Positions 1 to 64,000 of a stretch of DNA of 64,000 nt are shown piece after piece; the first letter of the stretch is position 1; each line of letters opens with the position of its first letter. Location of the stretch: positions 600 to 64,599 of the forward strand of contig JAHFHF010000006.1 of the NCBI GenBank assembly GCA_023247055.1. Reading direction: 5' to 3'. Both the position numbers and the translations under genes were made by a program. This stretch comes from Candidatus Omnitrophota bacterium. Its GTDB lineage: Bacteria > Omnitrophota > Omnitrophia > Omnitrophales > Aquincolibacteriaceae. The notes beneath the pieces are model-generated. The model searched no databases. It had not been told where the DNA came from and worked only from the letters and a program-made list of their open reading frames with translations.

Positions 1-3000
1 CCGAACTCCGAAACGATTCCGGGCGAACTTGTGGTCAACGGCCGCTATTACCAATTTACTTCTTCGGGATACAATGACGAAGCGGCGGGCATGGAGGGCG
101 GATGGGCGCCCGATCCAAACTCCTACCGGTTTGTGGATGCCGCCGGCCAGCCGGATGAATATGGACAGCTGCCGGTCTATACTTCAAATCCGCAAACAGG
201 GCTGGTCACCCTGGCCGACGGCTTGACTTACCGCGTGGTTGCGCCGGATTCCGCCATCTCCGGCGGGGAACACGTGCTGCTGGTGGAAGTGCGCCAGGAC
301 AAACAAATCATCAATCCCTTCCAGCAAAGCGGCTGGAAGGCGCTCGAGATCGATGGCTTGTCTTATCTGGTTGAACTGCGCGATCAAAAACCTTATGCCC
401 TGCATCGCGAGGGCGTGACCGCGCTTTTTGATGAAGACGGCCGCATCGTGATCGACGGCAAGACTTACCGCATCGGCATGAACGACTATTATTACAATTC
501 AGTCAAAACGGGAGAGGATGGCCGGGTGCAGGCGGTTTATACCGATGAGCGCATCACCTACGGCAGTTATCCGAATATCCGCGTCTTTCCGCCCAATGCC
601 TTTACGGCCGCCGACCGCGAGTACTTCCTGGTGGAAGATTTGGGACAGGCGGAACTTTACCGCACCGAACATCATTGGCTCCCGGCGGGATATACCCAGA
701 TTTTTGGCAAAACCACGCTCAAGATTGATTACGAAGATTACGAAATTGCCAAAGTCACGCACCGCGGCTTGGAACTCGTGGCGTTTATCAAATTGGATGC
801 GCTTGGCAATCGCACGCAGATGGCCTATTACATGCGGCCCGACGATCAGGAAATCACGCTCTCCGGCGGACGCCGCTTCCGCATTGTGGGCGATGTGACC
901 GGTATTCAAAAATCGGCAACGCTGGTGGAGATCAGCCGCGCGGGCACGCTCGGCAGTGTGAGCGGTTTTGAAATCCTGAACGGTGAAAAACTGACGCCGG
1001 GTTACGGCTATACGCATGCAAGTCAGCCGCTGGCCGTCGTGCTGGACGGCGTGACCTATGAAGTCTTTCCGCGCAATGCCGCGGGCCGTATTTTTGCCAC
1101 CGACGGCCGCACGGTGTTGGCCAGCGATGCGGACGGTATTTTGAATATCAACGGCCGCCGTTTCCGTCTCGAAGAAGAAGCCGTCACGTATGAGATTTTC
1201 AACGATACGCGTGTTTCGCATTTGAACTACTACCTGACGGAAGACTCCTCGCGCCGCTACCGGTTGAATTCCGTGAGCGATGCGGCGGGCCTGCCGCAGG
1301 CTGAACTTCAGCCGCTGACAAGCGACGGAAAATATTTTGCCGCGGCGGACGAAGTCACGCTTTTTGACGGCCTGCGCTACCGCATGACGGTGAGCGCCAA
1401 AGGTGAGGTTTCCTTGACCGAAATCAATCCGCCGGCGCGGCGCGAAGCGCTGGTCAGCAAAGCTCCCGGTTTTCAATTGACGCGTCTGGCGCTGGAAGCG
1501 GGTGATGGTTCCGCCGGCCGCAATCAACTTGTGGCCAGCCGCCAGACGGGCGCCGTGACAACCGATACGCTGGGCCTGCGGCATACTCCGCTTGTGATTT
1601 TGGGCGAATCCTATGAAGTCGTGGAGCGCAGCGACGGCACGTTTGAATTTTATCCGGCCCGCAAAGTCAATGTGGATGAAATTCTGGCAGCTTCCGGCAT
1701 TCAAAATGCGGCGGAAGCCAATGCCTGGCGTGCGGCGGTGGAGAAGAGTTTCACGGCCCAAAGCGTTGCCAGCGATAAGATTTCGGGGACGGTTGTTCTG
1801 GACGGCATCCGCTACCGTATTTCCAAACATCCTGTGACCGGTGCGGTCGAACTTGCCGGCCGGGATACACGGGTCAAGCCGGACGCCGATCCCTTGGTGG
1901 CCGGCAGTATTGATTTGACGGTCTGGAAAAATACGGACGGGAGTTATTCGGTTTACTGGCCGCTGGACAAGACCGTTTACCGCGGCGACGGCGTCACCAA
2001 GACGGTGGTGCTGGGCAACTCGGTCAAATACGATATCGCTGAAGACGCGGCGGGACGCATCACGCTCAAGGAATCCACCCGGGTGATTGCCGCGCCGCCT
2101 TTGGCCCAGGTCATCGAAGTCTATGGCCGCAATTACGGTGTGGTCAAAAATACGGACGGCACGTACGCCTTCTATGACGGTTTGTATACGTATAAGTCGG
2201 ATGCCCAGGGCAAGACCGTGAAACTGGGCGAATTTATTCTGGCCAGCTATGACGACTACCTCAAACGCAGCGCCGAAGGGACGCTGGATGAAGTCCGCGG
2301 CGTGCTCTATGACATTGAGGCCGACGGACCGAACCATGTCCGCCTGGTTGATCATCGTGAGGCTGAAACCAAGATACAGCTTTTTGAATTGGGCGGGCGT
2401 TTCTATACCAGCGGCCGTGATACGGTTGGCCGTATCACGCTCAGTGACTATGCCACGGGGGAAATCGTCCTGCGTATTCCGCAGGGCACGAGCGAACTTG
2501 TCTTTGACCGCGAGACCTATACGTTGAGCGTTGACAGTGTGACCGGTTTTATCCGCCTGGTTTCGAGCCAAAGCCAGAATGCCTCGCGTGACGCGCAGGT
2601 TTTGCGCCTGGGCGAGCAAATCTATCTGGCTTCGGCCATGGGTGACGGCCGTTTCCAGTTTTATCTGGACGGGCAGCCGTTTATTTCCCAGGCGGCGGCC
2701 GGACGCGTGACGCTGGGCGACGGCCTTGAATATCATGTGACCGCCGGCGCTGACGGCCGCATTCAGCTTGAGCAAAAATATATTGACGCCTTTTCCGAGG
2801 AACGCATGTCCATTCTGCTGGACGGCCAGATCTATGACATCCTGCACACCGGCAGCCACCGCTGGCGCTTTACGGATGCCGCGGGATTGTCTTTCGACAG
2901 CGATGCCGTAACGATGAAAGTCACAATCGGCACGCTTATGTATGACTTGGTCGAACATGCGGACGGCAGCGTCACCGCGATTGCTCAAAACGATATTTCG

Positions 3001-6000
3001 ACCTCGCTCATCCGCAAGGTGGTCAATATTGGCGGCCTGCTTTATGTGGTCACGCGCCAGACGGACGGCCGCTTTGCCTTTACGGCCGGCAATGTCACGG
3101 CTTATGCCGCGCTCTCCGGCCGGCTGGATCTCGATAAGGTCTTTACGGTCACGTTCAACGAAACCACCGGCCAGGTGCGCGTCACGGAAACGGTCGTGCG
3201 CCGCAGTGCGCCGGTCGAACTCCTCGAAATCAAACAGCCGTCGCTGACGCGCCGCATGACAGTTGCCGGAAAAACCTATGACCTGAAGTATGACCGCGTG
3301 GACATGCTTGAAACCAGTCTGACCGGCGCGGAAATTCACAAACAGCGGCCGCTTTTCCAGTTTACGGATGCGGGTTCGGGGACGGTCTATGAAAACCGCA
3401 CTTATAAATTCGGCGGGTCGGTCGGGGCCTGCTCCAACGAAGAGTGCGAGAGCCAGGATATTTTAAGCACGGACCGTAATCAATTTGCCATGGATCTGCC
3501 GGAGGCCACGTTGAAACTCGAGGATTGGCCGCGGGTCTTTGCCTTTACCATCATGATCGACGGCAAATCCTACCTGATGTCCGAGACCGAGGCGCACAAG
3601 CATACGTTCTTCAGCGAGGACAAGTATTACCACTCGTGGATCCAGCCGTGCGGCGAAAAGTGTATTCAGGAGTTTGTCGAACTGCCCGACGGCAAAGGCG
3701 GTTTTGTTAAATTCGAACTTTATTACAGCAACAAGTACTACGACGAACCGGCTTCACAGGCGGATTTTGTGGGTGACCGGCTGCTGGTGAGAATTGACGA
3801 TGCGGCCGGGGCGGCCGACATCCGCGTCATTCCCAAGATGGAAATTCCGACCGAGCCGGTGGAAACGTCGCAGTATTATCTGGCGGAACGTTCGGCGCAG
3901 GACGGCCGTTTGACCCTGCGTGAGGAAGCGACCGGGCGTGCGTATGAGGTCAAACAGCGCATTTCGATCGACGGCCGCAATTACGAGGCGTCCGTGGATA
4001 GCGCAGCCGGCAAAGTTTCGCTGACCGAAGAACACGCGGCCAGCACGCGGGTGCCGGGGCGGCTGGCCGTGCGCGTGGGCCGGGATGCCGCCGGTTACAG
4101 TTATGAACTCAAGACCGACGGCCGGTTTGAATTTTCCGACGGCATTCATACCTATTACAGCACGCGCGAAACCGGCCGGCCGCAGGTCATCTTGTCGGAT
4201 GGAAACGTCTACACCATCGCTTACAACGCCGAAACCCAGGAATTGGCGTTGACCGAGCGCTATGAAATTTCCACGCCGGCCGGAGCGGGCCGTTTGAATG
4301 TCGGCGGTACGGTGTTTACGTATACGATCCGCGCCGATGGCAGCGTGCGTTTGACGGCCGGTACGAAAACCTATGACAGCCAGGGTGAGATGGACCTTGT
4401 CTCGGCGCTCAAACAGCCCATTCAGTACAAACTGCGCGAAGGACAAACACTGCCGGCCGGAGAAACGTCCACGGTGCCGGGTTATAGCGGCTTACGCTGG
4501 GAAGACGCGGGTATGGGCGTGACCAAGCCCTATCTGGTGAAGTTTGATCCGGCGGCAGGAACGTATACCGTGCGTGAAAAACCGCTGCCGGTGGACCCGC
4601 AGGACTATGTGGCCATCCGCGGTTTTGCCAAGACCTTGCAGGAAATCAAAGCTGCCTACGGCGCTTTCGGCGACACGAGTGATATTTATGATGCTGAAAA
4701 TCTGAGTTCACTCAATTACGACCGGCTCTATGACGCGGAGTATGAGCACAACAGCCTGAGCGGCTACAACAGCCAGTTCCTGTCTAACTTCAATGCCTAT
4801 GAACTGACGCTGCGCACAGGCCTTGCGCCCTGGCAGGACAGCCCGGTGGCCCTGGTGGATTACCGGGACGGCGTGCCGGACAGCAGCCTTGTCGGCTCTC
4901 AGGCGAAACTCGCGGGCGCTTATGACATTCTCTTTGATACGCCCAACCATACGCCGGGCAGCAGTTATCTGCCGGTGCGCGAATTGCAGGTCTATCAGGA
5001 TGAACTGCGCATCATGCACCCCTGGATTAACGGCGTGGAGCGTGTGTTTGAACCGGTCTACAACGACAATGCGGGCATTAGCCTGGAAACCGGTCCGTTT
5101 GCGGTTTTTGCCGGTGATACGTCAACCAACTACCGCAACCGCGGCGTGACGCTGAATGGCAAAGCCTATGACGTGGCCATGGATCCTGTGACCAAGGCGC
5201 CGGTCTTTACGGAACTTTCGTCCTACCGCGCGGCGAATGCGGATGAAGACGTTCTGCTGGTCTACCACCTCAAGGATGCGGAAGGCAACGAAACCGGCGT
5301 GGAGTACAATTTATTCGATGCCACATTTACCGCGCTGGATGTTTTCAAAGGGGTGATTCAGGCCCGCGCCAAACTTGGCGAGGCCTATGACTATAAGAAC
5401 CCGGCCAATACCTGGGAGAAGTTGTCCCTGGCGGACATCGAGGCCCAAGCGCAGACATTCCAGTACAATGCCCTGACGCGCAACTTTACCCTGCATGGCG
5501 TCAACTACCGCGTGTTTGAACAGCCGGTGAGCGGCGAAGTTTCAATTCTGCGCGCGGGCGGTACTCCGCCTGTGGTGCTGAACGCTCTGAATACGATCGA
5601 ACACAATGACCGGCTGTATGAAATCCGCAGGAATGAAGACGGCCGTATCATCCTGACCAGCGATACGGGGGAAGAGTTCCCGAGCGATCCGGACGGACAG
5701 ACGCTCAGTATCGACGATTACCATTTCGATATCAGCCGTGATCCGCTGACGCAGGCCTGGAAACTGAAGGAGCAGAGGGTTGAAAGCTACTACGGCGATT
5801 TGGCCGTTGTGGATGAAACTTCAGACGGCGGCGGCCGCATCTCTGCCCATTTTCATTCCGTCGCCAATCCGGGCGTACCCCTTGGGTTTGAAGTGCCGGG
5901 TGCCGGAACCCAGGTTGAATTTTTGAATCAAGCCGTGATTGCCGGGCCGGACGGGCAGGAACATGGTTTATTTGTGTTCCGGATTGGCAGCAGTTTTGTG

Positions 6001-7140
6001 CTTTCTGACGGGCTTAACGGCGGTATTACACAAGTGCCGGATCAATACCGTCAGATTACGATCGACGGCCAGCGCTACCAGGTTCAGGTGTTTACGAACT
6101 CTTCGGGCCAGACCCTGGCGCGCATTGAAAAAGTGCTGCGTACCCTGGATTCCAAGCCAGGCGTGCGCGCGGACGGCAAACTGTATCAGGTGCAGGACAC
6201 GCCCGGCAGTTATACCGTTCAGGTTGGCGGCAGTAAGCGCAAAATTACATGGGTGATGGCCGTCTGTGCCGGCGCCATGTGCCGTGATGTGGACCCCACG
6301 CCGTCTTACCTGCCGTTGGAATTAGAATCCAATCCGTCGCGCAATACCATTACGCTCAACGACGGCATTGAACGGACGCTGGTCATTGATCCCGATGAAC
6401 CCACGAATGTGGATATCCTGCCGGATCAGATCACGAGTTTTGATCTGCCGGATTTGAAACTGGGTAAACGTTTCTTCTACAGCACGGTCCATGCGAACGG
6501 GTCAGTCACGCTGACTGAAACCTATAGCGCCGATCCGCAGACTTACATCTCCGATCCGCTGACGCGCGAAGTGACGATCAACGGAAGAGTGTGGAGCGTT
6601 CAGGTGGCGGGCGGCAAGGCCGTGCTTACGGCGCGGAACATCAAGGAAAGCAGCGCGCTGCCGGGAACTTATGCGGAAGTGGACGGCCGTATTTACCAGA
6701 TTGAAGCGGATGCCCAAAACCGCTGGGTTTTCAGCGACGTGTATCTGTCCGGCGTGGCTTTCACGAGCACAGCCGACGGCAAGAGCGTGACGATTCATGA
6801 GCATGTTTACGATATCAGCGCTGCAGCGGGTAAGGTTTCTCTGAAGGAGCAGCCGCGCTCCTATCCGGTGAAGGAAGATCACGTCATTCTGAACAGCCGC
6901 ATTTACAAGGTGCAGATCGTGCGCGATATCCTGGGGCTGGAACGCGCCTGGCTGTCGGACGGCACGAACCTGATGGTCTCCGGCGAATTTAAAGATGCGG
7001 ATGCGGTCAGCGGCGAAAACAAACAGGCGCGCGCCGAAGTCGTCATTGACGGTAAAACCTTCCTGGTTTCGATTGAGCGCGATCCGTCTATTTACAGCAC
7101 TTTGTCGGATGAATTCCTGATTGTGAAACAGATTAAGCCC
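1..7140 (+). repeat. Array of degenerate beta-hairpin repeats with core h-x-h-x-G-x-x-Y-x-h, then 3-6 residues, then (D)G-x-h-x-h. The period is variable, about 25-60 aa.
   Basis: Translation shows tens of units. Examples are EVTLFDGLRYRMTVSAKGEVSLTE, TVVLDGIRYRISKHPVTGAVELAG, RVTLGDGLEYHVTAGADGRIQLEQ, MSILLDGQIYDILHTGSHRWRF, EVTINGRVWSVQVAGGKAVLTA and EVVIDGKTFLVSIERDPS. Similarity is at the protein level only. The nucleotide sequence is not repetitive. Confidence 0.6.
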
Positions 7141-10100
7141 GCGCCGGCGCAGGGCGGCGGCACGAGCGGTATGGAAGGCTATGAAAGCGGGGACGGCGAT
7201 CAGGACATTTTTGAGGAGTTAGGGCTGAACGACATGCCCGGCGGCGGAGGGTCCGAAATTCCCGATTGGCAGCAAGAACAACAATGGCAATTTGAAAATC
7301 CGGCGATTGCGCAAACGTCTACGCCGCAAATTACGGAAGTCCTCAAAACGGATGGCAACGAACGCTGGGTACGCATCCGCGCCCGGGTTTGGAAGTCGGG
7401 GGCTGCTGCGGTCAGTCTGGACGCGCCCCGTATTCAATCGAGCGCCGCTGAACGTCTAAGCGTCAACGGACAGGATGTTTTTGCAATTCAGGAACCGGCT
7501 GAAACCAGCGGCCGGCCAGACGGACAGCCGGGCGCCCAGGGCTATGTGCTCAATCCCAATGCGGGCATGCTGCGGTTTGTGACGCCCACGAAAGTTTTTT
7601 GGACGGAAGGGGCCACTTCAAGTGTTTCGTTTGGAGATGGGATTGTCTACCGCGTGAGCGGCGAGCCGGGAAGCCATGTCACTCTGCGTGAGACCGGTAC
7701 GGCTTCCATGGCTGTGCAAACCATGCAAATCGACGGGCGTTTCTATACGGCTTGGCAGGACCCGGATGATCCCAGCCATGGTTTCCGCTTTAACGACGGG
7801 TTTGGCGAATACGCCAGCGTCCGCGATACATTCGGTTTCTATGAACGCAACGGCGTGCTGACGTCCGCGCCTTCGCGGATGGGCGCGGGCCGTTCCAATC
7901 CCGAAGGCATGGCCGCAGCCGACATTCTGCCGCAAGCGGGCGCGCGCGAATTGGGAGAAAAGTATACGGCCAATGAAATGAATTACCGCATCAACCTGAC
8001 GGCCGACGGTTTCTACCAGGTGGGCTTGTCGGCCGCGCTCAGTGACGACATGACGGACGCCATCCGCCGTGCAGGCGCTCTGAAACTGGAACCGGAATAT
8101 GTTTTTCATGTGTTTCTGGACGGCCACTTCTACGGCGACTTCTATCTGCAGCCCGGCGAAGATTTCCGCCAGGCGGCCGTGAAACTGCGCCTGACCCCGG
8201 GCGAGCATGATTTGAAGATCGTCTGGGATGTGCCGGAATTTTATCAGCAGAATCAGCTCACGGGCGGTGCGGACCTGCGGGTGCGCCGCGTGTTCGTCAT
8301 GGCGGACCAGACTTACCAGGCGGATCTCAATGGGGACGGAGCGGTCAATGATGCGGACGAAGCCCTTTTGACGGCCCGGCTGACACCGGCCGGATTTCAG
8401 GCTGAGACTTCGCAGATCACCGGCGCGCCCGAACGCGAAGAAGTTGAAGGCGCGGTCAGCCGGCTGGTGGCGGACAATGTGCTGGAAGCCAACGGCATCC
8501 GTTACGAAGTTAGCCGCCAAAATGGCAAGTTCATGCTGGATAACGGCCGCAAAGTCTATGAGGTGGCGCCCGATGCCGCGCAGGTCAATTTGGATGGTTA
8601 CGTCTACACCTTGGTGATTGAAAACGGGCGGCTGACCGGCATGGTGGAAATCCTGCCGGATGTACGTCCGGTGGATTTGGATGTGATTGAAGCTGCCGGC
8701 CGCGTGCTTTCCGTTCAGCAGTCGGCGGACAATCCGCACGAATACCGCTTCAGCGACGGCACGAATCTATTCCTGAGTTCGGCGGCGAGCATGACGGTTT
8801 CACTGTATGGTTTGGTTTACGACATTGAAGAATTGGGCGGCGGCGGTGTTCATGTCAGCGAAGCGGCGGTTGAACTGGAACGCCCGAGCGATACGGAACT
8901 GAACCTCAATGGCACGCGCTATCTGGTGCAGCGCCTGGGTGATGGATCGTATGTGTTCTCCGAACCCGTGGAGTTTGAAGATTCTGCGATCCGTGACGGA
9001 CTGGAACAAGTCGAGATTGGCGATGTGAATTATTTTGTGGTGCGGGATCAAACAAACCGCATCCAACTGCTTAAAGAAGTCCCGGAAACCAGCCGGCTTC
9101 TAGCCCAGACGGTGGTTTTCATTGGCGGGACGAGCTATGCCGTCACGCCGGATGCGGATCATGCCGGCGAATGGATTTTCCGCAGCCCTGCGGCGCAGTC
9201 GGCCACACAGAATCGTGAAATCACTCTGAGCGGCAAGAAATACCGCGTTGATCTGGATCCGGCAAGCAGCGTCTTGACGGTCGCGCCGGTCAGCTTCGGC
9301 AGTCTGGATGTGGATAAGAACGGTCTTGCTGACGCGCAGGATTTTGCGGCCATTCAGAGCCGCTTTAATGCGCAAATTGTGACAAAAGATCCGCAGCAAG
9401 CGCAGCAGCTCGGGGCGCAGGTTGATTTTTGGTGGACCCGCATTGCCGCGGCCGCAGGCACGGAGTACGGGGACTATGGCTTTACGTATACGTTTGATGC
9501 GCCGTCGGCCGGTGATTTTATGCTGGGTCTGAAGACGGCCATGCTGCCGGTGTCCGGCGCGCCGGTTCAGTTTGATCATTTTGATTTCGACGTTTTTGTG
9601 GATGGGTCCGCCGTACGCGCTGGAATTCTGCGCGCCGATGCGTCCAGCGGTTATGTCACCCATGAAATGCCGGTAACCCTTGCGGCCGGCACGCATCAAT
9701 TCCGGTTTGTCTGGTCCAATCCCGTGCCGCGCGTCAGTTTTGGCGTGCAGTCCGCCAGCTTGCGTGACAGCGATTACCTGGCTGCAGCGGATCTGAATCA
9801 GGACCGGCGCATTGATGAAAAAGACCAGGCTCTGTTCCTGGATCAGACCGGCTCAAGCGCCTGGACCCAGGCCCTTGCGATTGGCGCCAAAACCTACACG
9901 CTTTACCGCCGTCCGTCCGGCGCCATGCGGCTGGTGGATGCGGCCGGTACGGTGATTCCGAGCGACGATCAGGGCCGGTTCTTTGTGGTGAGCGGCAAGA
10001 AATACTGGATTTCGGGCGCTAAAGATTCGGCGGTCACGCTGGTGGCCGATCATGCGGCAGATCTCAATAAAGACGGTTTGATCAATGAAGCCGATGATGC

Positions 10101-13100
10101 TTTTCTGGCCGCTGCTCTGGCCGCGCATCAAGTGGACACCTTTGCCGAATTGCAGGAATTTGAAGCCTATGAAAAAGCCTCGGATACCGGCGCCAGCATT
10201 CATGGCCTTGTTTCGAAAGGAACCAATGCCAGCGGCGAAGGCGCCATGGGCTTCATGATGGGCTTTGGCGGGGGCGAAGAAGGCAGCCTGATGGCCAACG
10301 GCCCCTCGATCAGCTTTGATGAGACTTTGGCGGAGGCGGGCGATTACCGTATCGGCCTCTCCGCCCGCAGTTTCAGCCACGAGTTTCTGCCGGCCTGGCA
10401 GGGCTGGCAGGTGACCGGCGGTTCCAGCAGCGCGTTTACGCCCGAAGGCGCAATTTCCGTGCAGCCGGGTAATCACTGGTCGAATATGCAAAGCTGGATT
10501 GAAATCAATGGTTTGAATTTTGCCGCGGACAACCGCACGGTCCTGCTGCTGAATATGTTGACCGATGCCGGCAGTTCGGGCCGCGTCTACTTCAAGCGCA
10601 CGGGCGATACCGCCTGGGATGAAGAACGCAGCGTCGACTTTGACTTAATCGCCGACGGGAACGCCCATGAATACATTCTGTCCATGAATGACAGCGAACT
10701 GTGGAATGGCACCATTACCGGCCTCAAGATCGTACCCTCGGATGAACCCTCGCACTATGAAATCCTCGGTGCGGCGTCGCGCCAGTCGGTCGATCTTCCG
10801 GCCGGGTCCGAATGGGGTCTTTACGGGCCGAAAGAAACCAGCAAGTTCCGCTATGCGGTCGTGGTTGATGGTGTTCAGAGGGGGACGTTCGATGTGCCCT
10901 GGAATAAGACGCAGGAGAAAGAAGGCTATGCGGAAATCCAGCTCAACGCTGGTGCTCATCACATTGATATCGTTGAGATGAATTTTTACGACTATCCCTA
11001 CGCTTCGATGGCGGCATTTAAATCCTATGTGTCCAAGACTCTTGTACGCCGGATTATGCCGGCGGCGGATCTCAACGCGGATAATTATGTGAATGAGGCG
11101 GATGCGCGGATTCTGGATACGCTGCGCTCGCGTTTCGAAGCGCCGAACGTTATCGGCCTGCAGGAAGAATTCTTCTCGATTTTGGATAACGGCGACCTGA
11201 CGCACCGCTTTGTGTCGCGCACGGCGCAGGGCCGCAGTTTTACAAGCGACCCGGCCACGGGGCAGGTCACCATTAATGGCGTCAAACTGCAACTCGGCTA
11301 TGATGAAGAGCGCGAGCTCTGGCAGGCGTCGCTCTTTGGCCGTGGCAGTGTCAACGTTTATGATCAGGTTCTGCAAATCGGCACTGAGAAAATAGGCGTT
11401 ACGCGCCGCAAAGACGGCAGTCTTCTTTTCACGGCCTTTGAGCGCACGGAGCCGGTGACTTTTGAATCCGATCCTGCGGCTGAACAAGTCACGATCGGCA
11501 CGCAGACTTACCGTATTGAACGGGATCCGGAGACCCTGCAGGTGCGTTTGTTTGAAAGCGCAGAAACAGCGGGGCCCAGCGGCTGGCAGTCAGCCGTGGC
11601 CGGCGGCGTTGCCGTGTGGGTGCGGCGCGAAGCGAGCGGGCTTGTTTTCCGCACCGGCGGCGAAGACCTGGAATTTAACCCGGAAACACGCCGGCTTTCG
11701 ATCCACGAGAAAAACTACACGCTTTTTGAAAACCGTCTGGGTCAGCTGACGCTGGTGGAAGTGGATCCGGCTGATCTGGACGGCGACGGCCTTGTGACTT
11801 TTGCCGATCAGGCCTTGATGAAAGCCTCGCTGGGCCGGCAGGCCGCATGGACGCTGGAAGCGATTCAGGCGCGCAATGTCGAAGGCTTTATCCGCGGCCA
11901 GCGCAGTGATCAACTGTTTGCGGTCTACGGCAGTTCGGAAAATTACCGCATGGATTTTGATCTTTTTGCCGACAGCGCCCAGCCGGCGGGGCTTGCTTAT
12001 TACAACATTATGCTGCGCGCGCAAAGCTATGACCAAAAAGCCCTGCCCGCCGATTATGAATGGCAGCTTGCCGTCGCTGTTGACGGCGATGACCGCGGCA
12101 TTGTGATCATTCCCGCGACGGCAGGAAGCGTCTCCGAGGAAAGCTTGCGCACGCTCATGGCCAACGGTGCGCATACGATCAGCCTGCGCTGGCTGAATCC
12201 GCGGCCGGGAACCAGCCTGGCCATCGACCGGTTGAGGGTCGCCGAAGAAGGCGTTGATCCGGAAGCCAACCTCGTGGTGCGTTCCGGAATTCCGGAGCAG
12301 GCGATTGGCGTGCAGACCGAACATTCGGGAGCCGGCGGACAACTCATCTTACGGACAGCGGCGGGGGAAACAGTTATAACAATTCCGGCGCAGATGCCCT
12401 GGCCCGGCCCGGATGATTTTTATTGGGCGGAAGTGGATGAAAATACGGGCGCCATTCTGCGCCAGGGTTCGCTGCGTTCCGAAGATGCAGACGAAACCGC
12501 GCAATTCCTGCTGGATGTGGAAACCCTGCCGGAAGGCCGCATCCTGGCCGCGGCTTCCTGGGACGGTTTGACGGTGACGCCGTCTTTAGCGCGCGCGCTG
12601 GAACGGCTGGGTTCAAAACTGATTCGCAGCATGGATGGCGCGCATGAATGGGCTTTTGCCGGCGTCAAAGGACTCCCTCCAGGCAGTGCTTCGGAACAGA
12701 TTCAGGCGTTAACTACGGGTGACAGCCGTTTGGATTTTGATCTGGCCATAACCGGCGGCAGCCTTGAAGACCGCCTGCGGATCAACGCGGCGGACTATGC
12801 CGTCTTCCGCCAAGGCATGAGCGACACGGCTGAGACTCAGGTCTTTACGCTGCAGGGCAAGGATTATTATGTCAGCGAAACTTCACCGGGAACTTTTGAA
12901 GTTTTTGACGGAATTTTGACGAGCGTGCAAAAAATCGTGGACGGCCGTCCGGCGCTGGATCTGGGCAGCCGGAGTTTCTTTGTGGAGCGCGGCGTGAACG
13001 GCGCTATCCGCCTTGAGGGCATTCTTACCGGCGATGTTTTTAGCGACGGTCAACTCGACGGCGCAGATCAGGACTTGCTTGCGGCCAGCCGCGGCCGGTT

Positions 13101-16100
13101 CAGTTTGGACCGCCGTGACGGCACCGTGATTTTCAACGAAAGCCAGCCGCTGGTTTATGCCGTCGAAGTGCCGGAAGACGGCCTGTATTCCGTGGGCCTG
13201 GCGGCGCGCAATTTCTTCAAGGCAGGCCTGGATTGGCAGATCGAAGTGGACGTCTATGTGGATGATGAGATTTATCCGCGGACTTCATTTGACGTGCCTG
13301 CCGGCCTCAAAGACACGGCAAATTATGTCAATGACCTCGATTTGACGGCCGGAGCGCATACGATCCATTTTTACGTGCGCGACCTATACGGCGAGGGCGA
13401 CCACATCACGCAGAATCCGCATCCTGATCTTGCGGACCAGCCGGCCGGAGTGGGTTCCGCGCTTCTAGCCGAAAATTTTATTTTCCGGGCGCAGGGTTAC
13501 CGCAGTGACATGGATCTTAACCACAATCAAAGCATTGACACAGGCGATGAAACGATTCTAGCGGGCTTGATTCTGGCCGGGCCGGTCAGCGTGCAGACGC
13601 TCGAGCCCCTGCCCGTGAAAGTCCTGCGTCTGGCCGGCAAGTTTTACCGGGTCGAAATTTCCGGCACTGCCGTGACGCTGGTCTCCGGCAGTGAAAGCAT
13701 CACTACGGCCGTGGATGAAGTGATTGAGAAGAACGGCGTGTATTACCGCCTGCTGCAAGATGCCGCCGGCGAACTGGCCTTGGCGCGGGAACCGTCCGTC
13801 TACGCGTTCCGCGATCCTGCGTTTGAATTCGGCGCGAGCCGGGCGCTAGACCGTCCTGTTGTTTACGTGCGCGGCCGTTATCTGGAAATCGATCGGGCAC
13901 CGGACGGCCGCTGGCGCTTTAGCGATGCGGTTGGCGAATTCCTGTCCAATAGCGAAAAAACCGAAGTTCTGATCATCGACAAGCTTTTCAAAATCCAGGG
14001 CGCTCAGGCCGGCGAATTGTCCCTTGAAGAAGTCCACGCCGAAAGCCTGAAAACGGTGGATTTGGTGATCAATCTAACGGGGGAAGACTACAAGGTCCAG
14101 CGTGAAGGCAGCCAGTGGCGTTTTATCCTCGCGACGAATGCGGCCGTGAGTTATCTCTCCGTCGACGGTGTGGTCACGATTCAAGACAGACCCTACGCCT
14201 TGCGCTGGGATGATCAGCTTCAAGAGTTAGTTGCGGGCAATCACCCTGTTATTTCCAGTGATCTGGCCGGCCAGTCGGTGGTGCTCGACGGAGTGCTCTA
14301 TACGATTCGCATGGATACGGCCGATTCGATCAGCCTGCTGGGTGAAGGTCCGGATGCGCTCGCGGGCGGGACTGTCCCCGGAAACCTTACGCTGGCAGGG
14401 GCGGTTTATGCGGTCGAAAAACTCATCGACGGCCGTTATGTTTTCTCCGGTCAGGTGCAGAGCCGGCCGGCGGAAGAACCCATCCGGTTGTTTGACGGCA
14501 AGTTTTACAGCGTGGCGCATGACGGCGAGTATTTTACGCTCAGCCAAGGCGGAAAGAATTATTCCAATCGTCCGCGTTTAGCGAATTTGCCGGAAGTCGC
14601 ATCGACCGGTGATTTAACCGCGTTTGAATACTTGAAAGACGGTACGGTGCGGCCGGAGATCAGCGATGTCTATGACTCTCAATCCGGCACGCTGACGTCC
14701 GGCGTTTTTACGGTTCCGGGGGATCAAAACTATACGTGGACCTGGGAAATGGCCGCGGGCGGCGAGAGCGGTACCCTGAAAATTCTCAATGCATCCGGAA
14801 CCGCTGCCCTGCAAGAAACCATCAGTGAATCCATGATGTCGATGCCGGGCGGCTGGACTTTAAATTTTCTCAACCCGTTTATTTCGGGCAAGCATGCCGG
14901 CTATAAAGTCAGCTACAACACCGGAACGAATACGCTTACTCTCACGCCCGCCGGCATCACCGGCAATTTTACCGCGCCGGATGGAACGGCTTATCTTTGG
15001 GGCCTGACGCGGCATGAGCGCAAAGACTCCGGAGGGCAGCCGGATACGCTCAATGACGGTTATGTTTTCCGCCTGAGTCAAGCCGGCGGGACGGGCCTTT
15101 ATGAAAAAACCGGTATCGTTGCGAAGTCTCAAGAACTGAATGCGGATTTCACGGGTCTTGTTCAAATGGCCGGCTCGGGCTGGATGGTGCATCTGGATGA
15201 AAACAGCGGCAAACTGCGTTTTGATCCCAAGCATTCGAGCGGGAGTTTCATTTCGGCTGTGGACGATGAGCGCTACATCTGGTCGATCGATTGGACCCAG
15301 ACCGGAGAATTTATGAAGGGGTGGACCTTTACGCTGGAGGATGAGGCCGGCGTCAATACGTTTACGCGTTCCGGTACGCTGAACAGTGATCCGACTTTGG
15401 CGATGCCTGAGACGTTTCCACAGCCGTTTGAGGGTGTTTACGCGCTCGCGAATGCCGTGGAATATCAAATCAGCTTTGATCCGCAGACGAACCGTATGAC
15501 CCTGGCGCCGCAGCGCGTGCTGGTGGAAGAAAGTTCTGACCGGATTTTGATTGACGGGCGCTGGTTTGCGATCAGCGGGACGGATACCGGCAGTCTTGTG
15601 CTGACGAATGAAATTTTGGAAGAGGCCGGTCAATACCGTTTAGCCGGCGAGCGTTATGCCCAGCAGGTTGAAACGAGCATGAACGAGATGGGTTTCCCCG
15701 GGCCGCAGGTGCTGGTGCTGACGGATGAAAACGGCCGGCGCTTTGAAAGCGTTTTGAATACCACATCCGCCGCGACCGGCCAATACGGGTATAACGCCTA
15801 TGGTTACTGGGGGCCGATGTATCAATACACCCATACGTACACGGTCACGATCAAAAACATGACGTTTGAAGTGCGCCTGCCGCCCTATGATCCCTACGAC
15901 TCCAATCCGCCGCCGCTTGAAAATTATACGCTCGTGCCGTATCAGGCCGCGGCCGTAACGGCGGTTGTGCCGGCGGGGACGCTGGTGAAAATCGGCGGCG
16001 CAATTTATGCGATTACCCCCAAGCCGGGCGTTGAAAATGTCTACCTGATTAGCGACGGCCAAACGCTGACGGAAGCTGGGCTTGGCGAGCCGGTGCGTTT

Positions 16101-19100
16101 GAATGGCATCGAATACGTCATCCGCCGCGCGCCTTCCGGAGCGCTCAGTATGATCCAGCAGGTGCAAACGCTGTCCGGGCACCAGGTGATTTTGGAAGGT
16201 GTCCGGTATTCGGTCGAAGAGCAGACGGGCCGGGTCATTCTCTCCGATGGTGTTCAGTCGTTTGAGTCCGATGACGCCAAAGCGAAGATTACGGTCAAAG
16301 ACCGCCTTTATGATCTTGTGCGCACGGAAGCCGGCGCCCTGGTGCTGGTCGAATCCGGCGTGGTCCGCTCGTACCAAACCCTGGTTTTCCAAAATAAAAC
16401 CTACGATGTCCTGCGCAATAGCGACGGTTCGATTTCGCTGCTCTATCACAAGGCAACGCATGGCACGTTGGCGCCAAAAGAATCCGTCCAGATGCCTGCG
16501 CAATTGCGCTATAAAGGCGGAAATTACACCGTGAGCACGCTGGAAGACGGCCGGCTTCAGATCGAAGGTCCCGAAGGTGTTTCCACCAGCGCGGCGGAAA
16601 CGGGCCTGATTGATTTTGACGGGAAACTCTGGCAGGCCGTGCGGCTTGCGGACGGCCGCTGGACGATTGAGGGAACATTCGAAAGCGCTCCGGCCTCCGG
16701 CCAACCGCTGTTTTTTGACGGAAAGATTTACACGCTTGCCATGCAAGCCAATCAATTCGTGCTTTCCGACGGACGCGCTCACTATACGGCGGATGTCTCG
16801 GGTTTTGTGAATTTGAACGGCCGCACGTTCTTCTGGAGCGGGACCGGGCTGGAGGATTTCCAGATGTTCAACCGGCCGTATCTTGGCAGAACCGATACGG
16901 AAATCCAGCTTGAAGGTTTGAACCTGGCCTATCAGATTGAATATTCCATGATGACGGGCCCGGTCCTTAAAATCACGGATTCTGAACGCAATGCGGTTTA
17001 TACCAGCTTTACGGATCAAACCAGGGCCTTCATGGATATCCGGGGCGTTCGCTACGAGATTACGGGCAGCTTGTATGACAGCTTCGGCGAGGGGTTTGGC
17101 CTGCGGCCGGCCGCCGGAAACGTGCCGGCTTCTGCGCCCGCCGAGGAAGGAACCCGGCTTGTGGTGGAAAACCGCATTCTCAGCGTAAGCCTCAAAGCGG
17201 GCACCGGCGATATCTATCTGGCGTCCGACGGTACGGAGACGCTGGAAGTCCGGCTCGGTGAGACGCTCAACGTCAACGGCCTTCCTTATATGCTTAGTCT
17301 GCCAGCCTCCGGCGAACTCAAATTCAGCCTGAGCAGCCGCCAGATCAGTCTGGCGCAGTTGGGGCTGGATTCGACGTCCTATCTGGCTTTTGAAACCGCG
17401 GCCGGCGAATGGGCCTTCCAGGGAACTTACGATCCCACGGGTGAATTGAGCACAAGCACGGGCGGCGGCACGCTGGTCCAAATCGGCGATCTGAAATATC
17501 ACATCGAACGCCTCCCTGACGGCGGCCTCAAACTGACCGAAACCGAAGACAGCGCGCCGGTGGTTTATGAAGATCAACTCTTCCGCAGCGACTTGCAGGC
17601 CCGCACGATCCGCATTTCCGGCAAGATCTACCGGCTCGCACTTGCGGCGGACGGGGACTGGGTCTTGAGTGAAGATTACGAAACTTCGCAGGCCCTGCAG
17701 CCGGCGGTGGAAATCGGCGGCCGCAAACTGCAGTACCGTTTAGAAGACGCGCAGGTGATCTTGACGGACGGGAAAAACAGCTTCCGCAGCAGCCGCGACG
17801 GCTCAAACGTGACGATCGACCATCGCCGCTATGCGATCCAGCGCAGCGGCAGCGCGATTACGCTTTCCGAGCCGTCTCTGCCGTACAGCCAGACGATCGA
17901 TGCGCTTGGCGCAATTTGGCTGATCCGCCGCGACGCGTCCGGAAAAATCATGGCCGACAATCCCGAAACCCAGGAAACGTTTGCCGGCGATACGGCTGGT
18001 CTCGTGATTACGATTCGCGGCGTGCAGTTTGATATCACGGGCGAGGAAGGCCGGCGGATTTTCACGCCGCGTATTTCAGCCGAACCCACCCTAGCCGACG
18101 GCGCTTTCTTGCTGGCCGGCCGGATGTTCTTTTACAAGACCGAAGACGGGCAATTGACCGTGACGTATGCGGACAGCGGGGCCGCGGCCGGCGCAGCGGA
18201 CGAAAATGCCGGACTGATCGAAATCGCCGGTACCGTTTATCAAGTGCAGCGCACGAGCGGCCGGCTTGAATTCCATAAGCAAGCCTTTGAAGAAGCTCAG
18301 GAAATTTCAGGAGCGGTGTTTTACATCAACGGAACGATTTATGAGGTTCAGTATGATGAGACTGCCGGGTCTTTCGAAGTACGCAGCGGCCAGAAAACTT
18401 ACACCAGCGATCCGGCCACGGGGCATATTTTGATCGGCGAAATTGCGGCTGAAATCCGCCGCGATACCGCGAGCGGCGAAATTACGATCACGGTGCCCAC
18501 AGCAGCCAGCGTCAAGCGCGCCGACCAGGCGGTTGAACTCAAGGGCCAGATTTATTGGCTGACGCGCCTGGAAGCCGGCCGGTACGAAGTTTATGATCCG
18601 GCTGCGAAAACGCCGCATGCGTCCCGCCTTGAACAAATTGACGGCGTCTGGCTACCGGTGGTGGATCTGGCCGGCAGTGTTTACCGCGTGGTCGAAGACC
18701 GCGGTGAACGCATGCGTCTGGAAGAGGTGACAGAGGAATTTATTTCCGACGACCGCTTCAAGGTGCTGGCCGGCGGTAAGGAATACACGATCGGCCAGGA
18801 TTCCGTGGATCAACGTTTCTATCTCGATGACGGCACGCACCGTTTCTATGAAACCGGGGTGGATGGCATTATCAAGATCGGCGCTGATTCCTTTAGCGTG
18901 CGTGAACTGGCCGGCCGGCGCTTGTTTAATCCGGAGGTGGTCAAGCGCGCCGATCTGGATCAAAACGGCGAATTCAACGCCGAGGATGCGCGCATCTTGA
19001 CGCGCCTGGCCAGCCACTACAAAGACATCAACGGCGACGGTCTGGTCGATCAGCAGGATATTGACGCGTTAAATAAAATTATTGATCTCACGCCTGAGAT

Positions 19101-22100
19101 CCGTGATGCGGTGCCGGATGGTCAGATTACATCCGATGATTTTACTTCGCTTGACGTCAACCATGACCGCAAGATTGATTACCGCGATGCCAACGCGCTC
19201 AACCAGGTGGTGCAGAACCGCTTTGACATCAACCGCGACGGCCTCACCTCGAGCGGCTCCGGCGTTCCGGCGACGGATGACCTGGCATTTTTCAACGCCC
19301 TGTTTAGCCAGATCCGCCAGCTGCAGGCTCAGGGCATTGTGGTCGAGCCGGCCAAACTAAAAGCGCTGGATGTCAACAATGACGGGCTGGTGACGCATGA
19401 GGACGTGACGGCGCTTGGAAAAGTGATCGGCAAGAATTTCGATATCAATGGCGACGGCAAACTCGATGACCTGGCCAATCGCAAGGATGAAAAACGGCTC
19501 GACGATGTGATCAGCGCGCTCGCTTTGAAGATCAAACAGAACGAATTGACGCTGGCCGATGTGAACCGCAACGGCAAGGTCGATGACAAGGACCGCTCCG
19601 ACCTTTCGGAATCGATCCGCAAGTATACCCAGCTCGCGGTTGCCGCGGATTATGACGCCAGCGGCCTTTTTGATTACGGCGACCTCGTAGCCCTGCAGCG
19701 GGATGTCGGCGAAATCCGCCGCGGCAGCCTGCTCAGCCCGCAGCTGCTCTCGCGCGCGGACATCAATAATGACGGGCGCGTGGATGACCGTGACTGGAGA
19801 ACGCTGGAGCAGGGCCTGGCTTCGCACCGGGATGTCAATGAAGACGGCCGCATCGACAGCAAAGACAGCGAGGTGCTGGAACGCTATCTGAATTTCACAG
19901 CCGGCGAAATTATTCCGGCCCGCGAAATCCGGCTCGAGACGCCGGAGGGGCTCGAGAGCCAAATTACGGGCAGTCAGTCCATTGTGCTGGATGACGAGCG
20001 CTATGTTGTCTCAAAGAACACCGAAGGCGCTTATGTGTTGACGTCCCGCGACGAGACGTTTAACGCCTATGGCGGAATCAATATCGTGGAAATCGGTGAG
20101 CACATTTACGACATCTACGAAGATCCGGACGGCAAGATCCGTCTGGTGGATCAGGAAGCGCGCACGCATCAGAGCATGCACCGGGCGGATTTCGTCATCC
20201 GGCTGGGTGAGCGGGAATATGACGCTTATTTCAAAGATTACGGCCGTTTTGAATTTAAATCCGCCGAGTGCTTTGACGGAACCGAAAACTGCGAAACGGC
20301 GCTGAGCGGTTTTGACGACAAAGTAACACTGCAAAATCAGGTGTTTATCGTTGAAACCGACTCGCTGACGCGTCAGGCCGCGCTCAAAGCGGCCTCGATG
20401 CGCAGCCTGAAACGCGCGGACCAGGTCATTGAACTGGAAGGCAAACGCTACGAAGTGGTCAATCATTTTGACGGCAGCTATACGTTCAAAACGGATGAGT
20501 TTGAACAGCGCTCCGACCGCGATCAGAAACGCGTCAAACTGGACGGAATTTATTATGACATCCACGAAGATCCGCTGACGGGCCATGTGCAGCTGGCTGA
20601 ACAGCATGCGATCAGCCGGGTGCTGGCTGACCAGGTCATCCGCATTCAGCGCAAAGATTCGCTTTCCTTGTCCGAAATTTATGCCGGGGCGGATACGCGG
20701 GCGCTTTTCCTGGCCAGCCAGGGCGGACAGAAAATCGGCAGTCCGGTCGTTTATGACGATTCTTACCTAGTAAATTTCAACCTTGACGGCACGACGACCT
20801 TTACGCATGAGAAGACCGGCACGAAATACACAAGCGGCCGCTCCCAGGAAGACGGCACTTCCGTTGTGACGATTGACCGGATGGCTTTCCGTATTTTCTC
20901 CGATTACGAAAACGGCGGGATCTATATCGAGCAGGATCATGAAAAACTGGGCTCCGATGCGGGCGCCGGTGCGGGCCGCGGCCAAGTCACGTTCTTGAAA
21001 GCCGGCGAGCCGGTGACTTACGAATGGATTTATGATGATGCGACCGGCAAGCTCAAGATCAACGGTGAATGGGTCAACCCCGAAACCAATACAGCCTTGC
21101 TCGACGGCCAGCAATTCCTGATTAATTTTGATCCGGAAAAAGGCCGCCTGGCCATGGAACAGGCCTACCTGCGCTCAAGCCGCGTGGCCGATCAGCGTTT
21201 GATTCTGGAAGACACGTTGTTTAATGTTTCGCACAACAAGGACGGCTCTTTCTCGCTCTTTGACGGCGAGACCAGCTTCCGCACCAACCCGGTGTCCCGC
21301 AAGGTGACGATCCGCGGCCGGGTTTACGATGTGATTGAAAACAGCTACAGCGGATCGATCACGCTGGCCGAAGAGTACAGCCGTGAAAGCAAGCCGGTCT
21401 ATGATCAGGTCATTGAACTCAACGGCAAAAATTATTTTGTGCGTGAAAATACGCAGGATGGCATCACGGAGTTCATCCACGCTGACGAGACGATCCGCTC
21501 CACGGCCAGCCGGACCTGGCAGGACGCATCCATTGATTTTACCAAGGATAAGATGCCGCAGGGCTGGGCGCCGGAGACGGGCAGCTGGCGCATCATGGCC
21601 GGCCGCGCCGAATCGCTGGTGCAAGGCCAGCAGGCCTCGTTTGCCCGCACCGGGCTTGTGACCGAAACTGATTTTACATTGTCGGTCGATCTCTCCTTTG
21701 AAATCCTCAGCGATGAACCCGCCGCGCCTGCCGGCACAGCCGATGAGCGTCTCTGGGAAGGCTCAGTCCTCTTTAATGTGATGGATCGCGATAACGCTTA
21801 CGCGGCCCGCCTGTTTGAGCGGGGCGGCAGCCGGTTTGTGGGGTTATACAAGCTGGTTCACGGGATTGAGTATCCGCTGGCCTTGGAGCGCGAACTGCCG
21901 TTTGAGTTCAGCACGGAGACGGATTACCGCATGCAGATCCGTGTGGAGTCCGGCAAAATCACGCTGGCCATGAATGATCAGCCTCTGCTGGAGGCCCAGG
22001 ACCATTATTTCACCGGCGGCGCCGTGGCGCTCGCTGGCAAGGGCCGCGATGTTCAGTTTGACAACATCGTTCTGCATCACGCGCACGAACTGGATCAGCC

Positions 22101-25100
22101 GCGGCAAGTCACGATAGATGACCATCTTTACACGATTTCACGGCGTGATTTTACCGAGACGTATGATCTGGATATCAACCGGGACGAGGCGTTCAGTCAA
22201 GGCGACAGCGGCGCCCTGCTGGAAGCTTTGCTCAGTAACGGGCTTGTCAGCGAAGAAGACTTGGCTCGTTACCGCGCGCAGGGCGGAACCGCGGGATTGG
22301 GCGCTAGCGGCGGCGAGGGCGAGGGATCGTTTGCGGGCGGAGAGAGTGCCGGAGGGGGCGCAGGCATGCCGGCCGGCGGGGAAACTGGCGCAGGTTCAGG
22401 CACGTCCTATCAGGTTTCGGAAGACGAAGGCGTGGATTTGAGCGGCCTGCATGTCAGCATTCCGGGCCGCCTGCCGCGTTCGACCGTGGACATTACCGGC
22501 GACGGCCGCGGTGATATTGCGGACATCAAACGTATCCAAGAAATTCTGTTTGCCGTGCGCCGCGGTGAAATTGTCCAGCCGCGTGATTACGAGAAGGCGG
22601 ATGTTACCGGGGATGGAAAAGTTACGGATGCCGACTGGAAAGCGATTGAAACCGCGCGGCTCAAAGCGGCGCGCAGTGACGTGACCCAAGATGGCGTTAC
22701 GGATTACCGCGATGTTGAAGCGATCCGCCACATTGACCGCGAAGAAGTCATCCGGGCCACGGCGTCTGAAATCGCGAAAGCGGACCTGAACCACAACGGC
22801 GCGCTGGACGCTGCGGATGTGGCGCAGCTTGAGCAGACCATGAAGCATATGCATGAGCTGGATCTTGATTTCGACGGCAAGATTGTTTTGGCGGACGAAC
22901 TGGCGGCTTTTGACAAAGCCAAAGAATTTTACGATCTGGGCTTGAGCCTGAGCGCCGAACAGTTTGCGCGGGCGGATATCGATCAGGACGGTTTGATCAC
23001 GCCGGCGGATCTGCGCATTTATGAAAAACTGACCCAGCAGTGGGATGCTGCCGGCACGCCGCGCAATGTTTTTGATCTGACCAACGACGGCGTGGTGGAT
23101 GGCAGCGATGAGCAGCGCATGGTTGATCTTTTGATGGCCGAGGGCCTCAAAATCACTGAAGAAGAAAAAGTCCTCGGCGATATCAACCGCGACGGCATAA
23201 CGGACAGCCGTGATTTGGATCTCTATACGCTGATTTATCAAAATGAAAACCGGCTGAATATTGATGGGGTGGCGGGCATCAATGCGCAGGATGTTAATAA
23301 AGCCGCCTCGATCCGCAGCTGGCTGGCCGCGCGTAATGCGCCGGTGCGCGGGCTGACTCGGTTGAAAGATCTTCAAGATGCGGGCGTGGACACCGCCAAT
23401 CCGGATGCGGTTGCCGCGCATCTCAACCAGCTGATTTCAACCACGCAGGCCAAGATTGCCGACGTCAACGGCGATGGTCTGATCGATGAAAAAGATTTGG
23501 CCCGCGCCCGCGAAGTCGAGGAAATCGTCAGTTACGGTATGGACCGCGGCTTTGCGCTGGACATGCGTTTCGATCTTAACCAGGACGGCAAAGTCGATGA
23601 CAGTGATCTGGCGGCGCTGATGACCGCCATTTCCAACCAGATTGTGCATGATGTGAATGCGGACGGCGCGGTCAACCAGACGGATGTGGATCTTTTTGAC
23701 CGCATGATCCGCTATCAACGCACGGGCTATACGGTGATGCCGGATGATCTGGAGAATGCCGACATTGACCATAGCGGCGCTTTTGATGCGGGCGATGTGA
23801 CGAATTTCACAAACGCGCTGCCATTCTACCGCGATGTGACCGGCGATAAACGCCTGGATAGTGCGGATCTGCTCGCGGTCCGTAAAGCCAAGGCCTTGCA
23901 GGAAGCCGGTTACACGGACCGCTCCTCCGGCGAGCCGGTTTACCGGCCGCTGACGCTGGATCTGCTGCGCCGTGCGGATCTGACCCGCGATAACGTGATC
24001 GACAGCGCGGATAGCGCTTTTCTGGCGCAGGCCATTCAAGGCAATCTGGATCTGACCGGTGATTTTGCCGTGACGATCGAGGACCAGCTGCGGCTCGGCC
24101 AGTATTCGCCGTGGGGGCTGGGCGTGAAGCAAGTCGAACGTGCAGACATTGATCAGGACAATCTTATCGGCGCGCGTGATTATGCCGGCCTGCTGGCGGC
24201 GCTCGGCGGCATTGACCGCGCGGATGTCACCGGTGACGGCAAGGTCGATGCCAATGATCTCAAAGATTTACGCCGGCTGGTCGAAGCGGCCAAGCTGAAA
24301 GTGACCGGCCGCGATGTGGTGCTGGCGGATGTGACCCGGGACCGCAAGGTCGATGTGGCGGACGTGACGAAAGTCATTGAAAGCGTACGGGCTTTGCAGG
24401 CCTTTGACATCACCGGCGACCGCATGGTCAATGCGCTGGATGAACAGGCGCTTTTCTTCCTGTGGGGCGTCGAGCCGCTGGATCTGTTAAACCAAAGCGA
24501 AGCCGCTTTGGCTGAGCTGGAAGCGCGTGCGGCCGCTGCGGTCGACGCCGGGGAAGCCCGCGCCATCGAACGCGCGGCCCAAGGTATTTTTAATCAGGCC
24601 CTGACCATGGAAGAAACCGGCAAAGCGATTGCGCGCATGCTGCTCAGCCCCAGCGAATCGCAACAGATGCTGCAGGAAATTGCGCAGATCATGGCGCGTC
24701 TTTCCGGACACCGCAGCGCCATCCAAGCCGTGCTCGCTGCGCTCACCGGACAAGCAGCGCTGGCCCCCAGCCTCGCAAGCCAGCTGGAAGATGCCCTCAA
24801 AGTCCTCAAAGAAACTTTGGTTGAAGCGCGCGCGGCTGAAAGTTCGGATGCGGTGGATTCATTGGTGCTTTCGGTCGAGCCCGTGATTCAAAATATGCGT
24901 ACACTGGCCGGGACGCAGGGACAGGTCCAGCCAGGAACTCAGCCGGACCTGTCCCTGGCTGCCTATCTGGATCAGGGCGAGGCTGTTTTTGCTGAACTCT
25001 CCGCGTTGGCGCAGTCCGTGCGGCAGGCGGAAGAGACGATGGCAGGCCTTGCCGAACAAACCCGCAATGCGCTGGCGCTGGCGGATTGGATGAGCCGGCA

Positions 25101-28100
25101 GTTTGAAGCCGGGGCAGATACCAGCCCTGCTTTTGTGTCGCTGCTGGCTTTTGGCCGGAATGCCCTTGCCGAGTCGCAGCGTGCGGCCCAGGCTGCGCGC
25201 GCCCGGGCGTCGGGTCTTCTGGCACAGATGCCGGCGAATACCGCGGCCCTGCAGGCCCAGGAAACTTTGCGGGGCGCCCAGAGCCGTTTGGATCAAGCGC
25301 TGGAAACCCTCACGCAAAGTTTGCATGAGGCCCAGGCTGCCGAGAACGGTGCCATGCCTCTGGTGAAGGAAGCTCAGAGCAAACTCGACCACATGCGGAT
25401 TTTGGCGGCGCAGTCCGTGACCACGGCCCTCGCAGGCACGGCCGCAGCGCTCGTGACCCAGCTGGCCCGGTCCAATCTCGGCCGCGAACCGACACCGGAT
25501 GAAATCAGAGCCGCCGTGGCGGGCCTCGCGGCAGGAGAAACACTGGAACAGACGGCGGGCCGCTTGCTGGCAATTTCCGATGCGGCCCTGATCAAAGCCG
25601 CGCTGGATCCGCTGCGGGATAAAACCTCCCTGGATGAAAGTGCTCTGGGCGCGCGCTACCAGGCCATGACCGCAGGCCTCTGGCCATTGGAAAGTGCGAC
25701 TCAGTCCGTGATGAATTATTTTGGACCGGCCATGGATTGGCCGGCCGAATTGGCACGCTTGCAGCGGGGGGCCGACGAAATTCTCGCAGATTTAGAGGCG
25801 GCTCTCGCTGAAATGGACCGCTTGCTTTATTTGAATCCCGGCCATGCGGAACTGAACGCCAATGCTCTGCTCATGACCGATGTTCTGAATCAGGCGGCCG
25901 GCCTGGCTGAAGACCTGCGGGAATTCCCGCAGGTGCTGACGCCGGAAATCGAAAATTTCAACCTTGCCAAAGCCACGGCCGAAGCCAGCCTCGCGTCTGA
26001 CGAAAATCTGCAGGTCCATCTGGCCGCTGCCGAGCTTTTGACCGGACGCATCGACGCCATGACTGAAACTGCGGATAGGGCGCAAGCGCTCCGCTGGCTG
26101 GAAACTTTTGAAACCACGGCCGCCGGTCCTGTGCCTCAGCAGATCAACGCACTTGTGGCGGCCGCCAGAACCAAAGTGGAGAGCGCGCAGCAGGTGGAGG
26201 CCGGCATCCGTCTGCTTGAAGCTGCGGCCGAACAAACAGACGCAACCGCCGAATTTATCCGCGCGCAAGCCGGCACGATGAACCGTGAAATGCTGATCGG
26301 CGTCGTGGATCAGCTTCTGGGGCAGTTGGAGGCGGCCGCGGCACAGGCTTCAGGCGTGATCAGTCAGTATCCGGACACGGCGGCGTTCAGCCGTTTGAGC
26401 GGCCGTCCGGAAGCGCTGATGGCCCAGATTAAAGCCGCTCACGAAGCCATGCTGGCTGAATTATTCCATGAGCGGGTGGTCACAAATCGCGGGGCCGATT
26501 CCGTTGAAACCGCCGCGCTTTTGGCCGGTGCTGTGAACCGGTTGGGCGCAATCGCTGCGGACAATGGAGTGGCAATTCATGAATTGCCACTACGGATGCT
26601 TTATACGCTGATAAATAACACACGATCCAAAGTCGCTGTGCTGGAAAGTGAACTGGCTACGGCCGTCAATGCCGGCGTGGATGCCGGGGCTAATTTGGCC
26701 TCAATTCGCGACTACCTGGCCCGTATTGACCAAACTGCGGCGGCCTTGAACGCCCGCGCTGCGGCTTTGGGCGCGGATGTGAATGCGCCGCTGACGGCGG
26801 CTGACAAGAATACCGCTTTAATTTCGATTCTCAGCGGACTTGAAACGCAATCCCAGGCTGCGAATGCGACGGCCTTGACCCTCAAACAAATCCAGCAGGC
26901 TGTGCGCGAGATCCAGGGACAAGTCCAGTTAGCCGCTCAAGTGCCGGGGACTCAGGGAGAGGTCCAGTTAGCGGCTCAGATGGACCTGTCCCTGCTCACG
27001 GTTAAAAATGCACTGCTGCGTGCCACCGGCGGCGCGTCTCTGGTGGAAGAAACGGTTTATCTGGCCGCGGCCGGGCGCTTGTCGCTGGTGCTTGCCAACA
27101 ACACGAATGATTTGACCTTATTGAACCGGCTCGAAGTCTTTGCCGGTGATTTTGCGGTTCAAGCCGCCGCGGCCCGCGCAAAATTGGCTCAGCTTGCTGC
27201 CGCAGACAGCACGGGCGTCTATGGCTTCAGCGCCAATCTGCCTTCACTCGCCGCGCTCGAAGCCGATACCGGCAAAACCAAGGCGCTTGTGACCGAAAGA
27301 CTGGCGCATTTGGCCGGACAGCCGCAGGCTTGGTCCACGGATCCGCTGGTGCGCGCGCTGCATGAAGCCGAAGCCCTGCAAAAAGCCATCATGGTCCAAC
27401 AGGGACAGGTCCAAACAACTCAACAGGACCTGTCCCTTAAGACTTCGCTCGCGATCCTGGAAGCGATTGGGGAGGCCGTGACCAGCACGATCGCGGCTTT
27501 GACGGAATCCGCCCGTCAGGATGCGGCCGCTTTTGAAGACCGCCAGCGGCTGCTTGAGAATTACCGCGGTCGTTTTGATTTCTCCGAACAAGCCGCTCTG
27601 CTTCAAAGTGAAGAAACCATAGCGGCGGCGGAGCAGGCGCGTGCAGCCGAGCAAGCCGCATTCGAGCGTCACCTCGCCCTGCTGCAGGACCTTGAAACCC
27701 AGGATGAAACCCTGGCCCGGGCTTTGGCGGATATGGCGATTGACGATGCTCAAGAATTGCGCGATTTGGGCGCTGAGCCGGATCTTGCGATCGTGGAACG
27801 CCTGGAAATGCAGGCTGAATCCGCGGAAGCGCGGCAGGATTCCGGAGCGCAGATTGAAGAACTGGCCGAGGGCCTCGCCGCCTGGATCGAACGGCTGGAG
27901 ACCATGACGGCCGGTCTGAATACCAACGAGGAGTTGGCGGTGCGTGAAGGCTTGCTTGATCTGGCGGATGCCGTTACGGCGCATTGGCAGGAACTGCTGA
28001 CCGAGCCGTCTGCGGCCGAGGTGCGCCAAAAAGTCGATGCGCTGCGCAGCGTTGTGACGCAAGACCTGCAGGCGCTTGAGACCACAAAAGGGGCTGCGGA

Positions 28101-31100
28101 TGCGGCCGCCGATTGGCTGAAAGAAAACGGCGCGCATCTGACCGAACTGGACCGTCTGATTGGCGAGGCCATGGCCGCATTTGAGACTGCTGCGAAGACC
28201 ACCGGTGTAGGGGCGGGTTCTAAAACCGCCCAGGATGCCGCTGCTTCCGCGCGCCGGCTCTATGAAGAACTCGAAACGCTTCAGGATGAATTTATCGCGC
28301 TTACAGCCGAAGTCGAAAATGCCTCAGCCTATGAAGACGACATCAAGGCCATGATGACCGCGCGTGAGGAGTTCCGCGCGGAACTGGACGGCCTGGCGGA
28401 AACACAAATCCTGACGCAGATCCAAACCTCGCAGGGCGCGGATGTCACCCAACTCCTGAATACGATTGAAGCGCAGATGACGGCCAATCTCAATGCCCTG
28501 CGCAATCTGGACCCCGAAGAATTCAAAAAATCCACGGCCGAACTTTTGGCGGGTCATCCGGAATTGGGCGGCCTCAAACTCGAACTGCCGGATGCCGGAG
28601 CCCTGGATGAAAACTCTCAGCCCGACCTCTTGCGGGCCTTGCTTGAGGGCGCCCGGACGCCGGCGGCCGGCGGCACGCCGCTGCGCGGTTATTATCTGGG
28701 TTATCCGGCCACAGCGACGCTGATGAACCTTGAAAATCTGATCAGCGTTCTCGCGGCCCAGCAAGGCTCCGGAACCATTTTCGCGGAAACTTGGCTGACG
28801 AGCATGCGTGAGCGCATGAACGCCTGGTTCAACCGCATGTTCGGGATGGAGGCTGAACTTGAACAGTACCGCGTCCGCATGATCGTTGACAATTCCGCTG
28901 CGGGCATCGAATGGTCACGCGTACTCGATGGAAATATTAGCGCGGTCAATCAGCTGATCAGCGAAGCGTCAGGCGCTGCCTCAGGCGCGGATGCGGTCAA
29001 TAAACTCCGCCAGGCGGAGCGTATGATCGCGCTGGTCGATGCCCAGCAGCGAGCCGTGCAGGCGCTCTGGGACGATGTGCGCGCGCGCGGTGAGATGAAC
29101 AGCATCTGGTATAAGACGCGTACGATTTGGCAAAGCCTGCCGCCGCTGGATGTTTACGGGAAGTATCTGGACCAAATGGAAATCCTAAACGAGGGCGGTG
29201 AAATTTTACCGGGTGAAATCGTCGCCTATGGAAAACATGTGAGTGATTTTGCCGCGGAACTGGCGAAAAAAGTCAAAGACCTGAATCTGGCCGCCGACTC
29301 GGCGCGCCAGGCCGCGGCCGGCAAACTGATAGGCTCGCTCAAATCGAGCCTGCAGGCGGACCAGCGCGTGATGGATAGTCTGTTGACGGAGATTCGCGGA
29401 ACCTCTGATGCCTGGGTGCGCGAGGCGGCCCGGCGCGAGATCCACACCCTGCTGGAAAAGGCCGGCCAGCGCCTGGCGGATGCCAGCGTGCAGGCCGACG
29501 AGTGGCTGGATGCCACGACCTTTACAGTGTGGACCCGGTCCATTCTGCGGGAAAACGGCATCGACCCCGATCTGCCCGAAAATCAGAAGATCTTTGAAGA
29601 GAAGAGGGCGAATGTGCGCCGGAACGAAAAACTGAAACTGGATGGCGAGCGCCGCGCGGCGGCTGCCATGTTGAACGGCTTGCGCGTGCTGGCGGAACAA
29701 GCCGGGGCCGCAGTCATGGACAGCCTGATTTTTGAAGGCGGCAGCAAACTGCTGACCGCTGAATTGAGTGAAATCAGAACACTGCTCGGCGTCTTTGCCG
29801 CGCGCAGCGAATCTGAGCGCGATGCCGTCAAGACCGAGGCCTATCTTGAAACTGCACGCATTCTGCGTGATAAAGCGCTGGTTTTGATGAATAAGGTGCG
29901 TGAGCAAGCGGCGGCCGAGGACGCCACGCTGGAAGACCGCAATGAAGTCGCCAAAGCGGAGGCCCAATGGGATCTGATCAACACTGCCGCCGGCTATCTG
30001 GAAAATAACCGTTCAGTTCAAACAACTCAGGCGACCGGCGGTGATTCCCTGACGAACGAGGCGCAGCGATTCTTTGAGGCCGGCAATGCTCTTTATGGGG
30101 TGCTTGATGATATGCTGGCTCGCCGGCAAGTGCAGCTGGCGGGGCCCTATGACGATCTCAGTAACGATTCCGCGTTTACCATTTTACTCGCATACGGGGA
30201 TCAAATCACAGCCGACCTGACGGCCCTGCGGGATCGTATTCAGGCCACGAGCGGTATTCTCTCAAACGCGTTTGTGAATACAAACATCTGGCTGCAGCAC
30301 CTCAGCGGCATCATGGAAAATGCGCGGACCCGCGCCGCAGCGTTTTTCACCATCGGCGACCCTTCCTCGATCCGGCCCCTGGACGCCATGCGGACACTCA
30401 ACAGACTGTCCGGCAGTATGACAGCGGTCATCAAGGAAAGCTTAGAATCGCACGAATTCGCTGCGTACCGGGCGGAGAACTATCGCGCGTTTGAAAGTCT
30501 GGCTCAGGGACTGCGCCGGACGCTGGATCAAAAATACCAGCAGCTGGATACGATCTACCGGGCGGATCGCACGGCGGCAGCCCTGGCCGAACTGAAAGAC
30601 GCCGCGCTGGAAGTCTTCAAACCCGCGGCCCGCTTAAATGAACTGCGCATGGCTTTCGGTGAAATGGCCGAGGTGGCGCTGGCGGATTTAACCCAGGCTA
30701 GCGTCGTCGAATTTTTACGGACAGAGATCGAACGCTCCCTGTCTGCGAATGAAGCGGCCCTTATCACGCGCGCGGCCGAAGAAGTCCAGCAAGGGTTGAT
30801 CCGCGCCGCGTCCGTCTCGGCCGTGGGCATCGCGCGAAACCATACGAAGTACGAAGTGGTCTTTAATAATACGACACAGCGGCGCGAACGGACGGTGATC
30901 GATTATGCGCTCAGTGCCGGCGGTACAGCTGCCTTCCGCCAGACGCTGGCGCAGGCCTCAGATTTGCAAAAGCCACTTTCTGAAATGAACGAGCTTGCCA
31001 TTCTCGAAAAAATCCGCGAAACCAACGGCGTTTTTGCCACGGACTATGTCAAACGGCAGGCGCAAATGTTTGAACGCTGGCGCCTCAAATTTATTCCGCA

Positions 31101-34100
31101 GGACAATGCCTTGAGCGTCACGTGGAGTATGCTGATTTCGCGTGAACTCGAGGAAGAGTTTAACCGCTATACGAATATTCGCGATACGCTGGGCACTTCG
31201 GCCCTGGACGGCTATGCCGATGAGTTCTCTTATCATCTCAGCATGCTCAACTGGGCGGGGAGCGTGATTGCACGGGAAGGCACGAATACGTTCAGGAACA
31301 AGAGCGTTGAAATCGACGGCACAAACTGGGCGGTGCGGGTGGATGCAGTCGATGTTCTCGCCAAAGCAGTGGATAAGGAAACTTCGCCGGAAAAACTTGA
31401 AATGCTGGTGCCGATGCTCAAGGAACAGCTGGACGCGTTGGAAATTTTAAATGGCTCGGGGATGTCTCTTGGGAAAGACAATTACCACATCGGCGAAGCG
31501 GCGTATTTTGCCGTGCAATCCTTCAGCTCTGAAGTTAAGACCCGGGCCTATGACATTTATCTGGAGGCGCTCAAGCGCCTGGAGTTTTTCCGCATGCTGG
31601 AATTGGGCGGGGAGCAGTCCGTGGCCGATATCCGCGCTCAGGTCTATACCGCCGTCGAGATGCGCCGCAAGGCTCAGGCGTCCAATGATCTGGAACTGCT
31701 GATGACGCTTGCCGAGGATGCCCGCAACCGGCGCAAACAGGCGCAGAAAATTTATAAGTCTATGCTCACGCTGCTTGCAAAAGCCCTGACCGGCGACTTC
31801 AAAAATCTCGACAAGGTGCTGCCGGCGTTCAAAAAACGCGTGACGGCGGCTAAAGAGCTTTTAAACCGGCTGGCCGATGAATGGGCGCTGATTGACGCGG
31901 CGCGCATGGAATTGGCGGCCAAGGCGGACCGGGGCGCGCTCCTCGCCGGAGAAATCACCTCCCTGGCGAGTCAGGCGGCAAAATTGCGCGCTGAAATTCT
32001 GGGCCGCGAAGAGGCGGCCGGCGAACCTTCGGGCGCGGCGGCTTTAAAAGATATTCCGCTTGAGAAAATGGCCAAACTGCTCGGAATCACGGAGGAGGAA
32101 GCGGAAAAGGTCGTGGATGTGCTTTCGAATAAAACGCTCACGCACCAGAATTCAGCCGCCGTCCTGCAGTCCATGGAGGCAGTGCGCAAAATGTTCGACA
32201 GCGGCAAACTACGCCTCGAACGTTTGACGGCGCTGATTGAAGTGCCCTATGCCGACATTGCCGGCGGAGTCCAGAAGACGGCCGCGGCGATTAACGCCAT
32301 CATCGACAAGCCGGCCGCAGCCCAGGCAGCGGCGGATATTTTAGCGCAATTCGGCACGGGCATTTCCGCGGTTCCGGGAAGCGATGCGGCTATTTTAGCA
32401 GCCCTGGTGCTGGGCCTGTTGGCCGCCAGCGTGGAAGAGCCCGCAGCTTCCGCAGCTCTGAAAGCCATAATCCGCGAAGCGGCGGCCAAGGCGGCAGCGG
32501 AAGCGGAAATGCTCGGAGGCACCAGCGTCAGTCTGTCCGCGGCGGCCGCATCCGCCCAGGGTTCAGCGGCGATGGCCACGCGCATTGTGAACCAAATTCA
32601 AACCGAAAGCGGTACGGCGAGCGGCAGCGTGACAACCGCGGCCGCGTTAGCGGTGCTGGCTGCGGCATATTCCGCTCACACGGCACAGCCGGCGTATTCC
32701 GAAACCACGGCGTCTGTGCTAGCCTCGAATATCAATGCGTTTACGGCTTACCGGGCATACCTTGAACCGCTGCCTCTCGTGTCGCGGGCCGATGCGGCGG
32801 CGACAACAGCGCTCATTGCCGACGGACTCGCGGCCGGAAGCGACGTCAGCGCGGAGGCCGTCCGCGCGGCGGAAAAAGCTTCGGGCCTGGCGCTCATGCT
32901 GACGTCGCTGATGTCGCAGGATCGCGGTATTCCGGGTTATGCGCCTCAGGCGGCTGCGTCGTCTGCGGCCCTGTCGCTGGCGGCACTGTCCCATGCGATT
33001 GTAACATCGGGAGTCACCGGTGCGATTCGCAGTGCTGCGCTTAATGCAGCGGCCAGCGCCCGGGATTTGGCCGCGCAGGTTGCGGGAATTTCATCGCCGG
33101 CTCAGGGTGCCCAGGCGGCACGTGATGCTCAGGCCATTTCCGCAAATCTTGTCCAGATGTTTGCGGAAAATGAGTTAGCTATGCCGGCGGCCATGCAGAA
33201 CTTTGTGACGGCAATTGCCGTTGCGGCAGAACTGGCCGGCGGAGCGGCCGCCGGAACGTTGAATCTGCCGGAGGCCGTCTCTATGGCCTCGGGCCTTGCG
33301 GTGACCTTTCTCCGCAATAGTCAAAGCTACCTGCTTACTGCAAGAACGCGCGAGCAGACGGCGGCGCTGACGGCTCAACTTTCAACCGCTTCATCCTGGA
33401 GCTCATCCGCACCGCAGGAAGTCGCCGGCTCGATCCATGGATTAGGCGTATCACTTACAGCCGGACAGGCTGCTTCCGATGCGCAGGTCATGGATGCGGT
33501 GGTAGCTGCGACGGCTGCTTTTAATCTTTTTGCGAATGCGATTACGACCGATTTTAACATTCCAGAGGAGATTCGAACTGCGGCGCGGCAGAAAGCTCAG
33601 AACCTCGTTTTTTACGCGCAGCACCTGGCGCCGGCCACGACCGTGGATTGGGCGGTGGCTGAGGCGCTCACCCTGATGCAGAATGATCTTTCGGATCTGC
33701 AGGGAATGTTCCTTGCGGCTGGAATTGGGATGCCTCCGCGGGTATCGGCAGCTATGAATGCGGCGGCCGCGGCGCGGATGCTCAGCAGTTCGCTGGTTCA
33801 ATCTACGCCGGTATCGATTTCGACACAGGCGTTGACGCAGAGTTTGACGACGGCGCTGCTGATACTTCCAAGCACGGCTGCGCCCCAGCCCTTGGAGCAA
33901 GGCGCAGCTTCTCAGGGCGCGCTGGCGCTCCAAGCAGCGAGCCGTCTTGCCGTAAGTCTGACGGCCGAGGCGGATATTACCCGGCTGGGCGATACCAGCG
34001 CCTTGAATTCCTCAGCTCTTGCCGCAGGCCTTGCCGCCGCGGCGTCCGCCGGATCCGCCATGCCGCAAGGCTTGACGTCTCAGGCGGCGCAAATGGCGGC

Positions 34101-37100
34101 GACCGCCTTGTCCATGATTGCGGCCGCGGCCATGATTCCGCAGTCAACGGACGATTTGAAGCAGCAGGCCGCTCTCGCCGCCGCCCAGGCCCAGACGCTC
34201 GTCGAAAGATCGGGATCCTCGGAGGCGGTCAGTGCCGCAGAAATCAAGGAAGTTTCGCTTGCGGCGGCGCAGTTAGCCGATACCGTGAAAGCCTTCATGA
34301 CTTCGCTCAATCTGACGGTACCGGCCAAAATTGACCAGATGACGAATGCGGCTCAGCAAGCGGCCGCACTGGCGGGTGCGATTGAAAAGGGCCGTTCGGG
34401 CGCTTCGATCGTCCAGGCTTTTGGAGTCAGCGGCGCGGGCGTGATTCAATATGCGCTCCACAGCCCCGAAGGCAAGGCTGTTTATGAAGCTTATCGCGAT
34501 GTGCTAGGCCGTGATCCCAAGGGCGAAGAACTGGCCGTGGATTTGGCCGACGTGCTGGCCGGCAAACTGACGACCGCCGATTTGAAAGTGCGCCTGCTCG
34601 GTTCTGAAGAGTACCGCCAGACCCGTGCCTTGATGGAACGCGTCATTCTGTCGGTGGGTGCGGTGCTTGAAAATTATACGGGCTTAAAACGCAGCGAACA
34701 GATCATATTCGCTGCCGGCTTTGGTATTCCCGCTTCCATGGCGGCCTCACTGAATAAAGATTCTGCCACAGCTATTCTTAAATACCTGTCGGAACAAAGC
34801 CTGCACTTCGGCATCAGCGCCTTCACGGCTCTCAGCTTCATGCTCTCTCAAGACTCACGACTCAAGACTCTCGACTACGAAGAACTCGCGCGCCAGACGA
34901 TTCTCTCCGACATTCTCTCCGGCGTGCTGCGTGCCGATACGCGCGGCGAACTGGTCCTCTCGGCTTTTGCGCTTCAAAATACGGCGGCGCACGCGGGGCT
35001 CGAACTTTACGGCCGGCGCATGACGGCCGAGGAATTGCCGGCGCTTAAATTGCCGGCCATTATTCACCTGGACGGCGATCATTTTGCCGTGCTTGAAAAG
35101 GCCGACGCTGAAAACGTGACCGTGCGTGAATATACGGGCGATTCTTTTGCGCTGAGCGTGGCGGAATTTGTGAAACATTGGGACGGCTTCGTGATGAGCG
35201 CCGATCAACCGGACCGCCGCACGCTTGACAGCGCGAGCCTGCAGCTCATCCGCGGTTCGGATGCGGCGCTGGGATCAAGCCCTGCCGATATTGCGGCATT
35301 GTCCGTCCAGCTTGGCAATTTGTTTGCCGCCATGGCTTCCGGTTCCGTGGATGCGACGCTGGCTCAGGCCGCCTTGGCCGCGGCAGGGGATTTGGTTTCC
35401 GTGCTGGCCATTTTTGAAGAATTAAGCGCCAAGGGCGCTTATCTCAAGAGTGCCGAAAATCTGGAAGAGCGCCTGCGCCAGCAGTCGCTGGCCTTCTTTG
35501 AGGAAATCGACCGGCTGGACCTGACCGTGCGCCGCGCTTCGCGTGTGTCGCAAGGCAAAGCTTTTATGGATCAGATCACCGCGCGCAACAAGGACATCCA
35601 GAATTTGCTCATTATTGCCCAGTCTACGGCTATGCAGTATCCTTCGAACTCGGCGATTGCCGCGGATCTTGCCGAAGTACAGACCATCGCGGCCCAGGCG
35701 GCGAACAAAGCCGCGCAGACCGCGATTTATCTGAATGAATTGACGGCCGCCGAAGCCAATGCGGCCTCGCTGGCGTCCGCCATGCGCCAGGATCTTGCGC
35801 TCATGCAATCCCTGAACCTGCGCGCGCTGGCCAGCCGCAGCAGCGCGGAAGTGGCGTCGATTTTCTCGCAGGCGGATGAGATGGAAGACCAGATGCGCTT
35901 GCTGCGTGAAGACATCAACGACGTCTACGATGCCTTTCTCAGCAGTCAAGCCATTCTGGACCGTGCCACGGAAGCCAACGAACTGCTGCTGGAAGCGGCG
36001 CGCATCCTGGCCGAGTTGACCGTGCGCGCGCGTGCCGTGGCCCGTTATAACCAGATGAGCCCGCTGCTGTTGGACCGCGCGGATGTCAACCGCGACGGCA
36101 GCGTGACTGCCGCTGACGTGACAGCGCTCAATCTGGCCATGGCCACGGTGGATGACATCAATCTCGACGGCGTGGTCGACCTGCTCGATAAGGCCATCTG
36201 GCAGCAGCTCCTGCCGCTGATTCCGACGCTGGATTTCCTGAATGGAACCTTAGCCGGGCTGGGCGATGTGGATGCGGACAGCCAGCTTGACAGCGACGAC
36301 GTCTCCTTGTTCCGTTCGTACTTGTCGGCTTACGTCAACGTGGATCAAGACCCAGCCGGGCTGGTGGATTCGAGCGATGTCCTGGCCGTGAGCAATTATG
36401 TGAATTCAGGCTACACCTTCAAATACGGCACGCCGGACACCGTGACGCTGTACCGCTACTTCGGTGAAACCCAGCCCAAAGTCGTGCACGTGGCCGATCC
36501 GAACCAGACCATCTATGTCAATTCGATCTTTGATGTACTCGATTCCACGAGCAATGAGACATTGGATGCCCTGACGGATGTGGAGTTTCCTGAGAATCAG
36601 GGCTTTTATGCCGGCCAGATGCAGGGAATTGAGCGCTCAGCACTGGCTTCCGATGATGAAAGCGCCGTGGCGCTCTTGGCCAGCCGCGCCCGCGACTTAC
36701 TGGATCAGGCGCTCTTGGGCCGCGATCTTTTGACCCTCATCAATACGCCCGCCAGCCGTCAAGTGGCACAGACTGCGGATGGAACGCTTGAAACTTTGGC
36801 TGATCTTTACACGGCCCTGCAGGATTGGACCAAGTTTGCCGCTCAAAAAGAAGACGTCGTGCGTTTGGATCGCGAAGCGCTCGTCAGTGCGGAAGCGGCG
36901 TTGGCCCAAGCGCGTGCCGCATTGGCCGGGCTTGTCGCTCAAGTCAATGCCGGCACGCTTTCATCGGCGGATCCTGCCTTCGCCGCGGCGCTGGCCAATG
37001 TCAGTGCCAGGGAAAGCGCATACACAGCGGCAAAAAACACCTTGAGCGCATCGGCGCAGGACTCCGGCCGCGTGCGGCGCGAGAAAATCCTGCTGGACTA

Positions 37101-40100
37101 TCTCTACAAGTCGGCCAAGAACGATTTGGAATCCCTGCGGCGCTCGTACGAAAAAATTCGCGCTCAAGCCGAGGCGTTGCGTTACAAGAGTTACGCGGCC
37201 GTTACAAGTTCGTTTGTCCGCTATCTTGGAGATGCCGCCTATGCCGCGGGGCAAAAACTTGACCCCAATAAACCGGAGGACAAACCGCTGATCCGCGCGC
37301 TTCAGGAAGTCCAGGCCTTCCAGTACCGTCTGGCGGAAACAACCGGCAATGATTTGATGGACTTGTATAACGGCCTTAGCTTTGCGCGTGACAATGGGTG
37401 GGAAACCGGTCTTCAGCCGCCGGCGGACCCGATGCCTTTGACGATGGGCGCCTGGAATGATGATACCAACCCGCTGCAATTGATTGACTTTGATCATTCC
37501 AGCGCCCGGGAATTCCGCGCGAACGTCGACCGGCTCAAAATTATTTTCGAGCATTGGGGCGAACCGCTGCCTGGAACCGGCACGGGTGGTCTTGACCTAA
37601 TGCTTGATGCCAGCCAGGTTACGTTCATCGAGCAGTTACGGGCCAAGATGGATACCATGACGCGTCTGATGCATCAAAACTATCCGTATTGGCAGCTGAA
37701 GCTGGGCGACGTGCTCTCAGGCGTGCCGCATTTCTTTACCGAGGCGCGCATGCTGATCGAAGGCGCTAAAGTGTATTACCAGGAACTCAAGATCCGGGCC
37801 GCGCTTGTGCGAAGCGCGCATCAGGCCTATGCCTCCCGTCAAACCGAATTTAATGCGGCCGCTGCTCGCGCTCTCGGTGTGGACCTGAAGGACCTGGATA
37901 CGGATGGCGATGTGGATTATGACGATTTGAATGTTCTTAAAACCCGTGTGGATACGGAAGAGCAGGAGTATACCGGCACGCTGGGCTTAATGAGTGAACT
38001 GACCGCGCCCGATGTCGGCCTCGAAGCCGTGTTGAATAAACTCGAAGGCTTCTACGGCAATATGAAACCCGTGGACCGGCTTGAAAATCTGCGCCGTGAA
38101 TTCTCGGCTTTTGAAGAACGCGTGCGCATGGCCCCAACGGCTGAAGCGGCGGCGGCTGAATACGAAGCGGCTGCGCTGGTGCTGCGTGACATCACCATGC
38201 CCAATGAAGAACACTCCGTGCGTATTTCCGGTGAGCTTGACCGCGCCGCCGCGCCGGGGACTTATAATCAGGTGGCCGTGTCTTTTGCCGCACCCATGCC
38301 TGAATTCAGAGTCGGGACAACAACCTTCAAATTTCCATTCCATCTGCGTATTGGCAATGAAATCTTTGGCATGCGTGCCGGCGACCACACCGTGACGCCC
38401 GAAATCATGAACCAGGCGTTTACGTTCTATAAACTTTATGACGTGGTCGATGTGACTCTGCCGGATGGGTCGATCATCGGTTACAACCAGCCGGTCACCA
38501 CGCTGGCCGCCATGAATCCCTTTGTTTCGTATTACGATATTCCGACGGGAGAACACCGGGTCAACGTGGGACCGATCACTTACCGGCTGGATGAAGGTTT
38601 GACCGGTCTTTGGCTGCGGCTTGAAACCGAAAAAGATCAATATGTGGAAATCGCCGAAGAACAATACAGCCTCTTCATGAGCGGCAATCCCGTTTATATG
38701 GCCGTGCGCCGTGCCTATGAAGATGCGGCGGCCGCCTACGAAAGTGCCGCCAACGCCGTCACCGCCGAAGAGGAACGTGTGGCGGATGAGGAAGAGGATC
38801 GCGCGGCAGCTATCCGCCGGAGCGTTGACGCACTGATGCAAAATCAAATCACACCGCTTGGGCTGGGGATTTTCGGCACATCCGGCAGCGTTCTTTTAGA
38901 TGCGGCCGAGATCGAGCGCCGTTTGGATGAGTTCGCGAATTATGAAGCCGAGTTTGATCAATTGCAGAATGAAATCGTCCGCCTGCAAGCCATGGCTTTG
39001 GCGCCGGCCCTGACCGAGGTCAATGCCAAGGCCGCACTGGTTGCCGCCCAAGCGGCGCCGCGTAATGCTGTCAAGGCTGATCTTGAGACAGCCCACGCCC
39101 AGGCGCAATTTGCCGCGGAATTGGCCGCGGCCTTTAACGCCGCGCGCGCGGCGTTGGGAAGGGGCCAGCTTTCGTCATCCGGACTTGCTGGGCTAAGCGA
39201 GAGTGTGTTGAATGCGCGCTACAGCGGACTTTTGGCCGAGAGACTTGCTTCTGAACTGGCGCTGGCGCGCTACATGCAAATCTATGAGCGCATGAATGGT
39301 GCGGCGCGCGCGCGTCTGGATTCCATCTACGACCGCACGGCTTTGGCCGCGGATTGGCAAGCCGCATTCAGCAATTTGAACACGGCGCTGCAAACTGCGG
39401 AAGCGGCGCGGATCGCGGATGAGATTACGGCCGGAACAACGAATTTATCCGCGATTGCTGGCAATCTCAATAGCACGATTACCGCAGCGGATACGAATTT
39501 TGACAACCGTAAACTGGTGCTTGATACCGCGGCCGGAGCGGCCACGGATAACGCCACGCTCAAACCGCTGGTCGAAGGCGCGGACGGCTATATCGAAATG
39601 CGCAACAAAATCCAAGGCATGAAAGATCTTTTGGAACGCGCCCTGAATTGGTCGACGGACGCTTCTTTCGTGGCCTCCGTCACCGCCATGCTGTCGACGA
39701 TCAATGCGGATGCGGGCGCCTACGACACTGCGATCGCGATGCAAAATGTCCGCTTGGCGCATTTTGCCCTGCGTGACGGTCCGGTCACGGGCCAGCGCAA
39801 CCGGGTCGTGACGCTCAAGAACCAGGCGCAGACGATTGACACCGGCCTGCCGCCCAATCCCACGATCCAGGATGCGCGCGCGATCAATGCCGTGCTGGCA
39901 CGGGTTGCGGCCGCTGCCGGACAAATCGAAAAAATGCGCGATGAAGCGCGCGAACTTTTCCGCCGCACGGATGCGTATTATGCGGCGGTCGCGGCTTCGG
40001 GGCAGATCATTTTGGCGCCCTTGCGCGCGGATGAAATCAATGCGCTGAACGACATGAACAACCTCCTTCTCAATTTGAACACACGGCTTGCCGCGCTTGA

Positions 40101-43100
40101 AAATGACGCCTATCTGGTCGAACGCGACCGGTTGAACGGGATTAAGGCCGATCGCTTGACGGACAAAAACAACCGTTGGACGGACCTGACGGCAGCCGGC
40201 GGCCTGACGCCGATGAGCGGCAGCTATGAGAATTACTACGCCAACCATGATCTGGTGCGCGCCCTGCGTGAGGAGACCGACGCAGAAGCCGTGGCCGGTG
40301 AGAAAGTTAAGGAACAACGCGACATCGTGACAGTTCAGCTTGTTGCTCGCGCCGACGCTCTGCGCGCTTCGATGCAGGCTGTTATTCAAAGCCAGCTTGA
40401 GCCGCTGCTTGCGGGCCTTCTCGATGTCAACGGCGTGCCCGTGCTTTCCGAAGCGGAGTTGACTCTGCGCATGGGGCAAGCTCGCACCAAACGCGCTGAC
40501 TTTGAGGCCCTGCGCGATGAGTTGAACCGGATTAAAACCTATCTGCCTGACGATGCCCGGGAAGATTTTCAGGTTTATCTGAATGCCGCTTCGACTTTTG
40601 GCCTGCGGGTCGATGAGATTTTGACTCAGCTGGCGGATGCGCTCAACTATGAAGTGCATGCGGATGGTGCGCGCGCAGCGATGAGCGCCGCTGCGGCCGC
40701 TGCGGCCAGCGCTTCAGTGCGGATCGGCGGCCTGAATTTGACTGCGCTTTCGGATGCGGCTTTGGGCAATCTGCGCTCGGGGCTTTTGAGCGACCGCGCC
40801 AATCTTGAAGCCGCCCTGCTCAACTATGAGCGCCTATTCGCCACAGCCACGGGCGCCAGCCAGAACCGTCTGGCCAGCATCTATAACACCGCGTCCCTGC
40901 GGGCGGCCTTTAACAGCATGTTTAATGCACTTGATGCCGAACTGGCACGCCGCGAACAGATTTTGATTCAAGCGGCGCTGACAAGTATGCCGCCTGCGCT
41001 CACGGCAGCCACATTGGCTGCCAATACGGCCGCCACGATTGCCAATTGGAAAGCTGATTTTACAACTCGCCTAGGCCTGTTGGAAAGCGCCTTCCAGACG
41101 GCCTCTACGGGTGCGGCCATGAATCTAGTCATTCTGAATGCGGCGGCAGATGATTTGACGGACCTTCTGCTGGATGCCGAAGAAGCGCGCCGCGCCGTCA
41201 CGCGCATGCCAGCCTGGGTGGCCGAAAGACCGCTGACGGAAACAGCGGCATTCCGCAATGAAGTCACAGCCGGTGCAGAAGAGATCGGCTTCCTGCTTCA
41301 GCGCATCACGGCCAAAATGCTGGGCATGAACAAAATTGCCGGTTATCAGACCATGAAGGAAGGCGAACTCAGCGCGAATCTTACGGTCGTTCAGGCCGCT
41401 AAAGCCGAGGTTGATGCGCTTGAGGCGGCCTTGTTAGCAGTGCCTGCTGCGGATGCGCCCGTCACGGACCTGGATCGCGCGCGCGTGGAAGGGGAGATTG
41501 CCTTGAAGGCCATGCATCTGCAATGGTCACTGGCCGAAGAGCGCCTGCGCGCCTCGCGCGAATTGCAGCTTGGCGCCGGCGCCGCCGCCGCGGGCTATAC
41601 GGCCCCGTCGGTTTCTGACCAGGATACGGCCTTGCTTGGCATCATGCAGGCTGCCGGCCGCCTGTCCACGCGCCTGGCCGACCTAGATAAACGCCGCGAA
41701 CTCAAAGCGCTGGAAGAAGCCCGGCGCAAACAGTATGAGGCTGCGCTCAAAGTCCAGGAAGCCAAAGACCGGGTCAATGGCGACTCGGTACTCTACTGGT
41801 TCCAGACGGTCCATGACATGGCCTATCAATCCCTGCAGGAAACCCGCGATCTCAAGCGTGCCTTTGAAAATGCCTTTGCCGCCATGCGCGTCTCGTTTGA
41901 AAACATGCGCGCCAAAGTGCAGGCTGAAAACGAAATTCAGAAAAAAGCCAAAGATCTGTCCGAGGAACTCAAGGCGCATGCACAAATTGTCAACCAACTT
42001 GTCTTTGACTTGTCACTCTTGGAAAATTTCGGTGAGATCGTGACCGATCCCGACAACGCCAACTTCTCCCATGTGGATTTGGCGGATAACGCCCAAATCC
42101 TGCTGCGTCAGATCAACGAATATACGGGCGGGCTGGGCGACGGCAAGAAGGGCCTGATCGATGACTATCAAGACATCAAGGCCATGGCCGAGTCTCAGCC
42201 GGAAAATATCGAATTGCAGCGAATTTTGAAAGACGTGGAACCGACCGCGCTTGACGCCATGGCCATTCAGCGCGTACTCAGCGACCTCTTTGGCGTGATG
42301 AGCGCCTACAGCCGTTCGGTCCAGCATCAGGAACTAGCGCGCGCAGCCATCGAAGCCGAGAAACAGTTGATGGCGCTTTTTGAAAATGAAACCGACGACG
42401 GCGCCAAGGCGGCTTACTTTGACCTCTTCCAGCAGGCGGAAGGCAAACGCCAGGAAGCGATGAATCTGTCCATGTCAGAAGCGCGCGGCATTCTGGGGAA
42501 CCTGGACCAATTGCGCGAGTACGTCGATAACTCCGACCCGTTCCTGAAAGAAAACTATCCGTCGCTTCTGACGGCCGACAAGCTGCGCATCGTCAGCCTG
42601 CTTGAAAAAATCATCGGCAGTGCAAACCTGTTGTCTCTCTCCAACGGCACGGGCGTTGAGACACCATTGGGCTCAGTCGTCGATGTGGAACACCGTCTTG
42701 ATCTGGTGACGCGCCTGCGCAATAACCGGGGTTTGAGCAACGCGCCGCAGACGGAATCCGGCAGCGCGATGACGAATGTTGAAAATTTTAAATTTAATTT
42801 TAAAAATGACGTCATTCCAGCCGGATTCCCGATTCAGAACAATACTGTCTATGAATGGTTCCCGGCACCCGCAACGCCGCCGGCCGTCACGCCCAAGTGG
42901 TACGACCTTCAAGCCGGTTCAATTAATTTCTCGGCTCCGGCTTCAAATTTTGTACCTGGCCAGGCGTATGTGATTATGCGCTATGTCAAGCATCCGACCC
43001 GCTATAGACCGTGGAACGGTGTGGGTCCGGAACCGATTCATGAAGACGAGGAATTCCTCTACCGTGTCGTCACATTCTTGCGTGAGCCGTCGGACGACAA

Positions 43101-46100
43101 ACCGGGTGAGATGGTGACGATTCTGCAGCAGCCTGAGAGAAAGCTGATTCCCGATCCCTCTAACCCAGCGGAAAAAATTGTCGGCACGAAGTGGGGGACG
43201 GTCGGTACGCCGCGCACTGACGCTATCAACAAATATGTGCCGGGTGTGATTCTTGAGGGTTCATCCACGACCACGCCGCCGGTCGCAGAGCCGCAATGGA
43301 CCGGTAAGTCAGCGGATGTGGCCAAGGATGAAAATAATCAATTTGTCGTGGTCGTTGACGGCAAGATTTATCGTCAATCGGCCGCTCAGGTGACGTTGAT
43401 CAGCGACAACCGCTATACACCCGGCGGAGATGGCAAACTGACGCTTCAAATTTTAGTGACCGAGGGCACGGCCATTTCCTGGAAACAGCTTGTGATTATG
43501 CCCGAGGCTTTCCGTGGTGAATTTAAAGGCGACATCAAAACCATTTTAGGAGCCAAGGACGCGCATGACCGTCTGCTCAAGGCCATGTTCGGCGCCACGG
43601 GTACGGCGGCCAATCCGGCCACGCCCGACGGCATCGGCGGACTACGCGGGGATGCTTTCCGGCGCACGGGCGGCGTCGAGTTTTTTGAGACACAAAAATT
43701 TATCCTGGATACGCCGCGTGAGATTTTCAAAAATACAAAGCTTATTGAGAATCCGCCTAACACTACGCCCAATCTGGTCACAAGCCTGCAGCTTGCGTCC
43801 GTACCGGTGACAATCAACGGGATTAATTCAATGGTTATCCAGCCCGCGCTTACGAGCGCTCTGCATCAATTTTTCCCGGTTCCCACCGGCTATGCGGTGC
43901 GCGAAGATTTGGATATCAGTTTGTTGGACAACGGCAATTTTAAAACGACCGCGTTGTTTGACCCTGACCTCAACGATTTAGAGGTTACGGTGGAGCGTGA
44001 TCCGCTCACATTAGACCCGCGGCGCGTCTCTGTTCCAGGGCTGGGAACTTTCGACGTCAAAGTGGTGCCAGGTTATGCGAATACGAACGAAATCGACAAT
44101 AGCAATTTCCACCAGTTCCAGGCGATCTACGATGTCGGTACCTTGAGCGCACCCGGCGGCAGCGGCAAACTCTATCTCTACCTGCCGGTTCATGTGGGCG
44201 AAATCTTCGCCGATGTCAATGGCGACGGCTATCTGGGGCTCGAGACCGATCCGGAACTGATGGTCTGGCAGGACGGCCAGCTTGTGGACATCAAGGCCAG
44301 AGACACGGCGTCGACAACCGCCACGCCTCCCGGCTTGGGGACACCGATTTCGCAGTACAAATTTGGGATTGGGGTTGCTCCGGATAAAGTAACGCTTAGT
44401 TCTTACCTGCCGTGGATGAATGTGGCGGCGACGACCCTAAGGTCGGTTCAGCCGGGAACTTCAGCGATGGTGACGAACTTGGTGGAAATTCAGGGGCGCT
44501 TGTTTAGCTTCTCCGACGGGACGTTGCGGAGTGAAGTGGCGCTTAACAGCACGGATACGCAGTATGTTCTGCTTATGCCAACACTTGCGGATCCCCAGCA
44601 TACAGAAACGGTGGTGATTCAGCATAACGCGGTCAATACCGCAGCGGTTAATTTTGCAGCCGCGGTAACGCGCGATGGCACCGGCATTGAAGACTTTACG
44701 TACAAGGGCGTGCAGGATGCCTGGGATCCAACATTCCTGCATCGCAAAGTGACGTCTGCCATGGCCGCGGATTATCGGTTGGCGGTGCCAGGAACGGTCA
44801 CGTTTGAAGGCGACACGGTCAATTATAACGTTCTCAAGCACGTTGAAGTGACATATGAACTGGAAAATGGCGAAACATTCACGAGCCGGGGAGAAACTAC
44901 CGGGTTTGTGAGTGATGCGAGCAGCAACATCCTCGTGGGAACGGCCGCGAATCCCGTGACCTATACGGCACTTTCAACCACCCAAGTCCAGCTTTGCCAG
45001 GGACCGACCGTTCCGCCGGTTTGCCAGACGTTCAATGCGCGGGTTTTAAATCGCACCTACTTCGTCGAAAGCCAGTCCGGCCACAAGGCCGGTATGATGA
45101 CGTTCGGTGCCGTGACCTTGAAAAATTTGAATAGCGATGCAGCGGTGGTTATGGGCGGCATCCTGGCCAACATGGCTAATTCCGGCGGCAATGAAATGGA
45201 TCGCGAGACCGATATTGCCGAATTGATTGCGAATTCCCAGCATGTCAGTTCCTTGCGTGCATCCATGACCCAGGCTGAAACAGAGTACCAACAGGCGGCG
45301 GACCGCTACGAAGCAGCCTTTAAAATGTGGAAAGAGTATGAACGGCAAACAGGTTTGCCCGCAGCTTGGGGCGGAATTCAACAAACCGAAGAACAGGCCC
45401 TTCTGATCGACCCTGTAACCGGGCTGCCGACGACAGGGCTTATCCGTTTTGGCACGTACGAATATCTGCAGCAGACCAAGCGCGATTATCTGCTGGCCAA
45501 ACAAGAAAAAGAATTGCTCGAGCAGGAGCAAGCTTCGCTCTTGCGCCTAATCAAGACCAAAATAGATGAGTTCAAACGCGCAGACGAGCGTTATCAAGCC
45601 ATGCAAAACCTGCTCAATGAAGCCAAGGCCGTGGAACAGCTTTTGCGCTACTACATCGGCAATGACGATATGCAGTCGTCGACGTATGACCCCAATTACC
45701 TGGTGCCACCTCTGGGACCGGCCCTGCTGCCGACACAGGACTATGTTTCAACGGATGTGGAGTTTCAGTCTTTCATCGACGCGCGCAATTTGAATACGTT
45801 GACGGGCACGAACACGGGTCAGGAGTTTCAGGGCTGGATTGCCCAGGAAACCATCCGCGCGGCCATGAAGATCTGGCCCAAGAGCACCTGGGACACATCG
45901 GTGTTTACTCCCAATCCATTTCCCGGGGGCGGCTTAGAGGCGTATCTCATCCCGCAAATGATTCCGGATTCGCAGCAGCGTTATATGTACGGCAATTACA
46001 CAACGGCTGACGATGCTGCCCATGATTTTAACAACGCGGGCTTCTTTGCGCGCACGGGCGTCAATACGATTGATTACCACTATAGACCGGGGCTGGTGGA

Positions 46101-49100
46101 TCTGTTGGATGAAGTGGTGGGTATGGGGCCGCTCAATCCAGTGGCTGGCACGGCCTTGCCGCCCAGCGTATCCGATGTCAATCTTAAAAAATTGGATCTT
46201 AATTTGATTCCTTATGGAGAGTTAGACATGCTCATGTTTGACGAAAGTGTGCGCGAGCAAGTCCGGCTTGAGGGCGGCATTACCCAAAACGGAACGCGTT
46301 CCAACAATAGCTTAATCGAGGGGGTGGATGTCACGGCGAATAGGGGCACGCAAGCGGTGCTGGAACGCGTGGTCTACGGAGGGATTGCTGATTTGAGAAG
46401 CATCTACAAAGAATACCTGGATCTGCTCGTGGCCGGCAGCCTGCGTCTGGCTTCCGATGGGCGCCAAGACAAAACCGGCCACGGCGCCAGCGCGCTGGCG
46501 CTTTTGGAAAATATGTTCCGGGTCTTTAATAACCGGACCAGTCTCGGTCAATTTCCCTCCAGCATGGCGCCGTTGGCGGTTTATCAGAACCCGCCGGCAA
46601 ATTCGGAATTTTTGACAGGCGATCCCTCGGATGGTCCGGAAAAGGGCGGCAAAATGATCATCAGCCTGCCTAAGGAATTTACGGGCGATTTCAACAACTC
46701 CGCGGACAAAACGCATAACGGCACCTTAGACAGCAACGAATACATAAATTTGCCCGGAGAAATAACGGATAGGGACAAAGTCGTCATTGATTTGGAATGG
46801 ACGGGCTATCGCACAGAAACCATGGCGGGTACCAGCGCCGATGAAGCCGCTACGGGGCAAAATAAAGTGGATTTGGTTGATCGATTTTTTATCAAGCATA
46901 TCAGCTGGCATTCGGCGGACAATAAGCTATACGATTATTACTTTCTTCCGAAAGACGATCCGTTCCGCGGTACCGACCTCCCGGATGGTACGCTTCGCTT
47001 TTTTGACCCGCTCGGCGTCGAGCCCGGCAAGCCGGTCACGTTTAACATTTACATCCCCGATCCCTCTGCTGTGGCCGGTGCGGATAGGGCCAAAGACATC
47101 AAGCGTGCGTATTCGGTCTATGTGGACATCAAAAAAATGGATACGCATCCGGTCACGAGCCAACCCTTGCCTTCGGCTACAAAATTTTACGATGTCCAAT
47201 TCCGCCACGCTGACGGGCTGGTCCAGCAGATTCAGAACCTTATCGACAATCCCACGGCTCCCTCGGTGATCGAAAAAGACCGGGTCATGATCTTTGACGA
47301 AAATGATCCGACGATCTACCGGCTGGATGAAAACAATCCCGCGCATAGCCCGGTGAAAATGGAATTGGCCGAGCGCCGCACCCAGCTTGCGGACGAGATC
47401 AGCGGGCTTCTTGAAAAATACCGCGGTCTCTACGGCGGCAGCGACCTAAACGCCGAGGATACGGCTTTTAGCGACCAGGAAAATGCTGCTTTGGTAGCGA
47501 TCATCGGAAGCTTGGATTTGACGGCCCCGGTAGTCGGCGGCAATACGGTGCCCTCACGATTGATGGACGCGCAGACTAGCTATGCTGCCAAGCAGGATGA
47601 GTTTCTAAAAGCTGTTGCGATTGAATCTAAAACCCGTGTCCAGCTTGAAGATCAAGATGCCAAGTTCAAAGCCGCCAAAGATAAATACGAGGACATGCTC
47701 AAGCAATACCGTGCCGCGCAGGAAGATGCAGCCATGATTGCGGCCCGTCAGTTCGCAGATCCGGTCAAAGAAGCCCTGCGCGCGGATTGGAAGAGCAAAG
47801 AAACGACGGCGCTGGATCTGGAAAGGCAGTTACGCCTGGCTCAATCGAATCCCGATGTGCAGTCCGAGGACGTGCAGGCACTGGAGCAGCAGGCCATTAC
47901 GGCGCGTACGTCTGCGGATACGGCTCATAGCGCTTTTAATGACTACGTCAATGTTTACCTGGCCAAGGCCGAAGAGTTTAATAAGCGCGTGACTCTGCGC
48001 GCGCAGGAAGATATGGAGACCGCGCGCGATGCCTACCGTGACCTGGAAGAGGAATTTTTGAAAGGCCGCCAGGCGCTTGAGACGATGCGAGTCAGCCAAT
48101 ACAGCAATGAAGCCCTGCAAGACAAATACCGCAATGGCTTTGAACAGGCCCAGTACATGATTTCCAATCGCGATGAAGAACAGTTTACGCTGAAGTACGG
48201 GGCGCGTCAGGCGGAGAGCGCGGCATCTTTCGGCCGCAATCAAATTGAAACCGCGATTCAGGGCGCTGTCGATCAGATCGACCGCGTGCGCGATGCCGTG
48301 CAGGGCATCACCGCTGATTTTGAAAAATTGGCCGATGCTTCCGAAAAACAAACCTTGATGCAAACCCGGCTGCAGCCTGCGCTGGATAAGGCTGAACAGA
48401 CGGCTGACATTTATGAAGCCGCCGCGCAAGTGGAGTATGACGAGGCGCTCTACTGGATGGGCGCCAATAACAGTTTGCGATCCATTCTGGCGTATTCGGA
48501 AACAACGGTTTTTCCGCCTACGGGGGTGGGGACGGTCATCCGCATTCCAGGCTCCAATCCGCCGGTGAATGTAGCAGTCCGGTACGATGAACAGCTCAAG
48601 GTTTTCTGTTTTGAAAATCTTTGCAATGCCGGCGGCCAGCTCATGCTGGATGGCGGTAGTGTGCAATACGGCGGCAAGTCTTACAAAGTCAATTTGAACG
48701 GCAGTAAAGCTAAAGGCGGTTATATTGAACTGACCGCGCCTGATCCGGACATGATCCGCGGCGTTTTTGATATCGGCGACAGCAAACGCCAGGATTATTT
48801 CAGCCTCCAGAACCGGGAGATTGCATTGACCCGTGAAAAGATGATGCTCGAGGAAGAGGCCGCCATCCGCGATGCGGAAATCGCCGGGAATCTTGCCAAA
48901 GTGCAGGCACTGCTTGCGGCTTATAACACGGCCAATGCCAATAGTGATCTCTCGCAGGCCGACAAAGACCGGGCCTATCAGCTCTGGAAATCAGCCCGGG
49001 AGCAGCTCAATGAACTCTACATCCAGCGCTTCGGCGTCTTTGATCAGTCGCCTGCGCCGCCAACGGCAGCCTATCAAGATCCTCGAACATTAACAGCCGT

Positions 49101-52100
49101 TCTGTGCTCTGACGCCGAGTGGATTGGCCGCTGCAACAGTCTTGCGCAGAGTATTTACCGCCGTTTGGACGACGTCACCACGCAGCTTACAAGCGTCGCA
49201 ACCCTCAAGACCCAGGCGACGAACAATTACAATACGGCGCTGACCCAATTGGGCGGGTTGAGCGATGCTCCGACAGTGCTCAGTACGCGCGATCAACTAT
49301 TCGATGTTTTGGTTAATCTTCCGGATAGTCTCGCGCGGCGGCAAGCTGAGTCCATGGCCGCGAGTTTTGCCTATGGCATGGACAGTGCCGGTTGGGACGA
49401 TAGCATTGTCGCGCTATGTCCGGCGGGCTCTACGGATGATGAAATTGACATCGATTGCGTGCGCCGGGATTCCAAAGGCAAGATTATGACGGATATCCAT
49501 GGAAATGTGATGTACATTCCGTTTGAAAAGAATGCTGTCGGGTATGTGGAGGGTGCCCGCAAAACTGCCTGGTACAATTTTTACAAAGAAGAAGCGGCCA
49601 TGCGCGATTTTGAACTGCGCAAGTCGTTTGTCGAAGAAGCCCTGAAAGGCGTCAATGCGCAGCTTGAAGAAATCATCAAAGCCAAGTTGACGGTGGAACA
49701 GGAGATTCAGGATGTTCTGAAGGGTTCGAATCAAAAGACTTCGACCACTCCGGCCCAGGCGATTAATTTCTATTTTAATCCAGCAGATCCGCTTGCCTTT
49801 GTGGGCCCGGTGCAGCCTTGGGAAGTGGTCTCGCCCTATTTCTATGAGAGTGCCAATGCCAAGACGTACTATGAAGCCGAACTTGATCCGCGGGTCCAAA
49901 AATTAATGCGGTTGATCAAACCGGACACCGGAGTGGCGCTGGGAACTCCATCGCTTGACGCCGCAGGCGTTATTTTTCAAGCGCTTACGGATTTGCGTCA
50001 AAGACAGCAAAATTTACAGAACGAACTTAAAACACTTTATAACGGCTGGAATTATCAGGTGCCGGTTTTGGCCAACCGGGACCCCGGCGCGTCGACCGGA
50101 GTTGAACTTTACCGGGAATGGAATATGGCCGCGCCGAATGGCTCTGCCGGATGGTCCACGGCCTGGGATGCGGCGGCGACCTGGACGGAGTGGGAGCACC
50201 GCAATCAGGCTGAAGACACGGCGCGCATTGCAGCGTTAGAGTCGCAATATGTGGGGAGTCATCCGGATGTGATAGCGGCCCGAAACAGCGCCGGTGGGAC
50301 TGAAGGTTTTGCCGCCATTGCTAAACAAAACGAACGCAAATCCATGGTCCGATCCGAAATCGAAGAGACCCTCTTGGCCGGCGTTGAGACCGACCAGCGG
50401 CGTCTGGAAGCCGCGCTGGATAAACTTACGGTGGTGCGCGACACCATGACCGACGAAATGAAAGTGCTGAACCTTGAATTGATTCAGCAGAGAGAAAAAC
50501 TCAAAGAGAAAACTAATCTGTATAACCCGGCCTATGGGGTCGGAACGGCACCGGCCGGCGTTCTGCAAAACAACTGGGAAACCACGGCTAAGAATCTTGG
50601 GTTTGATTTTGAAAAAGATCAAAGCGATTACGTGGCGGCGCGGCTGGCGCTGATGACGGCGTTCTGCGGCGGGGTGAACTGTCCGGATACGCTCAGCGCG
50701 TTTACGGGCGCCCCTAAACTTTCGGTTCTTAAAAGTGTTTTGGACGGCTTGGCCTCGACAAACCGGCCGCTCTGGAACCAGCTCAAGGGTAATTTTGAAG
50801 CGTTGAAAAACTATTTTATGAGCGTGATTATGATTACGTCGCCGGCTGTCAGCGCAACGGTCAGCAGCGCCGACCTGGCTCTGAATGGGCTCACTTACGA
50901 TTGGACGGCGATCCTGCCGGCGCGCGGCAAACTGGAACTTGCCAATTTTGCCGTGCTCTATCTGCGCAGCTATCTGGATACGGCTCCCGACCGTACCACG
51001 AATGAATATGCCCAAGCGCAGCTTGAAATCACCAGCTTGCTTTCCGCGCGCGCTGCCGCTGCAGCAGAAGTGGACCGGCTAACGGATGATTTGGCGGCTT
51101 TGCGCTCTCAGATGTCAGAAACGGACTCTCAGATTTCGGGAATCAATCTCAAAATCAGCGAATTGGAAGAAACCTACAAACGCATCGGCGGTAAGCCGTC
51201 GCCGGTGGGCGGTGTCATACCGGCCGCCGACATGCATTTCTATAAACGAGCCTTTGTGGAAGCCTTGATCAAGGAAAACAGAGTCCGTATCGACGCAGTC
51301 AAGACGGCCTATGTCATGCCCCAGCAGGCGGCTTTGACTGCGGCCCAGACCGCGCATGCCGCGGATCAGGATACGCGCGATGAGTGGGTTGCTGAATCGG
51401 ATGTTTTATCCGCCTTCCTGATAGCGGACAGCGACAAACAGAAATTACTGCTGGATGCAGGCCAAATGCGCAAATTCAATACGCGCCTGGGACGTGATGC
51501 GGCTAAAGGCGAGAGCCATTTAATTAAAACCGAACAAGAAGTCCAGAAGCTGATCAGCCAGGCCGGCCTGGCCCGCAACCTTTATGCGGCTGCAGGCGAG
51601 GGCCTGCAGCAGGCATTCGCGTTCCGCAATATCGGCGGCATCAATCCCGAAGCTTTGCGCAAATTCTTCAACCGCTTGTCGACGCCGCAGATGAACATCG
51701 AATACTTGTTTGACCGTTCCAAAGCCATGGCCGCGGCCGCCAATAAACTACTCGAACTTGCGCTCAACAAGCAGGTGGTCAAAGATTCATTGGCGATGCG
51801 CATGTTCGCAGATTTGATCCGTTATGCTGCGCGCGAAACCGCCGGTGCTGGCATTTTCCTCGATCAGATGATCGCTTCCGAAGGCTCGATTAGTCTGTCT
51901 TTTGCCTTGCTGGATGCGATTGCCCAGCGCTTTGATCCTAATTTTCTGCACATCCTTGATATTCAAGAAAAATATTTCCAGGCCTTGGAAGAAGAAAAAC
52001 AGCGCCGGCGCCTTGAAAAAGAAGCTGAGGTGCGTTTGCGCAATCAGCTTAAAGACCTGGCTAAAAAACCGGCCGAAATTAAATTCCAAATGGAAAAATT

Positions 52101-55100
52101 CGGCCTGCAGTACGACCGCGCCGAAATTAAAGTCAATGAATATACCGCCCTGCTGACCGCCATTGCGGCTAAACGCGGCCAGCTTGAGACCGATCTGACG
52201 GCGGCGCTGGCGCTGGAAGTCACGACGCGTGCGATTTTGCAAACGGCTAGCATCGATTACGATACGGCTCTGGGCGACTATCAGACCGCCCGGGCGGTTT
52301 ACGAAACCACGGCCAATGACATCAACCGCAATGCCCTGCAGGCCAAGTGGATCAATCTGGTGTCCAAAGGCTCTGCGCTTGAAAATATCCGGCTGACCAT
52401 GAGCGATTTACAGGCCAAAATTCAGCGTTTGCGGGATGAACTTTTTATCTATATCCGCGACAGCGGTGAATCTGAATTGCAAGCGAAGCTGACGCAGGCG
52501 CTCGATGAAAAGAACCGCGCGCAGGAGCTCTACGACAAGTCACTGATCGATTGGACGGCTGCGGATGAGCAGGCGGCGGTTTATGATACGTTCGCAAACC
52601 GCGTCTCAGCCGCCGCAGCCGGCGTGGATGACCTTCTGCGCGCCAATCCTAAAGCTGAATTGGAGCAGGTGGGCGTGACGCCTGAGACCATCACGGTGGG
52701 CGGCGTAACGCAGATTATTTACAAGCCTGTCTATGCCAAAACACGGCGTGCTGTTCTGCGCGACGAGCTTTTACAAGCGCAAAAAGAAACGCTGGCGGCA
52801 ACGCAGGAGCGTACCGGTCTTGAAAAACGCTATAACGCCTTGCAGCAAAGTTTCAATGTTGTTGTCCAGCCCATGGGTGCCGTCGCGCATGTCCAGGATT
52901 TGGCCCAAAGCTATGTCAATTACACCGAAGGGTTGGAAGCGCTCAGCCGGCTCAAACAGGAGTCTGAACGGACTATGGCTCTTTCAAAGAGCCTGGCGTC
53001 TCTGTCCCAGAGCGCCTCGCCGGCCATCAAGAATGAAATGGATAAAATCCAGACCGGTTTCAAAACGCGGCTTGAGGCGATTTCCGGGGAAATAAAGGTT
53101 TACTTGAATCCTTACACCAGTGCGTGCACGAGCCCAAATAACTGCGAACCCGGTCTGCTTCAGGTCGTTCTGGCGCGCATCCTCCGCACCGTGGAAGGAG
53201 AGCCCGTACACAGCGCTGCGACTCCCTATGACTTCACCAGTGTGACCACAGCGGGAGTCATTACGCCCATGATGCAGATTAAAACTGCCAATGAGAACGC
53301 CATCAGCCGGGTCAAACTCTCGACACAGTACGACCGTTTGGCCAAGGAACCGCTTGAAGATAACAAGAAGATTATTGGAGATTCCACGAAGGTGCTGCAA
53401 GCCCTGGCCAAACGGGCGCGTGAGGAATTCCACTATGCGGCGACGCAAACCCTGGTGACCAAGACTGAAAATGCGGCTGCCGCGATCACGCTCTACAACA
53501 TTTCACCAGCCCAGCTTGAGACGGGTTTTGACGTGCGCCTCGATGCGGAAGCGCTGACCGAAGGCGATTTTGAAAATATGCAGGCCCAGCTTGCCCTGCT
53601 TAAATCCGATACGCCGTTTATGCAGGTGACGGCGATTCTTGCGGACATCCAGCATATTTTGCCGGCCGCGGTGCGCATGGCCTCTTTGGCGCGCGACCGC
53701 CGTGCGGCGGAACTTGATCAATTGACCAATACGGCGATTCCGGGTGCCGCTGATGAACGCGTCAAGGAATTGCTGCGTGTCAAAGCCAAGTTTGTGACTG
53801 AGCGCCTGACCCGCCTGAATGACCTGGTGGATTTTTACCGCGGCTTTAACTCTCTAAGCCAAACGCTCTATAACGCTTACAACGAAATGGATAAATTGCG
53901 GAAACTAACCGGAGCGATTAACGAACTGCGCAATCAGTTGACTTCAGCCTCGCTGGCCAATGATGCGGATCTGGCCTTGGCGTCGCGGGTCAGCCAGATG
54001 CAGACGGCGGCTCAAACGCCATTCCAGAATTTGAGCCGTGTTTTGGCGAATTATCAAGGCTGGTTGACAGGTGATATCCAGTTTGATGCGTCTCTTTTCG
54101 CCAGCCTGCGTCTTTCCGCCAATGCATTGATGTCGCGCATGATCGACAATATGAATTTTTCCAACTACCTGCTGCAGCAAACCACGCAGTTCGGCGCACG
54201 GCAATTCGGCAGTCTTTCGATGACGGAAACTTATCAATTGACCGGCACGCGCGAAACCGGCTGGGCCAATGAACTTTTGAGCCAGACCGGATTTTTTAAT
54301 ACAACCTCCGGCCCGCAGATTTCCAGAATCGTACGCTATCACGACGGCAAGGCCCAAGACGCTTCGTTCTATTGGTATCATCCCGAAGCCAAGACCCAGC
54401 ACCATGTGGATTCTCTGGATGGCACCAGCCTCAATATCACTGGCCGCATTTACTATCAAGACCCGGCCGTGCCGCCTGATCCGCGCAAGCCGATTGGTCA
54501 AGACGTGCGCATTGACCGCTATCTCAATCCGGTGACGCCCGCGCCGTACAATTGGTCTGGAGTGACGCCGGCGGATGCGCGCAATTTCGCGCAGCTGCAA
54601 TACTCATATTACGACAAAGACCGCCAGGCGCGCACACAAGGCCAATCGCTGACCTATGAAGAAGTCAGCACACCTACAGGGATTACGGGGTTGACGCGCC
54701 TGACCGATACGCGTTATTCAGGCCAGCAAAATTTTGAGCGCGTGCAGATGAACCGCCGCTACCGCCTGCTGGATGCTACGCTTGATCTTTCGGCCTCGAC
54801 GCCCATCGGCATTCCGGGTCTGGATTCGGCCCCGGCCGCAGCCATGGAAAATGCATTTCTGGAGATTGAACAACGCTATTACTATCAAGCCTTGGCATCG
54901 GACAATGATCTGCAGGTGAGCGGCCGCAAAGACCCGTTTGCCGCATTCCTGAATCCGGCCAATGCCGGCGCGCTCTATCCAGATTATGACGCGGATGAAC
55001 TGGGCGGGGATTCGCGCGATCTGGACGTTTTGGGCGAAGTCCAATATTTTGAAGATGGGACCGTACAGAAGTCAATTACCCTTCAGCGCGGCCAAGACCA

Positions 55101-58100
55101 GATCGAAACGCCCTTTGCGCGTGTCACGCTGCGGCGCCATAATCCAGCCTGCGGCCTGGCGACGTGCCCTGAAGAAATGCGCGTTGATTCCGTCACGCTC
55201 TTTGCCACGGATGAAACCGGGGCCGTACGCGAGCAGGTGCTGATCCGGCCGCTCGATCCATCGGCTCTGCCGCTTTACGATTCTGTCGTCAATCTCATCA
55301 CGACTGAAAAAGGCGATTTGAGCGGCATTCTTACCAATGGTGCTTTTACATTGGCATCGCGGACCCTGTTTGACGGAGCGCGCCAATCCGAGCGTGTGAC
55401 GCAGGTCTGGCAGTTTGAGCCGCGCGAGACCCAACAGATCCAGAACCTGGCCGATCTGGTTCAAGCCGGCACAAGTCCGTTTAATTCATCGCTGGTCGGG
55501 CTGGATATTCTGCGGAATTTCTCTCTGGCCTCGCTGACCAGCTATTTTTATCACCCGGATAACAGCCTGGATTACACGGTGGGTACGCGTTTTCTGCGTC
55601 AGAACACCGGACCGGCTGAGACGATACGCACCGAATATGCCAAGGTCCGCGGCCAGAGCAAGATCGCCCGGACGATTGAAAATGATGGTGTTGAACACCG
55701 CTTTACCGAAGCCCTGTATTCCGAAACCGCCAATTTCACCTGGGGCCAGGATTTCGTTTTCACGGTGCGCGGTAAAAACAATAAAGATACCGCCTTTAAA
55801 TGCCATATCAATGCCGCTGGCGGCTGTGACGTTTCCGATCCTGTGACGGGCGCCATGATCGGCGTGATCAGTGACGGAGGCTTCTTTATCGCCTATACCG
55901 AAGACCGGGACGGCGACGGCCTGCTGGATGGCAGCGAAGATGCCAACGGCAACAACGTGCTGGATCCCGGCGAAGATACGCTGCCGTTCAACGGCGTCCT
56001 TGATCCGTCGGAAGATACCAACGGCAATGCGGCCCTCGATCAAAAGCGCTATCGCGTGCGCATCATTCATAACGGCAATCACGGAACACTGGTGCTGGAG
56101 GGGGATGAGGTCATCTCCGTGGCCCAGGCCGGCAGCCGCCTTGAAAGCCTGCAGGAAGAGCAGAGTTTCTACTTCACCTGGGGCCAGGACTTCGAGTTCA
56201 GTTATCTGTGGGAAAACGGAGTGCAGTCGCGTTTTAAATGCCATATCAACGTGGCCGGCGGCTGCGATGTGACCGATTTGCGCACCGGCGAATTCATGGG
56301 TAGTGTTGTCAATCTCGGCACTTTTACCTACGACGAAGACCGGCCGGCGCTTTTATTCCCGAACGGTAACGACCTGCTCGACCCAAGTGAAGATATCAAC
56401 AACAACGGCATCCTGGATCTTGGAGAAGACATCTTCGCGCCCATTGGCGTGCTGAACCTGGCGGAAGATATCAACCAAAACGGCCGCATCGATGTGCGCA
56501 ACTATACGCTCGATTTGCGCCAAGACGGCACGCGTGGCACGCTGATTTTACGCCGCAATGAAATCGTGCCGCGCATTTTTGAATCGGAGAACGTGACCAA
56601 TCAACTTCTACGCACGCGCAATAATACCAATTTCACGGCCACTTCCGAAGGCACGACCAGCTATACCGACTCTGAAGGCCGGCGTCTCAAGGCCGTCGAT
56701 GCTTTTGGCAATGTAACGCGTTACTTCTACCGCCGCGACCCGCTCAGCGGTGCGGTCTTGACCGACGTGCGCACGGGCCAGCCGCTCGAAACCTATGTCC
56801 TGGACGCCAATAACAATATTACTATTTTAGGTGCGGAAGGGGAGCGTCTGGCCTTCATCGATTTCTCGGCCCACATGGAAAAAGGCAGCCCGGTGCTCAA
56901 GACCGGCATTTACCAGGACATCCGGGTTTGGAACGAAACGACCATGACGCTGGATGTGGTCACGATCGATCAGAACATGCAGGGCCGGACCGATCTGCGT
57001 TATCTGGCGCGGCCCGATATTCTGACGAACCCAGCACTATGGTGGTTTAGTGATCCCGACCTGGACAGCACACTCCTCACTGCCGCGGAGCGGGCCGAAA
57101 CCATCAGCCCAGCCATACACTGGTTCGATTATGACCGCGATCCGGCCACGGGCCGCATCCGGCGCGGGGTGAACGGCGAACCCATGAAGATGATCGAACT
57201 TTTCTCCGAACGCCAAATGCCGCAGTACAAGACCGAGTACGGAGCCACGCATCGCGATGTGACTCAGCGTATGTACTATGAAGATGGCCGGTTAGTAGGC
57301 AACGACACCAAGATCCGTGACCCACAGGCGGAATTGGATACCACTCTGCAGAACACCTATCAAAAATACACGCATGTGCGGATGCGTATTGACGGCGTCT
57401 TTGAAATCGTGCGCAACAGCGAGCAGCAGGAGCAGGAGGACATGCTGGCCTGCGCGTCGTCACCGGCAGGGCCGTGTGATGTCACGTTCCGGCGCAATCA
57501 TGCAATCCGGCTGGCTTTTGACTCAGACACGGGTGCCTTATCTGGCCAGGGACTCAACAACAAGGCCAACCAGCAGTCGCTGGATCTAGGCAGTTTTGAT
57601 TTTGAATCTACGTATCTCGATCCGGACACACTCTATGTGAAACGCATGCGCCGCAGTAACATGGCCGCAAGCTTCCAGCCCGAAGTTTCCATGCTCTATA
57701 AACGCAATTGGCACGATGATGCGAACCATAATGGCCGGCAGGATCCCGGCGAAGGCGGCTCTTCAGGCTGGCGCGGGGCCGTTTGGGAACTCAAACAAAT
57801 TATCAATCCAAAAACGGGACCGGTTATGGTGAACATGCCTAACTCTGCTTATTCGTCCGGCGGCCAGGCGTATAACCGGCTTGTCCAACAAGGACCCACG
57901 GCATACAACCTCATAGGGGCTGCGCCGATAACTCTTGCTCCTCTTGCGGATGGTACGCCGGTTTATGCCCCGCCGACAGGGTGGGATATTGCCCCGTGGG
58001 GAGTGAACGCCTTAGAAGCAAACCGCACACTTCCGTTCTATCAGTATGTGCGAGCGCCGGTTTCTCTCTATGAAAAATACTACACTGAACAGACCAGCCG

Positions 58101-61100
58101 CATTTCCAGCATGCTGGCAGGAGGCTCCAACCTGCAAATGCTTTATCGCGGCAGCCTCGATTTGTATGCGGGGCTTGGTGCGGCCGGCGAAGATCAGCCC
58201 AATACGAATGCGGCCATCGCTGCTGGGAAGTTCCAATCTGGATTCGATTGGGACACGACCGGTTCCAATAGGCACGCGGGAACGGAGCGTAACCGCCTGA
58301 CCGGTGAAATCTTCCAGCGCCTGATCGGCGTCAATCCGGCGGCAAAAGACTATCAGCCGACTCTAAACCTGTACTTTACGGGTGAACAGACTATCGGCGC
58401 GCTCAATTTTGACATACCGTCTTACGAATATATCTGGAACCCGGTGACACTGCAGGTGGACCGCCTGCCACTCTCAATCAACGCCAATCTGAAAGTGATC
58501 GAAAAAGCCGACGTGGCTAGAGTCGACGGCGGTTTGTCCGACCGCGCTTTTGATACGCTCGACCAAAAAGACAATGCGCCGCCGCTGGAAGTCACCACCG
58601 AAATTATTAACCGCGAAGTCAACCTTCTGACCGAAACGCTCACCCGGTCGCTGGATGCAAAAAACCAAGCGATACGTTTTGCCGTCAACGCCCTGCTGAA
58701 AGGCGCGGATGGCTTAGGGACAACCACCGGCTTGCAGTTTTATGAAAACATGGAAGACCGCGGCGGCTACTATCAGGTTTACGAATTTCTCTTCACCGAC
58801 CAAATGCCGCCGGCCGCGGCTATCGACGAAGTCGCAGCGGCCTATAAAAAACTGGCATTGTCCAAAGGATTGTCGTCCGCCGGTCTGGCTGGTTTCCTGA
58901 AAAACCTTACGAATGCGGGCAGTGTGCGGACGGATAATCTGTCCGGCGGCGCGCAAAATGCGCGTCAGCAGGGCTATTCCAAGAGTTTGGCTGACAATAT
59001 CGTGAACACGATTGTGTATTCAGCGGCTGTCATGGCGACCAATATTTGGGGTGGTGGGGGCCTGGGCGCCGCTTCGATGGATGGCGCGCTGATCGCGCCG
59101 GAGGGCGATCTCATCACGCCGCGTTTCGACTCCTCTGACCAGACCAACCGGGGCATCGTCAACCCAATGATCGAAGACGGTGAACACCGCTACACGCTGA
59201 AACTTCTGAAGGCCTATTCCACCAGCTTGACGGAATTCGCCACGCAGTTTGATCCGCCGGTGGAAGCCGACGATTACCGCGCCAATCAGGAAGCCAAAGA
59301 AACGGGCCAGACCCCGGATCAGACGATTGACGAACTCATCCGCAACGACGTCGGGCTGACGCATACGATTGAGAATTACGTAGCAACCCGCATCCAGTCC
59401 GGACAAATTGCTGCCGTCAGTGCGCGCGACTTCCTTGAAGAGTATCTTTGGGAACTTGCTCCGACGACCGGGACGCAGCCCAAGAATCTGCACGTTGGCC
59501 GCGAAAAAGCGCGCGAGATGTTCTTTGAATTGCCTGAGCTCCTGCGGAAGTTCTACAGCGAGTCGCACGGGGCCAAGGCCGACAGCGAAGCGCTCGGATA
59601 TCTTGAAAGCCTGGTCAATTACCTTGTGCTGCAAAACGGAAATCCCGTGGGCAGTGACTTTAGCGGCTTGGAAATGAAAGACAAAATCAAGAAACTGGCC
59701 GAAGACCCCACGTACAGCATTGATTACGTTTACGATTCCTGGCTCTTTAAGGCGGTTGAGAAAATCATTGCGGCGACGCTGAATTACCAAAACGAGAAAC
59801 AGGAAGCCTTTAAGGATTTTTATAAGGAAGTGCTTTATACCAATCAATCGACGACCAGCCTTGGCGATGTCATGGGGCTTCTGACGCACAACATCGTCAC
59901 GACCGCCGCGATTGGCGGCACGGATACCCGCGTCGATGTACGGCCGCTTTTGGATGAAGTTAAAATGGAATACCGTGCTTTTATCACGGAGCGCCAGGAA
60001 GAAGCGAAGCGCACGGCCACCGAACTTTCGCTGCAGAGCCAGCAGCGGCATGTCTCGCTGGCCGGCGGCGACCGCGGCGCGCTTGAGGGTGATCTGGATG
60101 TCCTGGCTTATGATAAACGCGAAAAAGAACTGAAAGACTTGCGCGAATTTTTGGGTTGGAAGCCGGTGGCTAGCGGCGGTTACGAATTGCCGCTTCCCAC
60201 GGCCACGGCACCGGCTGACGACTGGGAAGATTACTGGGACCGTAAAAAGTTCACGGAAGGCTGGACCGAAGCTCCCAGCGCATTTCAAGAAGCCGCTCCG
60301 GCTGGCGAACTTTACATCCTTCCCACCAAAGCCGACAAGGCCCTGCCTGCGAGCCAATATGCCGCAGGCACGCTGGATAACTATGACTTCGGCCTTGAAA
60401 AACTTTTCCACAATACGCTTGATTCGATCCAGCTCTTGTCGGAACAGACCGTAGCCGGCCTCGAGCAGCTCAGCGCCGCCGAACCGCCCATTCCGATGAA
60501 GGACCTTGTGGGGATTGAGCCTGGCGCCGAAACGCCGCTCAATCAGCTTTTCGCCAAATACTTTACACCGGTTTGGGATAAGGGGCGTTTGGAATATAGC
60601 GGCAATATGACAGGCGATATGACGATCCGGCTTTCCAACATGGACAGCCTGACTAAAGACGTCCTGGCCTACGCCGAAAAAATCCTTAAAGACCCGAAGT
60701 CGGCGATTAACGATCTCGATTCTGGCCTGCTGGATTTTGAAGACATCTTTTCAAAATTGCGCGAGTTGGATAACTCCCTGGCCCTTTTCCACGAAACCGA
60801 GTTCAAACGTGTCTATGACAATAGCGTGCTGGTCTCAAGCGCCAACCCATTCGATCCGGCAGGCCTTGGCGATATCTATGATTTTGCCCATGCGCGCACC
60901 GTGCCCGTGGCGCAGGTCGATCATATGCTTGATTTTGTCAGTCAGCAGATGAACCGCTATTTGGATGTGACGCGCGTCTTTTTGGCCGGTTATAACCAGC
61001 TGCGTCAGTCATTTGGCCTGAACCAGGCTGCGGAAGAGCTGCGCTTTGATCTTGAGACCATGGATCTTGACAAAGGTTTGGACGAAATCCGCAAAGTGGA

Positions 61101-63999
61101 TCCGGGCCGCGCACGCGCGATTGAACAGTTGCGCAAAACGGCGGTGGAAATGCTCAGTTCCAATCAAGTTGTGTCCAAAGCCATGGCTTACGCCTCCGCC
61201 GCGCGGCATGTGATGCTGTCGGCGATGGCGCGCAATGATTTTTACAAACTGGCAAAAGAAAAAGACCAGAAGCTCTCCGACCTGGACCCGGCCAGCTATA
61301 TTACGCGCGATGCCCAGGGAAATCCGGTGTTAGGGACGCCGCCTTCAGGGCCTGTCTTTCTGCGGCCGGAGTTGAAATTCGATGAAGACGGCGAATACAT
61401 CCGCGATTTCAAGGAATTTATCCGCACGGAAGTGGCGCCGCTTGAGGCGGTGGTCAAACAGCATGTCGTGGAAGAAGCCGCGGCAGGCACGCCCACAAAT
61501 AACGCGGCGGCAGATACCCGGCTTGGTGATGTTACCAGCGACTATGCGCAAAAGGCCATTCTGACGAATGTGACTGAATCCAAAAACGTTTTCGAGGAAT
61601 ACGAACACAAGATTTATCTCGAGACCTATGCCACCAAGATCGGCACCGGCGGCATGCTGCTGGCGGATAAATTCACTGAATTGGAGCAAAAAGCCGCGGA
61701 ATGGCTGAATGCGGCGGCCATGTTGCGCGCCGAGGAAGGCGCGGCCGGCGAAGAGCGATTCCAACAGGCCGTACGTGCCATTCATGATTACAAGAATGCT
61801 TACCGCGATTATCTGGTGCGTTTCCTGCGCGGCGATACGTCAGAAATCTGGGGCAGTCCGTTTGCTCTGCCCTCGGGCGAGCCGGTCGAGATCCTTCAGC
61901 AAGGCAATTTCGGCATCCTGCACAATTTGAGCATGTACTTATCGAAGGACAAGATCTATCAAATTGCCGTCAGCCCGGCTAAAAAGGATGCGAATGGCTA
62001 TTTGTATTATCTCAAAAAAGATCCCATCACCGGATTGGATTTACCCGATGTGATGACCACAACGACGAACAACCGTCAATACGTCCTTGATACAACCGTG
62101 CTGGCGTTAACGGATGATCCGGCGACGCTGGGGTGGGATGAGACGCGCGGCTTTGGCGTCAAGGATGATAAGTTCTTGCCCTTTACCAAAGAACAAATAC
62201 TCAAGGGCGATGAGTCCGAGATGGTGATCGGCGAAGAAATGCGCCGCATGATGCAGGAGTATGACAAATGGTTTGACGAGGCCGTCGACGCCTACCGCGG
62301 CAGCATGTCGTATTACGAACTTAGTGTGGCGGATTTATCCGGCACTGTCACGGCGACGCCGGGTCTTGATCCTTCGGTCATTGCCATGCAAAACACGTTT
62401 AGCGATATCCTCAAAATGCATCTTGGAACGAACCCGCCGACGGCGACATTTGCAGGTATCACGTCGATCAAAAAGGAGTTTAACGACATCCATGATGAAG
62501 CGTGGGGTGTTTACGAGCAATTCCTTTTCGGCAGCGCGGCTGAAACCGACGGAGACGGCGCTCTGGAAAAATACAGAACTGAAGTGCAGGACGTGTATGA
62601 GGCCGTCAAGGGGCTGGATAAGAAAATTTCAAGTATCCGCCAGCTTGCCAAGGCTGAACCGGTGGCGCGCGAACTGGGCCGCAATATTTTTGAAACAGCC
62701 TTCAGTGTGATTCAGGATTTGGCTTCTGAAATGCAGCGTGAGATTTATAACTACAACCGTTCGGCGATTCTCAAGATTGGCGCGCAAGATAGCTTGAATG
62801 AGTTTTACGTTAAAAAAGTTCGCGCCATGACCGGCATGCTCAACCAACTCACTAATAATCAGTTTTCAAAATACTTTGGCCTGCCCCGGGATTGGAATAA
62901 GGCCATTTATGGCGGCTATTTTGGCCACGACTTTTTAGGGGCCCGGGATAACTGGCTGCGGGATGTGTTTGCCGTGCCGCTAGGGATTACGTACACAGGC
63001 ACCCAGGCCGATCAGGACGAAATTTTTACCGAAATCGGCATGCTTGTGCTTGATTCGCTGACCAATCATGTCTTTGAGCAGGGGACGACCGAGCAGGAAA
63101 TGACGCTCTTTGCCATGATGTCGTCGGTTTTTGGCGAAAGCATGGGGCCGATCAAATATTTTGATACGGAACTCGAGTTTGACAAGAAGATGAATTATCT
63201 GCGCCAGGGCGGCGACCCGGCGTCCGGTAAGCGCCTGACACCGCTGGAAGTTTTAAGTGAATGGTTTGAAGAAGGCTTCCTGACCGACTCTGAGTTTCTG
63301 CAGTTTACGGATGCGAAGTCAGCTTCCAAGACCCAGCCCCTGGAAAAAATCATCGCCACGCTCAAAAGCCAGACCGTTTTCGGTGAACCGCGTTTCAATC
63401 ATGTGATTGCGCCCAACGGTGCTGTGACGCCTGTCAATGGAACCTATGCGAAAAAGATGGAAGAAATCCGGCGCAAATATATTCTCGCCGGAAAAGTCCC
63501 GGCTAATGCGTGGCGTAACGCCGTGATGGGCGATCTGCATTATGCGCTCGGGACGCCTTCGGCGCCGGCGCCCACGGAAATCCGCAAAGACGGTACGCTG
63601 ATCAATAAATACCATTACACGGGTTTTAGCAGCGGAGAATATGGTTTGCTGGCCCTGGGCAGCCAGCTTTGTGAAGACGCTGTGAATCTGGCTTGCAACG
63701 ATTCAGCTCCGATTACCGGAGATTTAAACAATATATTCCAGGGGTTGGGACTTATTTTTAGCACGTTTGATGAGGCGTCGGGAAAATGGAATGCGCCCGC
63801 TTTCTTTGCGATGAATGCGAATACCGATTTTCTAGACTTAGTCGGGGGTTCAACGGGACTCTCGAATGGGGTCAAACATGGTTTGTTCGATATTAACCAT
63901 GCTCTTATGGATGGCGATTATCAATATTCTGCGACCGCCGATGTATCGGACAATAAAGTTCTCTCAAAGTTCCTCTATGGCGGTGGCGGCGGAGGCCTT
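1..63999 (+). CDS. Internal fragment of a single giant multidomain protein gene, at least 21,333 codons inside the window, with both the 5' and 3' ends outside it. The domain content suggests a secreted or cell-surface Ca-binding fibre/adhesin-like protein of unknown function.
   Basis: The frame starting at nt 1 contains no TAA, TAG or TGA. I translated it codon by codon from the start through about nt 24,500 and again across the helical region. I then spot-checked codons at about 25 sites through 63781-63999. The last codons read ...LSKFLYGGGGGGL and run off the window. The supplied M-to-stop ORF track contains no + strand ORF in this frame, as expected for a frame with no stop in the window. 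Codon usage shows strong GC3 bias (GCC/GCG, GGC, CTG, CGC, ACG, GTG). The translation contains several recognisable protein motifs: dockerin/EF-hand Ca-loops, DUF4214-like, C39-like, DUF1080-like and TSP3-like. Confidence 0.92.
7141..7300 (+). other. Gly/Asp/Glu/Gln-rich flexible linker (QGGGTSGMEGYESGDGDQDIFEELGLNDMPGGGGSEIPDWQQEQQWQFENP).
   Basis: Direct translation. This low-complexity stretch separates the first repeat block from the first beta-sandwich module. Confidence 0.5.
7981..8382 (+). other. Copy 1 of a roughly 100-aa beta-sandwich-like module, with a candidate carbohydrate-binding or jelly-roll fold. It is followed by a dockerin-like Ca-binding loop (ADLNGDGAVNDADEALLTARL, nt 8320-8382).
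   Basis: Translation reads NYRINLTADGFYQVGLSAAL...YVFHVFLDGHFYGDFY...LTPGEHDLKIVWDVPEFY, then D-L-N-G-D-G-A-V-N-D-A-D. The motif set G-x-Y-x-h-G-L-x-A, h-x-h-x-h-D-G and AG-x-H-x-h-x-h-x-W recurs in the other copies. Confidence 0.45.
9304..9366 (+). other. Isolated dockerin/EF-hand-like Ca-binding loop (LDVDKNGLADAQDFAAIQSRF).
   Basis: A 12-residue D-x-D-x-N-G-x-h-D-x-x-D loop followed by an amphipathic helix. Direct translation. Confidence 0.45.
9421..9846 (+). other. Copy 2 of the beta-sandwich-like module, followed by a Ca-loop (ADLNQDRRIDEKDQALFLDQ).
   Basis: Translation reads GFTYTFDAPSAGDFMLGLKTAML...FDFDVFVDGSAVRAGIL...LAAGTHQFRFVWSNPVP, then DLNQDRRIDEKD. Confidence 0.45.
10056..10120 (+). 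other. Dockerin/EF-hand-like Ca-binding loop (ADLNKDGLINEADDAFLAAALA).
   Basis: Direct translation. The loop matches the canonical D-h-N-x-D-G-x-h-N-x-x-D pattern. Confidence 0.5.
10201..11140 (+). other. Two divergent copies (3 and 4) of the beta-sandwich-like module, followed by a Ca-loop (ADLNADNYVNEADARILDTLRSRF).
   Basis: Translation shows AGDYRIGLSARSF...GRVYFKRTGDTAWDEERSVDFDLIADGNAHEYILSM, then KFRYAVVVDGVQRGTFDVPW...LNAGAHHIDIVEMNFYDYPY, then DLNADNYVNEAD. Confidence 0.4.
11761..11835 (+). other. Dockerin/EF-hand-like Ca-binding loop (VDPADLDGDGLVTFADQALMKASLG).
   Basis: Direct translation. Confidence 0.5.
11941..12260 (+). other. Copy 5 of the beta-sandwich-like module.
   Basis: Translation reads NYRMDFDLFADSAQPAGLAYYNIMLRA...WQLAVAVDGDDRGIVIIPA...LMANGAHTISLRWLNPRPG. 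It begins with the same NYR-h-x-h start as copy 1 and carries the same G-A-H-x-h-x-h-x-W motif. Confidence 0.45.
13150..13580 (+). other. Copy 6 of the beta-sandwich-like module, followed by a Ca-loop (DMDLNHNQSIDTGDETILAGLILAG).
   Basis: Translation reads YAVEVPEDGLYSVGLAARNFF...WQIEVDVYVDDEIYPRTSF...LTAGAHTIHFYVRDLYGEGDH, then DLNHNQSIDTGD. Confidence 0.45.
13581..18940 (+). repeat. Second and largest block of G-x-x-Y beta-hairpin repeats. It is interrupted by a Trp/Tyr/Thr/Asn-rich island of unknown fold at about 14,560-15,950.
   Basis: Many units by direct translation, for example VKVLRLAGKFYRVEISGTAVTLVS, SVVLDGVLYTIRMDTADSISLLG, QVILEGVRYSVEEQTGRVILSD, TIRISGKIYRLALAADGDWVLSE and AVFYINGTIYEVQYDETAGSFEV. 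The island contains GDQNYTWTWEMAAGG...YIWSIDWTQTGEFMKGWTFTLEDE...GYNAYGYWGPMYQYTHTYTVTIKNMTFEV. Confidence 0.55.
18946..19895 (+). repeat. Tandem array 1 of about 11 dockerin/EF-hand-type Ca-binding loops.
   Basis: Translation gives ADLDQNGEFNAEDARIL, KDINGDGLVDQQDIDAL, LDVNHDRKIDYRDANAL, FDINRDGL, LDVNNDGLVTHEDVTAL, FDINGDGKLDDL, ADVNRNGKVDDKDRSDL, ADINNDGRVDDRDWRTL and RDVNEDGRIDSKDSEVL. Each loop is followed by a short hydrophobic helix, as in dockerin segments. Confidence 0.6.
19900..21480 (+). repeat. Third block of G-x-x-Y beta-hairpin repeats.
   Basis: Examples are IVLDDERYVVSKNTEGAYVLTS, IVEIGEHIYDIYEDPDGKIRLVD, VIELEGKRYEVVNHFDGSYTFKT, RVKLDGIYYDIHEDPLTGHVQLAE, KVTIRGRVYDVIENSYSGSITLAE and VIELNGKNYFVRENTQDGITEFI. 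Confidence 0.55.
21514..22080 (+). other. Concanavalin A-like jelly-roll domain resembling DUF1080 / 3-keto-disaccharide hydrolase-like (PF06439-type) modules.
   Basis: Translation reads TWQDASIDF...GSWRIMAGRAESLVQ...GLVTETDFTLSVDLSFEI...YRMQIRVESGKITLAMNDQPLLEAQDHYFTGGAVALAGKGRDVQFDNIVLHH. The W-x-x-x-x-G, L-x-T-x-x-DF-x-L-x-h-x-h-x-F and terminal G-x-h-x-L-x-x-x-G-x-x-V-x-F-x-N-I-x-L motifs match the DUF1080 signature as I recall it. Confidence 0.5.
22165..24480 (+). repeat. Tandem array 2 of about 20 dockerin/EF-hand-type Ca-binding loops. It contains a Gly-rich linker at about 22,270-22,400.
   Basis: Translation gives DLDINRDEAFSQGD, VDITGDGRGDIADIKRI, ADVTGDGKVTDADWKAI, SDVTQDGVTDYRDVEAI, ADLNHNGALDAADVAQL, ADIDQDGLITPADLRIY, FDLTNDGVVDGSDEQRM, GDINRDGITDSRDLDLY, ADVNGDGLIDEKDLARA, FDLNQDGKVDDSDLAAL, HDVNADGAVNQTDVDLF, ADIDHSGAFDAGDVTNF, ADLTRDNVIDSADSAFL, ADIDQDNLIGARDYAGL, ADVTGDGKVDANDLKDL, ADVTRDRKVDVADVTKV and FDITGDRMVNALDEQAL. 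The linker reads GGTAGLGASGGEGEGSFAGGESAGGGAGMPAGGETGAGSG. Confidence 0.6.
24916..24957. repeat. Perfect 13-bp inverted repeat. The arms are cagggacaggtcc (24916-24928) and ggacctgtccctg (24945-24957), with a 16-nt loop. It lies in frame inside the CDS and encodes QGQVQPGTQPDLSL.
   Basis: Read directly. The two arms are exact reverse complements. Confidence 0.7.
26914..26994. repeat. Second copy of the same inverted repeat. The arms are cagggacaagtcc (26914-26926) and ggacctgtccctg (26982-26994), with one mismatch and a 55-nt loop. The loop contains a nested direct and inverted sub-repeat (gtccagttagccgctca / gtccagttagcggctca). It encodes QGQVQLAAQVPGTQGEVQLAAQMDLSL.
   Basis: Read directly. 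Confidence 0.65.
27400..27438. repeat. Third copy of the inverted repeat. The arms are agggacaggtcc (27401-27412) and ggacctgtccct (27426-27437), with a 13-nt loop. It encodes QGQVQTTQQDLSL.
   Basis: Read directly. A half-copy (gttcaaacaactcaggcg, encoding SVQTTQA) also occurs at about 30,014. Confidence 0.65.
32240..34440 (+). other. Extremely Ala-rich (with Ser/Thr/Leu/Gln) sub-region inside the helical domain. It includes short hydrophobic runs such as AAILAALVLGLLAASV.
   Basis: Translation reads ...AAAINAIIDKPAAAQAAADILAQFGTGISAVPGSDAAILAALVLGLLAASVEEPAASAALKAIIREAAAKAAAEAEMLGG...AAALAVLAAAYSAHTAQPAYSETTASVLASNINAFTAYRAY... Confidence 0.5.
34465..34650 (+). other. DUF4214-like segment.
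   Basis: Translation reads GKAVYEAYRDVLGRDPKGEELAVDLADVLAGKLTTADLKVRLLGSEEYRQTRALMERV. The x-x-Y-x-x-h-L-G-R-x-P-[DK]-x-x-G...L-x-x-G...h...h-x-x-S-x-E-Y pattern is characteristic of DUF4214 (PF13946), which is common in bacterial S-layer and Ca-binding exoproteins. Confidence 0.45.
34790..35215 (+). other. C39 peptidase-like domain, the papain-like fold of bacteriocin-processing peptidases. The catalytic Cys position is occupied by Phe (HFG instead of DCG), so it is probably non-proteolytic.
   Basis: Translation reads SLHFGISAFTALSFMLSQDSRLKTLDYEELARQTILSDILSGVLRADTRGELVLSAFALQNTAAHAGLELYGRRMTAEELPALKLPAIIHLDGDHFAVLEKADAENVTVREYTGDSFALSVAEFVKHWDGFVMSA. It aligns with the C39 consensus: Q-x-x-x-DCG-x-A-[CS]-L-x-M-h, then G-x-s-L, then L-P-x-I-x-h-x-x-x-HF-V-V-L, then I-x-D-P, then s-x-x-E-F-x-x-x-W-x-G-x-x-L. 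The His motif (GDHFAVL) is retained. The Cys is absent. Confidence 0.45.
36081..36402 (+). other. Cluster of 3-4 dockerin/EF-hand-like Ca-binding loops embedded in the helical region.
   Basis: Translation gives ADVNRDGSVTAADVTALNLA, DDINLDGVVDLLDKAIW, GDVDADSQLDSDDVSLFRSYL and NVDQDPAGLVDSSDVLAVSNYV. A further loop sits at 37,884-37,950 (DLDTDGDVDYDDLNVLKTRV). Confidence 0.45.
38260..38660 (+). other. Beta-rich island of unknown fold inside the helical region.
   Basis: Translation reads VAVSFAAPMPEFRVGTTTFKFPFHLRIGNEIFGMRAGDHTVTPEIMNQAFTFYKLYDVVDVTLPDGSIIGYNQPVTTLAAMNPFVSYYDIPTGEHRVNVGPITYRLDEGLTGLWLRLETEKDQ. Confidence 0.3.
42641..63999 (+). other. C-terminal-ward region of about 7,100 aa. 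It is non-repetitive, mixed alpha/beta, and rich in Trp, Tyr, Asn and Pro. It has sparse Cys residues that occur as closely spaced pairs. No recognised catalytic motif was found.
   Basis: Direct translation. Examples are NFKFNFKNDVIPAGFPIQNNTVYEWFPAPATPPAVTPKWYDLQAG and YHYRPGLVDLLDEVVGMGPLNP. Cys pairs include CQGPTVPPVC (~45,000), CFENLCNAGG (~48,615), CSDAEWIGRC (~49,105), CPAGSTDDEIDIDC (~49,420), CGGVNCPD (~50,665), CTSPNNCEP (~53,125), CGLATCPEE (~55,150) and CASSPAGPCD (~57,455). An EF-hand-like loop ADVNGDGYLGLETDPELMVW lies at 44,209-44,268. Confidence 0.5.
55720..56595 (+). repeat. Tandem duplication of a 146-codon module (copy 1 at 55,720-56,157, copy 2 at 56,158-56,595). The copies are 438 nt apart. 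Each has a FTWGQDF/KCHINxAGGCDV core followed by thrombospondin-type-3-like Asp/Asn-rich Ca-binding repeats.
   Basis: Nucleotide-level direct repeats: ttcacctggggccaggatttc at 55,735 matches ttcacctggggccaggacttc at 56,173, and tttaaatgccatatcaatgccgctggcggctgtgacgtttccgat at 55,795 matches tttaaatgccatatcaacgtggccggcggctgcgatgtgaccgat at 56,233. Protein copy 1 reads TANFTWGQDFVFTVRGKNNKDTAFKCHINAAGGCDVSDPVTGAMIGVISDGGFFIAYTEDRDGDGLLDGSEDANGNNVLDPGEDTLPFNGVLDPSEDTNGNAALDQKRYRVRIIHNGNHGTLVLEGDEVI. Copy 2 reads FYFTWGQDFEFSYLWENGVQSRFKCHINVAGGCDVTDLRTGEFMGSVVNLGTFTYDEDRPALLFPNGNDLLDPSEDINNNGILDLGEDIFAPIGVLNLAEDINQNGRIDVRNYTLDLRQDGTRGTLILRRNEIV. Confidence 0.6.
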
Positions 64000-64000
64000 G

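Follow-up and report, generated by a model that had tools for sequence, protein, structure and literature searches.

A single open frame spans the window

The 64,000-nt stretch of DNA that was analysed, referred to here as the window, is filled by one reading frame:

1..63999, + strand: stop-free frame +1, 21,333 codons, with the start and the stop of the gene both outside the window

An initial annotation had described frame 1 as stop-free throughout, and the stop count agrees: read from nt 1, frame +1 holds 0 TAA, TAG or TGA per 21,333 codons, as against 221, 752, 862, 902 and 1,095 stops in the remaining five frames, where the longest open run is 2,964 nt. Mononucleotide composition predicts 809 stops (ln P(no stop) = -825) and frame-specific composition, a conservative estimate, 470 (ln P(no stop) = -476), so that the earlier chance estimate of e^-600 was of the right order of magnitude. 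The GC content is 56.9% rather than the 58% or so first given, and GC1/GC2/GC3 in frame +1 (0.63/0.43/0.65) is of the coding type. When the codon usage of each of 16 4-kb tiles is compared with that of the remaining window sequence, r is 0.80-0.95 for frame 1 and no more than 0.22 for frames 2 and 3; this is the coding-type bias that the same annotation had put forward as a check. Since 16 of 16 tiles correlate in frame 1, the coding signal is uniform along the window.

The frame is also conserved in other assemblies. L001, an independently assembled 22.7-kb MAG contig of which 20.8 kb is a single open frame, is collinear with window aa 16,750-21,326 at 72.5% identity, and the frame is under selection (dN/dS of about 0.09 over aa 16,750-21,332; 0.06-0.15 per 500-codon tile). 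The L001 frame extends beyond the window for at least 2,328 aa without reaching a stop, in line with the earlier view that the gene is open at both ends and exceeds 64 kb; by adding this extension to the window, the product would measure at least about 23,700 aa (23,661). Towards the N-terminus, P0006 is collinear with aa 824-3,241 at 39% identity and L002/P0001 with aa 3,191-9,130 at 28-38%; jointly, two contigs of one 'Candidatus Omnitrophica' MAG match aa 824-9,130 at 28-39% identity. The best matches among 1.84 billion representative proteins are MBI3306332.1 and MBI3307673.1 (GCA_016196555.1), both labelled 'Candidatus Omnitrophica bacterium', and one short fragment (P0003) bears a Planctomycetaceae label. 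The source is thus probably an Omnitrophota-type (PVC-group) bacterium, judging from the NCBI MAG-bin labels of distant orthologues at about 38% identity.

An assembly artefact (a chimera, a string of concatenated loci, or a repeat array collapsed or expanded during assembly) might be suspected from the drop in GC past 42 kb, from about 58-62% to about 54%, and from aa 9,130-16,750, for which no orthologous contig from an independent assembly was found. However, a chimera would run into a stop within 21,333 codons (ln P of no stop ≤ -476), codon usage is uniform in every tile, and three contigs from independent assemblies, spanning the main module boundaries, are together collinear with about 60% of the window protein. 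The window contains no Ns, no tandem repeat scoring >53, no dispersed DNA repeat >53 nt that could mark a mis-join, and no match in tRNA and Rfam searches, which makes collapse or chimerism of the assembly unlikely. In combination, these results make an artefact of any kind exceedingly improbable. The window lies wholly within one real giant gene.

Beta repeats, beta-sandwich modules and calcium loops

In broad terms, the modular outline given in the initial annotation (beta-hairpin repeats, Ca-loop arrays, a helical stalk of about 6,000 aa and a large C-terminal part) is correct. Its distal portion comprises:

106..22152, + strand: about 55 copies of a 60-aa all-beta repeat (aa 36-7,384), consensus LADQVLELGGRIYTVERDADGRFELTDGEETFRSDAATGRVTIDGKVYRISEDPAGAITL
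3388..3720, + strand: cysteine-containing domain (aa about 1,130-1,240)
7828..8400, + strand: CBM6/35-like beta-sandwich module 1 with C-terminal dockerin half (aa 2,610-2,800)
9283..9885, + strand: module 2, dockerin half, CBM6/35-like beta-sandwich, dockerin half (aa 3,095-3,295)
10036..11160, + strand: module 3, like module 2 in plan, with about 165 aa nested inside it (aa 3,346-3,720)
11749..12300, + strand: module 4, CBM6/35-like (aa 3,917-4,100)
12433..12672, + strand: ILEI/PANDER-like domain (aa 4,145-4,224; Pfam PF15711, E = 4.5e-8)
13003..13605, + strand: module 5, CBM6/35-like (aa 4,335-4,535)
18928..19950, + strand: dockerin/EF-hand calcium-loop array 1 (aa 6,310-6,650; Pfam Dockerin_1, E = 1.2e-25)
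21667..22071, + strand: weak DUF1080/3-keto-disaccharide-hydrolase-like (concanavalin-type) domain (aa 7,223-7,357; Pfam PF06439, E = 0.0017)
22468..24450, + strand: dockerin/EF-hand calcium-loop array 2 (aa 7,490-8,150; Pfam Dockerin_1, E = 4e-28)

The copies of the beta repeat, 20-40% identical to one another, have almost no relatives: a 990-aa query gave 10 matches in 1.84 billion proteins and none to the published Dockerin-type proteins of ≥30 kaa, from which the window protein is, at the sequence level, a separate lineage. Structure prediction renders the repeat as separate small beta barrels, for which Foldseek returned weak matches to TcdA CROPs, teneurin and an Rhs effector (TM-scores ≤ 0.22). 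The Cys pairs of the cysteine-containing domain are conserved in a collinear alignment with P0006, from an Omnitrophica MAG; in a protein otherwise poor in Cys (0.14%), such pairs suggest disulfides.

The five CBM6/35-like modules align with one another (alignment A2). The AlphaFold2 model of module 2 (pLDDT 66.7) has CBM6, CBM35 and CBM36 as its top Foldseek matches in the PDB (E of 2e-6 and above, target-normalised TM-score up to 0.60), and we infer from the fold of this model that the modules may bind glycans. The ILEI match lies above its curated cut-off (33.9 bits vs 27), and its orthologue P0001 is also recorded with this family; the DUF1080 match lies below (18.8 bits vs 26.8) and is likewise faint on P0001. 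Dockerin calcium loops number about 31 in the window protein, and array 2 is also matched by EF-hand_7 (E = 2e-10) and EF-hand_1 (E = 1e-8).

The stalk and its C39-like domain

24448..42000, + strand: Ala/Leu-rich stalk of about 5,850 aa (aa about 8,150-14,000)
34957..35205, + strand: C39-like domain without catalytic Cys (aa 11,653-11,735; Pfam PF03412, E = 1.2e-10)
36055..36390, + strand: dockerin pair inside the stalk (aa 12,019-12,130; Pfam Dockerin_1, E = 7e-7)

The stalk is presumably alpha-helical, as judged from its composition (A 13-22%, L 11-14%, helix-forming residues 0.46-0.61, P+G 0.06-0.10). The PF03412 match covers profile positions 45-129 of a C39-like domain that extends over roughly aa 11,600-11,740 and is weakly matched by NCBIfam C39_FapD; alignments to PDB entries 3b79 and 6mpz locate its conserved His in 'IIHLDGDHFAVL'. 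There is no Cys in aa 7,001-14,000, which leaves the stalk Cys-less, and the domain therefore cannot be a cysteine protease. With the His present and the catalytic Cys missing, binding is likelier than cleavage. The C39-like domain (CLD) of HlyB-type ABC transporters has the same fold and likewise keeps the His without the catalytic Cys, but is fused to a transporter, whereas the domain in the window is embedded in a giant structural protein.

These observations bear on the idea of a polyprotein, i.e. a giant precursor cut into many working proteins by its embedded C39 peptidase domain, an option raised by West-Roberts et al. for the C39 and S8 domains of giant proteins (10.1101/2023.11.21.568195). 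A C39-family match is indeed present, but its resemblance to the inactive HlyB-type CLD in a Cys-free region, together with the failure of Pfam and NCBIfam searches of the window to find other peptidase families, makes self-processing of this kind unlikely. Cleavage by a trans-acting protease would be compatible with the same evidence.

The membrane-proximal part and the proposed anchor

42001..63999, + strand: membrane-proximal part of 7,300 aa (aa 14,001-21,333), in which beta-rich and helix-rich stretches alternate
55813..56568, + strand: internal duplication at 42% identity (aa 18,605-18,705 and 18,751-18,856), found by self-BLAST and as DNA repeat families D1, D3 and D7

No family match was obtained for aa 14,001-21,333 in Pfam, NCBIfam and PDB-sequence searches; the C-terminal 4,577 aa of this part are conserved in L001. 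Each copy of the duplication consists of a CHINxAGGC Cys loop followed by acidic calcium-type repeats (DPxED-N-NG-LD). By eye the latter resemble TSP3 repeats, and the Pfam search gave no TSP3 match at E ≤ 1, nor any discoidin or GNAT domain in the window. YD-like motifs can be seen by eye near aa 18,880-19,000.

The 21,333 aa of the window contain no credible TM helix. L001 carries 12 hydrophobic helices at its aa 5,235-5,888, which corresponds to about 630-1,280 aa downstream of where the window stops; a search of the 1,040 aa that follow this cluster found no SecA-like domain.

The cluster, which lies in the same open frame, is unlike what is found in type-I-secretion substrates and Rhs toxins. 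It thereby argues against a secreted product, released or loosely tethered, like the toxins and adhesins of type-I secretion (RTX, LapA, MARTX) or of the Rhs/YD-shell group, a reading that could draw on the acidic calcium-binding repeats, the YD-like motifs, the Foldseek matches of the beta repeat and the fact that C39-like domains usually serve T1SS substrates. Those Foldseek matches, however, reach TM-scores of just 0.22 or less, and RTX nonapeptide (HemolysinCabind), RHS_repeat and toxin domains are absent from the Pfam and NCBIfam results, so that such a product appears quite improbable.

The TM-free 21,333 aa could also lie inside the cell as an internal scaffold, comparable to the 'TM-only' class of Nielsen and Lui. 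The N-terminus lies outside the window, and hence any signal peptide is out of view; moreover, the TM-only prediction applies to 46% of the long Omnitrophota proteins in the catalogue. On the other hand, extracellular proteins are where dockerin/EF-hand arrays, CBM6/35-like modules, ILEI and DUF1080 typically occur, the conserved Cys pairs suggest disulfides, and the enzyme and nucleotide-binding domains typical of cytoplasmic multi-enzyme giants were not found. A cytoplasmic-face location accordingly has little likelihood.

Proposed layout and role

The product is best read as a Dockerin-type giant surface protein, a membrane-rooted surface fibre that would bind calcium and glycans; we give this reading a probability of about 0.72. 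About a dozen TM helices just past the 3' end of the window would root it in the cytoplasmic membrane, leaving all 21,333 aa on one side, most likely outside. Nearest the membrane would stand the unannotated proximal part, followed outwards by the helical stalk with its inactive C39-like domain and dockerin pair, and then by the two calcium-loop arrays. The distal 7,400 aa would carry the roughly 55 small beta-barrel beads and the five CBM6/35-like lectin modules, held by their dockerin halves, along with the ILEI domain and the DUF1080-like lectin fold. Most likely, the protein is an adhesin, anchored in the membrane and stiffened by calcium, that attaches to glycans on the surface of host or prey cells; we infer that it lies outside, that it works in adhesion and that glycans are its targets. 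The function, left blank in the initial annotation, is in this way narrowed, by fold and domain, to that of such a fibre.

Comparison with known giant proteins

The initial annotation had placed the gene among the largest known in prokaryotes and regarded it as a previously undescribed system. Neither claim holds: at no less than 21,333-23,661 aa the protein belongs to the 'large' 10-30 kaa class, with 5,761 proteins of ≥10 kaa on record in the giant-protein literature and sizes of up to 85,804 and 147,155 aa reported (10.1101/2023.11.21.568195, PMC10066038, 10.64898/2026.06.07.730766), and its domain content and topology are those listed for Dockerin-type giants (10.1101/2023.11.21.568195).

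Giant RTX/T1SS adhesins and the giants of Chlorobium chlorochromatii (36,805 and about 25,000 aa) are likewise very long, repeat-rich, calcium-dependent surface proteins of cell-cell association. They are, however, built from RTX, haemagglutinin or fibronectin repeats, unlike the window, and the orthologue of the window protein has a polytopic membrane anchor in place of a C-terminal secretion signal. The archaeovorin-type giant of Velamenicoccus archaeovorus LiM (39,678 aa, 42 TM helices) is also a membrane-associated Omnitrophota protein, from a class in which C39-like domains occur too, and is proposed to act on the target cell surface, but it is a multi-enzyme (glycosyltransferases, methyltransferases, NUDIX, HEAT) with scattered TM helices, and the window has neither. 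The giant ORF of Aquinicolibacterium lacustre (class Omnitrophia) was shown earlier to hold nine non-cellulosomal dockerins and is, like other dockerin-bearing giant ORFs, read as an adhesin, here of a host-dependent nanobacterium (Seymour et al. 2023, PMC10066038). Both have multiple PF00404 dockerins; compared by description, the window differs in its about 31 calcium loops and its extra module types.

The Dockerin-type giants, exemplified by CAILPI010000004_73 (West-Roberts et al. 2023, 10.1101/2023.11.21.568195) and equivalent to class 3 ('dockerin-bearing') in the scheme of Nielsen and Lui 2026 (10.64898/2026.06.07.730766), combine dockerin/EF-hand arrays, ILEI, DUF1080, C39-like domains, CBM35-like/dockerin ladders and a C-terminal membrane anchor (10.1101/2023.11.21.568195). 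The likeness extends to the giant single ORF, the many calcium repeats, the ILEI, DUF1080 and C39-like domains, the CBM35-like beta barrels between dockerin helices, the long N-terminal bulk without TM helices ahead of an anchor near the C-terminus, and nearest relatives in Omnitrophica-labelled MAGs. By contrast, Pfam-detected TSP3, discoidin and GNAT are missing from the window and the SecA-like domain from the available part of the orthologue, the C39-like domain is Cys-less and sits mid-stalk, and neither the Ala-rich stalk nor the unannotated proximal part has been described in published examples. The main repeat, with its 10 relatives in 1.84 billion proteins, is modelled as separate 60-aa barrels and not as the antiparallel beta-helix tubule of roughly 1,500 aa reported for the family. 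By its sequence, the window protein is a new, divergent member of an already described kind of giant protein from tiny predatory or episymbiotic Omnitrophota.

A single coding frame under purifying selection

The initial annotation had read the window as an internal slice of one giant modular gene, based on a stop-free frame of 21,333 codons, and this reading proved right. A stop count over the window gave 0 stops among the 21,333 codons of frame +1, as compared to 221–1,095 in each of the other five frames, in which the longest open stretch is 2,964 nt. Base composition predicts 809 stops (ln P of none = −825) and the position-specific composition of the frame 470 (ln P of none = −476), which places the open frame far beyond chance. 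The coding character of the frame was likewise confirmed by its codon bias: when each of 16 tiles was compared with the rest of the window, codon usage correlated at r = 0.80–0.95 in frame 1, versus r ≤ 0.22 in the other two sense frames. The window has a GC content of 56.9% (GC1/GC2/GC3 = 0.63/0.43/0.65). No RNA genes were found in it, and DNA repeats amounted to two tandem repeats scoring just above threshold, with no dispersed repeat longer than 53 nt.

The possibility that antisense ORFs, the longest of 946 aa, are genes in their own right was rejected. All listed ORFs of ≥ 250 aa, i.e. window 499–3339 (−) and 14 further minus-strand ORFs, occupy the antisense frame whose triplets pair exactly with the sense codons. 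This codon-aligned frame is Arg-rich and devoid of Pfam matches, and the ORFs are therefore shadow ORFs of a high-GC3 gene.

Two compositional trends were observed along the window. The GC content drops from ~58–62% to ~54% at the boundary between an Ala/Leu-rich stalk and the proximal part that follows it (window ~42,000–64,000); because GC3 only decreases from ~0.66 to ~0.62 and codon usage is still correlated, the drop stems from amino-acid composition, not from DNA of foreign origin. Across window 1–54,000, G exceeds C on the coding strand in nearly all 2-kb bins, and this positive GC skew makes the cumulative curve climb steadily. This fits a leading-strand gene, as reported for Omnitrophota genomes with genes mostly on one strand per replichore.

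Orthologues and integrity of the assembly

A scan of genome contigs, with one genome per GTDB species, identified a single 76% relative, the contig CAYMUZ010000199.1 (hereafter L001) from the MAG 'binchicken_co203_628'. The 20.8 kb fetched from this contig constitute a single open frame with zero stops, and the product is collinear with window aa 16,750–21,326 (4,682 aligned positions, 72.5% identical). Comparison of the window with L001 by the Nei–Gojobori method gave pS 0.69, pN 0.16 and a dN/dS of ~0.09, with values of 0.06–0.15 in every 500-codon tile. Strong purifying selection is acting on exactly frame +1.

An exhaustive HMMER search with aa 5,321–6,310 (990 aa) as query retrieved only 10 matches from 1.84 billion representative proteins. 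The best match, MBI3306332.1 (P0001; 5,283 aa, partial), and a further match, MBI3307673.1 (P0006; 2,523 aa, partial), derive from one MAG labelled 'Candidatus Omnitrophica bacterium' (GCA_016196555.1). Collinearity with the window extends over aa 824–3,241 for P0006 (39% identity) and over aa 3,778–9,130 for P0001 (28–38% identity), while the ORF directly upstream of P0001 on its contig (L002; 524 aa) matches window aa 3,191–3,692. As this ORF and P0001 match consecutive parts of the window, the copy in the Omnitrophica MAG contains a frame change at L002 nt ~1,480–1,575, attributable either to a one-base error in the assembly or to genuine disruption of the giant gene. The taxonomic link to Omnitrophota relies on MAG labels of such distant orthologues, and one short related fragment is labelled Planctomycetaceae.

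In combination, ~60% of the window protein recurs, with its order preserved, in separately assembled contigs from two other organisms, and an assembly chimera is therefore not tenable as an explanation of the open frame. The sole part outside the orthologous contigs, aa 9,130–16,750, has a codon usage that matches the rest of the window.

Scans of metagenome contigs, with the membrane-spanning region of L001 and with the window plus L001 alignment, gave no match, and the same was true of a viral contig scan. A word-index protein search returned nothing for window aa 20,001–21,000, aa 6,680–7,180 or the L001 tail. These are weak negatives that carry little weight, because the existing relative P0001, which is present in the word-index collection and aligns to the aa 6,680–7,180 region at ~38% identity by BLAST, was missed by the same search; for divergent, repeat-rich queries its negatives do not imply absence. 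A 5,013-aa protein from ENA (P0004) was treated as unrelated, being an Ig-like tandem-repeat adhesin that matches through 31 short stretches only.

Domain architecture of the window protein

Features of the window protein (frame +1, plus strand; aa numbering of the frame-1 product)
aa 36–7,384: 60-aa beta repeat, ~55 copies
aa 1,130–1,240: domain with conserved cysteine pairs
Five modules, each dockerin half, beta sandwich, dockerin half (from the alignment of the five)
ILEI domain: Pfam E = 4.5e-8, above cut-off
DUF1080 / 3-keto-disaccharide-hydrolase-like domain, weak: PF06439 E = 0.0017, below cut-off
aa 6,310–6,650 and aa 7,490–8,150: two dockerin/EF-hand calcium-loop arrays
aa ~8,150–14,000: Ala/Leu-rich stalk; helix-forming residues 0.46–0.61, few Pro/Gly, no cysteine
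aa 11,653–11,735: C39-family match within the stalk, E = 1.2e-10
aa 12,019–12,130: dockerin pair within the stalk
aa 14,001–21,333: proximal part, alternating beta-rich and helix-rich stretches

The first third of the window protein holds the beta repeat, whose copies are 20–40% identical as protein without repetition at the DNA level, and the array is consequently old. An AlphaFold2 model of four repeat units, aligned with nine other arrays, reached pLDDT 79.8 and pTM 0.36 from what is a shallow alignment of internal repeats, and displays 6–7 strands per unit joined by low-confidence linkers. Foldseek returned only weak propeller, CROP and Rhs-like matches to this model. Assignment as an Rhs/YD-repeat toxin was rejected, as no RHS_repeat was found by Pfam or NCBIfam on aa 18,000–19,500 and the Foldseek TM-scores were ≤ 0.12.

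The five modules are interspersed in this region. One of them was modelled at a moderate pLDDT of 66.7, again from a shallow alignment of internal repeats, as a beta sandwich flanked by terminal helices; the top structural matches in the PDB are CBM6, CBM35 and CBM36. Module 3 carries a nested insertion of ~165 aa (window 10,400–10,900, aa ~3,470–3,640), absent from the other four copies and resembling an additional beta-rich domain. The ILEI and DUF1080 families are on record also for the orthologue P0001. A separate threefold repeat of ~90–100 aa, discerned by eye at window 14,580–15,960 (aa ~4,860–5,320), is conserved in P0001; it features the motif '...SG.F..PDG..Y.W...' and the endings 'SYDNGT/SFDPQTN..TL.P', and gave no family match beyond a weak DUF4136 (E = 0.02). 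Pfam and NCBIfam searches of aa 1–3,000 returned nothing.

Calcium-loop signatures were found by Pfam in the form of Dockerin_1 in five tiles (best E = 4e-28) together with EF-hand families, and an internal HMM counted 31 calcium loops in the whole window protein. A cellulosome component was rejected as an assignment for this dockerin-rich protein, since none of the tiles matched a cohesin or glycoside hydrolase family. Likewise, an NRPS/PKS megasynthase was rejected, its defining domains being absent.

The C39-family match within the stalk raises the question of an active peptidase with a Cys–His pair. Alignment to C39 structures places the conserved His of the domain (in 'DHF'), and the catalytic Cys is absent; because aa 7,001–14,000 contain zero Cys, activity as a cysteine protease can be excluded for the domain. 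It is a C39-like domain as known from HlyB-type transporters, for which binding of a peptide partner is more likely here than cleavage. Further along the stalk an old duplication of ~510 aa is observed at window 38,700–41,700 (aa ~12,900–13,900), as exemplified by aa 13,062–13,144 versus 13,580–13,662 (34% identical), and suggests growth by segment duplication.

Within the proximal part one segment is duplicated, and the duplication features a Cys loop and acidic repeats of calcium type. The part as a whole gave no match in Pfam, NCBIfam or PDB sequences, and searches of PDB sequences with the whole window protein in five overlapping pieces found none at E ≤ 0.01.

Extent and membrane topology

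Past the position that matches the end of the window, L001 extends for another 2,328 aa without a stop up to the edge of its contig, and the gene accordingly encodes at least ~23,700 aa (≥ 23,661). A hydropathy scan of the window yielded no credible TM helix, its four weak peaks lying in Ala-rich or otherwise unremarkable segments. Applied to L001, the same type of scan revealed 12 strong hydrophobic helices at aa 5,235–5,888 of its product, roughly 630–1,280 aa past the window end. This TM cluster is observed in the orthologue in the same open frame, the window's own contig slice ending before that region. At least 1,040 further residues follow the cluster, and Pfam gave nothing on L001 aa 4,601–6,933 at E ≤ 0.1. 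An RTX/T1SS giant adhesin was rejected as an assignment on the grounds that no HemolysinCabind match was found and that L001 has the 12-helix cluster in the same frame.

Proposed arrangement and possible roles

Attachment to other cells, and attack on them, are roles generally ascribed to the giant genes of ultra-small, host-dependent bacteria, none of which is known to have been biochemically characterised. The TM-free part of the protein probably lies outside the cytoplasmic membrane, given that extracellular proteins are where dockerin/EF-hand arrays, CBM-type folds, ILEI and DUF1080 typically occur, and that the protein has conserved Cys pairs at a Cys content of 0.14%. In such an arrangement the TM cluster would form the root of a putative surface fibre or coat, from which the proximal region, the helical stalk and the calcium-stiffened spacers would extend outwards in that order, and the distal tip would present many weak putative glycan-binding sites to a partner cell. 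As a domain-based model, this would be in line with the part in adhesion and at the cell surface that has been proposed for Omnitrophota giant ORFs (10.1101/2023.11.21.568195, PMC10066038).

A more far-reaching alternative is that the window, the L001 MAG and the HYZ84 Omnitrophica MAG represent a separate, very rare giant-protein lineage with new folds and a function beyond adhesion. The new folds would reside in the 60-aa mini-barrel repeat and in the 7,300-aa membrane-proximal region plus the tail after the TM cluster; these are its two largest parts and have no recognisable relatives, the former with its 10 matches in 1.84 billion proteins. If true, the protein could for example act as a contact-dependent machine, reaching from a membrane root via a stalk hundreds of nanometres long into a partner cell. 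Taken as a whole, this alternative is considered improbable, and the protein is discussed below as a member of a published class of giants.

Comparison with Dockerin-type giant proteins

West-Roberts et al. (10.1101/2023.11.21.568195) divided the Omnitrophota giants into Archaeovorins and Dockerin-type proteins. The latter are characterised by dockerin/EF-hand and TSP3 repeats, ILEI, DUF1080 and C39-like domains, an N-terminal bulk without TM helices, and a repeated CBM35-like barrel with flanking dockerin helices (10.1101/2023.11.21.568195). Seymour et al. (PMC10066038) described a giant ORF with nine dockerins, read as an adhesin, and Nielsen and Lui (10.64898/2026.06.07.730766) reported a dockerin-bearing class among 916 long proteins. 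The latter study also lists 5,761 proteins of ≥ 10 kaa, with sizes up to 147,155 aa, and the rank among the largest known genes that the initial annotation gave to the locus is thereby lost. On the published terms ('large' ≥ 10,000 aa, 'giant' ≥ 30,000 aa) the protein falls in the 'large' class, with 21,333 codons in the window and ≥ 23,661 aa when L001 is included, both being lower bounds as the two gene ends lie outside the data.

Assignment as an Archaeovorin was rejected, as no glycosyltransferase, methyltransferase, NUDIX or HEAT was found by Pfam and no TM helices were found in the window. Conversely, the protein shares with the Dockerin type the many dockerin/EF-hand repeats, ILEI and DUF1080 (DUF1080 below cut-off), a CBM35-like barrel flanked by dockerin helices in five copies (model pLDDT 66.7), and a TM-free N-terminal bulk with a TM anchor near the C-terminus, the anchor as seen in L001. 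Dockerin-type giants are reported from Omnitrophota genomes, where a T2SS/Tad-like locus precedes the gene and PilZ or sugar-import genes follow it. The window and all contigs related to it are internal to the gene throughout, and the label 'Candidatus Omnitrophica bacterium' of the nearest relatives is indirect evidence of such a genome.

Several other features of the class were not recovered. The TSP3 repeats of the Dockerin type were not recovered by HMM: TSP_3 / PF18884 gave no Pfam match at E ≤ 1 on aa 18,560–18,900, nor at E ≤ 0.01 elsewhere, and TSP3-like acidic motifs are discernible by eye only. In the Dockerin type, SecA_DEAD / SecA preprotein-binding domains follow the TM anchor, whereas none were seen in the L001 tail, which stops at the contig end; they may be encoded further downstream. 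The Dockerin type moreover has an antiparallel beta-helix tubule of ~1,500 aa; the model of four beta-repeat units did not take this form. The 990-aa query (aa 5,321–6,310) matched no published protein of ≥ 30 kaa, and judged by its sequence the protein is a separate, rare lineage.

In architecture, the window protein is a divergent example of the Dockerin-type giants. The suggestion of a previously undescribed system did not hold, since most of the testable defining features of this already published class were found, and no new category is opened, the phenomenon and the architecture class having been described in 2022–2026. What the locus adds is a well-supported, strongly conserved example, with purifying selection (dN/dS ~0.09) over thousands of unannotated codons, and a clear predicted polarity from membrane root via stalk and calcium arrays to a lectin-like tip. 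It also offers small modules amenable to expression, namely the dockerin-clamped CBM6/35-like unit, the 60-aa beta repeat and the cysteine-less C39-like domain.

Follow-up and report, generated by a model that had tools for sequence, protein, structure and literature searches.

What is the repeat that fills the first part of the protein encoded at this locus, does it belong to a family already described, and what could it be for? The window, by which we mean the whole 64,000-nucleotide stretch of DNA that was analysed, is occupied by a single open reading frame (ORF) in frame 0 of the + strand (1..63999). A six-frame stop scan found it to be stop-free over 21,333 codons and open at both window ends. 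The gene has a length of at least 64 kb, its protein comprises at least 21,333 aa, and the ORF is an internal fragment of this giant gene. The repeat region, originally delimited as 1-21480, is therefore not a separate gene, since it is part of one ORF spanning the entire window, and the array of units probably extends upstream of it. Only two weak hydrophobic segments were found in the 21,333 aa. As both lie beyond aa 10,700, no membrane span falls within the repeat region.

The repeat is a unit of ~35 aa with the pattern h-x-h-[D/N]-G-x-x-Y-x-h ... G-x-h-x-h, present in ~80-110 copies in the first ~7,400 aa. The three example units of the original prediction were all found in the frame-0 translation (aa 597-620, 3829-3852 and 7101-7124). 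The motif G-x-x-Y-x-[VILMF] has 59 matches in aa 1-8000, versus ~8 expected from shuffles, and past aa 8000 it is not enriched over shuffles. An iterated 16-column PSSM identified 97 units, compared with 3.7 in 50-aa block shuffles. In a cross-validation, with one half used for training and the other half for testing, 79 units reached 7.5 bits or more (null 3.3), while a threshold of 5 bits gave 107 units (null 12.7). At least 11 additional degenerate units were recognized by eye within gaps of 70 aa. The repeat is thus real, and because the PSSM, cross-validated and by-eye counts together support ~80-110 units, the "more than 100" of the original prediction marks the upper end of the range. 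The boundary at 21480 was set too early, as the final clear unit is located at nt 22,099-22,218.

Start-to-start spacing of the units has its mode at 34-36 aa. Counting from the conserved glycine (position 0, Gly in 76% of units), position -4 is V/I/L in 90% and position -2 is I/L/V in 82% of units, while position -1 is D, N or G. Position +3 is tyrosine in 82% and aromatic in 96% of units, and position +5 is V/I/L in 95%; a D at +8 and a G at +11 follow. The DNA itself is non-repetitive, as had been stated, with neither tandem repeats nor meaningful direct repeats at the nucleotide level in nt 1-23,000, and the repeats are therefore old.

In order to find relatives of the unit, we used the longest array stretch (aa 5326-6322) as query for an exhaustive homology search of 1.84 billion representative proteins. 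Just eight related clusters were obtained, and the long homologs came solely from an Omnitrophota metagenome-assembled genome (MAG). The two long clusters are pieces of one orthologous giant gene in this groundwater Omnitrophota MAG. The homologs P0001 and P0006, both on contigs of GCA_016196555.1, are colinear with the window protein over aa 824-9130, and in the stretch with the final units (19972..22218) the identity between the window protein and this Omnitrophota ortholog is 49%. Applied to two independent homologous proteins, the PSSM trained on the window alone detected 42 and 32 units, whereas unrelated repeat proteins gave zero. In orthologous unit pairs the tyrosine is identical in 75% of cases, versus a background of 38%, and the Tyr, Gly and aliphatic positions of the unit are all conserved between orthologs above background. 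The conserved tyrosine could be a ligand-binding residue instead of a core residue.

The units occur in runs of very different length, all on the + strand. A nearly unbroken N-terminal array of ~25-30 G-x-x-Y units (19..3366, aa 7-1122) is followed by short runs of 1-4 units with non-repeat modules between them (3913..7833; aa 1305-1487, 1713-1938, 2016-2091, 2188-2383 and 2540-2611). A run of 8 units (8473..9309, aa 2825-3103) has dockerin-like Ca-binding motifs on either side. Further downstream, scattered units and short runs lie amid dockerin-like, CBM35-like and ILEI modules (9865..12954; aa 3289-3364, 3753-3935 and 4279-4318). Then come a 9-unit run (13615..14595, aa 4539-4865) and the longest contiguous array, with ~28 units (15976..18966, aa 5326-6322). 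The final units (19972..22218; aa 6658-6732, 6807-6881, 6953-6992, 7099-7174 and 7367-7406) are mostly paired and interleaved with a DUF1080-like lectin-fold module.

Among the neighbouring modules, Dockerin_1, EF-hand, ILEI and Peptidase_C39 are significant by Pfam, while DUF1080 and CBM_35 are weak matches. One array of dockerin/EF-hand-like Ca-binding modules directly follows the longest run of units (18964..19970, aa ~6322-6657; Dockerin_1 E 5.4e-24, with internal BLAST links between chunks), and a second one follows the final units (22200..24000, aa ~7400-8000; Dockerin_1 E 4.4e-32, and EF-hand_7/1/5). The ILEI domain (12433..12672, aa 4145-4224; PF15711, E 1.5e-7 and 8.9e-9) scores above the curated cut-off, as does a Peptidase C39-like domain far downstream (34957..35205, aa 11,653-11,735; PF03412, E 7.1e-10, 39.3 bits versus a cut-off of 22). 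The module resembling 3-keto-disaccharide hydrolase (DUF1080; 21622..22071, aa 7208-7357) matches PF06439 with E 9.8e-4 and 19.6 bits versus a cut-off of 26.8. It aligns to positions 38-185 of the 187 in the profile, and the ortholog has a faint DUF1080 match too. The CBM_35 match (E 0.03) is under the Pfam cut-off.

Neither Pfam nor NCBIfam assigned the units to any catalogued family above threshold. Flagellin_D3 (18.1 bits) and flgK_1st_1 (19.3 bits) each matched a single unit, under the cut-off of 24.2. The original prediction had described the units as reminiscent of, and distinct from, YD/RHS repeats, and the distinction was borne out. A regular-expression search of all 21,333 aa gave 0 matches for Y.YD..G[RNK], 0 for YD..G[RNK] and 1 for Y.YD, so the Y-x-Y-D-x-x-G-R core is absent. 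Pfam matched neither RHS_repeat (PF05593) nor an RHS core, a PAAR domain or a toxin in the whole window (E<=0.01) or in the 997-aa array (E<=10), in agreement with the claim that the window holds no RHS core or toxin tip, and NCBIfam, including its YD repeat models, gave nothing relevant. Membership in the YD/RHS family is thus effectively refuted. The proposed comparison with further families gave no HMM match either: FG-GAP, Listeria-Bacteroides (Flg_new) and T9SS-associated repeats were absent from the whole-window Pfam scans and from the array scan at E<=10. CW_binding_1 (PF01473) and Choline_bind likewise had no Pfam match, and the 34-36 aa period differs from the ~20-aa hairpin repeat of the cell-wall-binding family.

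AlphaFold2 (AF2) models were obtained for 14 units from the second half of the longest array (aa 5823-6322) and for the 8-unit run. Both are predicted to be all-beta, with a meander of 3-4 strands per unit, as expected from the regular beta-hairpin units proposed originally. The MSAs were shallow, with 15-18 mostly paralogous rows. The 14-unit model (500 aa) has a pLDDT of 73.8 and a pTM of 0.41; the 8-unit model has a pLDDT of 76.0 and a pTM of 0.36, with low-confidence linkers after each second unit. The predicted hairpin turn falls exactly at [D/N]-G, and pLDDT reaches 80-95 in many blocks. Blocks of 2-4 units are separated by drops in confidence, and Foldseek found no PDB neighbour of either model above TM 0.2. 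The best 3Di neighbours of the 14-unit model were the TcdA CROPs (E 5e-7) and teneurin (1e-5), with TM-scores of 0.11-0.19. For the CROPs the 3Di similarity goes with a TM of 0.11-0.14; for teneurin-2 (E 1e-5) and RhsA (E 1e-3) the TM is 0.13-0.19 and the rmsd >17 Å. Because pTM is low (0.36-0.41), the inter-unit geometry and the idea of a stalk are not established by these models. Nor, given the breaks in confidence and the missing neighbours, do the models support the very long fibre or solenoid that had been suggested.

We propose, with a probability of roughly 0.55, that the ORF encodes a giant "Dockerin-type" surface protein, the first ~7,400 aa of which are largely made up of an old, diverged and uncatalogued ~35-residue meander repeat serving as the structural spacer or stalk of an adhesin. 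In each unit, predicted strand 1 spans -5 to -2 and leads into the two-residue [D/N]-G turn, a hairpin turn of the classical type I' kind, which is followed by strand 2 (+1 to +8). This strand carries the conserved Tyr (+3) and aliphatic residue (+5), which would pack on one face of the sheet with the aliphatics at -4 and -2, and it is joined by a second turn (D..G) to strand 3 (+11 to +16); a fourth strand (+20 to +23) is frequently present. Arranged head to tail, the units form runs of 2 to ~28 that are broken up by dockerin/EF-hand-like Ca-binding modules and by modules of lectin or CBM type (CBM35-like, DUF1080-like and ILEI). The runs most likely have a structural role: as semi-rigid spacers or stalks rich in beta structure, they would extend and space the modules that bind carbohydrate and Ca in a very long adhesin, which would be extracellular and serve for contact with prey or host cells. 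The analyses above establish the repeat with its conservation and predicted secondary structure, its domain context and the Omnitrophota ortholog; the extracellular location, the stalk or adhesion function and the higher-order geometry are what we infer here.

Alternatively, the units could be divergent PQQ/BamB-type blades, with runs of 7-9 units (28 being 4 x 7) forming strings of closed propellers that serve as ligand-binding platforms, not a fibre. For two different runs, the profiles match a natural PQQ-like propeller, 3hxj, at E 5.2e-11 and 3.8e-8. They also match Cake, Scone and Bagel, which are designed propellers (Cake10 E 6.5e-20, Scone-E 8e-17 and 4e-14), the Cake blade corresponding to Pfam PQQ_2. 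The alignment runs strand to strand onto all four blade strands, and the real blade scored 47 bits, above all 2,000 of 2,000 tandem shuffled-blade controls (maximum 34). BamB was also matched by Foldseek (prob 0.85-0.92), and several runs do have 8-9 units. However, PQQ_2 (PF13360) itself, with its cut-off of 27.6 bits, scored 12.8 bits (E 0.093) on the 997-aa array and did not match the 8- and 9-unit runs, and a single-sequence search of PDB sequences gave no match. The same profiles also match unrelated tandem Ig-like RTX adhesins (4p99, E 1e-9); since these match too and one shuffled control hit 34 bits, the E-values for tandem targets are inflated. Moreover, PQQ/BamB blades take up ~40-44 aa each, more than the 34-36 aa period found here, run lengths are irregular (1 to ~28), and AF2, with its shallow MSAs, closed no propeller in either model and left the 8-unit run open, with a TM to BamB of 0.13-0.15 across models. 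Strings of closed propellers are thus unlikely. Because the profiles reproducibly, if remotely, resemble PQQ/BamB-type blades, the unit may still be a divergent blade-like meander and not a wholly new fold. The originally proposed new beta-hairpin repeat family holds in the sense of being uncatalogued by Pfam and NCBIfam, whereas its reading as a new fold is weakened.

A hollow antiparallel beta-helix tubule has been predicted for a Dockerin-type giant protein (West-Roberts et al.; 10.1101/2023.11.21.568195), and the long arrays could form such an open hairpin superhelix, with outward paired strands, acting as a rigid protrusion or conduit. We compared this model with the window arrays by its published description. 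With two hairpins per unit, one pair could lie inside and the other outside, and the arrays extend up to ~1,000 aa. Open hairpin superhelices also rank at the top of the Foldseek neighbours (TcdA CROPs with prob 0.98-0.99, teneurin and RhsA). A rigid tubule is quite improbable, however, as confidence in the 500-aa model breaks every 2-4 units, the alternating hydrophobic pattern points to one buried sheet face only, and many runs are far below tubule length. A toxin-encapsulating shell of highly diverged YD/RHS repeats is hardly credible: the likeness in spacing, Gly and Tyr is superficial, and teneurin and Rhs effectors are weakly matched by Foldseek (prob up to 0.97, TM <0.2), but the motif and the associated domains are absent and the units form many short runs broken by other modules, unlike the ~1,000-aa shell construction.

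The unit and its carrier protein share features with several known systems. Like PQQ/BamB blades, the unit has a four-stranded antiparallel meander per repeat and a "DG-x-x-Y-x-h ... DG-x-x-W/F-x-F" pattern, although propellers have a fixed number of 6-8 blades, against 1 to ~28 units here. CROPs/cell-wall-binding repeats and YD/RHS shells share with it tandem beta-hairpins with a conserved Gly in the turn and a conserved aromatic residue in the strand, as well as extracellular settings related to adhesion or carbohydrates, but they have one hairpin of 20-30 aa where the present unit has two in 35 aa.

The closest resemblance in domain content is to the Dockerin-type giant proteins, a giant surface-type class already known in tiny predatory Omnitrophota (10.1101/2023.11.21.568195), for which a role in attachment and cell-surface polymer processing has been proposed (10.1101/2023.11.21.568195; PMC10066038); dockerin-bearing giant ORFs were also described by Seymour et al. 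2023 (PMC10066038). The published proteins are listed with TSP3 and discoidin repeats, a C-terminal TM anchor and a SecA-like domain (10.1101/2023.11.21.568195); Pfam found no TSP3, discoidin or SecA domain within the window, past both ends of which the ORF runs. RHS-like antiparallel beta assemblies have already been reported in them from AlphaFold (10.1101/2023.11.21.568195), so the concept of a beta assembly is not new for this class, whereas the G-x-x-Y unit is absent, at the sequence level, from the published description. The novelty therefore lies in a real, uncatalogued sequence family without prior description, carried by giant adhesin-like proteins of an already known class. Common to the window protein and the published ones are the giant ORF, the many dockerin/EF-hand Ca-binding modules, the ILEI, DUF1080-like, CBM35-like and C39 peptidase-like modules, and a long N-terminal part without membrane spans that is mostly dark to Pfam. 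Because this domain set matches the published definition of the class, the carrier protein, judging from its sequence, belongs with the "Dockerin-type giant proteins" of the sort known from Omnitrophota.

The G-x-x-Y unit of the giant Omnitrophota protein is a real, ancient and uncatalogued repeat that does not belong to the YD/RHS type. The original prediction had counted more than 100 such units in nt 1-21,480. The three units that it gave as examples were all found in the frame-0 translation, where aa 1-8000 contain the pattern G-x-x-Y-x-[VILMF] 59 times versus about 8 expected, without excess beyond aa 8000. An iterated ungapped PSSM detected 97 units versus 3.7 in block shuffles. As this PSSM was trained on the sequence it scores, it was cross-validated by halves; 79 units then reached at least 7.5 bits (null 3.3) and 107 at least 5 bits (null 12.7). 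The repeat itself is thus confirmed, and the count of more than 100 falls near the top of the supported range of about 80-110. At least 11 further degenerate units were recognized by eye in gaps of ∼70 aa. The PSSM with its shuffle and cross-validation controls was adopted because HMMER iteration on the short unit shed members (from 52 to 36); aligning overlapping 5-unit windows with MAFFT gave an identity-driven, staggered result, which was discarded.

Unit spacing peaks at 34-36 aa. Counted from the conserved glycine (position 0, G in 76%), the consensus has V/I/L at -4 (90%), I/L/V at -2 (82%), D/N/G at -1, K/R at +1, Y at +3 (82%; aromatic in 96%), V/I/L at +5 (95%), D at +8, G at +11 and hydrophobic residues at +13 and +15. 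Runs comprise 1 to about 28 units, with the longest contiguous array at aa 5326-6322. Repeats are present where they were predicted, except that the last unit (aa 7367-7406) lies slightly past the predicted end. Alternation of two unit subtypes, A and B, was supported only weakly (AB 5, BA 5, AA 3, BB 0; half of the units were left unassigned). As also predicted, the nucleotide sequence is not repetitive: there are no tandem repeats in the DNA, and the sole direct-repeat family (37 nt, 62-73% identical) is a trace of the unit motif itself.

A six-frame stop scan of the window found frame 0 of the + strand free of stops over nt 1-63,999 (21,333 codons) and running off both ends. The gene is therefore longer than 64 kb, and the 21.5 kb of the original prediction represent the first third of a giant-gene fragment. 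Stop-free stretches on the - strand (502-3,462 and about 20 others, 250-987 codons, all in one relative frame) were rejected as genes, being antisense shadows of the + strand ORF. Residues 1-8000 are rich in Gly, Thr, Asp and Tyr, a composition typical of beta structure. The following ∼6,000 residues (aa ∼8000-14,000; nt ∼24,000-42,000, + strand) contain no units, have 17-20% Ala and 12-13% Leu with very little Gly or Tyr, and probably form a long alpha-helical region. In aa 8000-21,333 the PSSM match rate is near the null rate. Four isolated matches far from the main arrays, at nt ∼43,360-44,500 (+ strand; aa ∼14,450-14,840; for example QFVVVVDGKIYRQS), may be stray units or chance.

Above the Pfam threshold, the whole window matched only Dockerin_1, EF-hand, ILEI and Peptidase_C39. 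For the 997-aa array, Pfam at E ≤ 10 gave only sub-threshold matches (DUF7244, flgK_1st_1, DUF1958, PQQ_2 and Flagellin_D3), of which PQQ_2 scored 12.8 bits versus a cut-off of 27.6; the same search on 8- and 9-unit runs gave no relevant match, and neither did NCBIfam. The YD core motif occurs nowhere in the 21,333 aa. No catalogued repeat family thus claims the units, and their description as reminiscent of, but distinct from, YD/RHS repeats was borne out. Membership in the flagellin D2/D3-type hairpins was rejected, since Pfam support consisted solely of sub-threshold matches to single units.

In order to find relatives, we ran an exhaustive phmmer search with aa 5330-6300 against 1.84 billion representatives, which returned 10 proteins at E ≤ 1e-3, all from singleton clusters annotated as "hypothetical protein". 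Eight of the ten carry the unit. With only eight clusters in the whole collection, the family is extremely rare, and may therefore be of use for recognizing giant adhesins of this class. By the window-trained PSSM, two independent homologs have 42 and 32 units, and four metagenomic fragments 4-6 each. The two remaining proteins, P0004 (an Ig-like tandem adhesin) and P0010 (with a DGHLWH propeller-like repeat), have 0 units by this PSSM and were rejected as unrelated repeat proteins.

P0001 (5,283 aa) aligns colinearly to aa 3778-9130 with 28-38% identity, and thus reaches into the Ala/Leu-rich region, and P0006 (2,523 aa) aligns colinearly to aa 824-3241 with 39% identity. Both are encoded on contigs of one assembly, GCA_016196555.1 (MAG Candidatus Omnitrophota bacterium isolate NC_groundwater_836...), and we therefore regard them as parts of a single orthologous giant gene. 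The tyrosine is identical in 75% of ortholog unit pairs versus 38% background. Upstream of P0001 (contig JACPXL010000010.1, positions 1-1,575 of the locus), a gene for 524 aa overlaps its start by 4 nt, and probably belongs to that giant ORF as well, from which gene calling or a frameshift would have separated it. A scan of the contigs of GTDB representative genomes retrieved only the Omnitrophota ortholog; three word-indexed homology searches brought no useful match and overlooked even the true homologs, tblastn against phage records gave no match, and neither did degenerate patterns or an exact 45-mer in JGI metagenome contigs. One 474-aa fragment with units (P0003, NCBI MCA9017713.1) comes from a 1,425-bp contig binned to a "Planctomycetaceae bacterium" MAG; either the family extends beyond Omnitrophota, or this short contig was mis-binned.

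Regular hairpin units, as expected in the original prediction, are supported by structure modeling. AlphaFold2 predicted aa 5823-6322 (14 units; MSA of 15 rows, orthologs and non-overlapping paralogous runs) as all-beta with 3-4 strands per unit (pLDDT 73.8, pTM 0.41). The 8-unit run aa 2812-3114 (18 MSA rows) was modeled with pLDDT 76.0 and pTM 0.36, and with confidence falling after each second unit. Such values do not sustain the proposed very long fibre, and neither a rigid long fibre nor a tubule nor closed propellers were demonstrated by the models or by Foldseek. Strand 1 spans positions -5 to -2, strand 2 +1 to +8, strand 3 +11 to +16 and strand 4 about +20 to +23. The two-residue turn between the first two strands is [D/N]-G, and Asp/Asn-Gly is typical of a type I' hairpin turn. 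A turn of this type would place -4, -2, +3 and +5 on one face of the sheet, which would explain why these very positions are hydrophobic. Foldseek found no PDB neighbor that exceeds a TM of 0.2; by 3Di, the best matches were other antiparallel-meander repeat proteins (TcdA CROPs, teneurin, the DDB1/BamB/WD40 propellers, RhsA and OspA). A search of viral folds in BFVD gave nothing at E ≤ 1e-3.

Profile comparisons are suggestive of kinship with propeller blades, as a remote similarity short of membership. HMM profiles of both modeled alignments match the natural PQQ-like propeller 3hxj among PDB sequences (E 5e-11 and 4e-8) and the designed Cake, Scone and Bagel propellers (E down to 6.5e-20, although perfect tandem targets inflate E-values strongly). 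The alignment is strand for strand (DG-x-x-Y-A-I ... DG-T-x-x-W-x-F), and the Cake blade is Pfam PQQ_2. A ninefold array of the real blade scored 47 bits versus a maximum of 34 among 2,000 tandem arrays of shuffled blades (99.9th percentile 19), so that the resemblance exceeds composition. The same profiles also match unrelated tandem Ig-like RTX adhesins, and a single-sequence search against PDB sequences found nothing.

Dockerin/EF-hand-like Ca-binding arrays lie at 18,964-19,970 (aa ∼6322-6657) and 22,200-24,000 (aa ∼7400-8000), with similar motifs, as arrays or single copies, at ∼8,308-8,382 and ∼36,000-36,210 (all + strand). Ca-binding motifs, in part as single sites, stand on both sides of several runs of units, aa 2825-3103 among them. 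Between runs there are an ILEI domain, a DUF1080-like module (nearly full profile length, E 1e-3) and a weak match to CBM_35. A Cys-containing module (..GACSNEECESQD..CGEKC..; 3,247-3,930, + strand; aa 1083-1310) has no Pfam match, and the bin that holds it (aa 1001-1250) has more 5-residue words in common with P0006 than any other 250-aa bin (22). Far downstream of the runs, inside the putative helical region, a Peptidase C39-like domain (34,957-35,205, + strand; Pfam E 7e-10) is flanked by the only two weakly hydrophobic 19-mers of the whole protein fragment, at aa 10,790 and 11,787. This arrangement hints that the giant polypeptide might process itself, as has been proposed in the literature for Dockerin-type giants. 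Next to genes of this class, T2SS-like loci and loci for carbohydrate import would be expected.

The most likely role of the units, with a probability of roughly 55%, is that of a spacer or stalk, rich in beta structure, for the display of lectin-like and Ca-binding modules. A bolder reading, which we consider rather unlikely, is a new beta-repeat family confined to Dockerin-type giants, in which an "unrolled" propeller blade, repeated more than 100 times, would form a surface appendage hundreds of nanometres in length, shaped as an open superhelix or a tube. If true, ultra-small bacteria with a predatory or episymbiotic lifestyle would contact other cells by means of an architecture that is new in principle. 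Few known polypeptides are as long as the giant Omnitrophota proteins, of which domain databases recognize almost nothing. In one stretch of 7,400 residues, about half is now accounted for by the unit, which is defined by consensus, register, conserved positions, secondary structure and a PSSM transferable to independent sequences. Annotators gain a candidate for a new Pfam-type repeat, and structural biologists tractable constructs (for example, the 8-unit run aa 2812-3114 between Ca-binding modules) for distinguishing fibres, tubes and strings of propellers.

The dockerin/EF-hand, ILEI, DUF1080-like, CBM_35 and C39 modules of the window are the domain set that defines the Dockerin-type giant proteins (West-Roberts et al., 2023, bioRxiv 10.1101/2023.11.21.568195), for which these authors proposed a membrane-anchored, extracellular location and functions in prey attachment and processing of cell-surface polymers. 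Dockerin-bearing giant ORFs in Omnitrophota were also reported by Seymour et al. (2023, PMC10066038) and in a 2026 preprint on a Fennoscandian data set (10.64898/2026.06.07.730766). In a Dockerin-type protein (CAILPI010000004_73; their Fig. 5B), West-Roberts et al. described tubules of ∼1,500 aa that AlphaFold predicts as antiparallel beta-helices and that they likened to RHS, without a description at the sequence level. The original interpretation is thus supported in part: the suspected novelty holds for the uncatalogued sequence family and not for its carrier, which belongs to a class of giant adhesin-like proteins that had been described before, with RHS-like beta assemblies.

Follow-up and report, generated by a model that had tools for sequence, protein, structure and literature searches.

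Canonical Type I dockerins carry their two segments contiguously within about 60–70 aa, joined by a short linker, and in the CBM6/CBM35 beta-sandwich the N and C termini lie side by side. A composite unit in which a CBM35-like barrel is flanked by dockerin-like helices has been predicted by West-Roberts et al. (2023; bioRxiv 10.1101/2023.11.21.568195, Fig. 6) as the repeating subunit of "Dockerin-type" giant proteins (example CAILPI010000004_73), and a ladder-like higher-order structure was predicted for such repeats. This subunit is known by prediction only and therefore provides no experimental reference for function. In CBM6/35 modules, the binding signatures are a Trp in region A and an invariant Asn in region C (Abbott & van Bueren, summarised in PMC9843283).

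Here we describe five units of this kind in a stretch of 64,000 nucleotides (the window). Since the composite unit was already presented in the 2023 preprint, the window offers a further example of it rather than a new kind. As in the described proteins, the units lie in a giant open reading frame with Omnitrophota relatives and dockerin repeats, the barrel is flanked on both sides in our models and is best matched by CBM35, the flanking alpha helices match dockerin with the same PDB entry (2y3n) on top, and the subunit goes without Pfam annotation in a protein that also contains ILEI, EF-hand/dockerin and C39 domains. Unlike the described subunit, however, the five units are dispersed instead of forming a long regular array, one of them holds a nested extra domain, and only seven of the ten half-sites are canonical, the other three being lost or weakened. 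A regular array of eight units, with a period of about 250 aa, does occur in a homologue (P0001).

Results

One open reading frame spans the window

1..63999, + strand: single ORF of 21,333 codons in frame 1, without a stop, running off both window ends and carrying all units

The entire 64-kb window is one open frame, with no stops in frame +1 versus 752–1095 in the other forward frames, and the encoding gene is a giant one specifying more than 21,333 aa. This uninterrupted frame is absent from an earlier, sequence-only reading of the same DNA. The nearest relatives of the ORF are proteins from metagenome-assembled genomes (MAGs) of Candidatus Omnitrophota, and the window protein is colinear with two of these, P0013 and P0026 together, at 28–39% identity. 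The same phylum accounts for 17 of the 18 named carriers of the unit, the carriers being almost all MAG fragments.

The units are spread over about 1,870 aa (module span aa 2655–4496) in a Cys-free region, where beta-hairpin repeats and an ILEI domain separate them, and no hydrophobic segment was found before aa 10790 of the window protein. Elsewhere in the ORF, Dockerin_1 of Pfam is matched with E 8.6e-51, and canonical paired dockerins are located at aa 6318–6622 and 7595–8060, the only places in which the 24-aa spacing occurs. A Cohesin Pfam match was found nowhere in the 21,333 aa.

Five copies of a beta-sandwich module

The repeated module is a beta-sandwich of roughly 100–130 aa, present in five copies:

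7963..8298 (aa 2655–2766), + strand: module m1, CBM6/35-like beta-sandwich, without a recognisable upstream loop A (alignment, leave-one-out HMM)
9466..9765 (aa 3156–3255), + strand: module m2 (alignment, leave-one-out HMM; AF2 beta-sandwich; Foldseek top CBM35/CBM6)
10300..11058 (aa 3434–3686), + strand: module m3, split into an N part (aa 3434–3465) and a C part (aa 3596–3686) (two-piece HMM match)
10396..10785 (aa 3466–3595), + strand: nested beta-rich insert in m3, about 130 aa (P0013 conservation; AF2)
11935..12243 (aa 3979–4081), + strand: module m4 (alignment, leave-one-out HMM)
13141..13488 (aa 4381–4496), + strand: module m5 (alignment, leave-one-out HMM)

Identity between copies is only 22–38%. 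Leave-one-out HMMs nevertheless recovered all five, in that each omitted copy was the best non-training match in the 21,333 aa, at 5–18 bits, with the next unrelated matches at or below 0 bits. The same profile search revealed no sixth or further copy elsewhere in the window. The sequence-only reading had therefore rightly identified a real, alignable repeat, and its motifs GEHDLKIVW, GTHQFRFVW, GAHHIDIVE, GAHTISLRW and GAHTIHFYV all lie in frame +1 within the five modules; its count of five to six copies, on the other hand, has to be set at five. What had been taken as two copies at 10201–11140 is the single module m3, whose HMM match falls into two pieces (hmm 3–41 and hmm 22–116) around the nested insert, with the same split in the orthologue P0013. 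No DNA-level repeat was found among the module copies in the window, indicating that the copies are old.

The orthologue keeps the modules as well as the nested insert, the latter at 39% identity. With seven predicted strands (AF2; pLDDT 30–86), the insert showed no match among Pfam and PDB sequences and no similarity to the CBM-like module.

The module resembles CBM6 and CBM35

Profile and model comparisons both place the module, as a diverged member, in the CBM6/CBM35 superfamily (Pfam clan GBD; CAZy CBM6 and CBM35). A profile of 29 units matched, in the PDB, the CBM35 of CITase (3wnk; E 9e-6), a GH31 CBM35 (5x7o; 1e-5), the CBM6 of a beta-agarase (2cdo; 1.6e-4) and a further CBM35 (2wz8; 4.8e-4), and a profile match to the C-terminal CBM of xanthanase (6fhj) reached E 1.4e-7; the five-copy profile alone found 3wnl at E 7e-4. 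Foldseek with the AF2 model of unit 2 returned 46 PDB matches at E<=1e-3, nearly all CBM35, CBM6 or CBM36 (best E 1.2e-5; TM normalised on the target about 0.5–0.56). The AF2 models contained 8–9 strands, with a pLDDT of 70–85 in the sandwich core of one model and of 90–95 in that of another; the latter, made with an MSA of 30 units, gave 87–95 over both loop-helices and the sandwich core. These matches bear out the earlier description of a CBM-like beta-sandwich and place in a known superfamily what had then been left as an unrecognised family; PA14 and discoidin, listed at the time among the domains to compare with, were not the best matches.

The modules share with CBM35 and CBM6 (PF16990, PF03422; 3WNK of CITase, 2VZP of Chi-CBM35, 1UXZ of CmCBM6-2) a beta-jelly-roll and the sequence pattern Y.f.v..aG.Y.l.l ... 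V.vDG ... L.aG.H.i.l, and the CBM35 of CITase is likewise a nested insertion. Unlike these families, they are flanked by dockerin half-sites, have no adjacent catalytic module, possess a W-x-N motif of their own and all score under the Pfam gathering cut-offs. No window module reached the threshold of PF16990 (CBM_35) or PF03422 (CBM_6), the best CBM_35 score in the window being 17.1 bits versus a cut-off of 28. When the 29 units were compared with Pfam, three touched CBM_35 (best E 2.3e-4) and one touched CBM_6; homologues of the module have Pfam CBM_6, CBM_35 and CBM60 matches.

Dockerin-type half-sites bracket the module

A complete unit reads loop-helix A, CBM-like module, loop-helix B; the first loop begins about 55 aa ahead of the module, the second where the module ends:

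8323..8388, + strand: loop B of unit 1 (DLNGDGAVNDAD...), Ca loop and helix (Pfam Dockerin_1 half-profile; PSSM 38.6)
9307..9372, + strand: loop A of unit 2 (DVDKNGLADAQD and helix; PSSM 29.6)
9790..9855, + strand: loop B of unit 2 (DLNQDRRIDEKD and helix; PSSM 38.8)
10060..10125, + strand: loop A of unit 3 (DLNKDGLINEAD and helix; PSSM 39.0; AF2 pLDDT 87–93)
11068..11133, + strand: loop B of unit 3 (DLNADNYVNEAD and helix; PSSM 35.9; AF2 pLDDT 92–95)
11773..11838, + strand: loop A of unit 4 (DLDGDGLVTFAD and helix; PSSM 37.0)
12244..12300, + strand: degenerate loop B remnant of unit 4 (…EANLVVRSGIPEQ; alignment to loop B columns, no PSSM match)
13033..13098, + strand: weakened loop A of unit 5 (DVFSDGQLDGAD, with Phe at Ca-ligand position 3; PSSM 16.0)
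13513..13578, + strand: loop B of unit 5 (DLNHNQSIDTGD and helix; PSSM 29.7)

Judged by their sequences, the Ca loops on both sides of the module are true dockerin-type half-sites. Seven of the ten expected half-sites are canonical (PSSM 29.6–39.0 at the expected positions), one is weakened (loop A of unit 5, 16.0) and two are lost; in the remnant of unit 4 the Ca ligands are gone, and P0026 likewise lacks the loop behind its orthologous module. The Pfam Dockerin_1 match of 39.1 bits (cut-off 22.9) covers a half-profile, positions 32–56 of 57. Together with the PDB matches, this agrees with the earlier naming of a dockerin-like Ca loop. The claim that every module is followed by such a loop held for four of the five and failed at m4, where the loop is degenerate. 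The same reading overlooked the loops that precede m2, m3 and m4 by about 55 aa, and the weak one before m5.

Loops A and B co-occurred among 320 homologous module instances (odds ratio 51, p 7e-21); the median start of loop A was 56 aa ahead of the module, and loop B began at the module end. The two are position-specialised, being told apart in 80% of cases by leave-one-protein-out classification. In the alignment of the unit profile to the dockerin 2y3n_B (E 3e-9), A and B fell on segments 1 and 2, respectively, with the CBM in the inter-segment linker. Rather than a trailing appendage, as first read, the Ca loop is thus one of two dockerin-like halves that bracket the module.

Like Type I dockerins (PF00404; 2Y3N_B, 1OHZ_B), the units have two segments in the order of segments 1 and 2, each with the 12-residue loop D-x-[ND]-x-[DN]-G-x-h-x-x-x-D followed by a helix. 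In contrast to the canonical domain, with its spacing of about 24 aa, the segments here are separated by 160–336 aa, a stretch that includes the CBM-like module: A and B lie 160 aa apart in units 2 and 5 and 336 aa apart in unit 3. Cellulosomal CBM6-dockerin enzymes (AaBglC, 8ZVK) similarly have a CBM6-like module with a dockerin Ca loop immediately behind it, and the unit profile aligns contiguously across the CBM6 and dockerin of such enzymes. There, a catalytic domain is present and both segments come after the CBM, whereas one segment of the window units stands on the N-terminal side, having either shifted there or originated there.

Discussion

We favour the view, with a probability of roughly 0.6, that these are five composite extracellular domains typical of the "Dockerin-type" giant proteins of Omnitrophota, serving as Ca2+-stabilised heads for attachment. 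Because the termini of a CBM6/35 sandwich are side by side, the flanking half-sites can pack like canonical dockerin segments. A and B of one unit would then pair to form a two-helix base stabilised by Ca2+, and the beta-sandwich, inserted in the dockerin linker, would sit on this base as a head. The units would be strung along a Cys-free fibre, rich in hairpin repeats and here lacking membrane-spanning segments, and several weakly binding heads recognising glycans or surfaces might together attach the cell to the envelope of a prey or host. Ca-dependent positioning of a sugar-binding unit, as suggested before, may be part of this.

A clearly less probable reading, though one to be taken seriously, is that the sandwiches have lost sugar binding and are now rigid, Ca2+-stiffened spacers or lateral contacts, the rungs of a ladder-like fibre, with adhesion or catalysis left to other parts such as the ILEI, canonical dockerin and C39 domains. 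The ladder-like structure predicted by West-Roberts et al. would suit such rungs, as would the distribution of conservation in the unit, which peaks at the Ca ligands and two fold glycines instead of at candidate ligand residues. When the region-C Asn was placed via 5x7o (...NVNLDRLAV, profile position 110), Asn was found in 0 of 29 units in this one low-scoring HMM alignment, with R, G, Y, A and L in the five window modules; the canonical Asn thus appears to be absent. The structural-Ca Asp position of CBM6/35 is poorly conserved in the units, and a check of the modules for a conserved aromatic platform, as the sequence-only reading had advised, identified none. These findings also weigh against our favoured view, as do the Pfam CBM scores under the gathering cut-offs and the lack of a cohesin match in the window. 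The rungs would further suit the strong divergence of the copies, which have no surface motif in common except W97-x-N99, at a strand-to-loop junction. This nearly invariant motif, each residue of which is present in 24 of the 29 units, could instead be a family-specific binding signature. Moreover, the CBM6/35 protein BT0996-C binds polysaccharide without the canonical signatures (PMC9843283), and the context of ILEI and CBM domains fits a glycan-facing protein.

The partners of the half-sites might also differ from those in our preferred reading. Loop A is missing from unit 1, and unit 4, which has lost loop B, precedes a unit 5 with a weakened loop A; these losses count against pairing within the unit and would also fit pairing of each B with the next A across the linker. 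The halves would then join neighbouring units over a two-hairpin linker, or act in trans with another chain or a cohesin-like partner, making the sandwiches beads between true dockerin-like assembly nodes. The distance from B to the next A is fixed, at about 90 aa from unit 2 to unit 3 and 88–97 aa in the eight-unit array of P0001, and the canonical dockerins elsewhere in the protein are indeed paired. However, the remaining B-to-A gaps in the window are irregular (235–330 aa), the good loop B of unit 5 is followed by no A until aa 6318, and in P0004, P0041 and P0005 isolated units, with more than 1,000 aa between them, each keep both loops. No cohesin was detected in the window, and we know of no cohesin partner for its split dockerin. 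On balance we regard such pairing as improbable.

Unrelated beta-rich stretches of a giant, low-complexity ORF might resemble one another by chance or composition, as pairwise BLAST scores of only 18–29 bits between copies could suggest. This reading was refuted by the leave-one-out HMMs, which found each of the five copies in its proper place, by the five-copy profile matching 239 proteins at E<=1e-10 (1,496 at E<=1e-3, among 1.84 billion), by the conservation of modules and insert in the orthologue, and by independent Foldseek and sequence-profile matches to the same CBM families.

Returning to the composite attachment heads, it is conceivable, albeit as a long shot, that the unit of split dockerin and CBM is more than an adhesin head and acts as a Ca2+-switchable assembly element, the A and B halves pairing within the unit or by domain swapping with neighbouring units or other chains. 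If so, the nested insert of unit 3 might be a novel recognition domain carried by the fibre, and extracellular Ca2+ would zip this fibre of more than 20,000 aa into the predicted ladder without any need for a cohesin.

Five diverged modules in a giant ORF

The window is occupied by a single + strand ORF (frame 1) of 21,333 codons that contains no stops and is open at both ends, versus 752 and 1,095 stops in the other two + frames. Because this ORF runs off both ends of the window without a stop, the gene must be longer than 64 kb, and the ORFs listed in other frames were dismissed as its shadows. Within its translation, nt 7981-13580 correspond to aa 2661-4527, a region for which the sequence-only reading had proposed five to six copies of a beta-sandwich-like module. 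The repeat proved to be real, with all five of the quoted G-x-H motifs present, but the copies number five rather than six, as the presumed pair at nt 10201-11140 is one module.

Modules of the ORF (+ strand)
aa 2655-2766, nt 7963-8298: module m1
aa 3156-3255, nt 9466-9765: module m2
aa 3434-3686, nt 10300-11058: module m3
aa 3466-3595, nt 10396-10785: beta-rich insert of ~130 aa nested in m3
aa 3979-4081, nt 11935-12243: module m4
aa 4381-4496, nt 13141-13488: module m5

Specifically, the first two strands of m3 (…ISFDETLAEAGDYRIGLSARS…) are parted from its remainder (…FRYAVVVDG…AGAHHIDIVE…) by the 130-aa insert. Pairwise comparison of m1-m5 yielded 22-38% identity (18-29 bits), which, together with the lack of a DNA-level repeat, indicates that the copies are old; a recent tandem duplication was ruled out by the same absence of DNA repeats. 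That the copies are related was nevertheless borne out by a profile method, since an HMM built from any four of them recovered the fifth as the best match outside the training set (5-18 bits, with the next unrelated match in the 21,333 aa at ≤0 bits). This HMM scan revealed no further copy elsewhere in the window, and a candidate sixth copy at aa 88 (GGEHVLLVEV) was dropped because the HMM did not match it. At E≤1e-3, the five-copy profile matched 1,496 of 1.84 billion representative proteins, of which 239 also reached E≤1e-10.

The module belongs to the CBM6/CBM35 superfamily

In the region carrying the modules, Pfam yielded a sub-threshold CBM_35 match (17 bits, with a cut-off of 28), half-profile Dockerin_1 matches and an ILEI domain, while an NCBIfam scan of this region yielded nothing meaningful. 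Against solved structures, the five-copy profile matched the C-terminal CBM of a xanthanase (6fhj, E 2.5e-4) and the CBM35 of cycloisomaltooligosaccharide glucanotransferase (3wnl, E 7e-4). A profile of 29 units, in which a unit is the module with its flanking Ca loops, gave stronger PDB matches to 6fhj (1.4e-7), 3wnk CBM35 (9e-6) and 5x7o CBM35 (1e-5), followed by 2cdo CBM6 (1.6e-4) and 2wz8 CBM35 (4.8e-4). An AF2 model of unit 2 (the unit around m2; 5-sequence input) formed an eight-strand sandwich with a mean pLDDT of 60.7 (70-85 in the strands), and nearly all of its 46 Foldseek matches in the PDB at E≤1e-3 were CBM35, CBM6 or CBM36 structures. More distant homologues of the module are matched by Pfam CBM_6, CBM_35 or CBM60, but none of the 29 units individually reached a Pfam gathering score. 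Taken together, these profile, fold and homologue matches show that the module is a diverged branch of the CBM6/CBM35 superfamily without a model of its own. The initial CBM-like reading is thereby confirmed and sharpened, and its proposed alternatives PA14 and discoidin found no support (PA14 appeared once among the 29 units, at E 0.023).

Calcium loops flank the modules on both sides

A position-specific (PSSM) scan for dockerin-type loop-plus-helix sites revealed strong sites both upstream and downstream of the modules (referred to as loop A and loop B, respectively).

Dockerin-type loop-plus-helix sites (+ strand; aa position, PSSM score)
aa 2775, 38.6: after m1
aa 3103, 29.6: before m2
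aa 3264, 38.8: after m2
aa 3354, 39.0: before m3
aa 3690, 35.9: after m3
aa 3925, 37.0: before m4
aa 4345, 16.0: before m5, weak, with Phe at ligand position 3
aa 4505, 29.7: after m5

No upstream site was found for m1, and m4 is followed only by a degenerate loop remnant, a site that is also missing in the orthologue. The earlier claim that each module is trailed by a Ca loop thus holds for four of the five modules, and it had overlooked an equally regular loop upstream. The start of loop A lies a median of 56 aa ahead of the module, that of loop B at the module end. In the 320 module instances of the best 150 profile matches, 27 had both loops, 13 only A, 11 only B and 269 neither, corresponding to an odds ratio of 51 for co-occurrence (p 7e-21). 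Both loops were also kept by units lying more than 1,000 aa apart (homologous proteins P0004, P0041 and P0005). Moreover, A and B could be distinguished with 80% accuracy (leave-one-protein-out), helix A following the pattern D.aiL..alG and helix B D..l[FW]….P, which marks them as specialised halves and not interchangeable copies.

A proposed split dockerin around a CBM-like head

With a profile of 30 whole units, the best PDB match was the dockerin 2y3n_B (E 3e-9), whose residues 4-29 align with loop A (unit positions 10-35) and residues 32-64 with loop B (unit positions 166-198). This ordered alignment indicates that the unit is colinear with a dockerin, the CBM-like sandwich being located in the linker between the two segments. 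The Ca loops therefore make up a dockerin-like element in two halves, one on each side of the module. CBM35 itself occurs nested within CITase (3WNK family), which makes a sandwich placed in the dockerin linker sterically plausible. In an AF2 model of unit 3 (30-unit alignment), pLDDT was 90-95 in the sandwich strands, 87-93 in loop A with its helix and 92-95 in loop B with its helix. Halves A and B are inferred to pack against each other.

Region-A Trp and the invariant region-C Asn, located two residues ahead of the structural-Ca Asp, are the most conserved CBM6/35 signatures (PMC9843283, summarising Abbott & van Bueren, Correia et al.). Via alignment to 5x7o CBM35 (…NVNLDRLAV), this Asn corresponds to profile position 110 and the Asp to position 112; because that alignment is weak, the mapping is only suggestive. 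Across the 29 units, Asn never occurred at position 110 (R, G, Y, A and L in the window modules), and Asp occurred at position 112 in only 5. A nearly invariant W97-x-N99 motif is particular to the family, with each of the two residues found in 24 of the 29 units; in the window, N99 occurs in m2, m3 and m4 and W97 in m1, m2 and m4, leaving the full motif only in m2 and m4. Judged from these residues, canonical loop-site sugar binding by the modules seems doubtful, though they may still bind sugar.

The main rival explanation is that the role of the units is purely structural. We favour, with a probability of roughly 0.6, a mechanism in which a Ca2+-stabilised split-dockerin base would hold up a CBM-like head, and in which the heads would provide multivalent surface attachment.

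The surrounding ORF

The spaces between the CBM units are filled by beta-hairpins of the motif G..Y.[VILF] (…h.h), which occurs 64 times in the window (versus 13.5±3.6 in shuffles), with 57 copies located before aa 7500 (nt 1-22500); this hairpin may be a building block of a fibre. Only 30 of the 21,333 residues are Cys, with none in aa 2600-4600, and the only two hydrophobic segments (aa 10790-10811 and 11787-11805) are weak, which would fit a fibre that is secreted or exposed at the surface and owes its stability to Ca2+ rather than to disulfides.

Other domains of the ORF (+ strand)
aa 4145-4224, nt 12433-12672: ILEI domain (interleukin-like EMT inducer / FAM3-type), lying between units 4 and 5 and passing the Pfam cut-off (E 1.9e-7)
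nt 18952-19866, 22783-24180 and 36082-36300: canonical paired dockerin arrays, ~24-aa spacing, Pfam Dockerin_1 E 8.6e-51 and EF-hand_7
aa 11653-11735, nt 34957-35205: Peptidase_C39-like domain, E 8e-10

The canonical arrays consist of paired segments, whereas the halves around m1-m5 are split; no cohesin domain was found anywhere in the window. The Peptidase_C39-like domain lies mid-ORF, near the two hydrophobic segments, and may be a processing or secretion-related element. The final 23.5 kb of the ORF (~7,800 aa; nt 40501-63999) gave no Pfam match, and G+C drops from 0.57-0.62 to ~0.54 beyond nt ~42000.

Relatives and the nested insert

The closest relative, the Omnitrophota protein P0013, is 40% identical over unit 3, nested insert included (39% for the insert itself). 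On its contig P0013 adjoins P0026 (5,283 aa), and the pair is colinear with aa 3191-8973 of the window at 28-39% identity. The two ORFs overlap by 4 nt, the orthologous gene (GCA_016196555.1, contig JACPXL010000010.1, Omnitrophica MAG) being annotated as 1-1575 / 1572-11575; the split probably reflects a frameshift, or else a break in assembly or annotation, inside one gene.

The insert itself matched no Pfam family and no PDB sequence, and hhalign ruled it out as another module copy (probability 0.5%). In the unit 3 model it was beta-rich with a pLDDT of 30-86, below the rest of the unit, and Foldseek of the nested two-domain model returned only double-jelly-roll proteins (birnavirus VP2, PNGase F) at an uninformative TM<0.25.

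In P0001 (2,506 aa), eight units recur with a period of ~250 aa, in the order loop A, ~50 aa, module, loop B and two "G..Y.v…" hairpins. Among 18 carriers with a named source, 17 were Candidatus Omnitrophota MAG fragments and one was labelled Candidatus Uhrbacteria. Searches for homologous proteins yielded no match with the 1,866-aa region, only P0013 and P0151 with unit 3, and only P0151 with the 30-unit alignment; genome and metagenome contigs (protein patterns, exact 56-mer) yielded no additional relative.

The modules of three further proteins (P0020, P0038 and P0061) match the unit profile at 60-83 bits and share an LP.gY…VDG…G.HtvrFtWtND signature. A Pfam scan gave these proteins no dockerin match; they carry CHB_HEX_C_1/Fn3_assoc/fn3, one also a cohesin. 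Judged by that scan, the CBM6-like subfamily seems to occur outside the split-dockerin context as well.

A hallmark of Dockerin-type giant proteins

"Dockerin-type" giant proteins of Omnitrophota, which carry ILEI and C39 domains as well as EF-hand/dockerin repeats, have been defined by West-Roberts et al. (2023, bioRxiv 10.1101/2023.11.21.568195). In the same study, AlphaFold models of CAILPI010000004_73 showed repeating subunits with a beta barrel closest to CBM35, whose flanking alpha helices superpose on a canonical dockerin (PDB 2y3n), and a 2026 preprint (10.64898/2026.06.07.730766) treats dockerin-bearing giants as one architectural class. Given this subunit and the shared accessory domains (ILEI, full dockerin arrays, EF-hands and a C39-like domain), the region adds one more example to a kind that had been described before and is known so far from prediction alone. 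Such composite units are a hallmark of these proteins, and since their fold was predicted in 2023 the category is not new. The points that seem new are minor ones: the units are dispersed, a nested extra domain is conserved in the orthologue, three of the ten half-sites have decayed, the canonical CBM6/35 Asn is apparently missing, and the family has a W-x-N motif of its own.

Almost nothing in giant Omnitrophota proteins is annotated, and it is conjecture that they help to attach to other microbes or prey on them. Because the unit is recognised by no Pfam or NCBIfam model, its profile, with ~50 instances now in a curated alignment, would be useful for annotating "dark" stretches of such proteins. 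Half-dockerin, CBM-like sandwich and half-dockerin together make up a compact, expressible unit of 160-200 aa, which could serve tests of Ca2+ dependence, ligand specificity and self-assembly.

Follow-up and report, generated by a model that had tools for sequence, protein, structure and literature searches.

A 64,000-nucleotide stretch of DNA from a Candidatus Omnitrophota genome (the window) encodes part of a giant protein with two arrays of type I dockerin modules, non-cellulosomal and internal to the chain, and our preferred reading, to which we give about an even chance, is that these arrays are Ca-folded spacers. A six-frame stop scan revealed that positions 1..63999 of the plus strand form a single stop-free frame of 21,333 codons, open at both ends of the window. 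This frame is a fragment of a giant-protein gene of more than 21,333 codons, and both arrays therefore lie in the interior of a protein longer than 21,333 aa. No plus-strand ORF appeared in the ORF list because the giant frame runs off both window ends, and all the listed minus-strand ORFs are shadow ORFs within it. That the whole window is one frame was a point overlooked in the earlier, sequence-only reading of this DNA.

Dockerin array 1 (18952..19899, plus strand; aa 6318-6633) is supported by Pfam Dockerin_1 matches and segment calls, and contains 10 loop-helix segments with loops starting at aa 6318, 6342, 6385, 6409, 6457, 6481, 6520, 6550, 6587 and 6611. The loop-to-loop spacing is 24/43/24/48/24/39/30/37/24, short gaps (23-30 aa) alternating with long ones (37-49 aa). 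The full Ca-ligand set, defined as D at position 1, [DNST] at 3 and 5, a hydrophobic residue at 8, [DNSTE] at 9 and [DE] at 12, is kept in eight of these loops, and two of the 10 carry insertions. The first and last segments of array 1 would be half-modules; the array ends suit short-gap pairs better than the canonical long-gap pairs.

Dockerin array 2 (22171..24480, plus strand) has 21 segments with loops from aa 7391 to 8136, of which 17 are canonical, giving 25 of 31 array loops with the full ligand set (8 in array 1 and 17 in array 2). Its first segment is isolated (22171..22242, plus strand; aa 7391) and consists of the loop DINRDEAFSQGD and then a helix; between it and the core of the array, direct reading found a low-complexity linker rich in Gly, Ala, Ser and Glu (22276..22413, plus strand; aa 7426-7471). 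The core (22489..24480, plus strand; aa 7497-8160) comprises 20 loop-helix segments, whose gaps are mostly 24-26 alternating with 32-38 aa; three breaks are longer (68, 48 and 33). Further loops lie outside the arrays, all on the plus strand: six solitary loop-helix segments at 8323..11850 (aa 2775, 3103, 3264, 3354, 3690 and 3925; spaced 90-336 aa), a group of three at 36082..36330 (aa 12028, 12052 and 12089; gaps 24 and 37), and a solitary segment at 37891..37960 (aa 12631). The two dense tandem arrays described in the sequence-only reading are thus real, with coordinates and counts right to within one or two segments (10 + 21 found), and so are the solitary loops that it had seen scattered elsewhere (the set at aa 2775-3925, the triplet from 12028, and 12631).

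The strict loop motif of the sequence-only reading was observed 19 times in the 21,333-aa translation, versus 0.01 +/- 0.1 in shuffled sequences (n=200), and a segment HMM built from the window found 27 segments at >=5 bits and 0 in a shuffled copy. No DNA-level tandem repeat was found in nt 18500-25000, and the array segments share 26% mutual identity, or 15% without the ligand positions; the repeats are therefore old and diverged, and not an assembly artefact. Over 122 segments from the window and its relatives, conservation was found at positions 1, 3, 5, 6, 9 and 12 (Gly at position 6 in 72-90%) and as hydrophobic residues at 2, 8, 16 and 20. The relatives are giant-protein fragments, mainly from Candidatus Omnitrophota MAGs, with identity of about 27% in the repeat regions. 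Nine of the best ten source-named relatives come from MAGs of Omnitrophota and show the alternating 24/35/26/37 spacing too; Candidatus Uhrbacteria is the label of one related protein, and the other taxon-labelled top matches are all Omnitrophota. Their arrays are even more regular, with as many as 61 loops over 2,796 aa, and an exhaustive profile search yielded 216 clusters of proteins at E <= 1e-30; in many of them 10-29 stretches matched, every stretch being one match to a 4-loop profile. Against a non-coding or mis-assembled repeat region that mimics a motif array thus stand 21,333 codons without a stop, the lack of DNA-level repeats, conservation confined to ligand and hydrophobic-core positions, and homologous arrays in independent assemblies. 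Nothing was found in support of such an artefact; we regard it as refuted and give it practically no chance.

Pfam searches of 1,000-aa slices placed Dockerin_1 (PF00404; curated cutoff 22.9 bits) over its gathering score in five: 89.9 bits (nt 18001-21000, array 1, three independent stretches), 97.8, 31.7, 41.6 (nt 9001-12000, among the solitary segments) and 29.7 bits (the group of three). Within both arrays, eight stretches are individually significant for Dockerin_1. EF-hand_7 (41.2 bits) and EF-hand_1 (34.5 bits) passed their cutoffs in one slice only, nt 21001-24000, and no RTX or TSP3 match at E <= 0.01 was found in any slice of the window, so membership in the RTX or thrombospondin type 3 Ca-repeats was rejected. 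The dockerin assignment of the sequence-only reading, which had been set against RTX, TSP3 and other Ca-motif families, therefore came through the profile scan, with Dockerin_1 best and EF-hand lower.

The EF-hand matches could nevertheless suggest an EF-hand-type Ca2+ sensor or buffer, in which the back-to-back layout makes each loop helix-flanked and turns the array into a chain of EF-hand pairs that changes shape with Ca2+ concentration or stores Ca2+. In a phmmer search against PDB the top match of array 1 was sarcoplasmic Ca-binding protein (E 2.7e-4), the CelS dockerin (2mte/1daq) also being matched (E 4.5e-4), and the spacing of 35-37 aa is that of the EF-hand pairs of the EF-hand-annotated relative P0170. 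However, Dockerin_1 scores are two to five times those of the EF-hand models, and position 12 of the loop, where Asp is the dockerin state and Glu that of EF-hands, is Asp in 98% of the 122 family segments. Foldseek gave EF-hand structures a probability of <= 0.11. With these data membership in the EF-hand families (PF13499 / PF00036) was rejected, and we judge the sensor or buffer very improbable.

Structure prediction pointed the same way: in its modelled form, the 4-loop unit aligns with type I dockerins to 1.5 Å across 53 residues, shows the three-helix F-hand-pair fold of that type, and has the cellulosomal double-dockerin PDB 8x39 among its structural neighbours. In both AF2 models each loop leads into a helix; the models have moderate local confidence and low pTM (0.34 and 0.21), as would be expected of a chain of small modules and not of a globular domain, and we count this in favour of a structural over a docking role. 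The 10-loop model is unreliable (pLDDT 48.9), and inter-module geometry is not to be read from it. We conclude that, as judged from sequence and predicted fold, the array modules are type I dockerins, with cohesin binding putative.

The arrays flank a cassette. Its first part (19900..21516, plus strand) holds beta-rich units, about seven in number and each some 70 aa long, with the consensus D..I.L....Y.V.....G.Y... V.L.G..YDI.EDP..G...L; these units gave no Pfam match and no PDB match, and paralogous copies of them occur elsewhere in the giant protein. The second part (21517..22080, plus strand; limits read from sequence) is a candidate DUF1080 or 3-keto-disaccharide-hydrolase-like, concanavalin-like domain, its PF06439 match being weak and partial (18.5 bits, E 0.0022, cutoff 26.8; aa 7301-7357 aligned with positions 120-185 of the 187-position profile). 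Above cutoff are an ILEI domain (12433..12672, plus strand; PF15711, 33.9 bits, cutoff 27) and a Peptidase C39-like domain (34957..35205, plus strand; PF03412, 41.8 bits, cutoff 22), the latter sitting between the only two strongly hydrophobic segments that a hydropathy scan found in the window (aa 10790-10811 and 11787-11805). The lectin-like domain between the arrays and the ILEI domain in the same protein would fit a direct adhesin, whose Ca-loaded loops and helices bind a non-protein ligand of the target cell, such as an acidic polysaccharide or S-layer glycan, the arrays supplying avidity alongside the neighbouring domain. In smaller relatives, domains of the lysozyme, SH3 or peptidoglycan-binding type accompany dockerin arrays, and adhesion and cell-wall processing are favoured in the published proposals. 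On the other side, the protein is locally strongly acidic (net -63 and -79 per 1,000 aa), which speaks against binding of acidic surfaces except by way of Ca bridges, and the exposed positions are unconserved. No dockerin is known to bind carbohydrate. We hold it to be distinctly unlikely.

In the spacer that we prefer, a dockerin module would be formed by two 12-residue Ca-binding loops with a helix after each, a linker with a short helix, about 11-13 residues long, connecting the paired loops at a loop-to-loop distance of 32-38 aa. Consecutive modules would follow without a linker, the helix of one entering the loop of the next 24-26 aa on. The modules may fold only on meeting extracellular Ca2+, and the folded modules, roughly 5 and 10 in number, would then make stiffened, extended spacers on either side of the cassette. 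Such spacers could project the functional cassettes and keep them apart in a surface protein that serves to attach to other cells or to attack them.

The arrays might instead be a multivalent docking platform, in which a cohesin or cohesin-like partner is bound by each module, whether that partner belongs to the same giant protein, to another secreted protein or to prey, resulting in an "inverted cellulosome" of enzymes or a predator zipped to its target. The modules resemble in sequence and predicted fold the type I dockerins of cohesin-dockerin complexes, and to our knowledge the dockerin fold is a protein-docking device in every characterised case. The structural neighbour 8x39 is the double dockerin Clo1313_0689 of C. 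thermocellum, whose first module is reported to bind cohesins (review PMC12484212), and the authors who described the giant-protein class propose attachment roles. Against this, neither Pfam nor phmmer versus PDB detected a cohesin or any further PDB-related partner domain across the 21,333 aa, the Pfam matches listed for adjacent genes of a related Omnitrophota contig include no cohesin, and no bacterial cohesin partner is named in the Omnitrophota giant-protein papers (bioRxiv 10.1101/2023.11.21.568195, bioRxiv 10.64898/2026.06.07.730766, PMC10066038). Nor are the contact positions conserved among the repeats: positions 10, 11, 17, 18, 21 and 22, which we take to be the cohesin-contact sites of type I dockerins, are near maximal entropy (3.1-3.8 bits) in the 122 family segments. 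In C. thermocellum dockerins the cohesin recognition residues presumably lie at positions 10/11 and 17/18 of each segment, and no residue pair recurs there among the 31 window segments, that is, no conserved cohesin recognition was found. The modules abut with zero linker, whereas the norm in cellulosomes is a lone dockerin that a flexible linker separates from the rest of its protein. The lack of a cohesin in the window, the hypervariable contact positions and the linkerless modules together lead us to infer that modules for Ca-dependent folding and spacing are favoured over 15 independent cohesin-binding sites. Hypervariable positions could equally be compatible with many different partners, whose many specificities diverse contact residues could encode, and genes for cohesins could lie in other parts of the genome, or the cohesins could belong to the target cell. 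We rate the docking platform as unlikely. Its more specific form, a docking rail of abutting modules in which each diversified contact face catches a different cohesin-like partner among secreted predator enzymes or prey surface proteins, appears quite improbable; if true, it would put an "inverted cellulosome", with dockerins instead of cohesins on the scaffold, into the cell-cell attack of an ultra-small bacterium.

Comparison with known systems sets the arrays apart from several of them. EF-hand proteins (calmodulin, sarcoplasmic Ca-binding protein 2scp/1q80) share the helix-flanked 12-residue loop of pentagonal-bipyramid type and weak sequence matches, but differ in Glu at loop position 12 and in the far lower scores of their profiles, and the fold neighbours of the modules here are dockerins. 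RTX adhesins (MpIBP, LapA, SiiE) are built of Ig-like beta-sandwich repeats and RTX nonapeptides, and Ca sites in and between their tandem modules are thought to stiffen the extender after export. The likeness, a very long surface protein with many Ca sites across tandem modules, is a functional analogy only; the arrays here gave no RTX or Ig Pfam match. Cellulosomal type I dockerins (C. thermocellum Xyn10B and CelS; PDB 1ohz, 2ccl, 2mte) have the same duplicated 22-24-residue segment, the D-x-N/D-x-D-G-x-h-D/N-x-x-D loop with its helix, and the PF00404 match; they are terminal modules that bind a known cohesin via conserved contact residues, while the roughly 15 modules here lie inside the chain and abut. 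Cellulosome producers are known to have double to septuple dockerins, the triple to septuple ones in R. flavefaciens and Oscillospiraceae (review PMC12484212). Those are 2-7 modules ending proteins of ordinary size in hosts with scaffoldin cohesins, unlike here, where a giant protein holds arrays of 5 and about 10 in its interior, or in relatives, which have 30 or more.

The closest system is that of the dockerin-type giant proteins already described in Omnitrophota. West-Roberts et al. 2023 (bioRxiv 10.1101/2023.11.21.568195) describe a class whose examples have ORFs of at least 30,000 aa, numerous dockerin/EF-hand repeats, bacterial TSP3 repeats, accessory DUF1080, ILEI and C39 peptidase domains, and a transmembrane anchor at the C-terminus with a SecA-like domain behind it; a dockerin-bearing class is also found in bioRxiv 10.64898/2026.06.07.730766, and Aquinicolibacterium lacustre has a giant ORF with nine dockerins (Seymour et al. 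2023, PMC10066038). These papers give Pfam copy counts, up to 15, and as far as covered do not describe the alternating spacing and the absence of linkers. The window shares with this class a giant single ORF, here of at least 21,333 aa and open at both ends, many Dockerin_1/EF-hand repeats, long unannotated stretches, almost no predicted transmembrane segments over most of its length, and ILEI and C39 domains above cutoff, with DUF1080 below it (18.5 bits). It differs in having no TSP3, discoidin or GNAT match in the window, TSP3 repeats being present in relatives, and in its identity of only about 27% to any database protein; the C-terminal transmembrane/SecA part would lie beyond the window, within which no SecA match was found. 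The view that either a Ca-stiffened rod or a multivalent scaffold binder would be unusual was therefore overstated, because multi-dockerin giant ORFs have been published in Omnitrophota, multiple dockerins are known in cellulosome producers, and 216 related clusters were found here. Since the arrays lie within a giant gene of the published kind, we conclude that the protein that bears them represents a new and divergent case of the Omnitrophota dockerin-type giant protein, an already known oddity.

Two tandem arrays of dockerin-type calcium loops, each loop followed by a helix, are directly visible in the translation of nt 18700-24700. The sequence-only reading had put their total at about 30 loops, and this was borne out: by hand curation, array 1 (nt 18952-19899, plus strand; 316 aa) comprises 10 segments and array 2 (nt 22171-24480, plus strand; core about 660 aa) 21, and a strict form of the loop motif had 19 occurrences across the 21,333-aa translation, versus 0.01 in shuffled sequences. 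A relaxed motif occurred 45 times in the same 21,333 aa, versus 5 in shuffles, and an HMM of the segments, derived from the window sequence itself, found 27 segments at 5 bits or more but none in a shuffled copy. The full set of calcium ligands was present in 25 of the 31 segments. Gaps from loop to loop alternate between short (23-30 aa) and long (32-49 aa), with a regular 24-26/32-38 aa alternation in which the modules, each a pair of loop-helix segments, abut without linkers.

No DNA-level tandem repeats of relevance were found in the arrays, and segments share 26% identity overall, or 15% when the ligand positions are left out; we therefore consider the arrays to be old, diverged and kept by selection on the motif. 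In the absence of such repeats, readings of the arrays as an artefact or as a recent expansion were both rejected. Array 2 begins with one isolated loop, and the 46 aa that set it apart from the array core (nt 22276-22413, plus strand), of low complexity and rich in Gly/Ala/Ser/Glu, probably form a flexible hinge. Dockerin-type loop-helix segments also occur singly: six of them, 90-336 aa apart, were found at nt 8323-11850 (plus strand), perhaps the counterpart of the "ladder" described in the literature, in which dockerin-like helices flank beta-barrels. Two weak loop-like motifs, DINNNGILD and DINQNGRID (nt 56392-56540, plus strand; aa 18798 and 18823), have no Asp/Glu at position 12 and are probably a different calcium-type motif or unrelated.

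A six-frame stop scan revealed that frame +1 is stop-free from nt 1 to 63999 (21,333 codons) and runs off both ends of the window. Since the whole window is one open frame, the arrays are internal (aa 6316-8160) to a giant protein, and since the plus frame is open at both ends, the ORF listing shows minus-strand ORFs only, all of them shadow ORFs. Four antisense open stretches (nt 502-3462, 15643-17739, 39448-40713 and 59023-60750, minus strand; 987, 699, 422 and 576 codons) share one minus frame and are probably not genes but a side effect of how the giant gene uses codons. Most of the 21,333-codon frame had no Pfam or PDB sequence match, save short dockerin, ILEI, C39 and weak DUF1080 matches. 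The G + C content ranges from 0.51 to 0.62 along the window, changing from about 0.58-0.62 upstream to about 0.51-0.56 after nt 42000 (window about 42000-64000). Asparagine makes up about 5-6% of most of the downstream part versus 3-4% upstream, with the increase beginning at about aa 13000, slightly ahead of the G + C drop. Such a change in composition inside one ORF might mean that this region differs in origin or is under different constraint. Acidic, nearly cysteine-free and with no more than two strongly hydrophobic segments, the window protein has properties compatible with export, though these do not prove it.

Pfam was run on 1,000-aa slices of the whole window protein. Dockerin_1 (cutoff 22.9 bits) was matched in five slices, all on the plus strand: nt 9001-12000 (41.6 bits), 18001-21000 (89.9 bits), 21001-24000 (97.8 bits), 24001-27000 (31.7 bits) and 36001-39000 (29.7 bits). 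EF-hand_7 (41.2 bits) and EF-hand_1 (34.5 bits) were matched in a single slice only. The RTX, TSP3 and cohesin models had no match in any slice of the window, and assignment to RTX or TSP3 was rejected as neither family matched. With Dockerin_1 above its cutoff and RTX and TSP3 absent, the Pfam scan supports the earlier dockerin reading of the loops. It is very probable that the arrays are dockerin-type and that the giant protein holding them belongs to the published class, the Omnitrophota "dockerin-type giant proteins".

In a phmmer comparison with PDB sequences, array 1 matched a sarcoplasmic calcium-binding protein (E 2.7e-4) and the CelS dockerin (E 4.5e-4). An AF2 model of 10 loops (aa 7855-8160, 9-row alignment) was unreliable (pLDDT 48.9, pTM 0.21), and its secondary structure alone was used, in which every loop is followed by a helix and each long gap holds a short extra helix. 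A 4-loop model (aa 7855-7968, 39-row alignment) reached pLDDT 75.7 and pTM 0.34; when it was compared to the PDB by Foldseek, type I dockerins ranked first (1ohz_B, probability 0.96, with weak E-values) and EF-hand proteins ranked below them (probability 0.11 or less). A putative EF-hand-like sensor, the reading on which the EF-hand and sarcoplasmic protein matches bear, is highly improbable. In the same comparison 54 of the 56 residues of 2vn5_B were aligned, linker included, so the long-gap pair most likely represents the canonical module, with the short gap then probably serving as the junction between modules. Against the long-gap pair, both arrays start and finish in the register of short-gap pairs.

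The array region had only five protein matches at E <= 1e-5, four of which, all partial, come from Candidatus Omnitrophota MAGs, the other being an unlabelled JGI protein; the best relative scored 356 bits at 27% identity. Arrays in the relatives are even denser, with 61 segments in the 2,796 aa of P0001, a homologous giant-protein fragment whose gaps cycle through 24/35/26/37, giving a super-period of about 122 aa. Peptide-pattern scans of genome and metagenome contigs with aa 6634-7400 gave no confirmed relative. An exhaustive profile search, using a 21-row alignment of 4-loop units against 1.84 billion representatives, matched 18,685 proteins at E <= 1e-3, 2,065 at E <= 1e-10 and 216 at E <= 1e-30; many of them were matched by the 4-loop profile in 10-29 stretches. 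Among the top matches with a taxon label, all were Omnitrophota save one Candidatus Uhrbacteria. Tandem dockerin arrays also occur in ordinary-sized proteins, with other spacings (34/42, 32/34 and 27/30), and some of these combine with lysozyme, SH3 or FG-GAP domains. The Omnitrophica MAG contig JADGBR010000015.1 (GCA_015231405.1; 69,855 nt) is filled by five dockerin-bearing ORFs in succession on one strand (3026, 3985, 942, 1013 and 14,271 aa), its likeness to the window being limited to the dockerin arrays and the C39 region. The first two ORFs overlap by 4 nt, and the locus at nt 1-31046 contains 111 N. The five ORFs may be one giant gene broken by assembly gaps or frameshifts.

Between the two arrays lie beta-rich repeat units of about 70 aa (nt 19900-21516, plus strand), ending in the motif Y-D-I-x-E-D-P-x-x-G-x-h-x-L, and a weak DUF1080 match (18.5 bits in Pfam). 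The motif presumably recalls YD/RHS repeats, and paralogues of the units were found at aa 595-1039, 1862-2240, 2957-3085, 5367-5483 and 6087-6187. No significant PDB match was obtained for the inter-array region or with a profile of the 70-aa beta units, and the units had no Pfam match. An ILEI (interleukin-like EMT inducer) domain is located at nt 12433-12672 (plus strand; 33.9 bits, above cutoff); this domain is unusual in bacteria, but is nonetheless a listed marker of the published dockerin-type giant proteins. Of 19-residue stretches, only two in the window are strongly hydrophobic (nt 32368-32433, aa 10790-10811, and nt 35359-35415, aa 11787-11805, plus strand), and a Peptidase_C39-like domain (nt 34957-35205, plus strand; 41.8 bits) is located between them; the region may be a membrane-associated self-processing site, as the literature suggests for the class.

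Conservation across 122 segments of the family covers the calcium ligands, G6 and hydrophobic positions 2, 8, 16 and 20; positions 10, 11, 17, 18, 21 and 22, which we take to be the cohesin contacts of type I dockerins, are almost random. Neither Pfam nor PDB phmmer, the latter run over the entire window protein in five chunks (no solved-structure relative at E <= 0.01), detected a cohesin in the window, and there was none among the Pfam matches of the JADGBR010000015.1 genes. Multivalent docking by putative cohesin-binding modules, to which the type I dockerin likeness is relevant, is therefore unlikely. Dockerins are unfolded without Ca2+. Because the contact positions are near-random, no cohesin was detected and the modules are linker-free, with an acidic, cysteine-poor protein compatible with export, we tentatively favour calcium-triggered folding of the modules into a putative stiffened spacer, which would display the beta-unit/DUF1080 cassette sited between the arrays. 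As between rod and scaffold, we lean to the structural reading.

The giant proteins of Omnitrophota rank among the largest predicted, and we know of none that has been biochemically characterised; non-cellulosomal dockerins are, to our knowledge, widespread, with none of known function. The window offers a clean, stop-free 64-kb piece of a giant gene, with arrays (316 and about 660 aa) compact enough for expression, which would allow tests of calcium-dependent folding, stiffness and partner binding, and the alternating spacing and missing linkers provide concrete structural constraints for such tests.

West-Roberts et al. 2023 (bioRxiv 10.1101/2023.11.21.568195) defined the Omnitrophota "dockerin-type giant proteins" by many dockerin/EF-hand and TSP3 repeats, DUF1080, ILEI, GNAT, a C39 peptidase and a C-terminal transmembrane and SecA part, and proposed attachment and cell-surface processing for them. 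In another giant ORF, nine non-cellulosomal dockerins were found, which "may serve as adhesins" (Seymour et al. 2023, PMC10066038). Direct adhesion by the arrays themselves, a putative role on which these proposals bear, appears to us decidedly doubtful beside the stiffened spacer. Also reported are a class of dockerin-bearing proteins in which PF00404 occurs up to 15 times per protein (2026 preprint, bioRxiv 10.64898/2026.06.07.730766), and double to septuple dockerins in cellulosome producers together with a double-dockerin structure (2025 review, PMC12484212). Such arrays had been thought unusual when the DNA was first read, a view that was not supported: multi-dockerin giant proteins are already in the literature, so the architecture is known. 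The published picture of the class is unchanged by our findings, and the window is a divergent new example of it.

What the first reader, a model, noticed from the sequence alone, without database searches (positions are those of the whole stretch)
24481..42640. An uninterrupted alpha-helical low-complexity region of about 6,000 residues (18 kb) forms the middle third of the protein
For about 18 kb the translation is dominated by Ala, Leu, Gln, Glu, Arg, Thr and Ser. It has few Pro or Gly, no Cys, and long heptad-compatible stretches. This is consistent with an enormous helical or coiled-coil stalk. A rigid helix of that length would be several hundred nm long. A sub-region (32,240-34,440) is extremely Ala-rich with short hydrophobic runs. 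Few bacterial proteins devote this much sequence to one helical spacer. It suggests the protein spans a large distance, for example cell to prey, cell to substrate or through a sheath.
Basis: partly seen in the sequence, partly recalled or inferred. Interest (0 to 1): 0.65.

Follow-up and report, generated by a model that had tools for sequence, protein, structure and literature searches.

The report
Segmented helical scaffold inside giant protein
About 6,000 residues in the middle of a giant (over 21,000-residue) Omnitrophota-type surface protein are Ala/Leu-rich and mostly helical, but they look like some 170-200 short helices interrupted by small folded domains, not one rigid coiled-coil rod.

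Summary
The whole 64-kb window is one open reading frame of 21,333 codons with no stop. A sharp compositional block lies at nt 24481-42640 (aa 8161-14213): Ala 18.5%, Leu 12.4%, no Cys.

The block is unique sequence, not low complexity and not an expanded repeat.

It is not "uninterrupted". It contains:
- a confidently folded C39-like domain (aa 11494-11753);
- a dockerin pair with a small beta domain (aa 12022-12200);
- at least one more beta-rich island (aa 12741-12897).

It is not a long coiled coil. Heptad periodicity is far below a tropomyosin control. Pro or Gly occurs about every 13 residues.

Two AlphaFold tiles (2,281 aa) give 74-81% helix as helices of 20-30 aa separated by short loops. 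The tertiary confidence is low. The Ala-rich sub-region shows a weak period of about 27 residues.

The composition is on the folded side of the charge-hydropathy plot.

Nearest relatives are fragments. One is from an Omnitrophota MAG (35-44% identity). Another carries about 2 kaa of similar helical sequence ahead of the same dockerin module.

Best reading: an extracellular scaffold or spacer made of serial helical bundles or a solenoid, within a "Dockerin-type" giant protein. Analogues are the Embp/Ebh and talin rods.

The parts
1..63999 (+). One continuous open reading frame (21,333 codons) that runs off both ends of the window; the giant gene holding the region
   Evidence: No stops in frame +1, against 221-1,095 in the other frames. 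GC1/2/3 and Ala/Leu codon usage are uniform across the three parts.
18898..24450 (+). Dockerin / EF-hand Ca-binding repeat arrays (aa ~6300-6650 and ~7500-8150) just upstream of the helical block
   Evidence: Pfam Dockerin_1 with E 1.6e-28 to 2.3e-21, plus EF-hand families. Self-BLAST shows a repeat network.
24481..32238 (+). Helical block 1 (aa 8161-10746): unique Ala/Leu/Gln/Glu-rich sequence predicted as short helices with loops; looser stretches at aa ~9500-9600 and ~10280-10480
   Evidence: AlphaFold on aa 8161-9360 gives 81% helix: 34 helices, mean 28.5 aa, longest 53, pLDDT 46.6. No Pfam, NCBIfam, PHROG or PDB sequence hits. No homologues found.
32239..34440 (+). Ala-richest sub-region (aa 10747-11480): about 27 helices of ~21 aa with ~6-aa loops; possible degenerate ~27-residue helix-loop repeat; low charge
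   Evidence: AlphaFold gives 74% helix with mean helix-start spacing 27.5 aa. Fourier peak at period 27.0 in Pro/Gly positions (8.8 against a shuffle 95th percentile of 7.3) and in hydropathy (7.9 against 7.5). This is only nominally significant in sliding windows. Only one borderline hydrophobic segment, at aa 10793.
34480..35259 (+). Globular island: 'YRxxLGRDP' (DUF4214-like) helical part plus a C39-like papain-fold domain with Ser11606 at the Cys position and His11694 kept. It ends in a double-glycine-leader-like motif, LDSASLQLIRGS (Gly11752-Ser11753).
   Evidence: Pfam Peptidase_C39, E 4e-10 to 6e-11. AlphaFold pLDDT 90-98. Foldseek hits 6mpz, 7n87, 3b79 and 3zua with target-normalised TM-score 0.65-0.73 and probability 1.0. 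More than 100 relatives carry the module. Ser aligns with Cys in BLAST alignments. Motif statistics are; DUF4214 matches only 3 of 18 relatives.
35278..36060 (+). Pro/Gly-poor helical segment (aa 11760-12020), including the longest Pro/Gly-free run (139 aa, aa 11882-12020). Conserved in relatives.
   Evidence: Pro+Gly is 1.5% in aa 11801-12000. Run list. 37% identity to P0001 and 32% to P0044 over this segment plus the dockerin module.
36064..36600 (+). Globular island: dockerin-like Ca-binding pair (aa 12022-12140) plus a small beta-rich domain (aa ~12140-12200). This is the most conserved part among relatives.
   Evidence: Pfam Dockerin_1, E 3e-8. Alignment A2 has invariant LLDR.D...DLLDK.IW. 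Low helix propensity at aa 12041-12191.
36601..38220 (+). Mixed helical block (aa 12201-12740) with loop-rich stretches
   Evidence: Composition and propensity tables. Rough helix extrapolation of 64-74%.
38221..38691 (+). Beta-rich island (aa ~12741-12897), rich in aromatic residues and Pro/Gly
   Evidence: Pa-Pb trough at aa 12768-12878 with Pro+Gly 15% and aromatics 13.5%. Sequence read. Not modelled.
38692..42570 (+). Helical block 3 (aa 12898-14190). It holds an old internal duplication (aa 12934-13130 and aa 13450-13648, 27% identity) and the only clearly heptad-coherent stretch (aa 13928-14010).
   Evidence: Self-BLAST E 5e-11 and pairwise E 6e-12. 3.5-residue power 11.8 over 83 aa. Rough helix extrapolation of 81-91%.

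Best explanation
The region is the helical middle section of an extracellular 'Dockerin-type' giant surface protein, probably from Omnitrophota.

It is built from roughly 170-200 amphipathic helices of about 20-50 residues joined by short loops. These helices most likely pack intramolecularly into a chain of antiparallel helical bundles and/or alpha-solenoid segments. The Ala-rich part may be a degenerate ~27-residue helix-loop repeat.

The chain is punctuated by protein-interaction modules: a C39-like domain, a dockerin pair and small beta domains. This would make a long, acidic, semi-flexible scaffold or spacer. If it packs like the Embp/Ebh rods it would be about 200-280 nm long. It would connect the N-terminal Ca-binding dockerin and carbohydrate-binding-like arrays to the rest of the protein, and could offer many unique docking surfaces.

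Shown here: the reading frame, the composition, the absence of repeats, the interrupting domains, the lack of long heptad order, and helix-loop segmentation in two modelled tiles.

Inferred: bundle or solenoid packing, extracellular location, physical length, and the spacer/scaffold function.
For: - Reading frame and uniform codon usage.
- Compositional block with sharp edges.
- AlphaFold DSSP: 81% helix with 34 helices of mean 28.5 aa in aa 8161-9360, and 74% helix with 27 helices of median 21 aa in aa 10747-11479.
- A rough classifier trained on those tiles (cross-tile AUC 0.79-0.82) gives 81% helix and about 171 helices for the whole block.
- Short heptad-like patches are 7-8 times more frequent than in shuffled sequence, as expected for packed bundles. 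They are far rarer than in tropomyosin (6.1% against 0.8% and 36.8%).
- 95% of windows lie on the folded side of the charge-hydropathy plot.
- No transmembrane-grade segments, apart from two borderline ones that each carry a charge.
- Dockerin/EF-hand modules lie on both sides of and inside the block, and all Cys come in close pairs outside it. Both fit an extracellular location.
- Relatives keep the layout. P0044 has about 2.1 kaa of helical-type sequence ending in the same dockerin module. P0001, from an Omnitrophota MAG, aligns at 37-44% across the C39 module, the helical segment and the dockerin module.
- Literature: Dockerin-type giant proteins with dockerin, EF-hand, ILEI and C39-like domains (10.1101/2023.11.21.568195). 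Embp/Ebh rods of three-helix bundles, where six FG-repeats have Dmax 34.8 nm and the Ebh rod is ~320 nm (PMC7587433).
Against: - Tertiary packing is not established. pLDDT is 46.6 for tile A and mostly 30-50 for the Ala-rich part, and pTM is 0.27-0.42.
- Foldseek gives no significant match for the helical parts.
- Only 38% of the block was modelled. The remainder rests on propensity scales and a crude classifier.
- No homologues were found for most of the block, so there is no co-variation support.
- The 27-residue periodicity is only nominally significant.
- Function, location and expression are all inferred. The termini of the protein, and any membrane anchor, lie outside the window.
Confidence: 0.55

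Rival explanations
1. One enormous rigid alpha-helix or canonical (possibly oligomeric) coiled-coil stalk, up to ~900 nm long.
For: High helix propensity and Ala/Leu/Glu/Gln richness. An 83-aa heptad-coherent stretch at aa 13928-14010 and a 139-aa Pro/Gly-free run at aa 11882-12020.
Against: Mean 3.5-residue power is 1.79 against 6.41 in tropomyosin. 2.8% of windows exceed 6 against 71%, no different from the non-helical C-terminal third. The median Pro/Gly-free run is 8 aa. The longest predicted helix is 53 aa. Globular domains interrupt the block.
Confidence: 0.06
2. An intrinsically disordered or molten low-complexity linker that AlphaFold draws as helices only by default.
For: Low pLDDT over nearly all helical parts. 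No homologues and no family matches. Biased composition.
Against: Entropy is only 0.2 bit below the flanks. 95% of windows lie on the folded side of the charge-hydropathy plot. Leu+Ile+Val+Met+Phe is about 27%, and Pro is low at 2.4%. Amphipathic and heptad-like patches exceed shuffles. Single-sequence AlphaFold gives low pLDDT for most orphan folded proteins. The helical segment aa 11845-12010 is conserved at ~35% identity in relatives.
Confidence: 0.12
3. Part of the block, above all the low-charge Ala-rich sub-region with ~21-residue helices, is a membrane-active helical-hairpin module. It would insert into a prey or host membrane in the manner of pore-forming or translocator proteins.
For: Helices of ~21 aa with ~6-aa loops, mean hydropathy +0.3 to +0.55 and only 7.5-11.5% charged residues. 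One segment reaches 1.94 on a 19-residue Kyte-Doolittle hydropathy window, at aa 10793. In more than 80 relatives the adjacent C39-like module is followed directly by a hydrophobic, transmembrane-like region. Omnitrophota giants are proposed to act on prey surfaces.
Against: Only one borderline hydrophobic segment in 734 aa, and it carries a charge. The hydropathy comes from Ala, not from Leu/Ile/Val/Phe. No match to known pore-former folds. In the window the hydrophobic region that relatives have after the C39 module is absent.
Confidence: 0.09
4. The block is not one continuous rod in the mature state. The giant protein is a polyprotein cut at double-glycine-like sites, for example after Gly11752-Ser11753 next to the C39-like domain. 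This would release separate helical proteins. It is compatible with the best explanation for each piece.
For: A C39 fold lies immediately upstream of a conserved [LIVMF]xG[GAS] motif in 81 of 92 relatives, against a 24% background. The window has LDSASLQLIRGS. West-Roberts et al. proposed that C39 and S8 domains may cleave giant proteins.
Against: The nucleophile position is Ser, not Cys, in the window and in the whole 'HFG.SA' subfamily, so activity is uncertain. HlyB-type C39-like domains bind substrates without cutting (3zua hit; the function is from established knowledge). There are no proteomic data.
Confidence: 0.15
5. Artefact: the block is a mis-assembled or non-coding stretch that happens to be open.
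For: The word-indexed protein searches returned nothing for the query tiles, not even a self-match. Exact DNA searches found no copy in the public contig sets.
Against: 18 kb without a stop in one frame only. GC3 and codon usage are the same as in the flanks. No repeats that could mislead an assembler. Embedded domains with strong family and fold matches lie in frame. Relatives match at 35-44% identity.
Confidence: 0.02

Closest known systems
Dockerin-type giant proteins of Omnitrophota (West-Roberts et al. 2023, bioRxiv 10.1101/2023.11.21.568195; 'dockerin-bearing' class in bioRxiv 10.64898/2026.06.07.730766)
   Same: Huge uninterrupted ORF. Many dockerin/EF-hand repeats, an ILEI domain and a C39-like domain. 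Long stretches without transmembrane segments. The nearest relative is from an Omnitrophota MAG.
   Different: The passages read in those papers (term searches in both; one section of the first in full) describe beta-helix tubules, CBM35/dockerin ladders and transmembrane counts. They do not describe a ~6-kaa alpha-helical block. No TSP3, discoidin or DUF1080 hits in this window. Termini, total length and taxon are not visible here.
Embp / Ebh of staphylococci (FIVAR-GA 'F' and 'FG' repeats; PMC7587433)
   Same: A bacterial surface protein with a helical region running to thousands of residues, made of short helices packed into bundles. It forms an elongated rod (~320 nm) that presents binding sites.
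   Different: Embp/Ebh use 125-170-aa tandem repeats of recognisable families. Here there are no FIVAR or GA hits and essentially no repeats. Bundle packing is not shown here. The block is interrupted by C39-like, dockerin and beta domains.
Talin, vinculin and spectrin-type helical-bundle rods, and alpha-solenoids (HEAT, ARM, TPR)
   Same: Chains of 20-45-aa amphipathic helices with short loops. Weak non-significant Foldseek resemblance to vinculin, talin R11-R13, the Sla2 THATCH domain and designed helical repeats. Possible ~27-aa periodicity in the Ala-rich part.
   Different: No significant sequence or fold match (E above 0.2). No Pfam repeat family. The comparators are eukaryotic cytoplasmic proteins; this one is probably extracellular and bacterial.
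C39 peptidase domains of PCAT/AMS transporters (LahT150 6mpz, PCAT1) and the catalytically inactive C39-like domain of HlyB (3zua)
   Same: The embedded module has the C39 fold (target-normalised TM-score 0.65-0.73, probability 1.0) and keeps the His. A double-glycine-leader-like motif lies next to it.
   Different: Ser replaces the catalytic Cys. The domain is not attached to an ABC transporter but sits inside a giant helical region. The putative recognition motif is in cis, about 20-27 aa downstream.

Membership tests
Omnitrophota Dockerin-type giant protein | Very long single ORF (30,000 aa or more in the type examples) | tested here: inconclusive
   At least 21,333 codons are open, and the ORF runs off both window ends. 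Total length is unknown.
Omnitrophota Dockerin-type giant protein | Numerous dockerin / EF-hand repeats | tested here: met
   Pfam Dockerin_1 and EF-hand hits at aa ~6340-6402, 7650-8150 and 12019-12043.
Omnitrophota Dockerin-type giant protein | Bacterial thrombospondin type 3 repeats, discoidin, DUF1080 | tested here: not met
   No such Pfam hits at E <= 0.001 anywhere in the window. They may lie outside the window.
Omnitrophota Dockerin-type giant protein | Accessory ILEI and C39-like domains | tested here: met
   ILEI at aa 4145-4224, E 1.1e-7. C39 at aa 11653-11735.
Omnitrophota Dockerin-type giant protein | C-terminal transmembrane anchor and SecA-like region; Omnitrophota genome | not testable with these tools
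   The C-terminus is outside the window. The source was not found in genome or metagenome scans. The only indirect evidence is that the nearest relative, P0001, is named Candidatus Omnitrophota.
Canonical coiled coil (tropomyosin, M-protein or TAA-stalk type) | Heptad periodicity held in register over long stretches | tested here: not met
   3.5-residue power 1.79 against 6.41, and 2.8% against 71% of windows. The a/d score reaches 0.5 in 6.1% of windows against 36.8%. The only exception is aa 13928-14010.
Canonical coiled coil (tropomyosin, M-protein or TAA-stalk type) | Near absence of helix breakers over hundreds of residues | tested here: not met
   Pro+Gly 7.7%. Median breaker-free run 8 aa, longest 139 aa.
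Low-complexity / intrinsically disordered region | Strongly reduced sequence entropy or simple repeats | tested here: not met
   3.89 against 4.06-4.10 bits. Tandem Repeats Finder and repeat finders find nothing relevant. Self-BLAST is almost empty.
Low-complexity / intrinsically disordered region | Low hydropathy and high net charge (Uversky); disorder-predictor calls | tested here: inconclusive
   The Uversky margin is positive in 95% of windows. No dedicated disorder predictor was available, and AlphaFold pLDDT is low.
Embp/Ebh-type helical-bundle rod | Tandem FIVAR / GA (F, FG) repeats | tested here: not met
   No FIVAR or GA Pfam hits even at E <= 1. No tandem repeats.
Embp/Ebh-type helical-bundle rod | Serial three-helix bundles forming an elongated rod | tested here: inconclusive
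   Helix lengths and loops are compatible. Packing was not predicted with confidence (pTM 0.27-0.42), and Foldseek was not significant.
Peptidase C39 (bacteriocin-processing cysteine peptidase) | Papain-like C39 fold | tested here: met
   pLDDT 90-98. Foldseek hits 6mpz, 7n87, 3b79 and 3zua with target-normalised TM-score 0.65-0.73. Pfam E 6e-11.
Peptidase C39 (bacteriocin-processing cysteine peptidase) | Catalytic Cys | tested here: not met
   There is no Cys between aa 6765 and 14998. Ser11606 aligns with the Cys of paralogous copies. 'HFG.SA' is invariant or nearly invariant in 18 relatives.
Peptidase C39 (bacteriocin-processing cysteine peptidase) | Catalytic His | tested here: met
   His11694 in 'GDHF' is invariant in alignment A1.
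Named alpha-solenoid repeats (HEAT, ARM, TPR, Sel1) | Match to a repeat family profile | tested here: not met
   No such Pfam hit at E <= 1, apart from noise (Arm_PDR, E 0.69).

The most novel reading that the evidence does not exclude
The block is a new kind of non-repetitive, multi-kiloresidue helical scaffold in which roughly 170-200 helices are all unique. It would include a previously undescribed ~27-residue Ala-rich helix-loop solenoid. It would be split or regulated in cis by a Ser-for-Cys variant of the C39 peptidase fold acting on its own adjacent double-glycine-like motif. In this reading the giant protein is a self-processing polyprotein whose helical pieces assemble on, or insert into, a prey surface.
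Probability: 0.12. Interest if true: 0.7.

Novelty: new variant of a known kind. Interest (0 to 1): 0.4.

Why it matters
Giant genes of Omnitrophota are known, but most of their sequence has no assigned family.

This work shows that one 6-kaa stretch is a unique-sequence, helix-rich scaffold punctuated by interaction modules. That gives a structural hypothesis for part of the unassigned sequence. It also gives a length scale, roughly a cell diameter if the block is packed like the Embp/Ebh rods.

It identifies concrete test points: the edges of the folded islands, and the Ser-variant C39 domain with its neighbouring double-glycine-like motif.

It corrects the more striking reading of a ~900-nm rigid coiled coil. 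No new principle follows unless the self-processing or membrane-active readings prove true.

Tried and rejected
- Three word-indexed homologue searches (aa 8161-9500, 11480-12250, 9534-10600) returned nothing.
- Exact DNA search in genome and metagenome contigs found nothing.
- The search for related loci with the C39 module (genome contigs) and with alignment A2 (metagenome contigs) found nothing. The source genome and long related loci could therefore not be obtained.
- PDB sequence searches of the whole block found nothing.
- NCBIfam gave only a sub-threshold FapD C39 hit. PHROGs gave nothing, so a tape-measure-like origin was rejected. Pfam at E <= 1 on 640-aa tiles gave only noise outside C39 and dockerin.
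- Foldseek of the low-confidence tile A gave only non-significant generic helical proteins.
- A multi-pass membrane-region reading was rejected. Only two borderline Kyte-Doolittle hydropathy segments were found.
- A recent repeat expansion or assembly artefact was rejected.
- A literature search for the assembly accession of the nearest relative, and for C39 together with DUF4214, found nothing.
- The ~27-residue periodicity did not survive as a strong signal in sliding windows (nominal p 0.02-0.05). It is reported only as suggestive.

Full report
**What is in the window**

Frame +1 of the + strand has no stop codon across all 21,333 codons. The other five frames have 221-1,095 stops. The ORF listing shows only minus-strand ORFs because the real gene runs off both ends. 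GC at the three codon positions, and Ala and Leu codon choice, are nearly the same in the N-terminal, middle and C-terminal parts. The whole window is therefore one coding sequence from one genome.

**The observation**

- In aa 8161-14213 (nt 24481-42640), Ala is 18.5%, Leu 12.4%, Gly 5.3%, Pro 2.4% and Cys 0%.
- Outside the block, Ala is 9.7%, Leu 9.1%, Gly 8.0% and Pro 3.9%.
- The N-terminal edge coincides with the end of a dockerin/EF-hand array.
- The C-terminal edge coincides with a jump in Pro+Gly to 16-17% and loss of helix propensity near aa 14190-14213.
- The block is acidic: 798 Asp+Glu against 538 Lys+Arg.
- The Ala-richest part is aa 10501-11500, with Ala 24-26% and only 7.5-11.5% charged residues.

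**It is neither low complexity nor a repeat artefact**

- Shannon entropy is 3.89 bits, against 4.06-4.10 in the flanks.
- Tandem Repeats Finder finds one trivial 30-nt array. The longest direct DNA repeat is 53 nt at 79% identity.
- Self-BLAST of 300-aa and 200-aa tiles finds a single internal similarity inside the block: aa 12934-13130 against 13450-13648, at 27% identity.
- The block is about 6 kaa of essentially unique sequence.

**It is not uninterrupted**

- Pfam finds Peptidase_C39 at aa 11653-11735 (E 4e-10 to 6e-11) and Dockerin_1 at aa 12019-12043.
- With an 18-sequence alignment (A1), AlphaFold folds aa ~11489-11750 at pLDDT 90-98, with beta strands.
- Foldseek matches this model to the double-glycine proteases LahT150 (6mpz) and PCAT1 (7n87) and to the C39-like domains 3b79 and 3zua. 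The target-normalised TM-score is 0.65-0.73 and the probability 1.0.
- Propensity scans flag further non-helical islands at aa 12041-12191 and 12768-12878. The sequences there are rich in aromatic residues, Gly and Pro.
- Looser stretches occur at aa ~9500-9600, ~10280-10480 and ~12440-12560.

**It is not a long coiled coil**

- Fourier power of hydropathy at 3.5 residues, in 56-aa windows, averages 6.41 in a tropomyosin control, with 71% of windows above 6.
- In the block the average is 1.79, with 2.8% of windows above 6. This is indistinguishable from the C-terminal third of the window (1.61 and 2.6%).
- In 224-aa windows tropomyosin gives 25. The block averages 1.98, with a maximum of 8.7.
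- An a/d-position score reaches 0.5 in 6.1% of 35-aa windows. The figure is 0.8% in locally shuffled sequence and 36.8% in tropomyosin.
- These are short heptad-like patches, as in packed bundles. They do not hold a register over long distances.
- Pro or Gly occurs on average every 13 residues. The median breaker-free run is 8 aa, and only 8 runs reach 50 aa. The longest is 139 aa, at aa 11882-12020.
- The single clearly heptad-coherent stretch is aa 13928-14010 (power 11.8 over 83 aa).

**It is helical, in short segments**

- AlphaFold on aa 8161-9360 (single sequence) gives 81% helix. There are 34 helices with mean length 28.5 aa and maximum 53 aa, separated by loops of 1-48 residues, most carrying Gly, Pro, Asn or Asp. 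pLDDT is only 46.6 and pTM 0.27.
- AlphaFold on aa 10700-11780 gives 74% helix for the Ala-rich part. There are 27 helices with median length 21 aa, mostly with 4-8-aa loops and a mean helix-start spacing of 27.5 aa. pLDDT there is mostly 30-50, with some stretches at 60-80.
- Independently of the model, Pro/Gly positions and hydropathy in aa 10747-11480 both peak at a period of 27.0. The powers are 8.8 and 7.9, against shuffle 95th percentiles of 7.3 and 7.5.
- In sliding windows this signal is only nominally significant, so I call it suggestive.
- A crude classifier trained on the two DSSP strings (cross-tile AUC 0.79-0.82) extrapolates to 81% helix and about 171 helices for the whole block.
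- By charge-hydropathy, 95% of 100-aa windows lie on the folded side.
- Only two borderline hydrophobic 19-mers exist, at aa 10793 and 11787, and each carries a charge. The block is therefore not a membrane-spanning region.

**Relatives and identity**

- The helical parts have no Pfam, NCBIfam, PHROG or PDB sequence match.
- Three word-indexed searches found nothing, although the candidate cap was saturated each time.
- An exhaustive HMMER search with aa 11480-12679 found 255 proteins. Nearly all of the 150 listed hits match only the module at aa 11494-11753, which occurs in many proteins of 2-7 kaa.
- Three fragments also match the helical and dockerin part.
  - P0001 is 44% identical over aa 11478-11733 and 37% over aa 11845-12279.
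  - P0044 is 32% identical over aa 11876-12085 and weakly similar to aa 9981-10219.
  - P0108 is 27% identical over aa 11873-12140.
- P0001 is MBI3306558.1, a partial protein from a 'Candidatus Omnitrophota bacterium' MAG.
- P0044 is about 2.1 kaa of helical-type sequence (Gly 3%, Pro 1%) that ends in the same 'LLDR.D...DLLDK.IW' dockerin module. A long helical region upstream of this module is therefore a shared layout, while its sequence diverges quickly.
- The window also holds many dockerin/EF-hand repeats and an ILEI domain.
- This matches the 'Dockerin-type giant proteins' of Omnitrophota (10.1101/2023.11.21.568195) and the 'dockerin-bearing' class of a 2026 preprint.
- In the passages of those papers that I read (term searches in both, one section in full), no multi-kiloresidue alpha-helical block is described.

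**Most likely mechanism (inference)**

I propose a chain of antiparallel helical bundles and/or solenoid segments forming a long, acidic, semi-flexible extracellular scaffold or spacer, with embedded interaction modules.

The arguments for an extracellular location are indirect:
- Ca-binding dockerins lie on both sides of and within the block.
- There are no transmembrane segments in the window.
- All 30 Cys of the window occur as 15 close pairs outside the block.

Length estimates:
- Six Embp FG-repeats (750 aa) span 34.8 nm (PMC7587433). At that packing, about 5,000-5,400 helical-block residues would span roughly 200-280 nm.
- One continuous helix of 6,053 residues at 0.15 nm per residue would span about 900 nm.
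- From my own knowledge, Omnitrophota cells are about 0.2-0.3 µm across. The scaffold would therefore be about one cell diameter long.

**Comparison with known systems**

- The block works most like the Embp/Ebh rod or the talin and spectrin rods. It is not a member of those families: there are no FIVAR or GA hits, no tandem repeats and no significant fold match.
- The host protein fits the Dockerin-type giant class on the features that can be tested here. TSP3, discoidin and DUF1080 domains were not found in this window, and the termini are out of view.

**Side finding: the C39-like module**

- BLAST alignments to Cys-bearing paralogous copies place Ser11606 ('HFGISAF') opposite their Cys ('NVINCAV'). 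His11694 is conserved.
- 'HFG.SA' is invariant or nearly invariant across 18 relatives.
- About 27 aa after the fold, 81 of 92 relatives carry [LIVMF]xG[GAS], against a 24% background. The typical form is '...EKNIRGS', which resembles a double-glycine leader. In those relatives it is followed at once by a hydrophobic stretch.
- The window has 'LDSASLQLIRGS' ending at Gly11752-Ser11753, but no hydrophobic stretch after it.
- This suggests recognition or cleavage in cis, which would divide the helical block. Whether a Ser variant is active is unknown.

**Verdict**

The words 'uninterrupted', 'low-complexity' and 'heptad-compatible' do not hold. The coiled-coil stalk reading is replaced by a segmented helical scaffold. 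It is a new variant within a known class of giant proteins and of moderate interest.

Noticed in passing
window 1-63999 (+): The entire 64-kb window is one stop-free reading frame (21,333 codons) that continues beyond both ends.
   Followed up: yes
window 34480-35259 (aa 11494-11753): The C39-fold domain has Ser11606 where paralogous copies have the catalytic Cys, and His11694 is kept. The 'HFG.SA' variant is shared by more than 90 multi-kiloresidue proteins. It is followed ~27 aa later by a double-glycine-leader-like motif ([LIVMF]xG[GAS]; 81 of 92 relatives against a 24% background). In relatives, but not in the window, a hydrophobic stretch follows directly. This may be a cis recognition or autoprocessing site.
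   Followed up: partly
whole window; Cys at aa 1144/1149, 1217/1221, 2089/2094, 6757/6764, 14999/15008 ... 21224/21232: All 30 cysteines occur as 15 pairs spaced 4-13 residues apart. There are none between aa 6765 and 14998. This suggests local disulfide loops in the non-helical parts.
   Followed up: no
window 24905-24957, 26942-26994 and ~27403-27444 (aa 8307, 8973-8998, 9135): A short motif, 'QGQVQ...(Q)DLSL', recurs three times at predicted loop-helix junctions. Two copies are 79% identical over 53 nt at the DNA level despite otherwise unique sequence. Its meaning is unknown.
   Followed up: partly
window 36031-39180 (aa 12011-13060): Pro/Gly positions show a strong ~54-residue periodicity (power 10.8-11.2; none of 300 shuffles reached it) in the stretch that holds the dockerin pair and the beta islands. 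Not explained.
   Followed up: no
window 1801-21510 (aa ~600-7170): A ~110-135-aa domain recurs at 10 or more sites at 22-35% identity (for example aa 601-735, 919-1040, 2111-2288, 2913-2987, 3709-3812, 4617-4723, 5840-5962, 6069-6187, 6777-6886, 7026-7169). It may correspond to the CBM35/dockerin 'ladder' units described for Dockerin-type giants. An ILEI domain lies at aa 4145-4224 (nt 12433-12672).
   Followed up: no
window 38800-39390 and 40348-40944 (aa 12934-13130, 13450-13648): The only internal duplication in the helical block: ~200 aa at 27% identity, with copies 516 aa apart.
   Followed up: yes
minus strand, e.g. 499-3339 (946 aa) and 39445-40659 (404 aa): Long antisense ORFs. One minus frame has only 221 stops over 64 kb. 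This is most likely a by-product of the GC-rich, Ala-rich sense frame rather than real genes.
   Followed up: no
L002 (JGI 3300036355 contig Ga0401695_02890), protein P0044: A 2,188-aa product is called from an ATG. It consists almost wholly of helical-type sequence and ends, just after the conserved dockerin module, in an odd Cys-containing tail before a stop. This may be a frameshift or chimeric end of a fragmentary giant gene.
   Followed up: no
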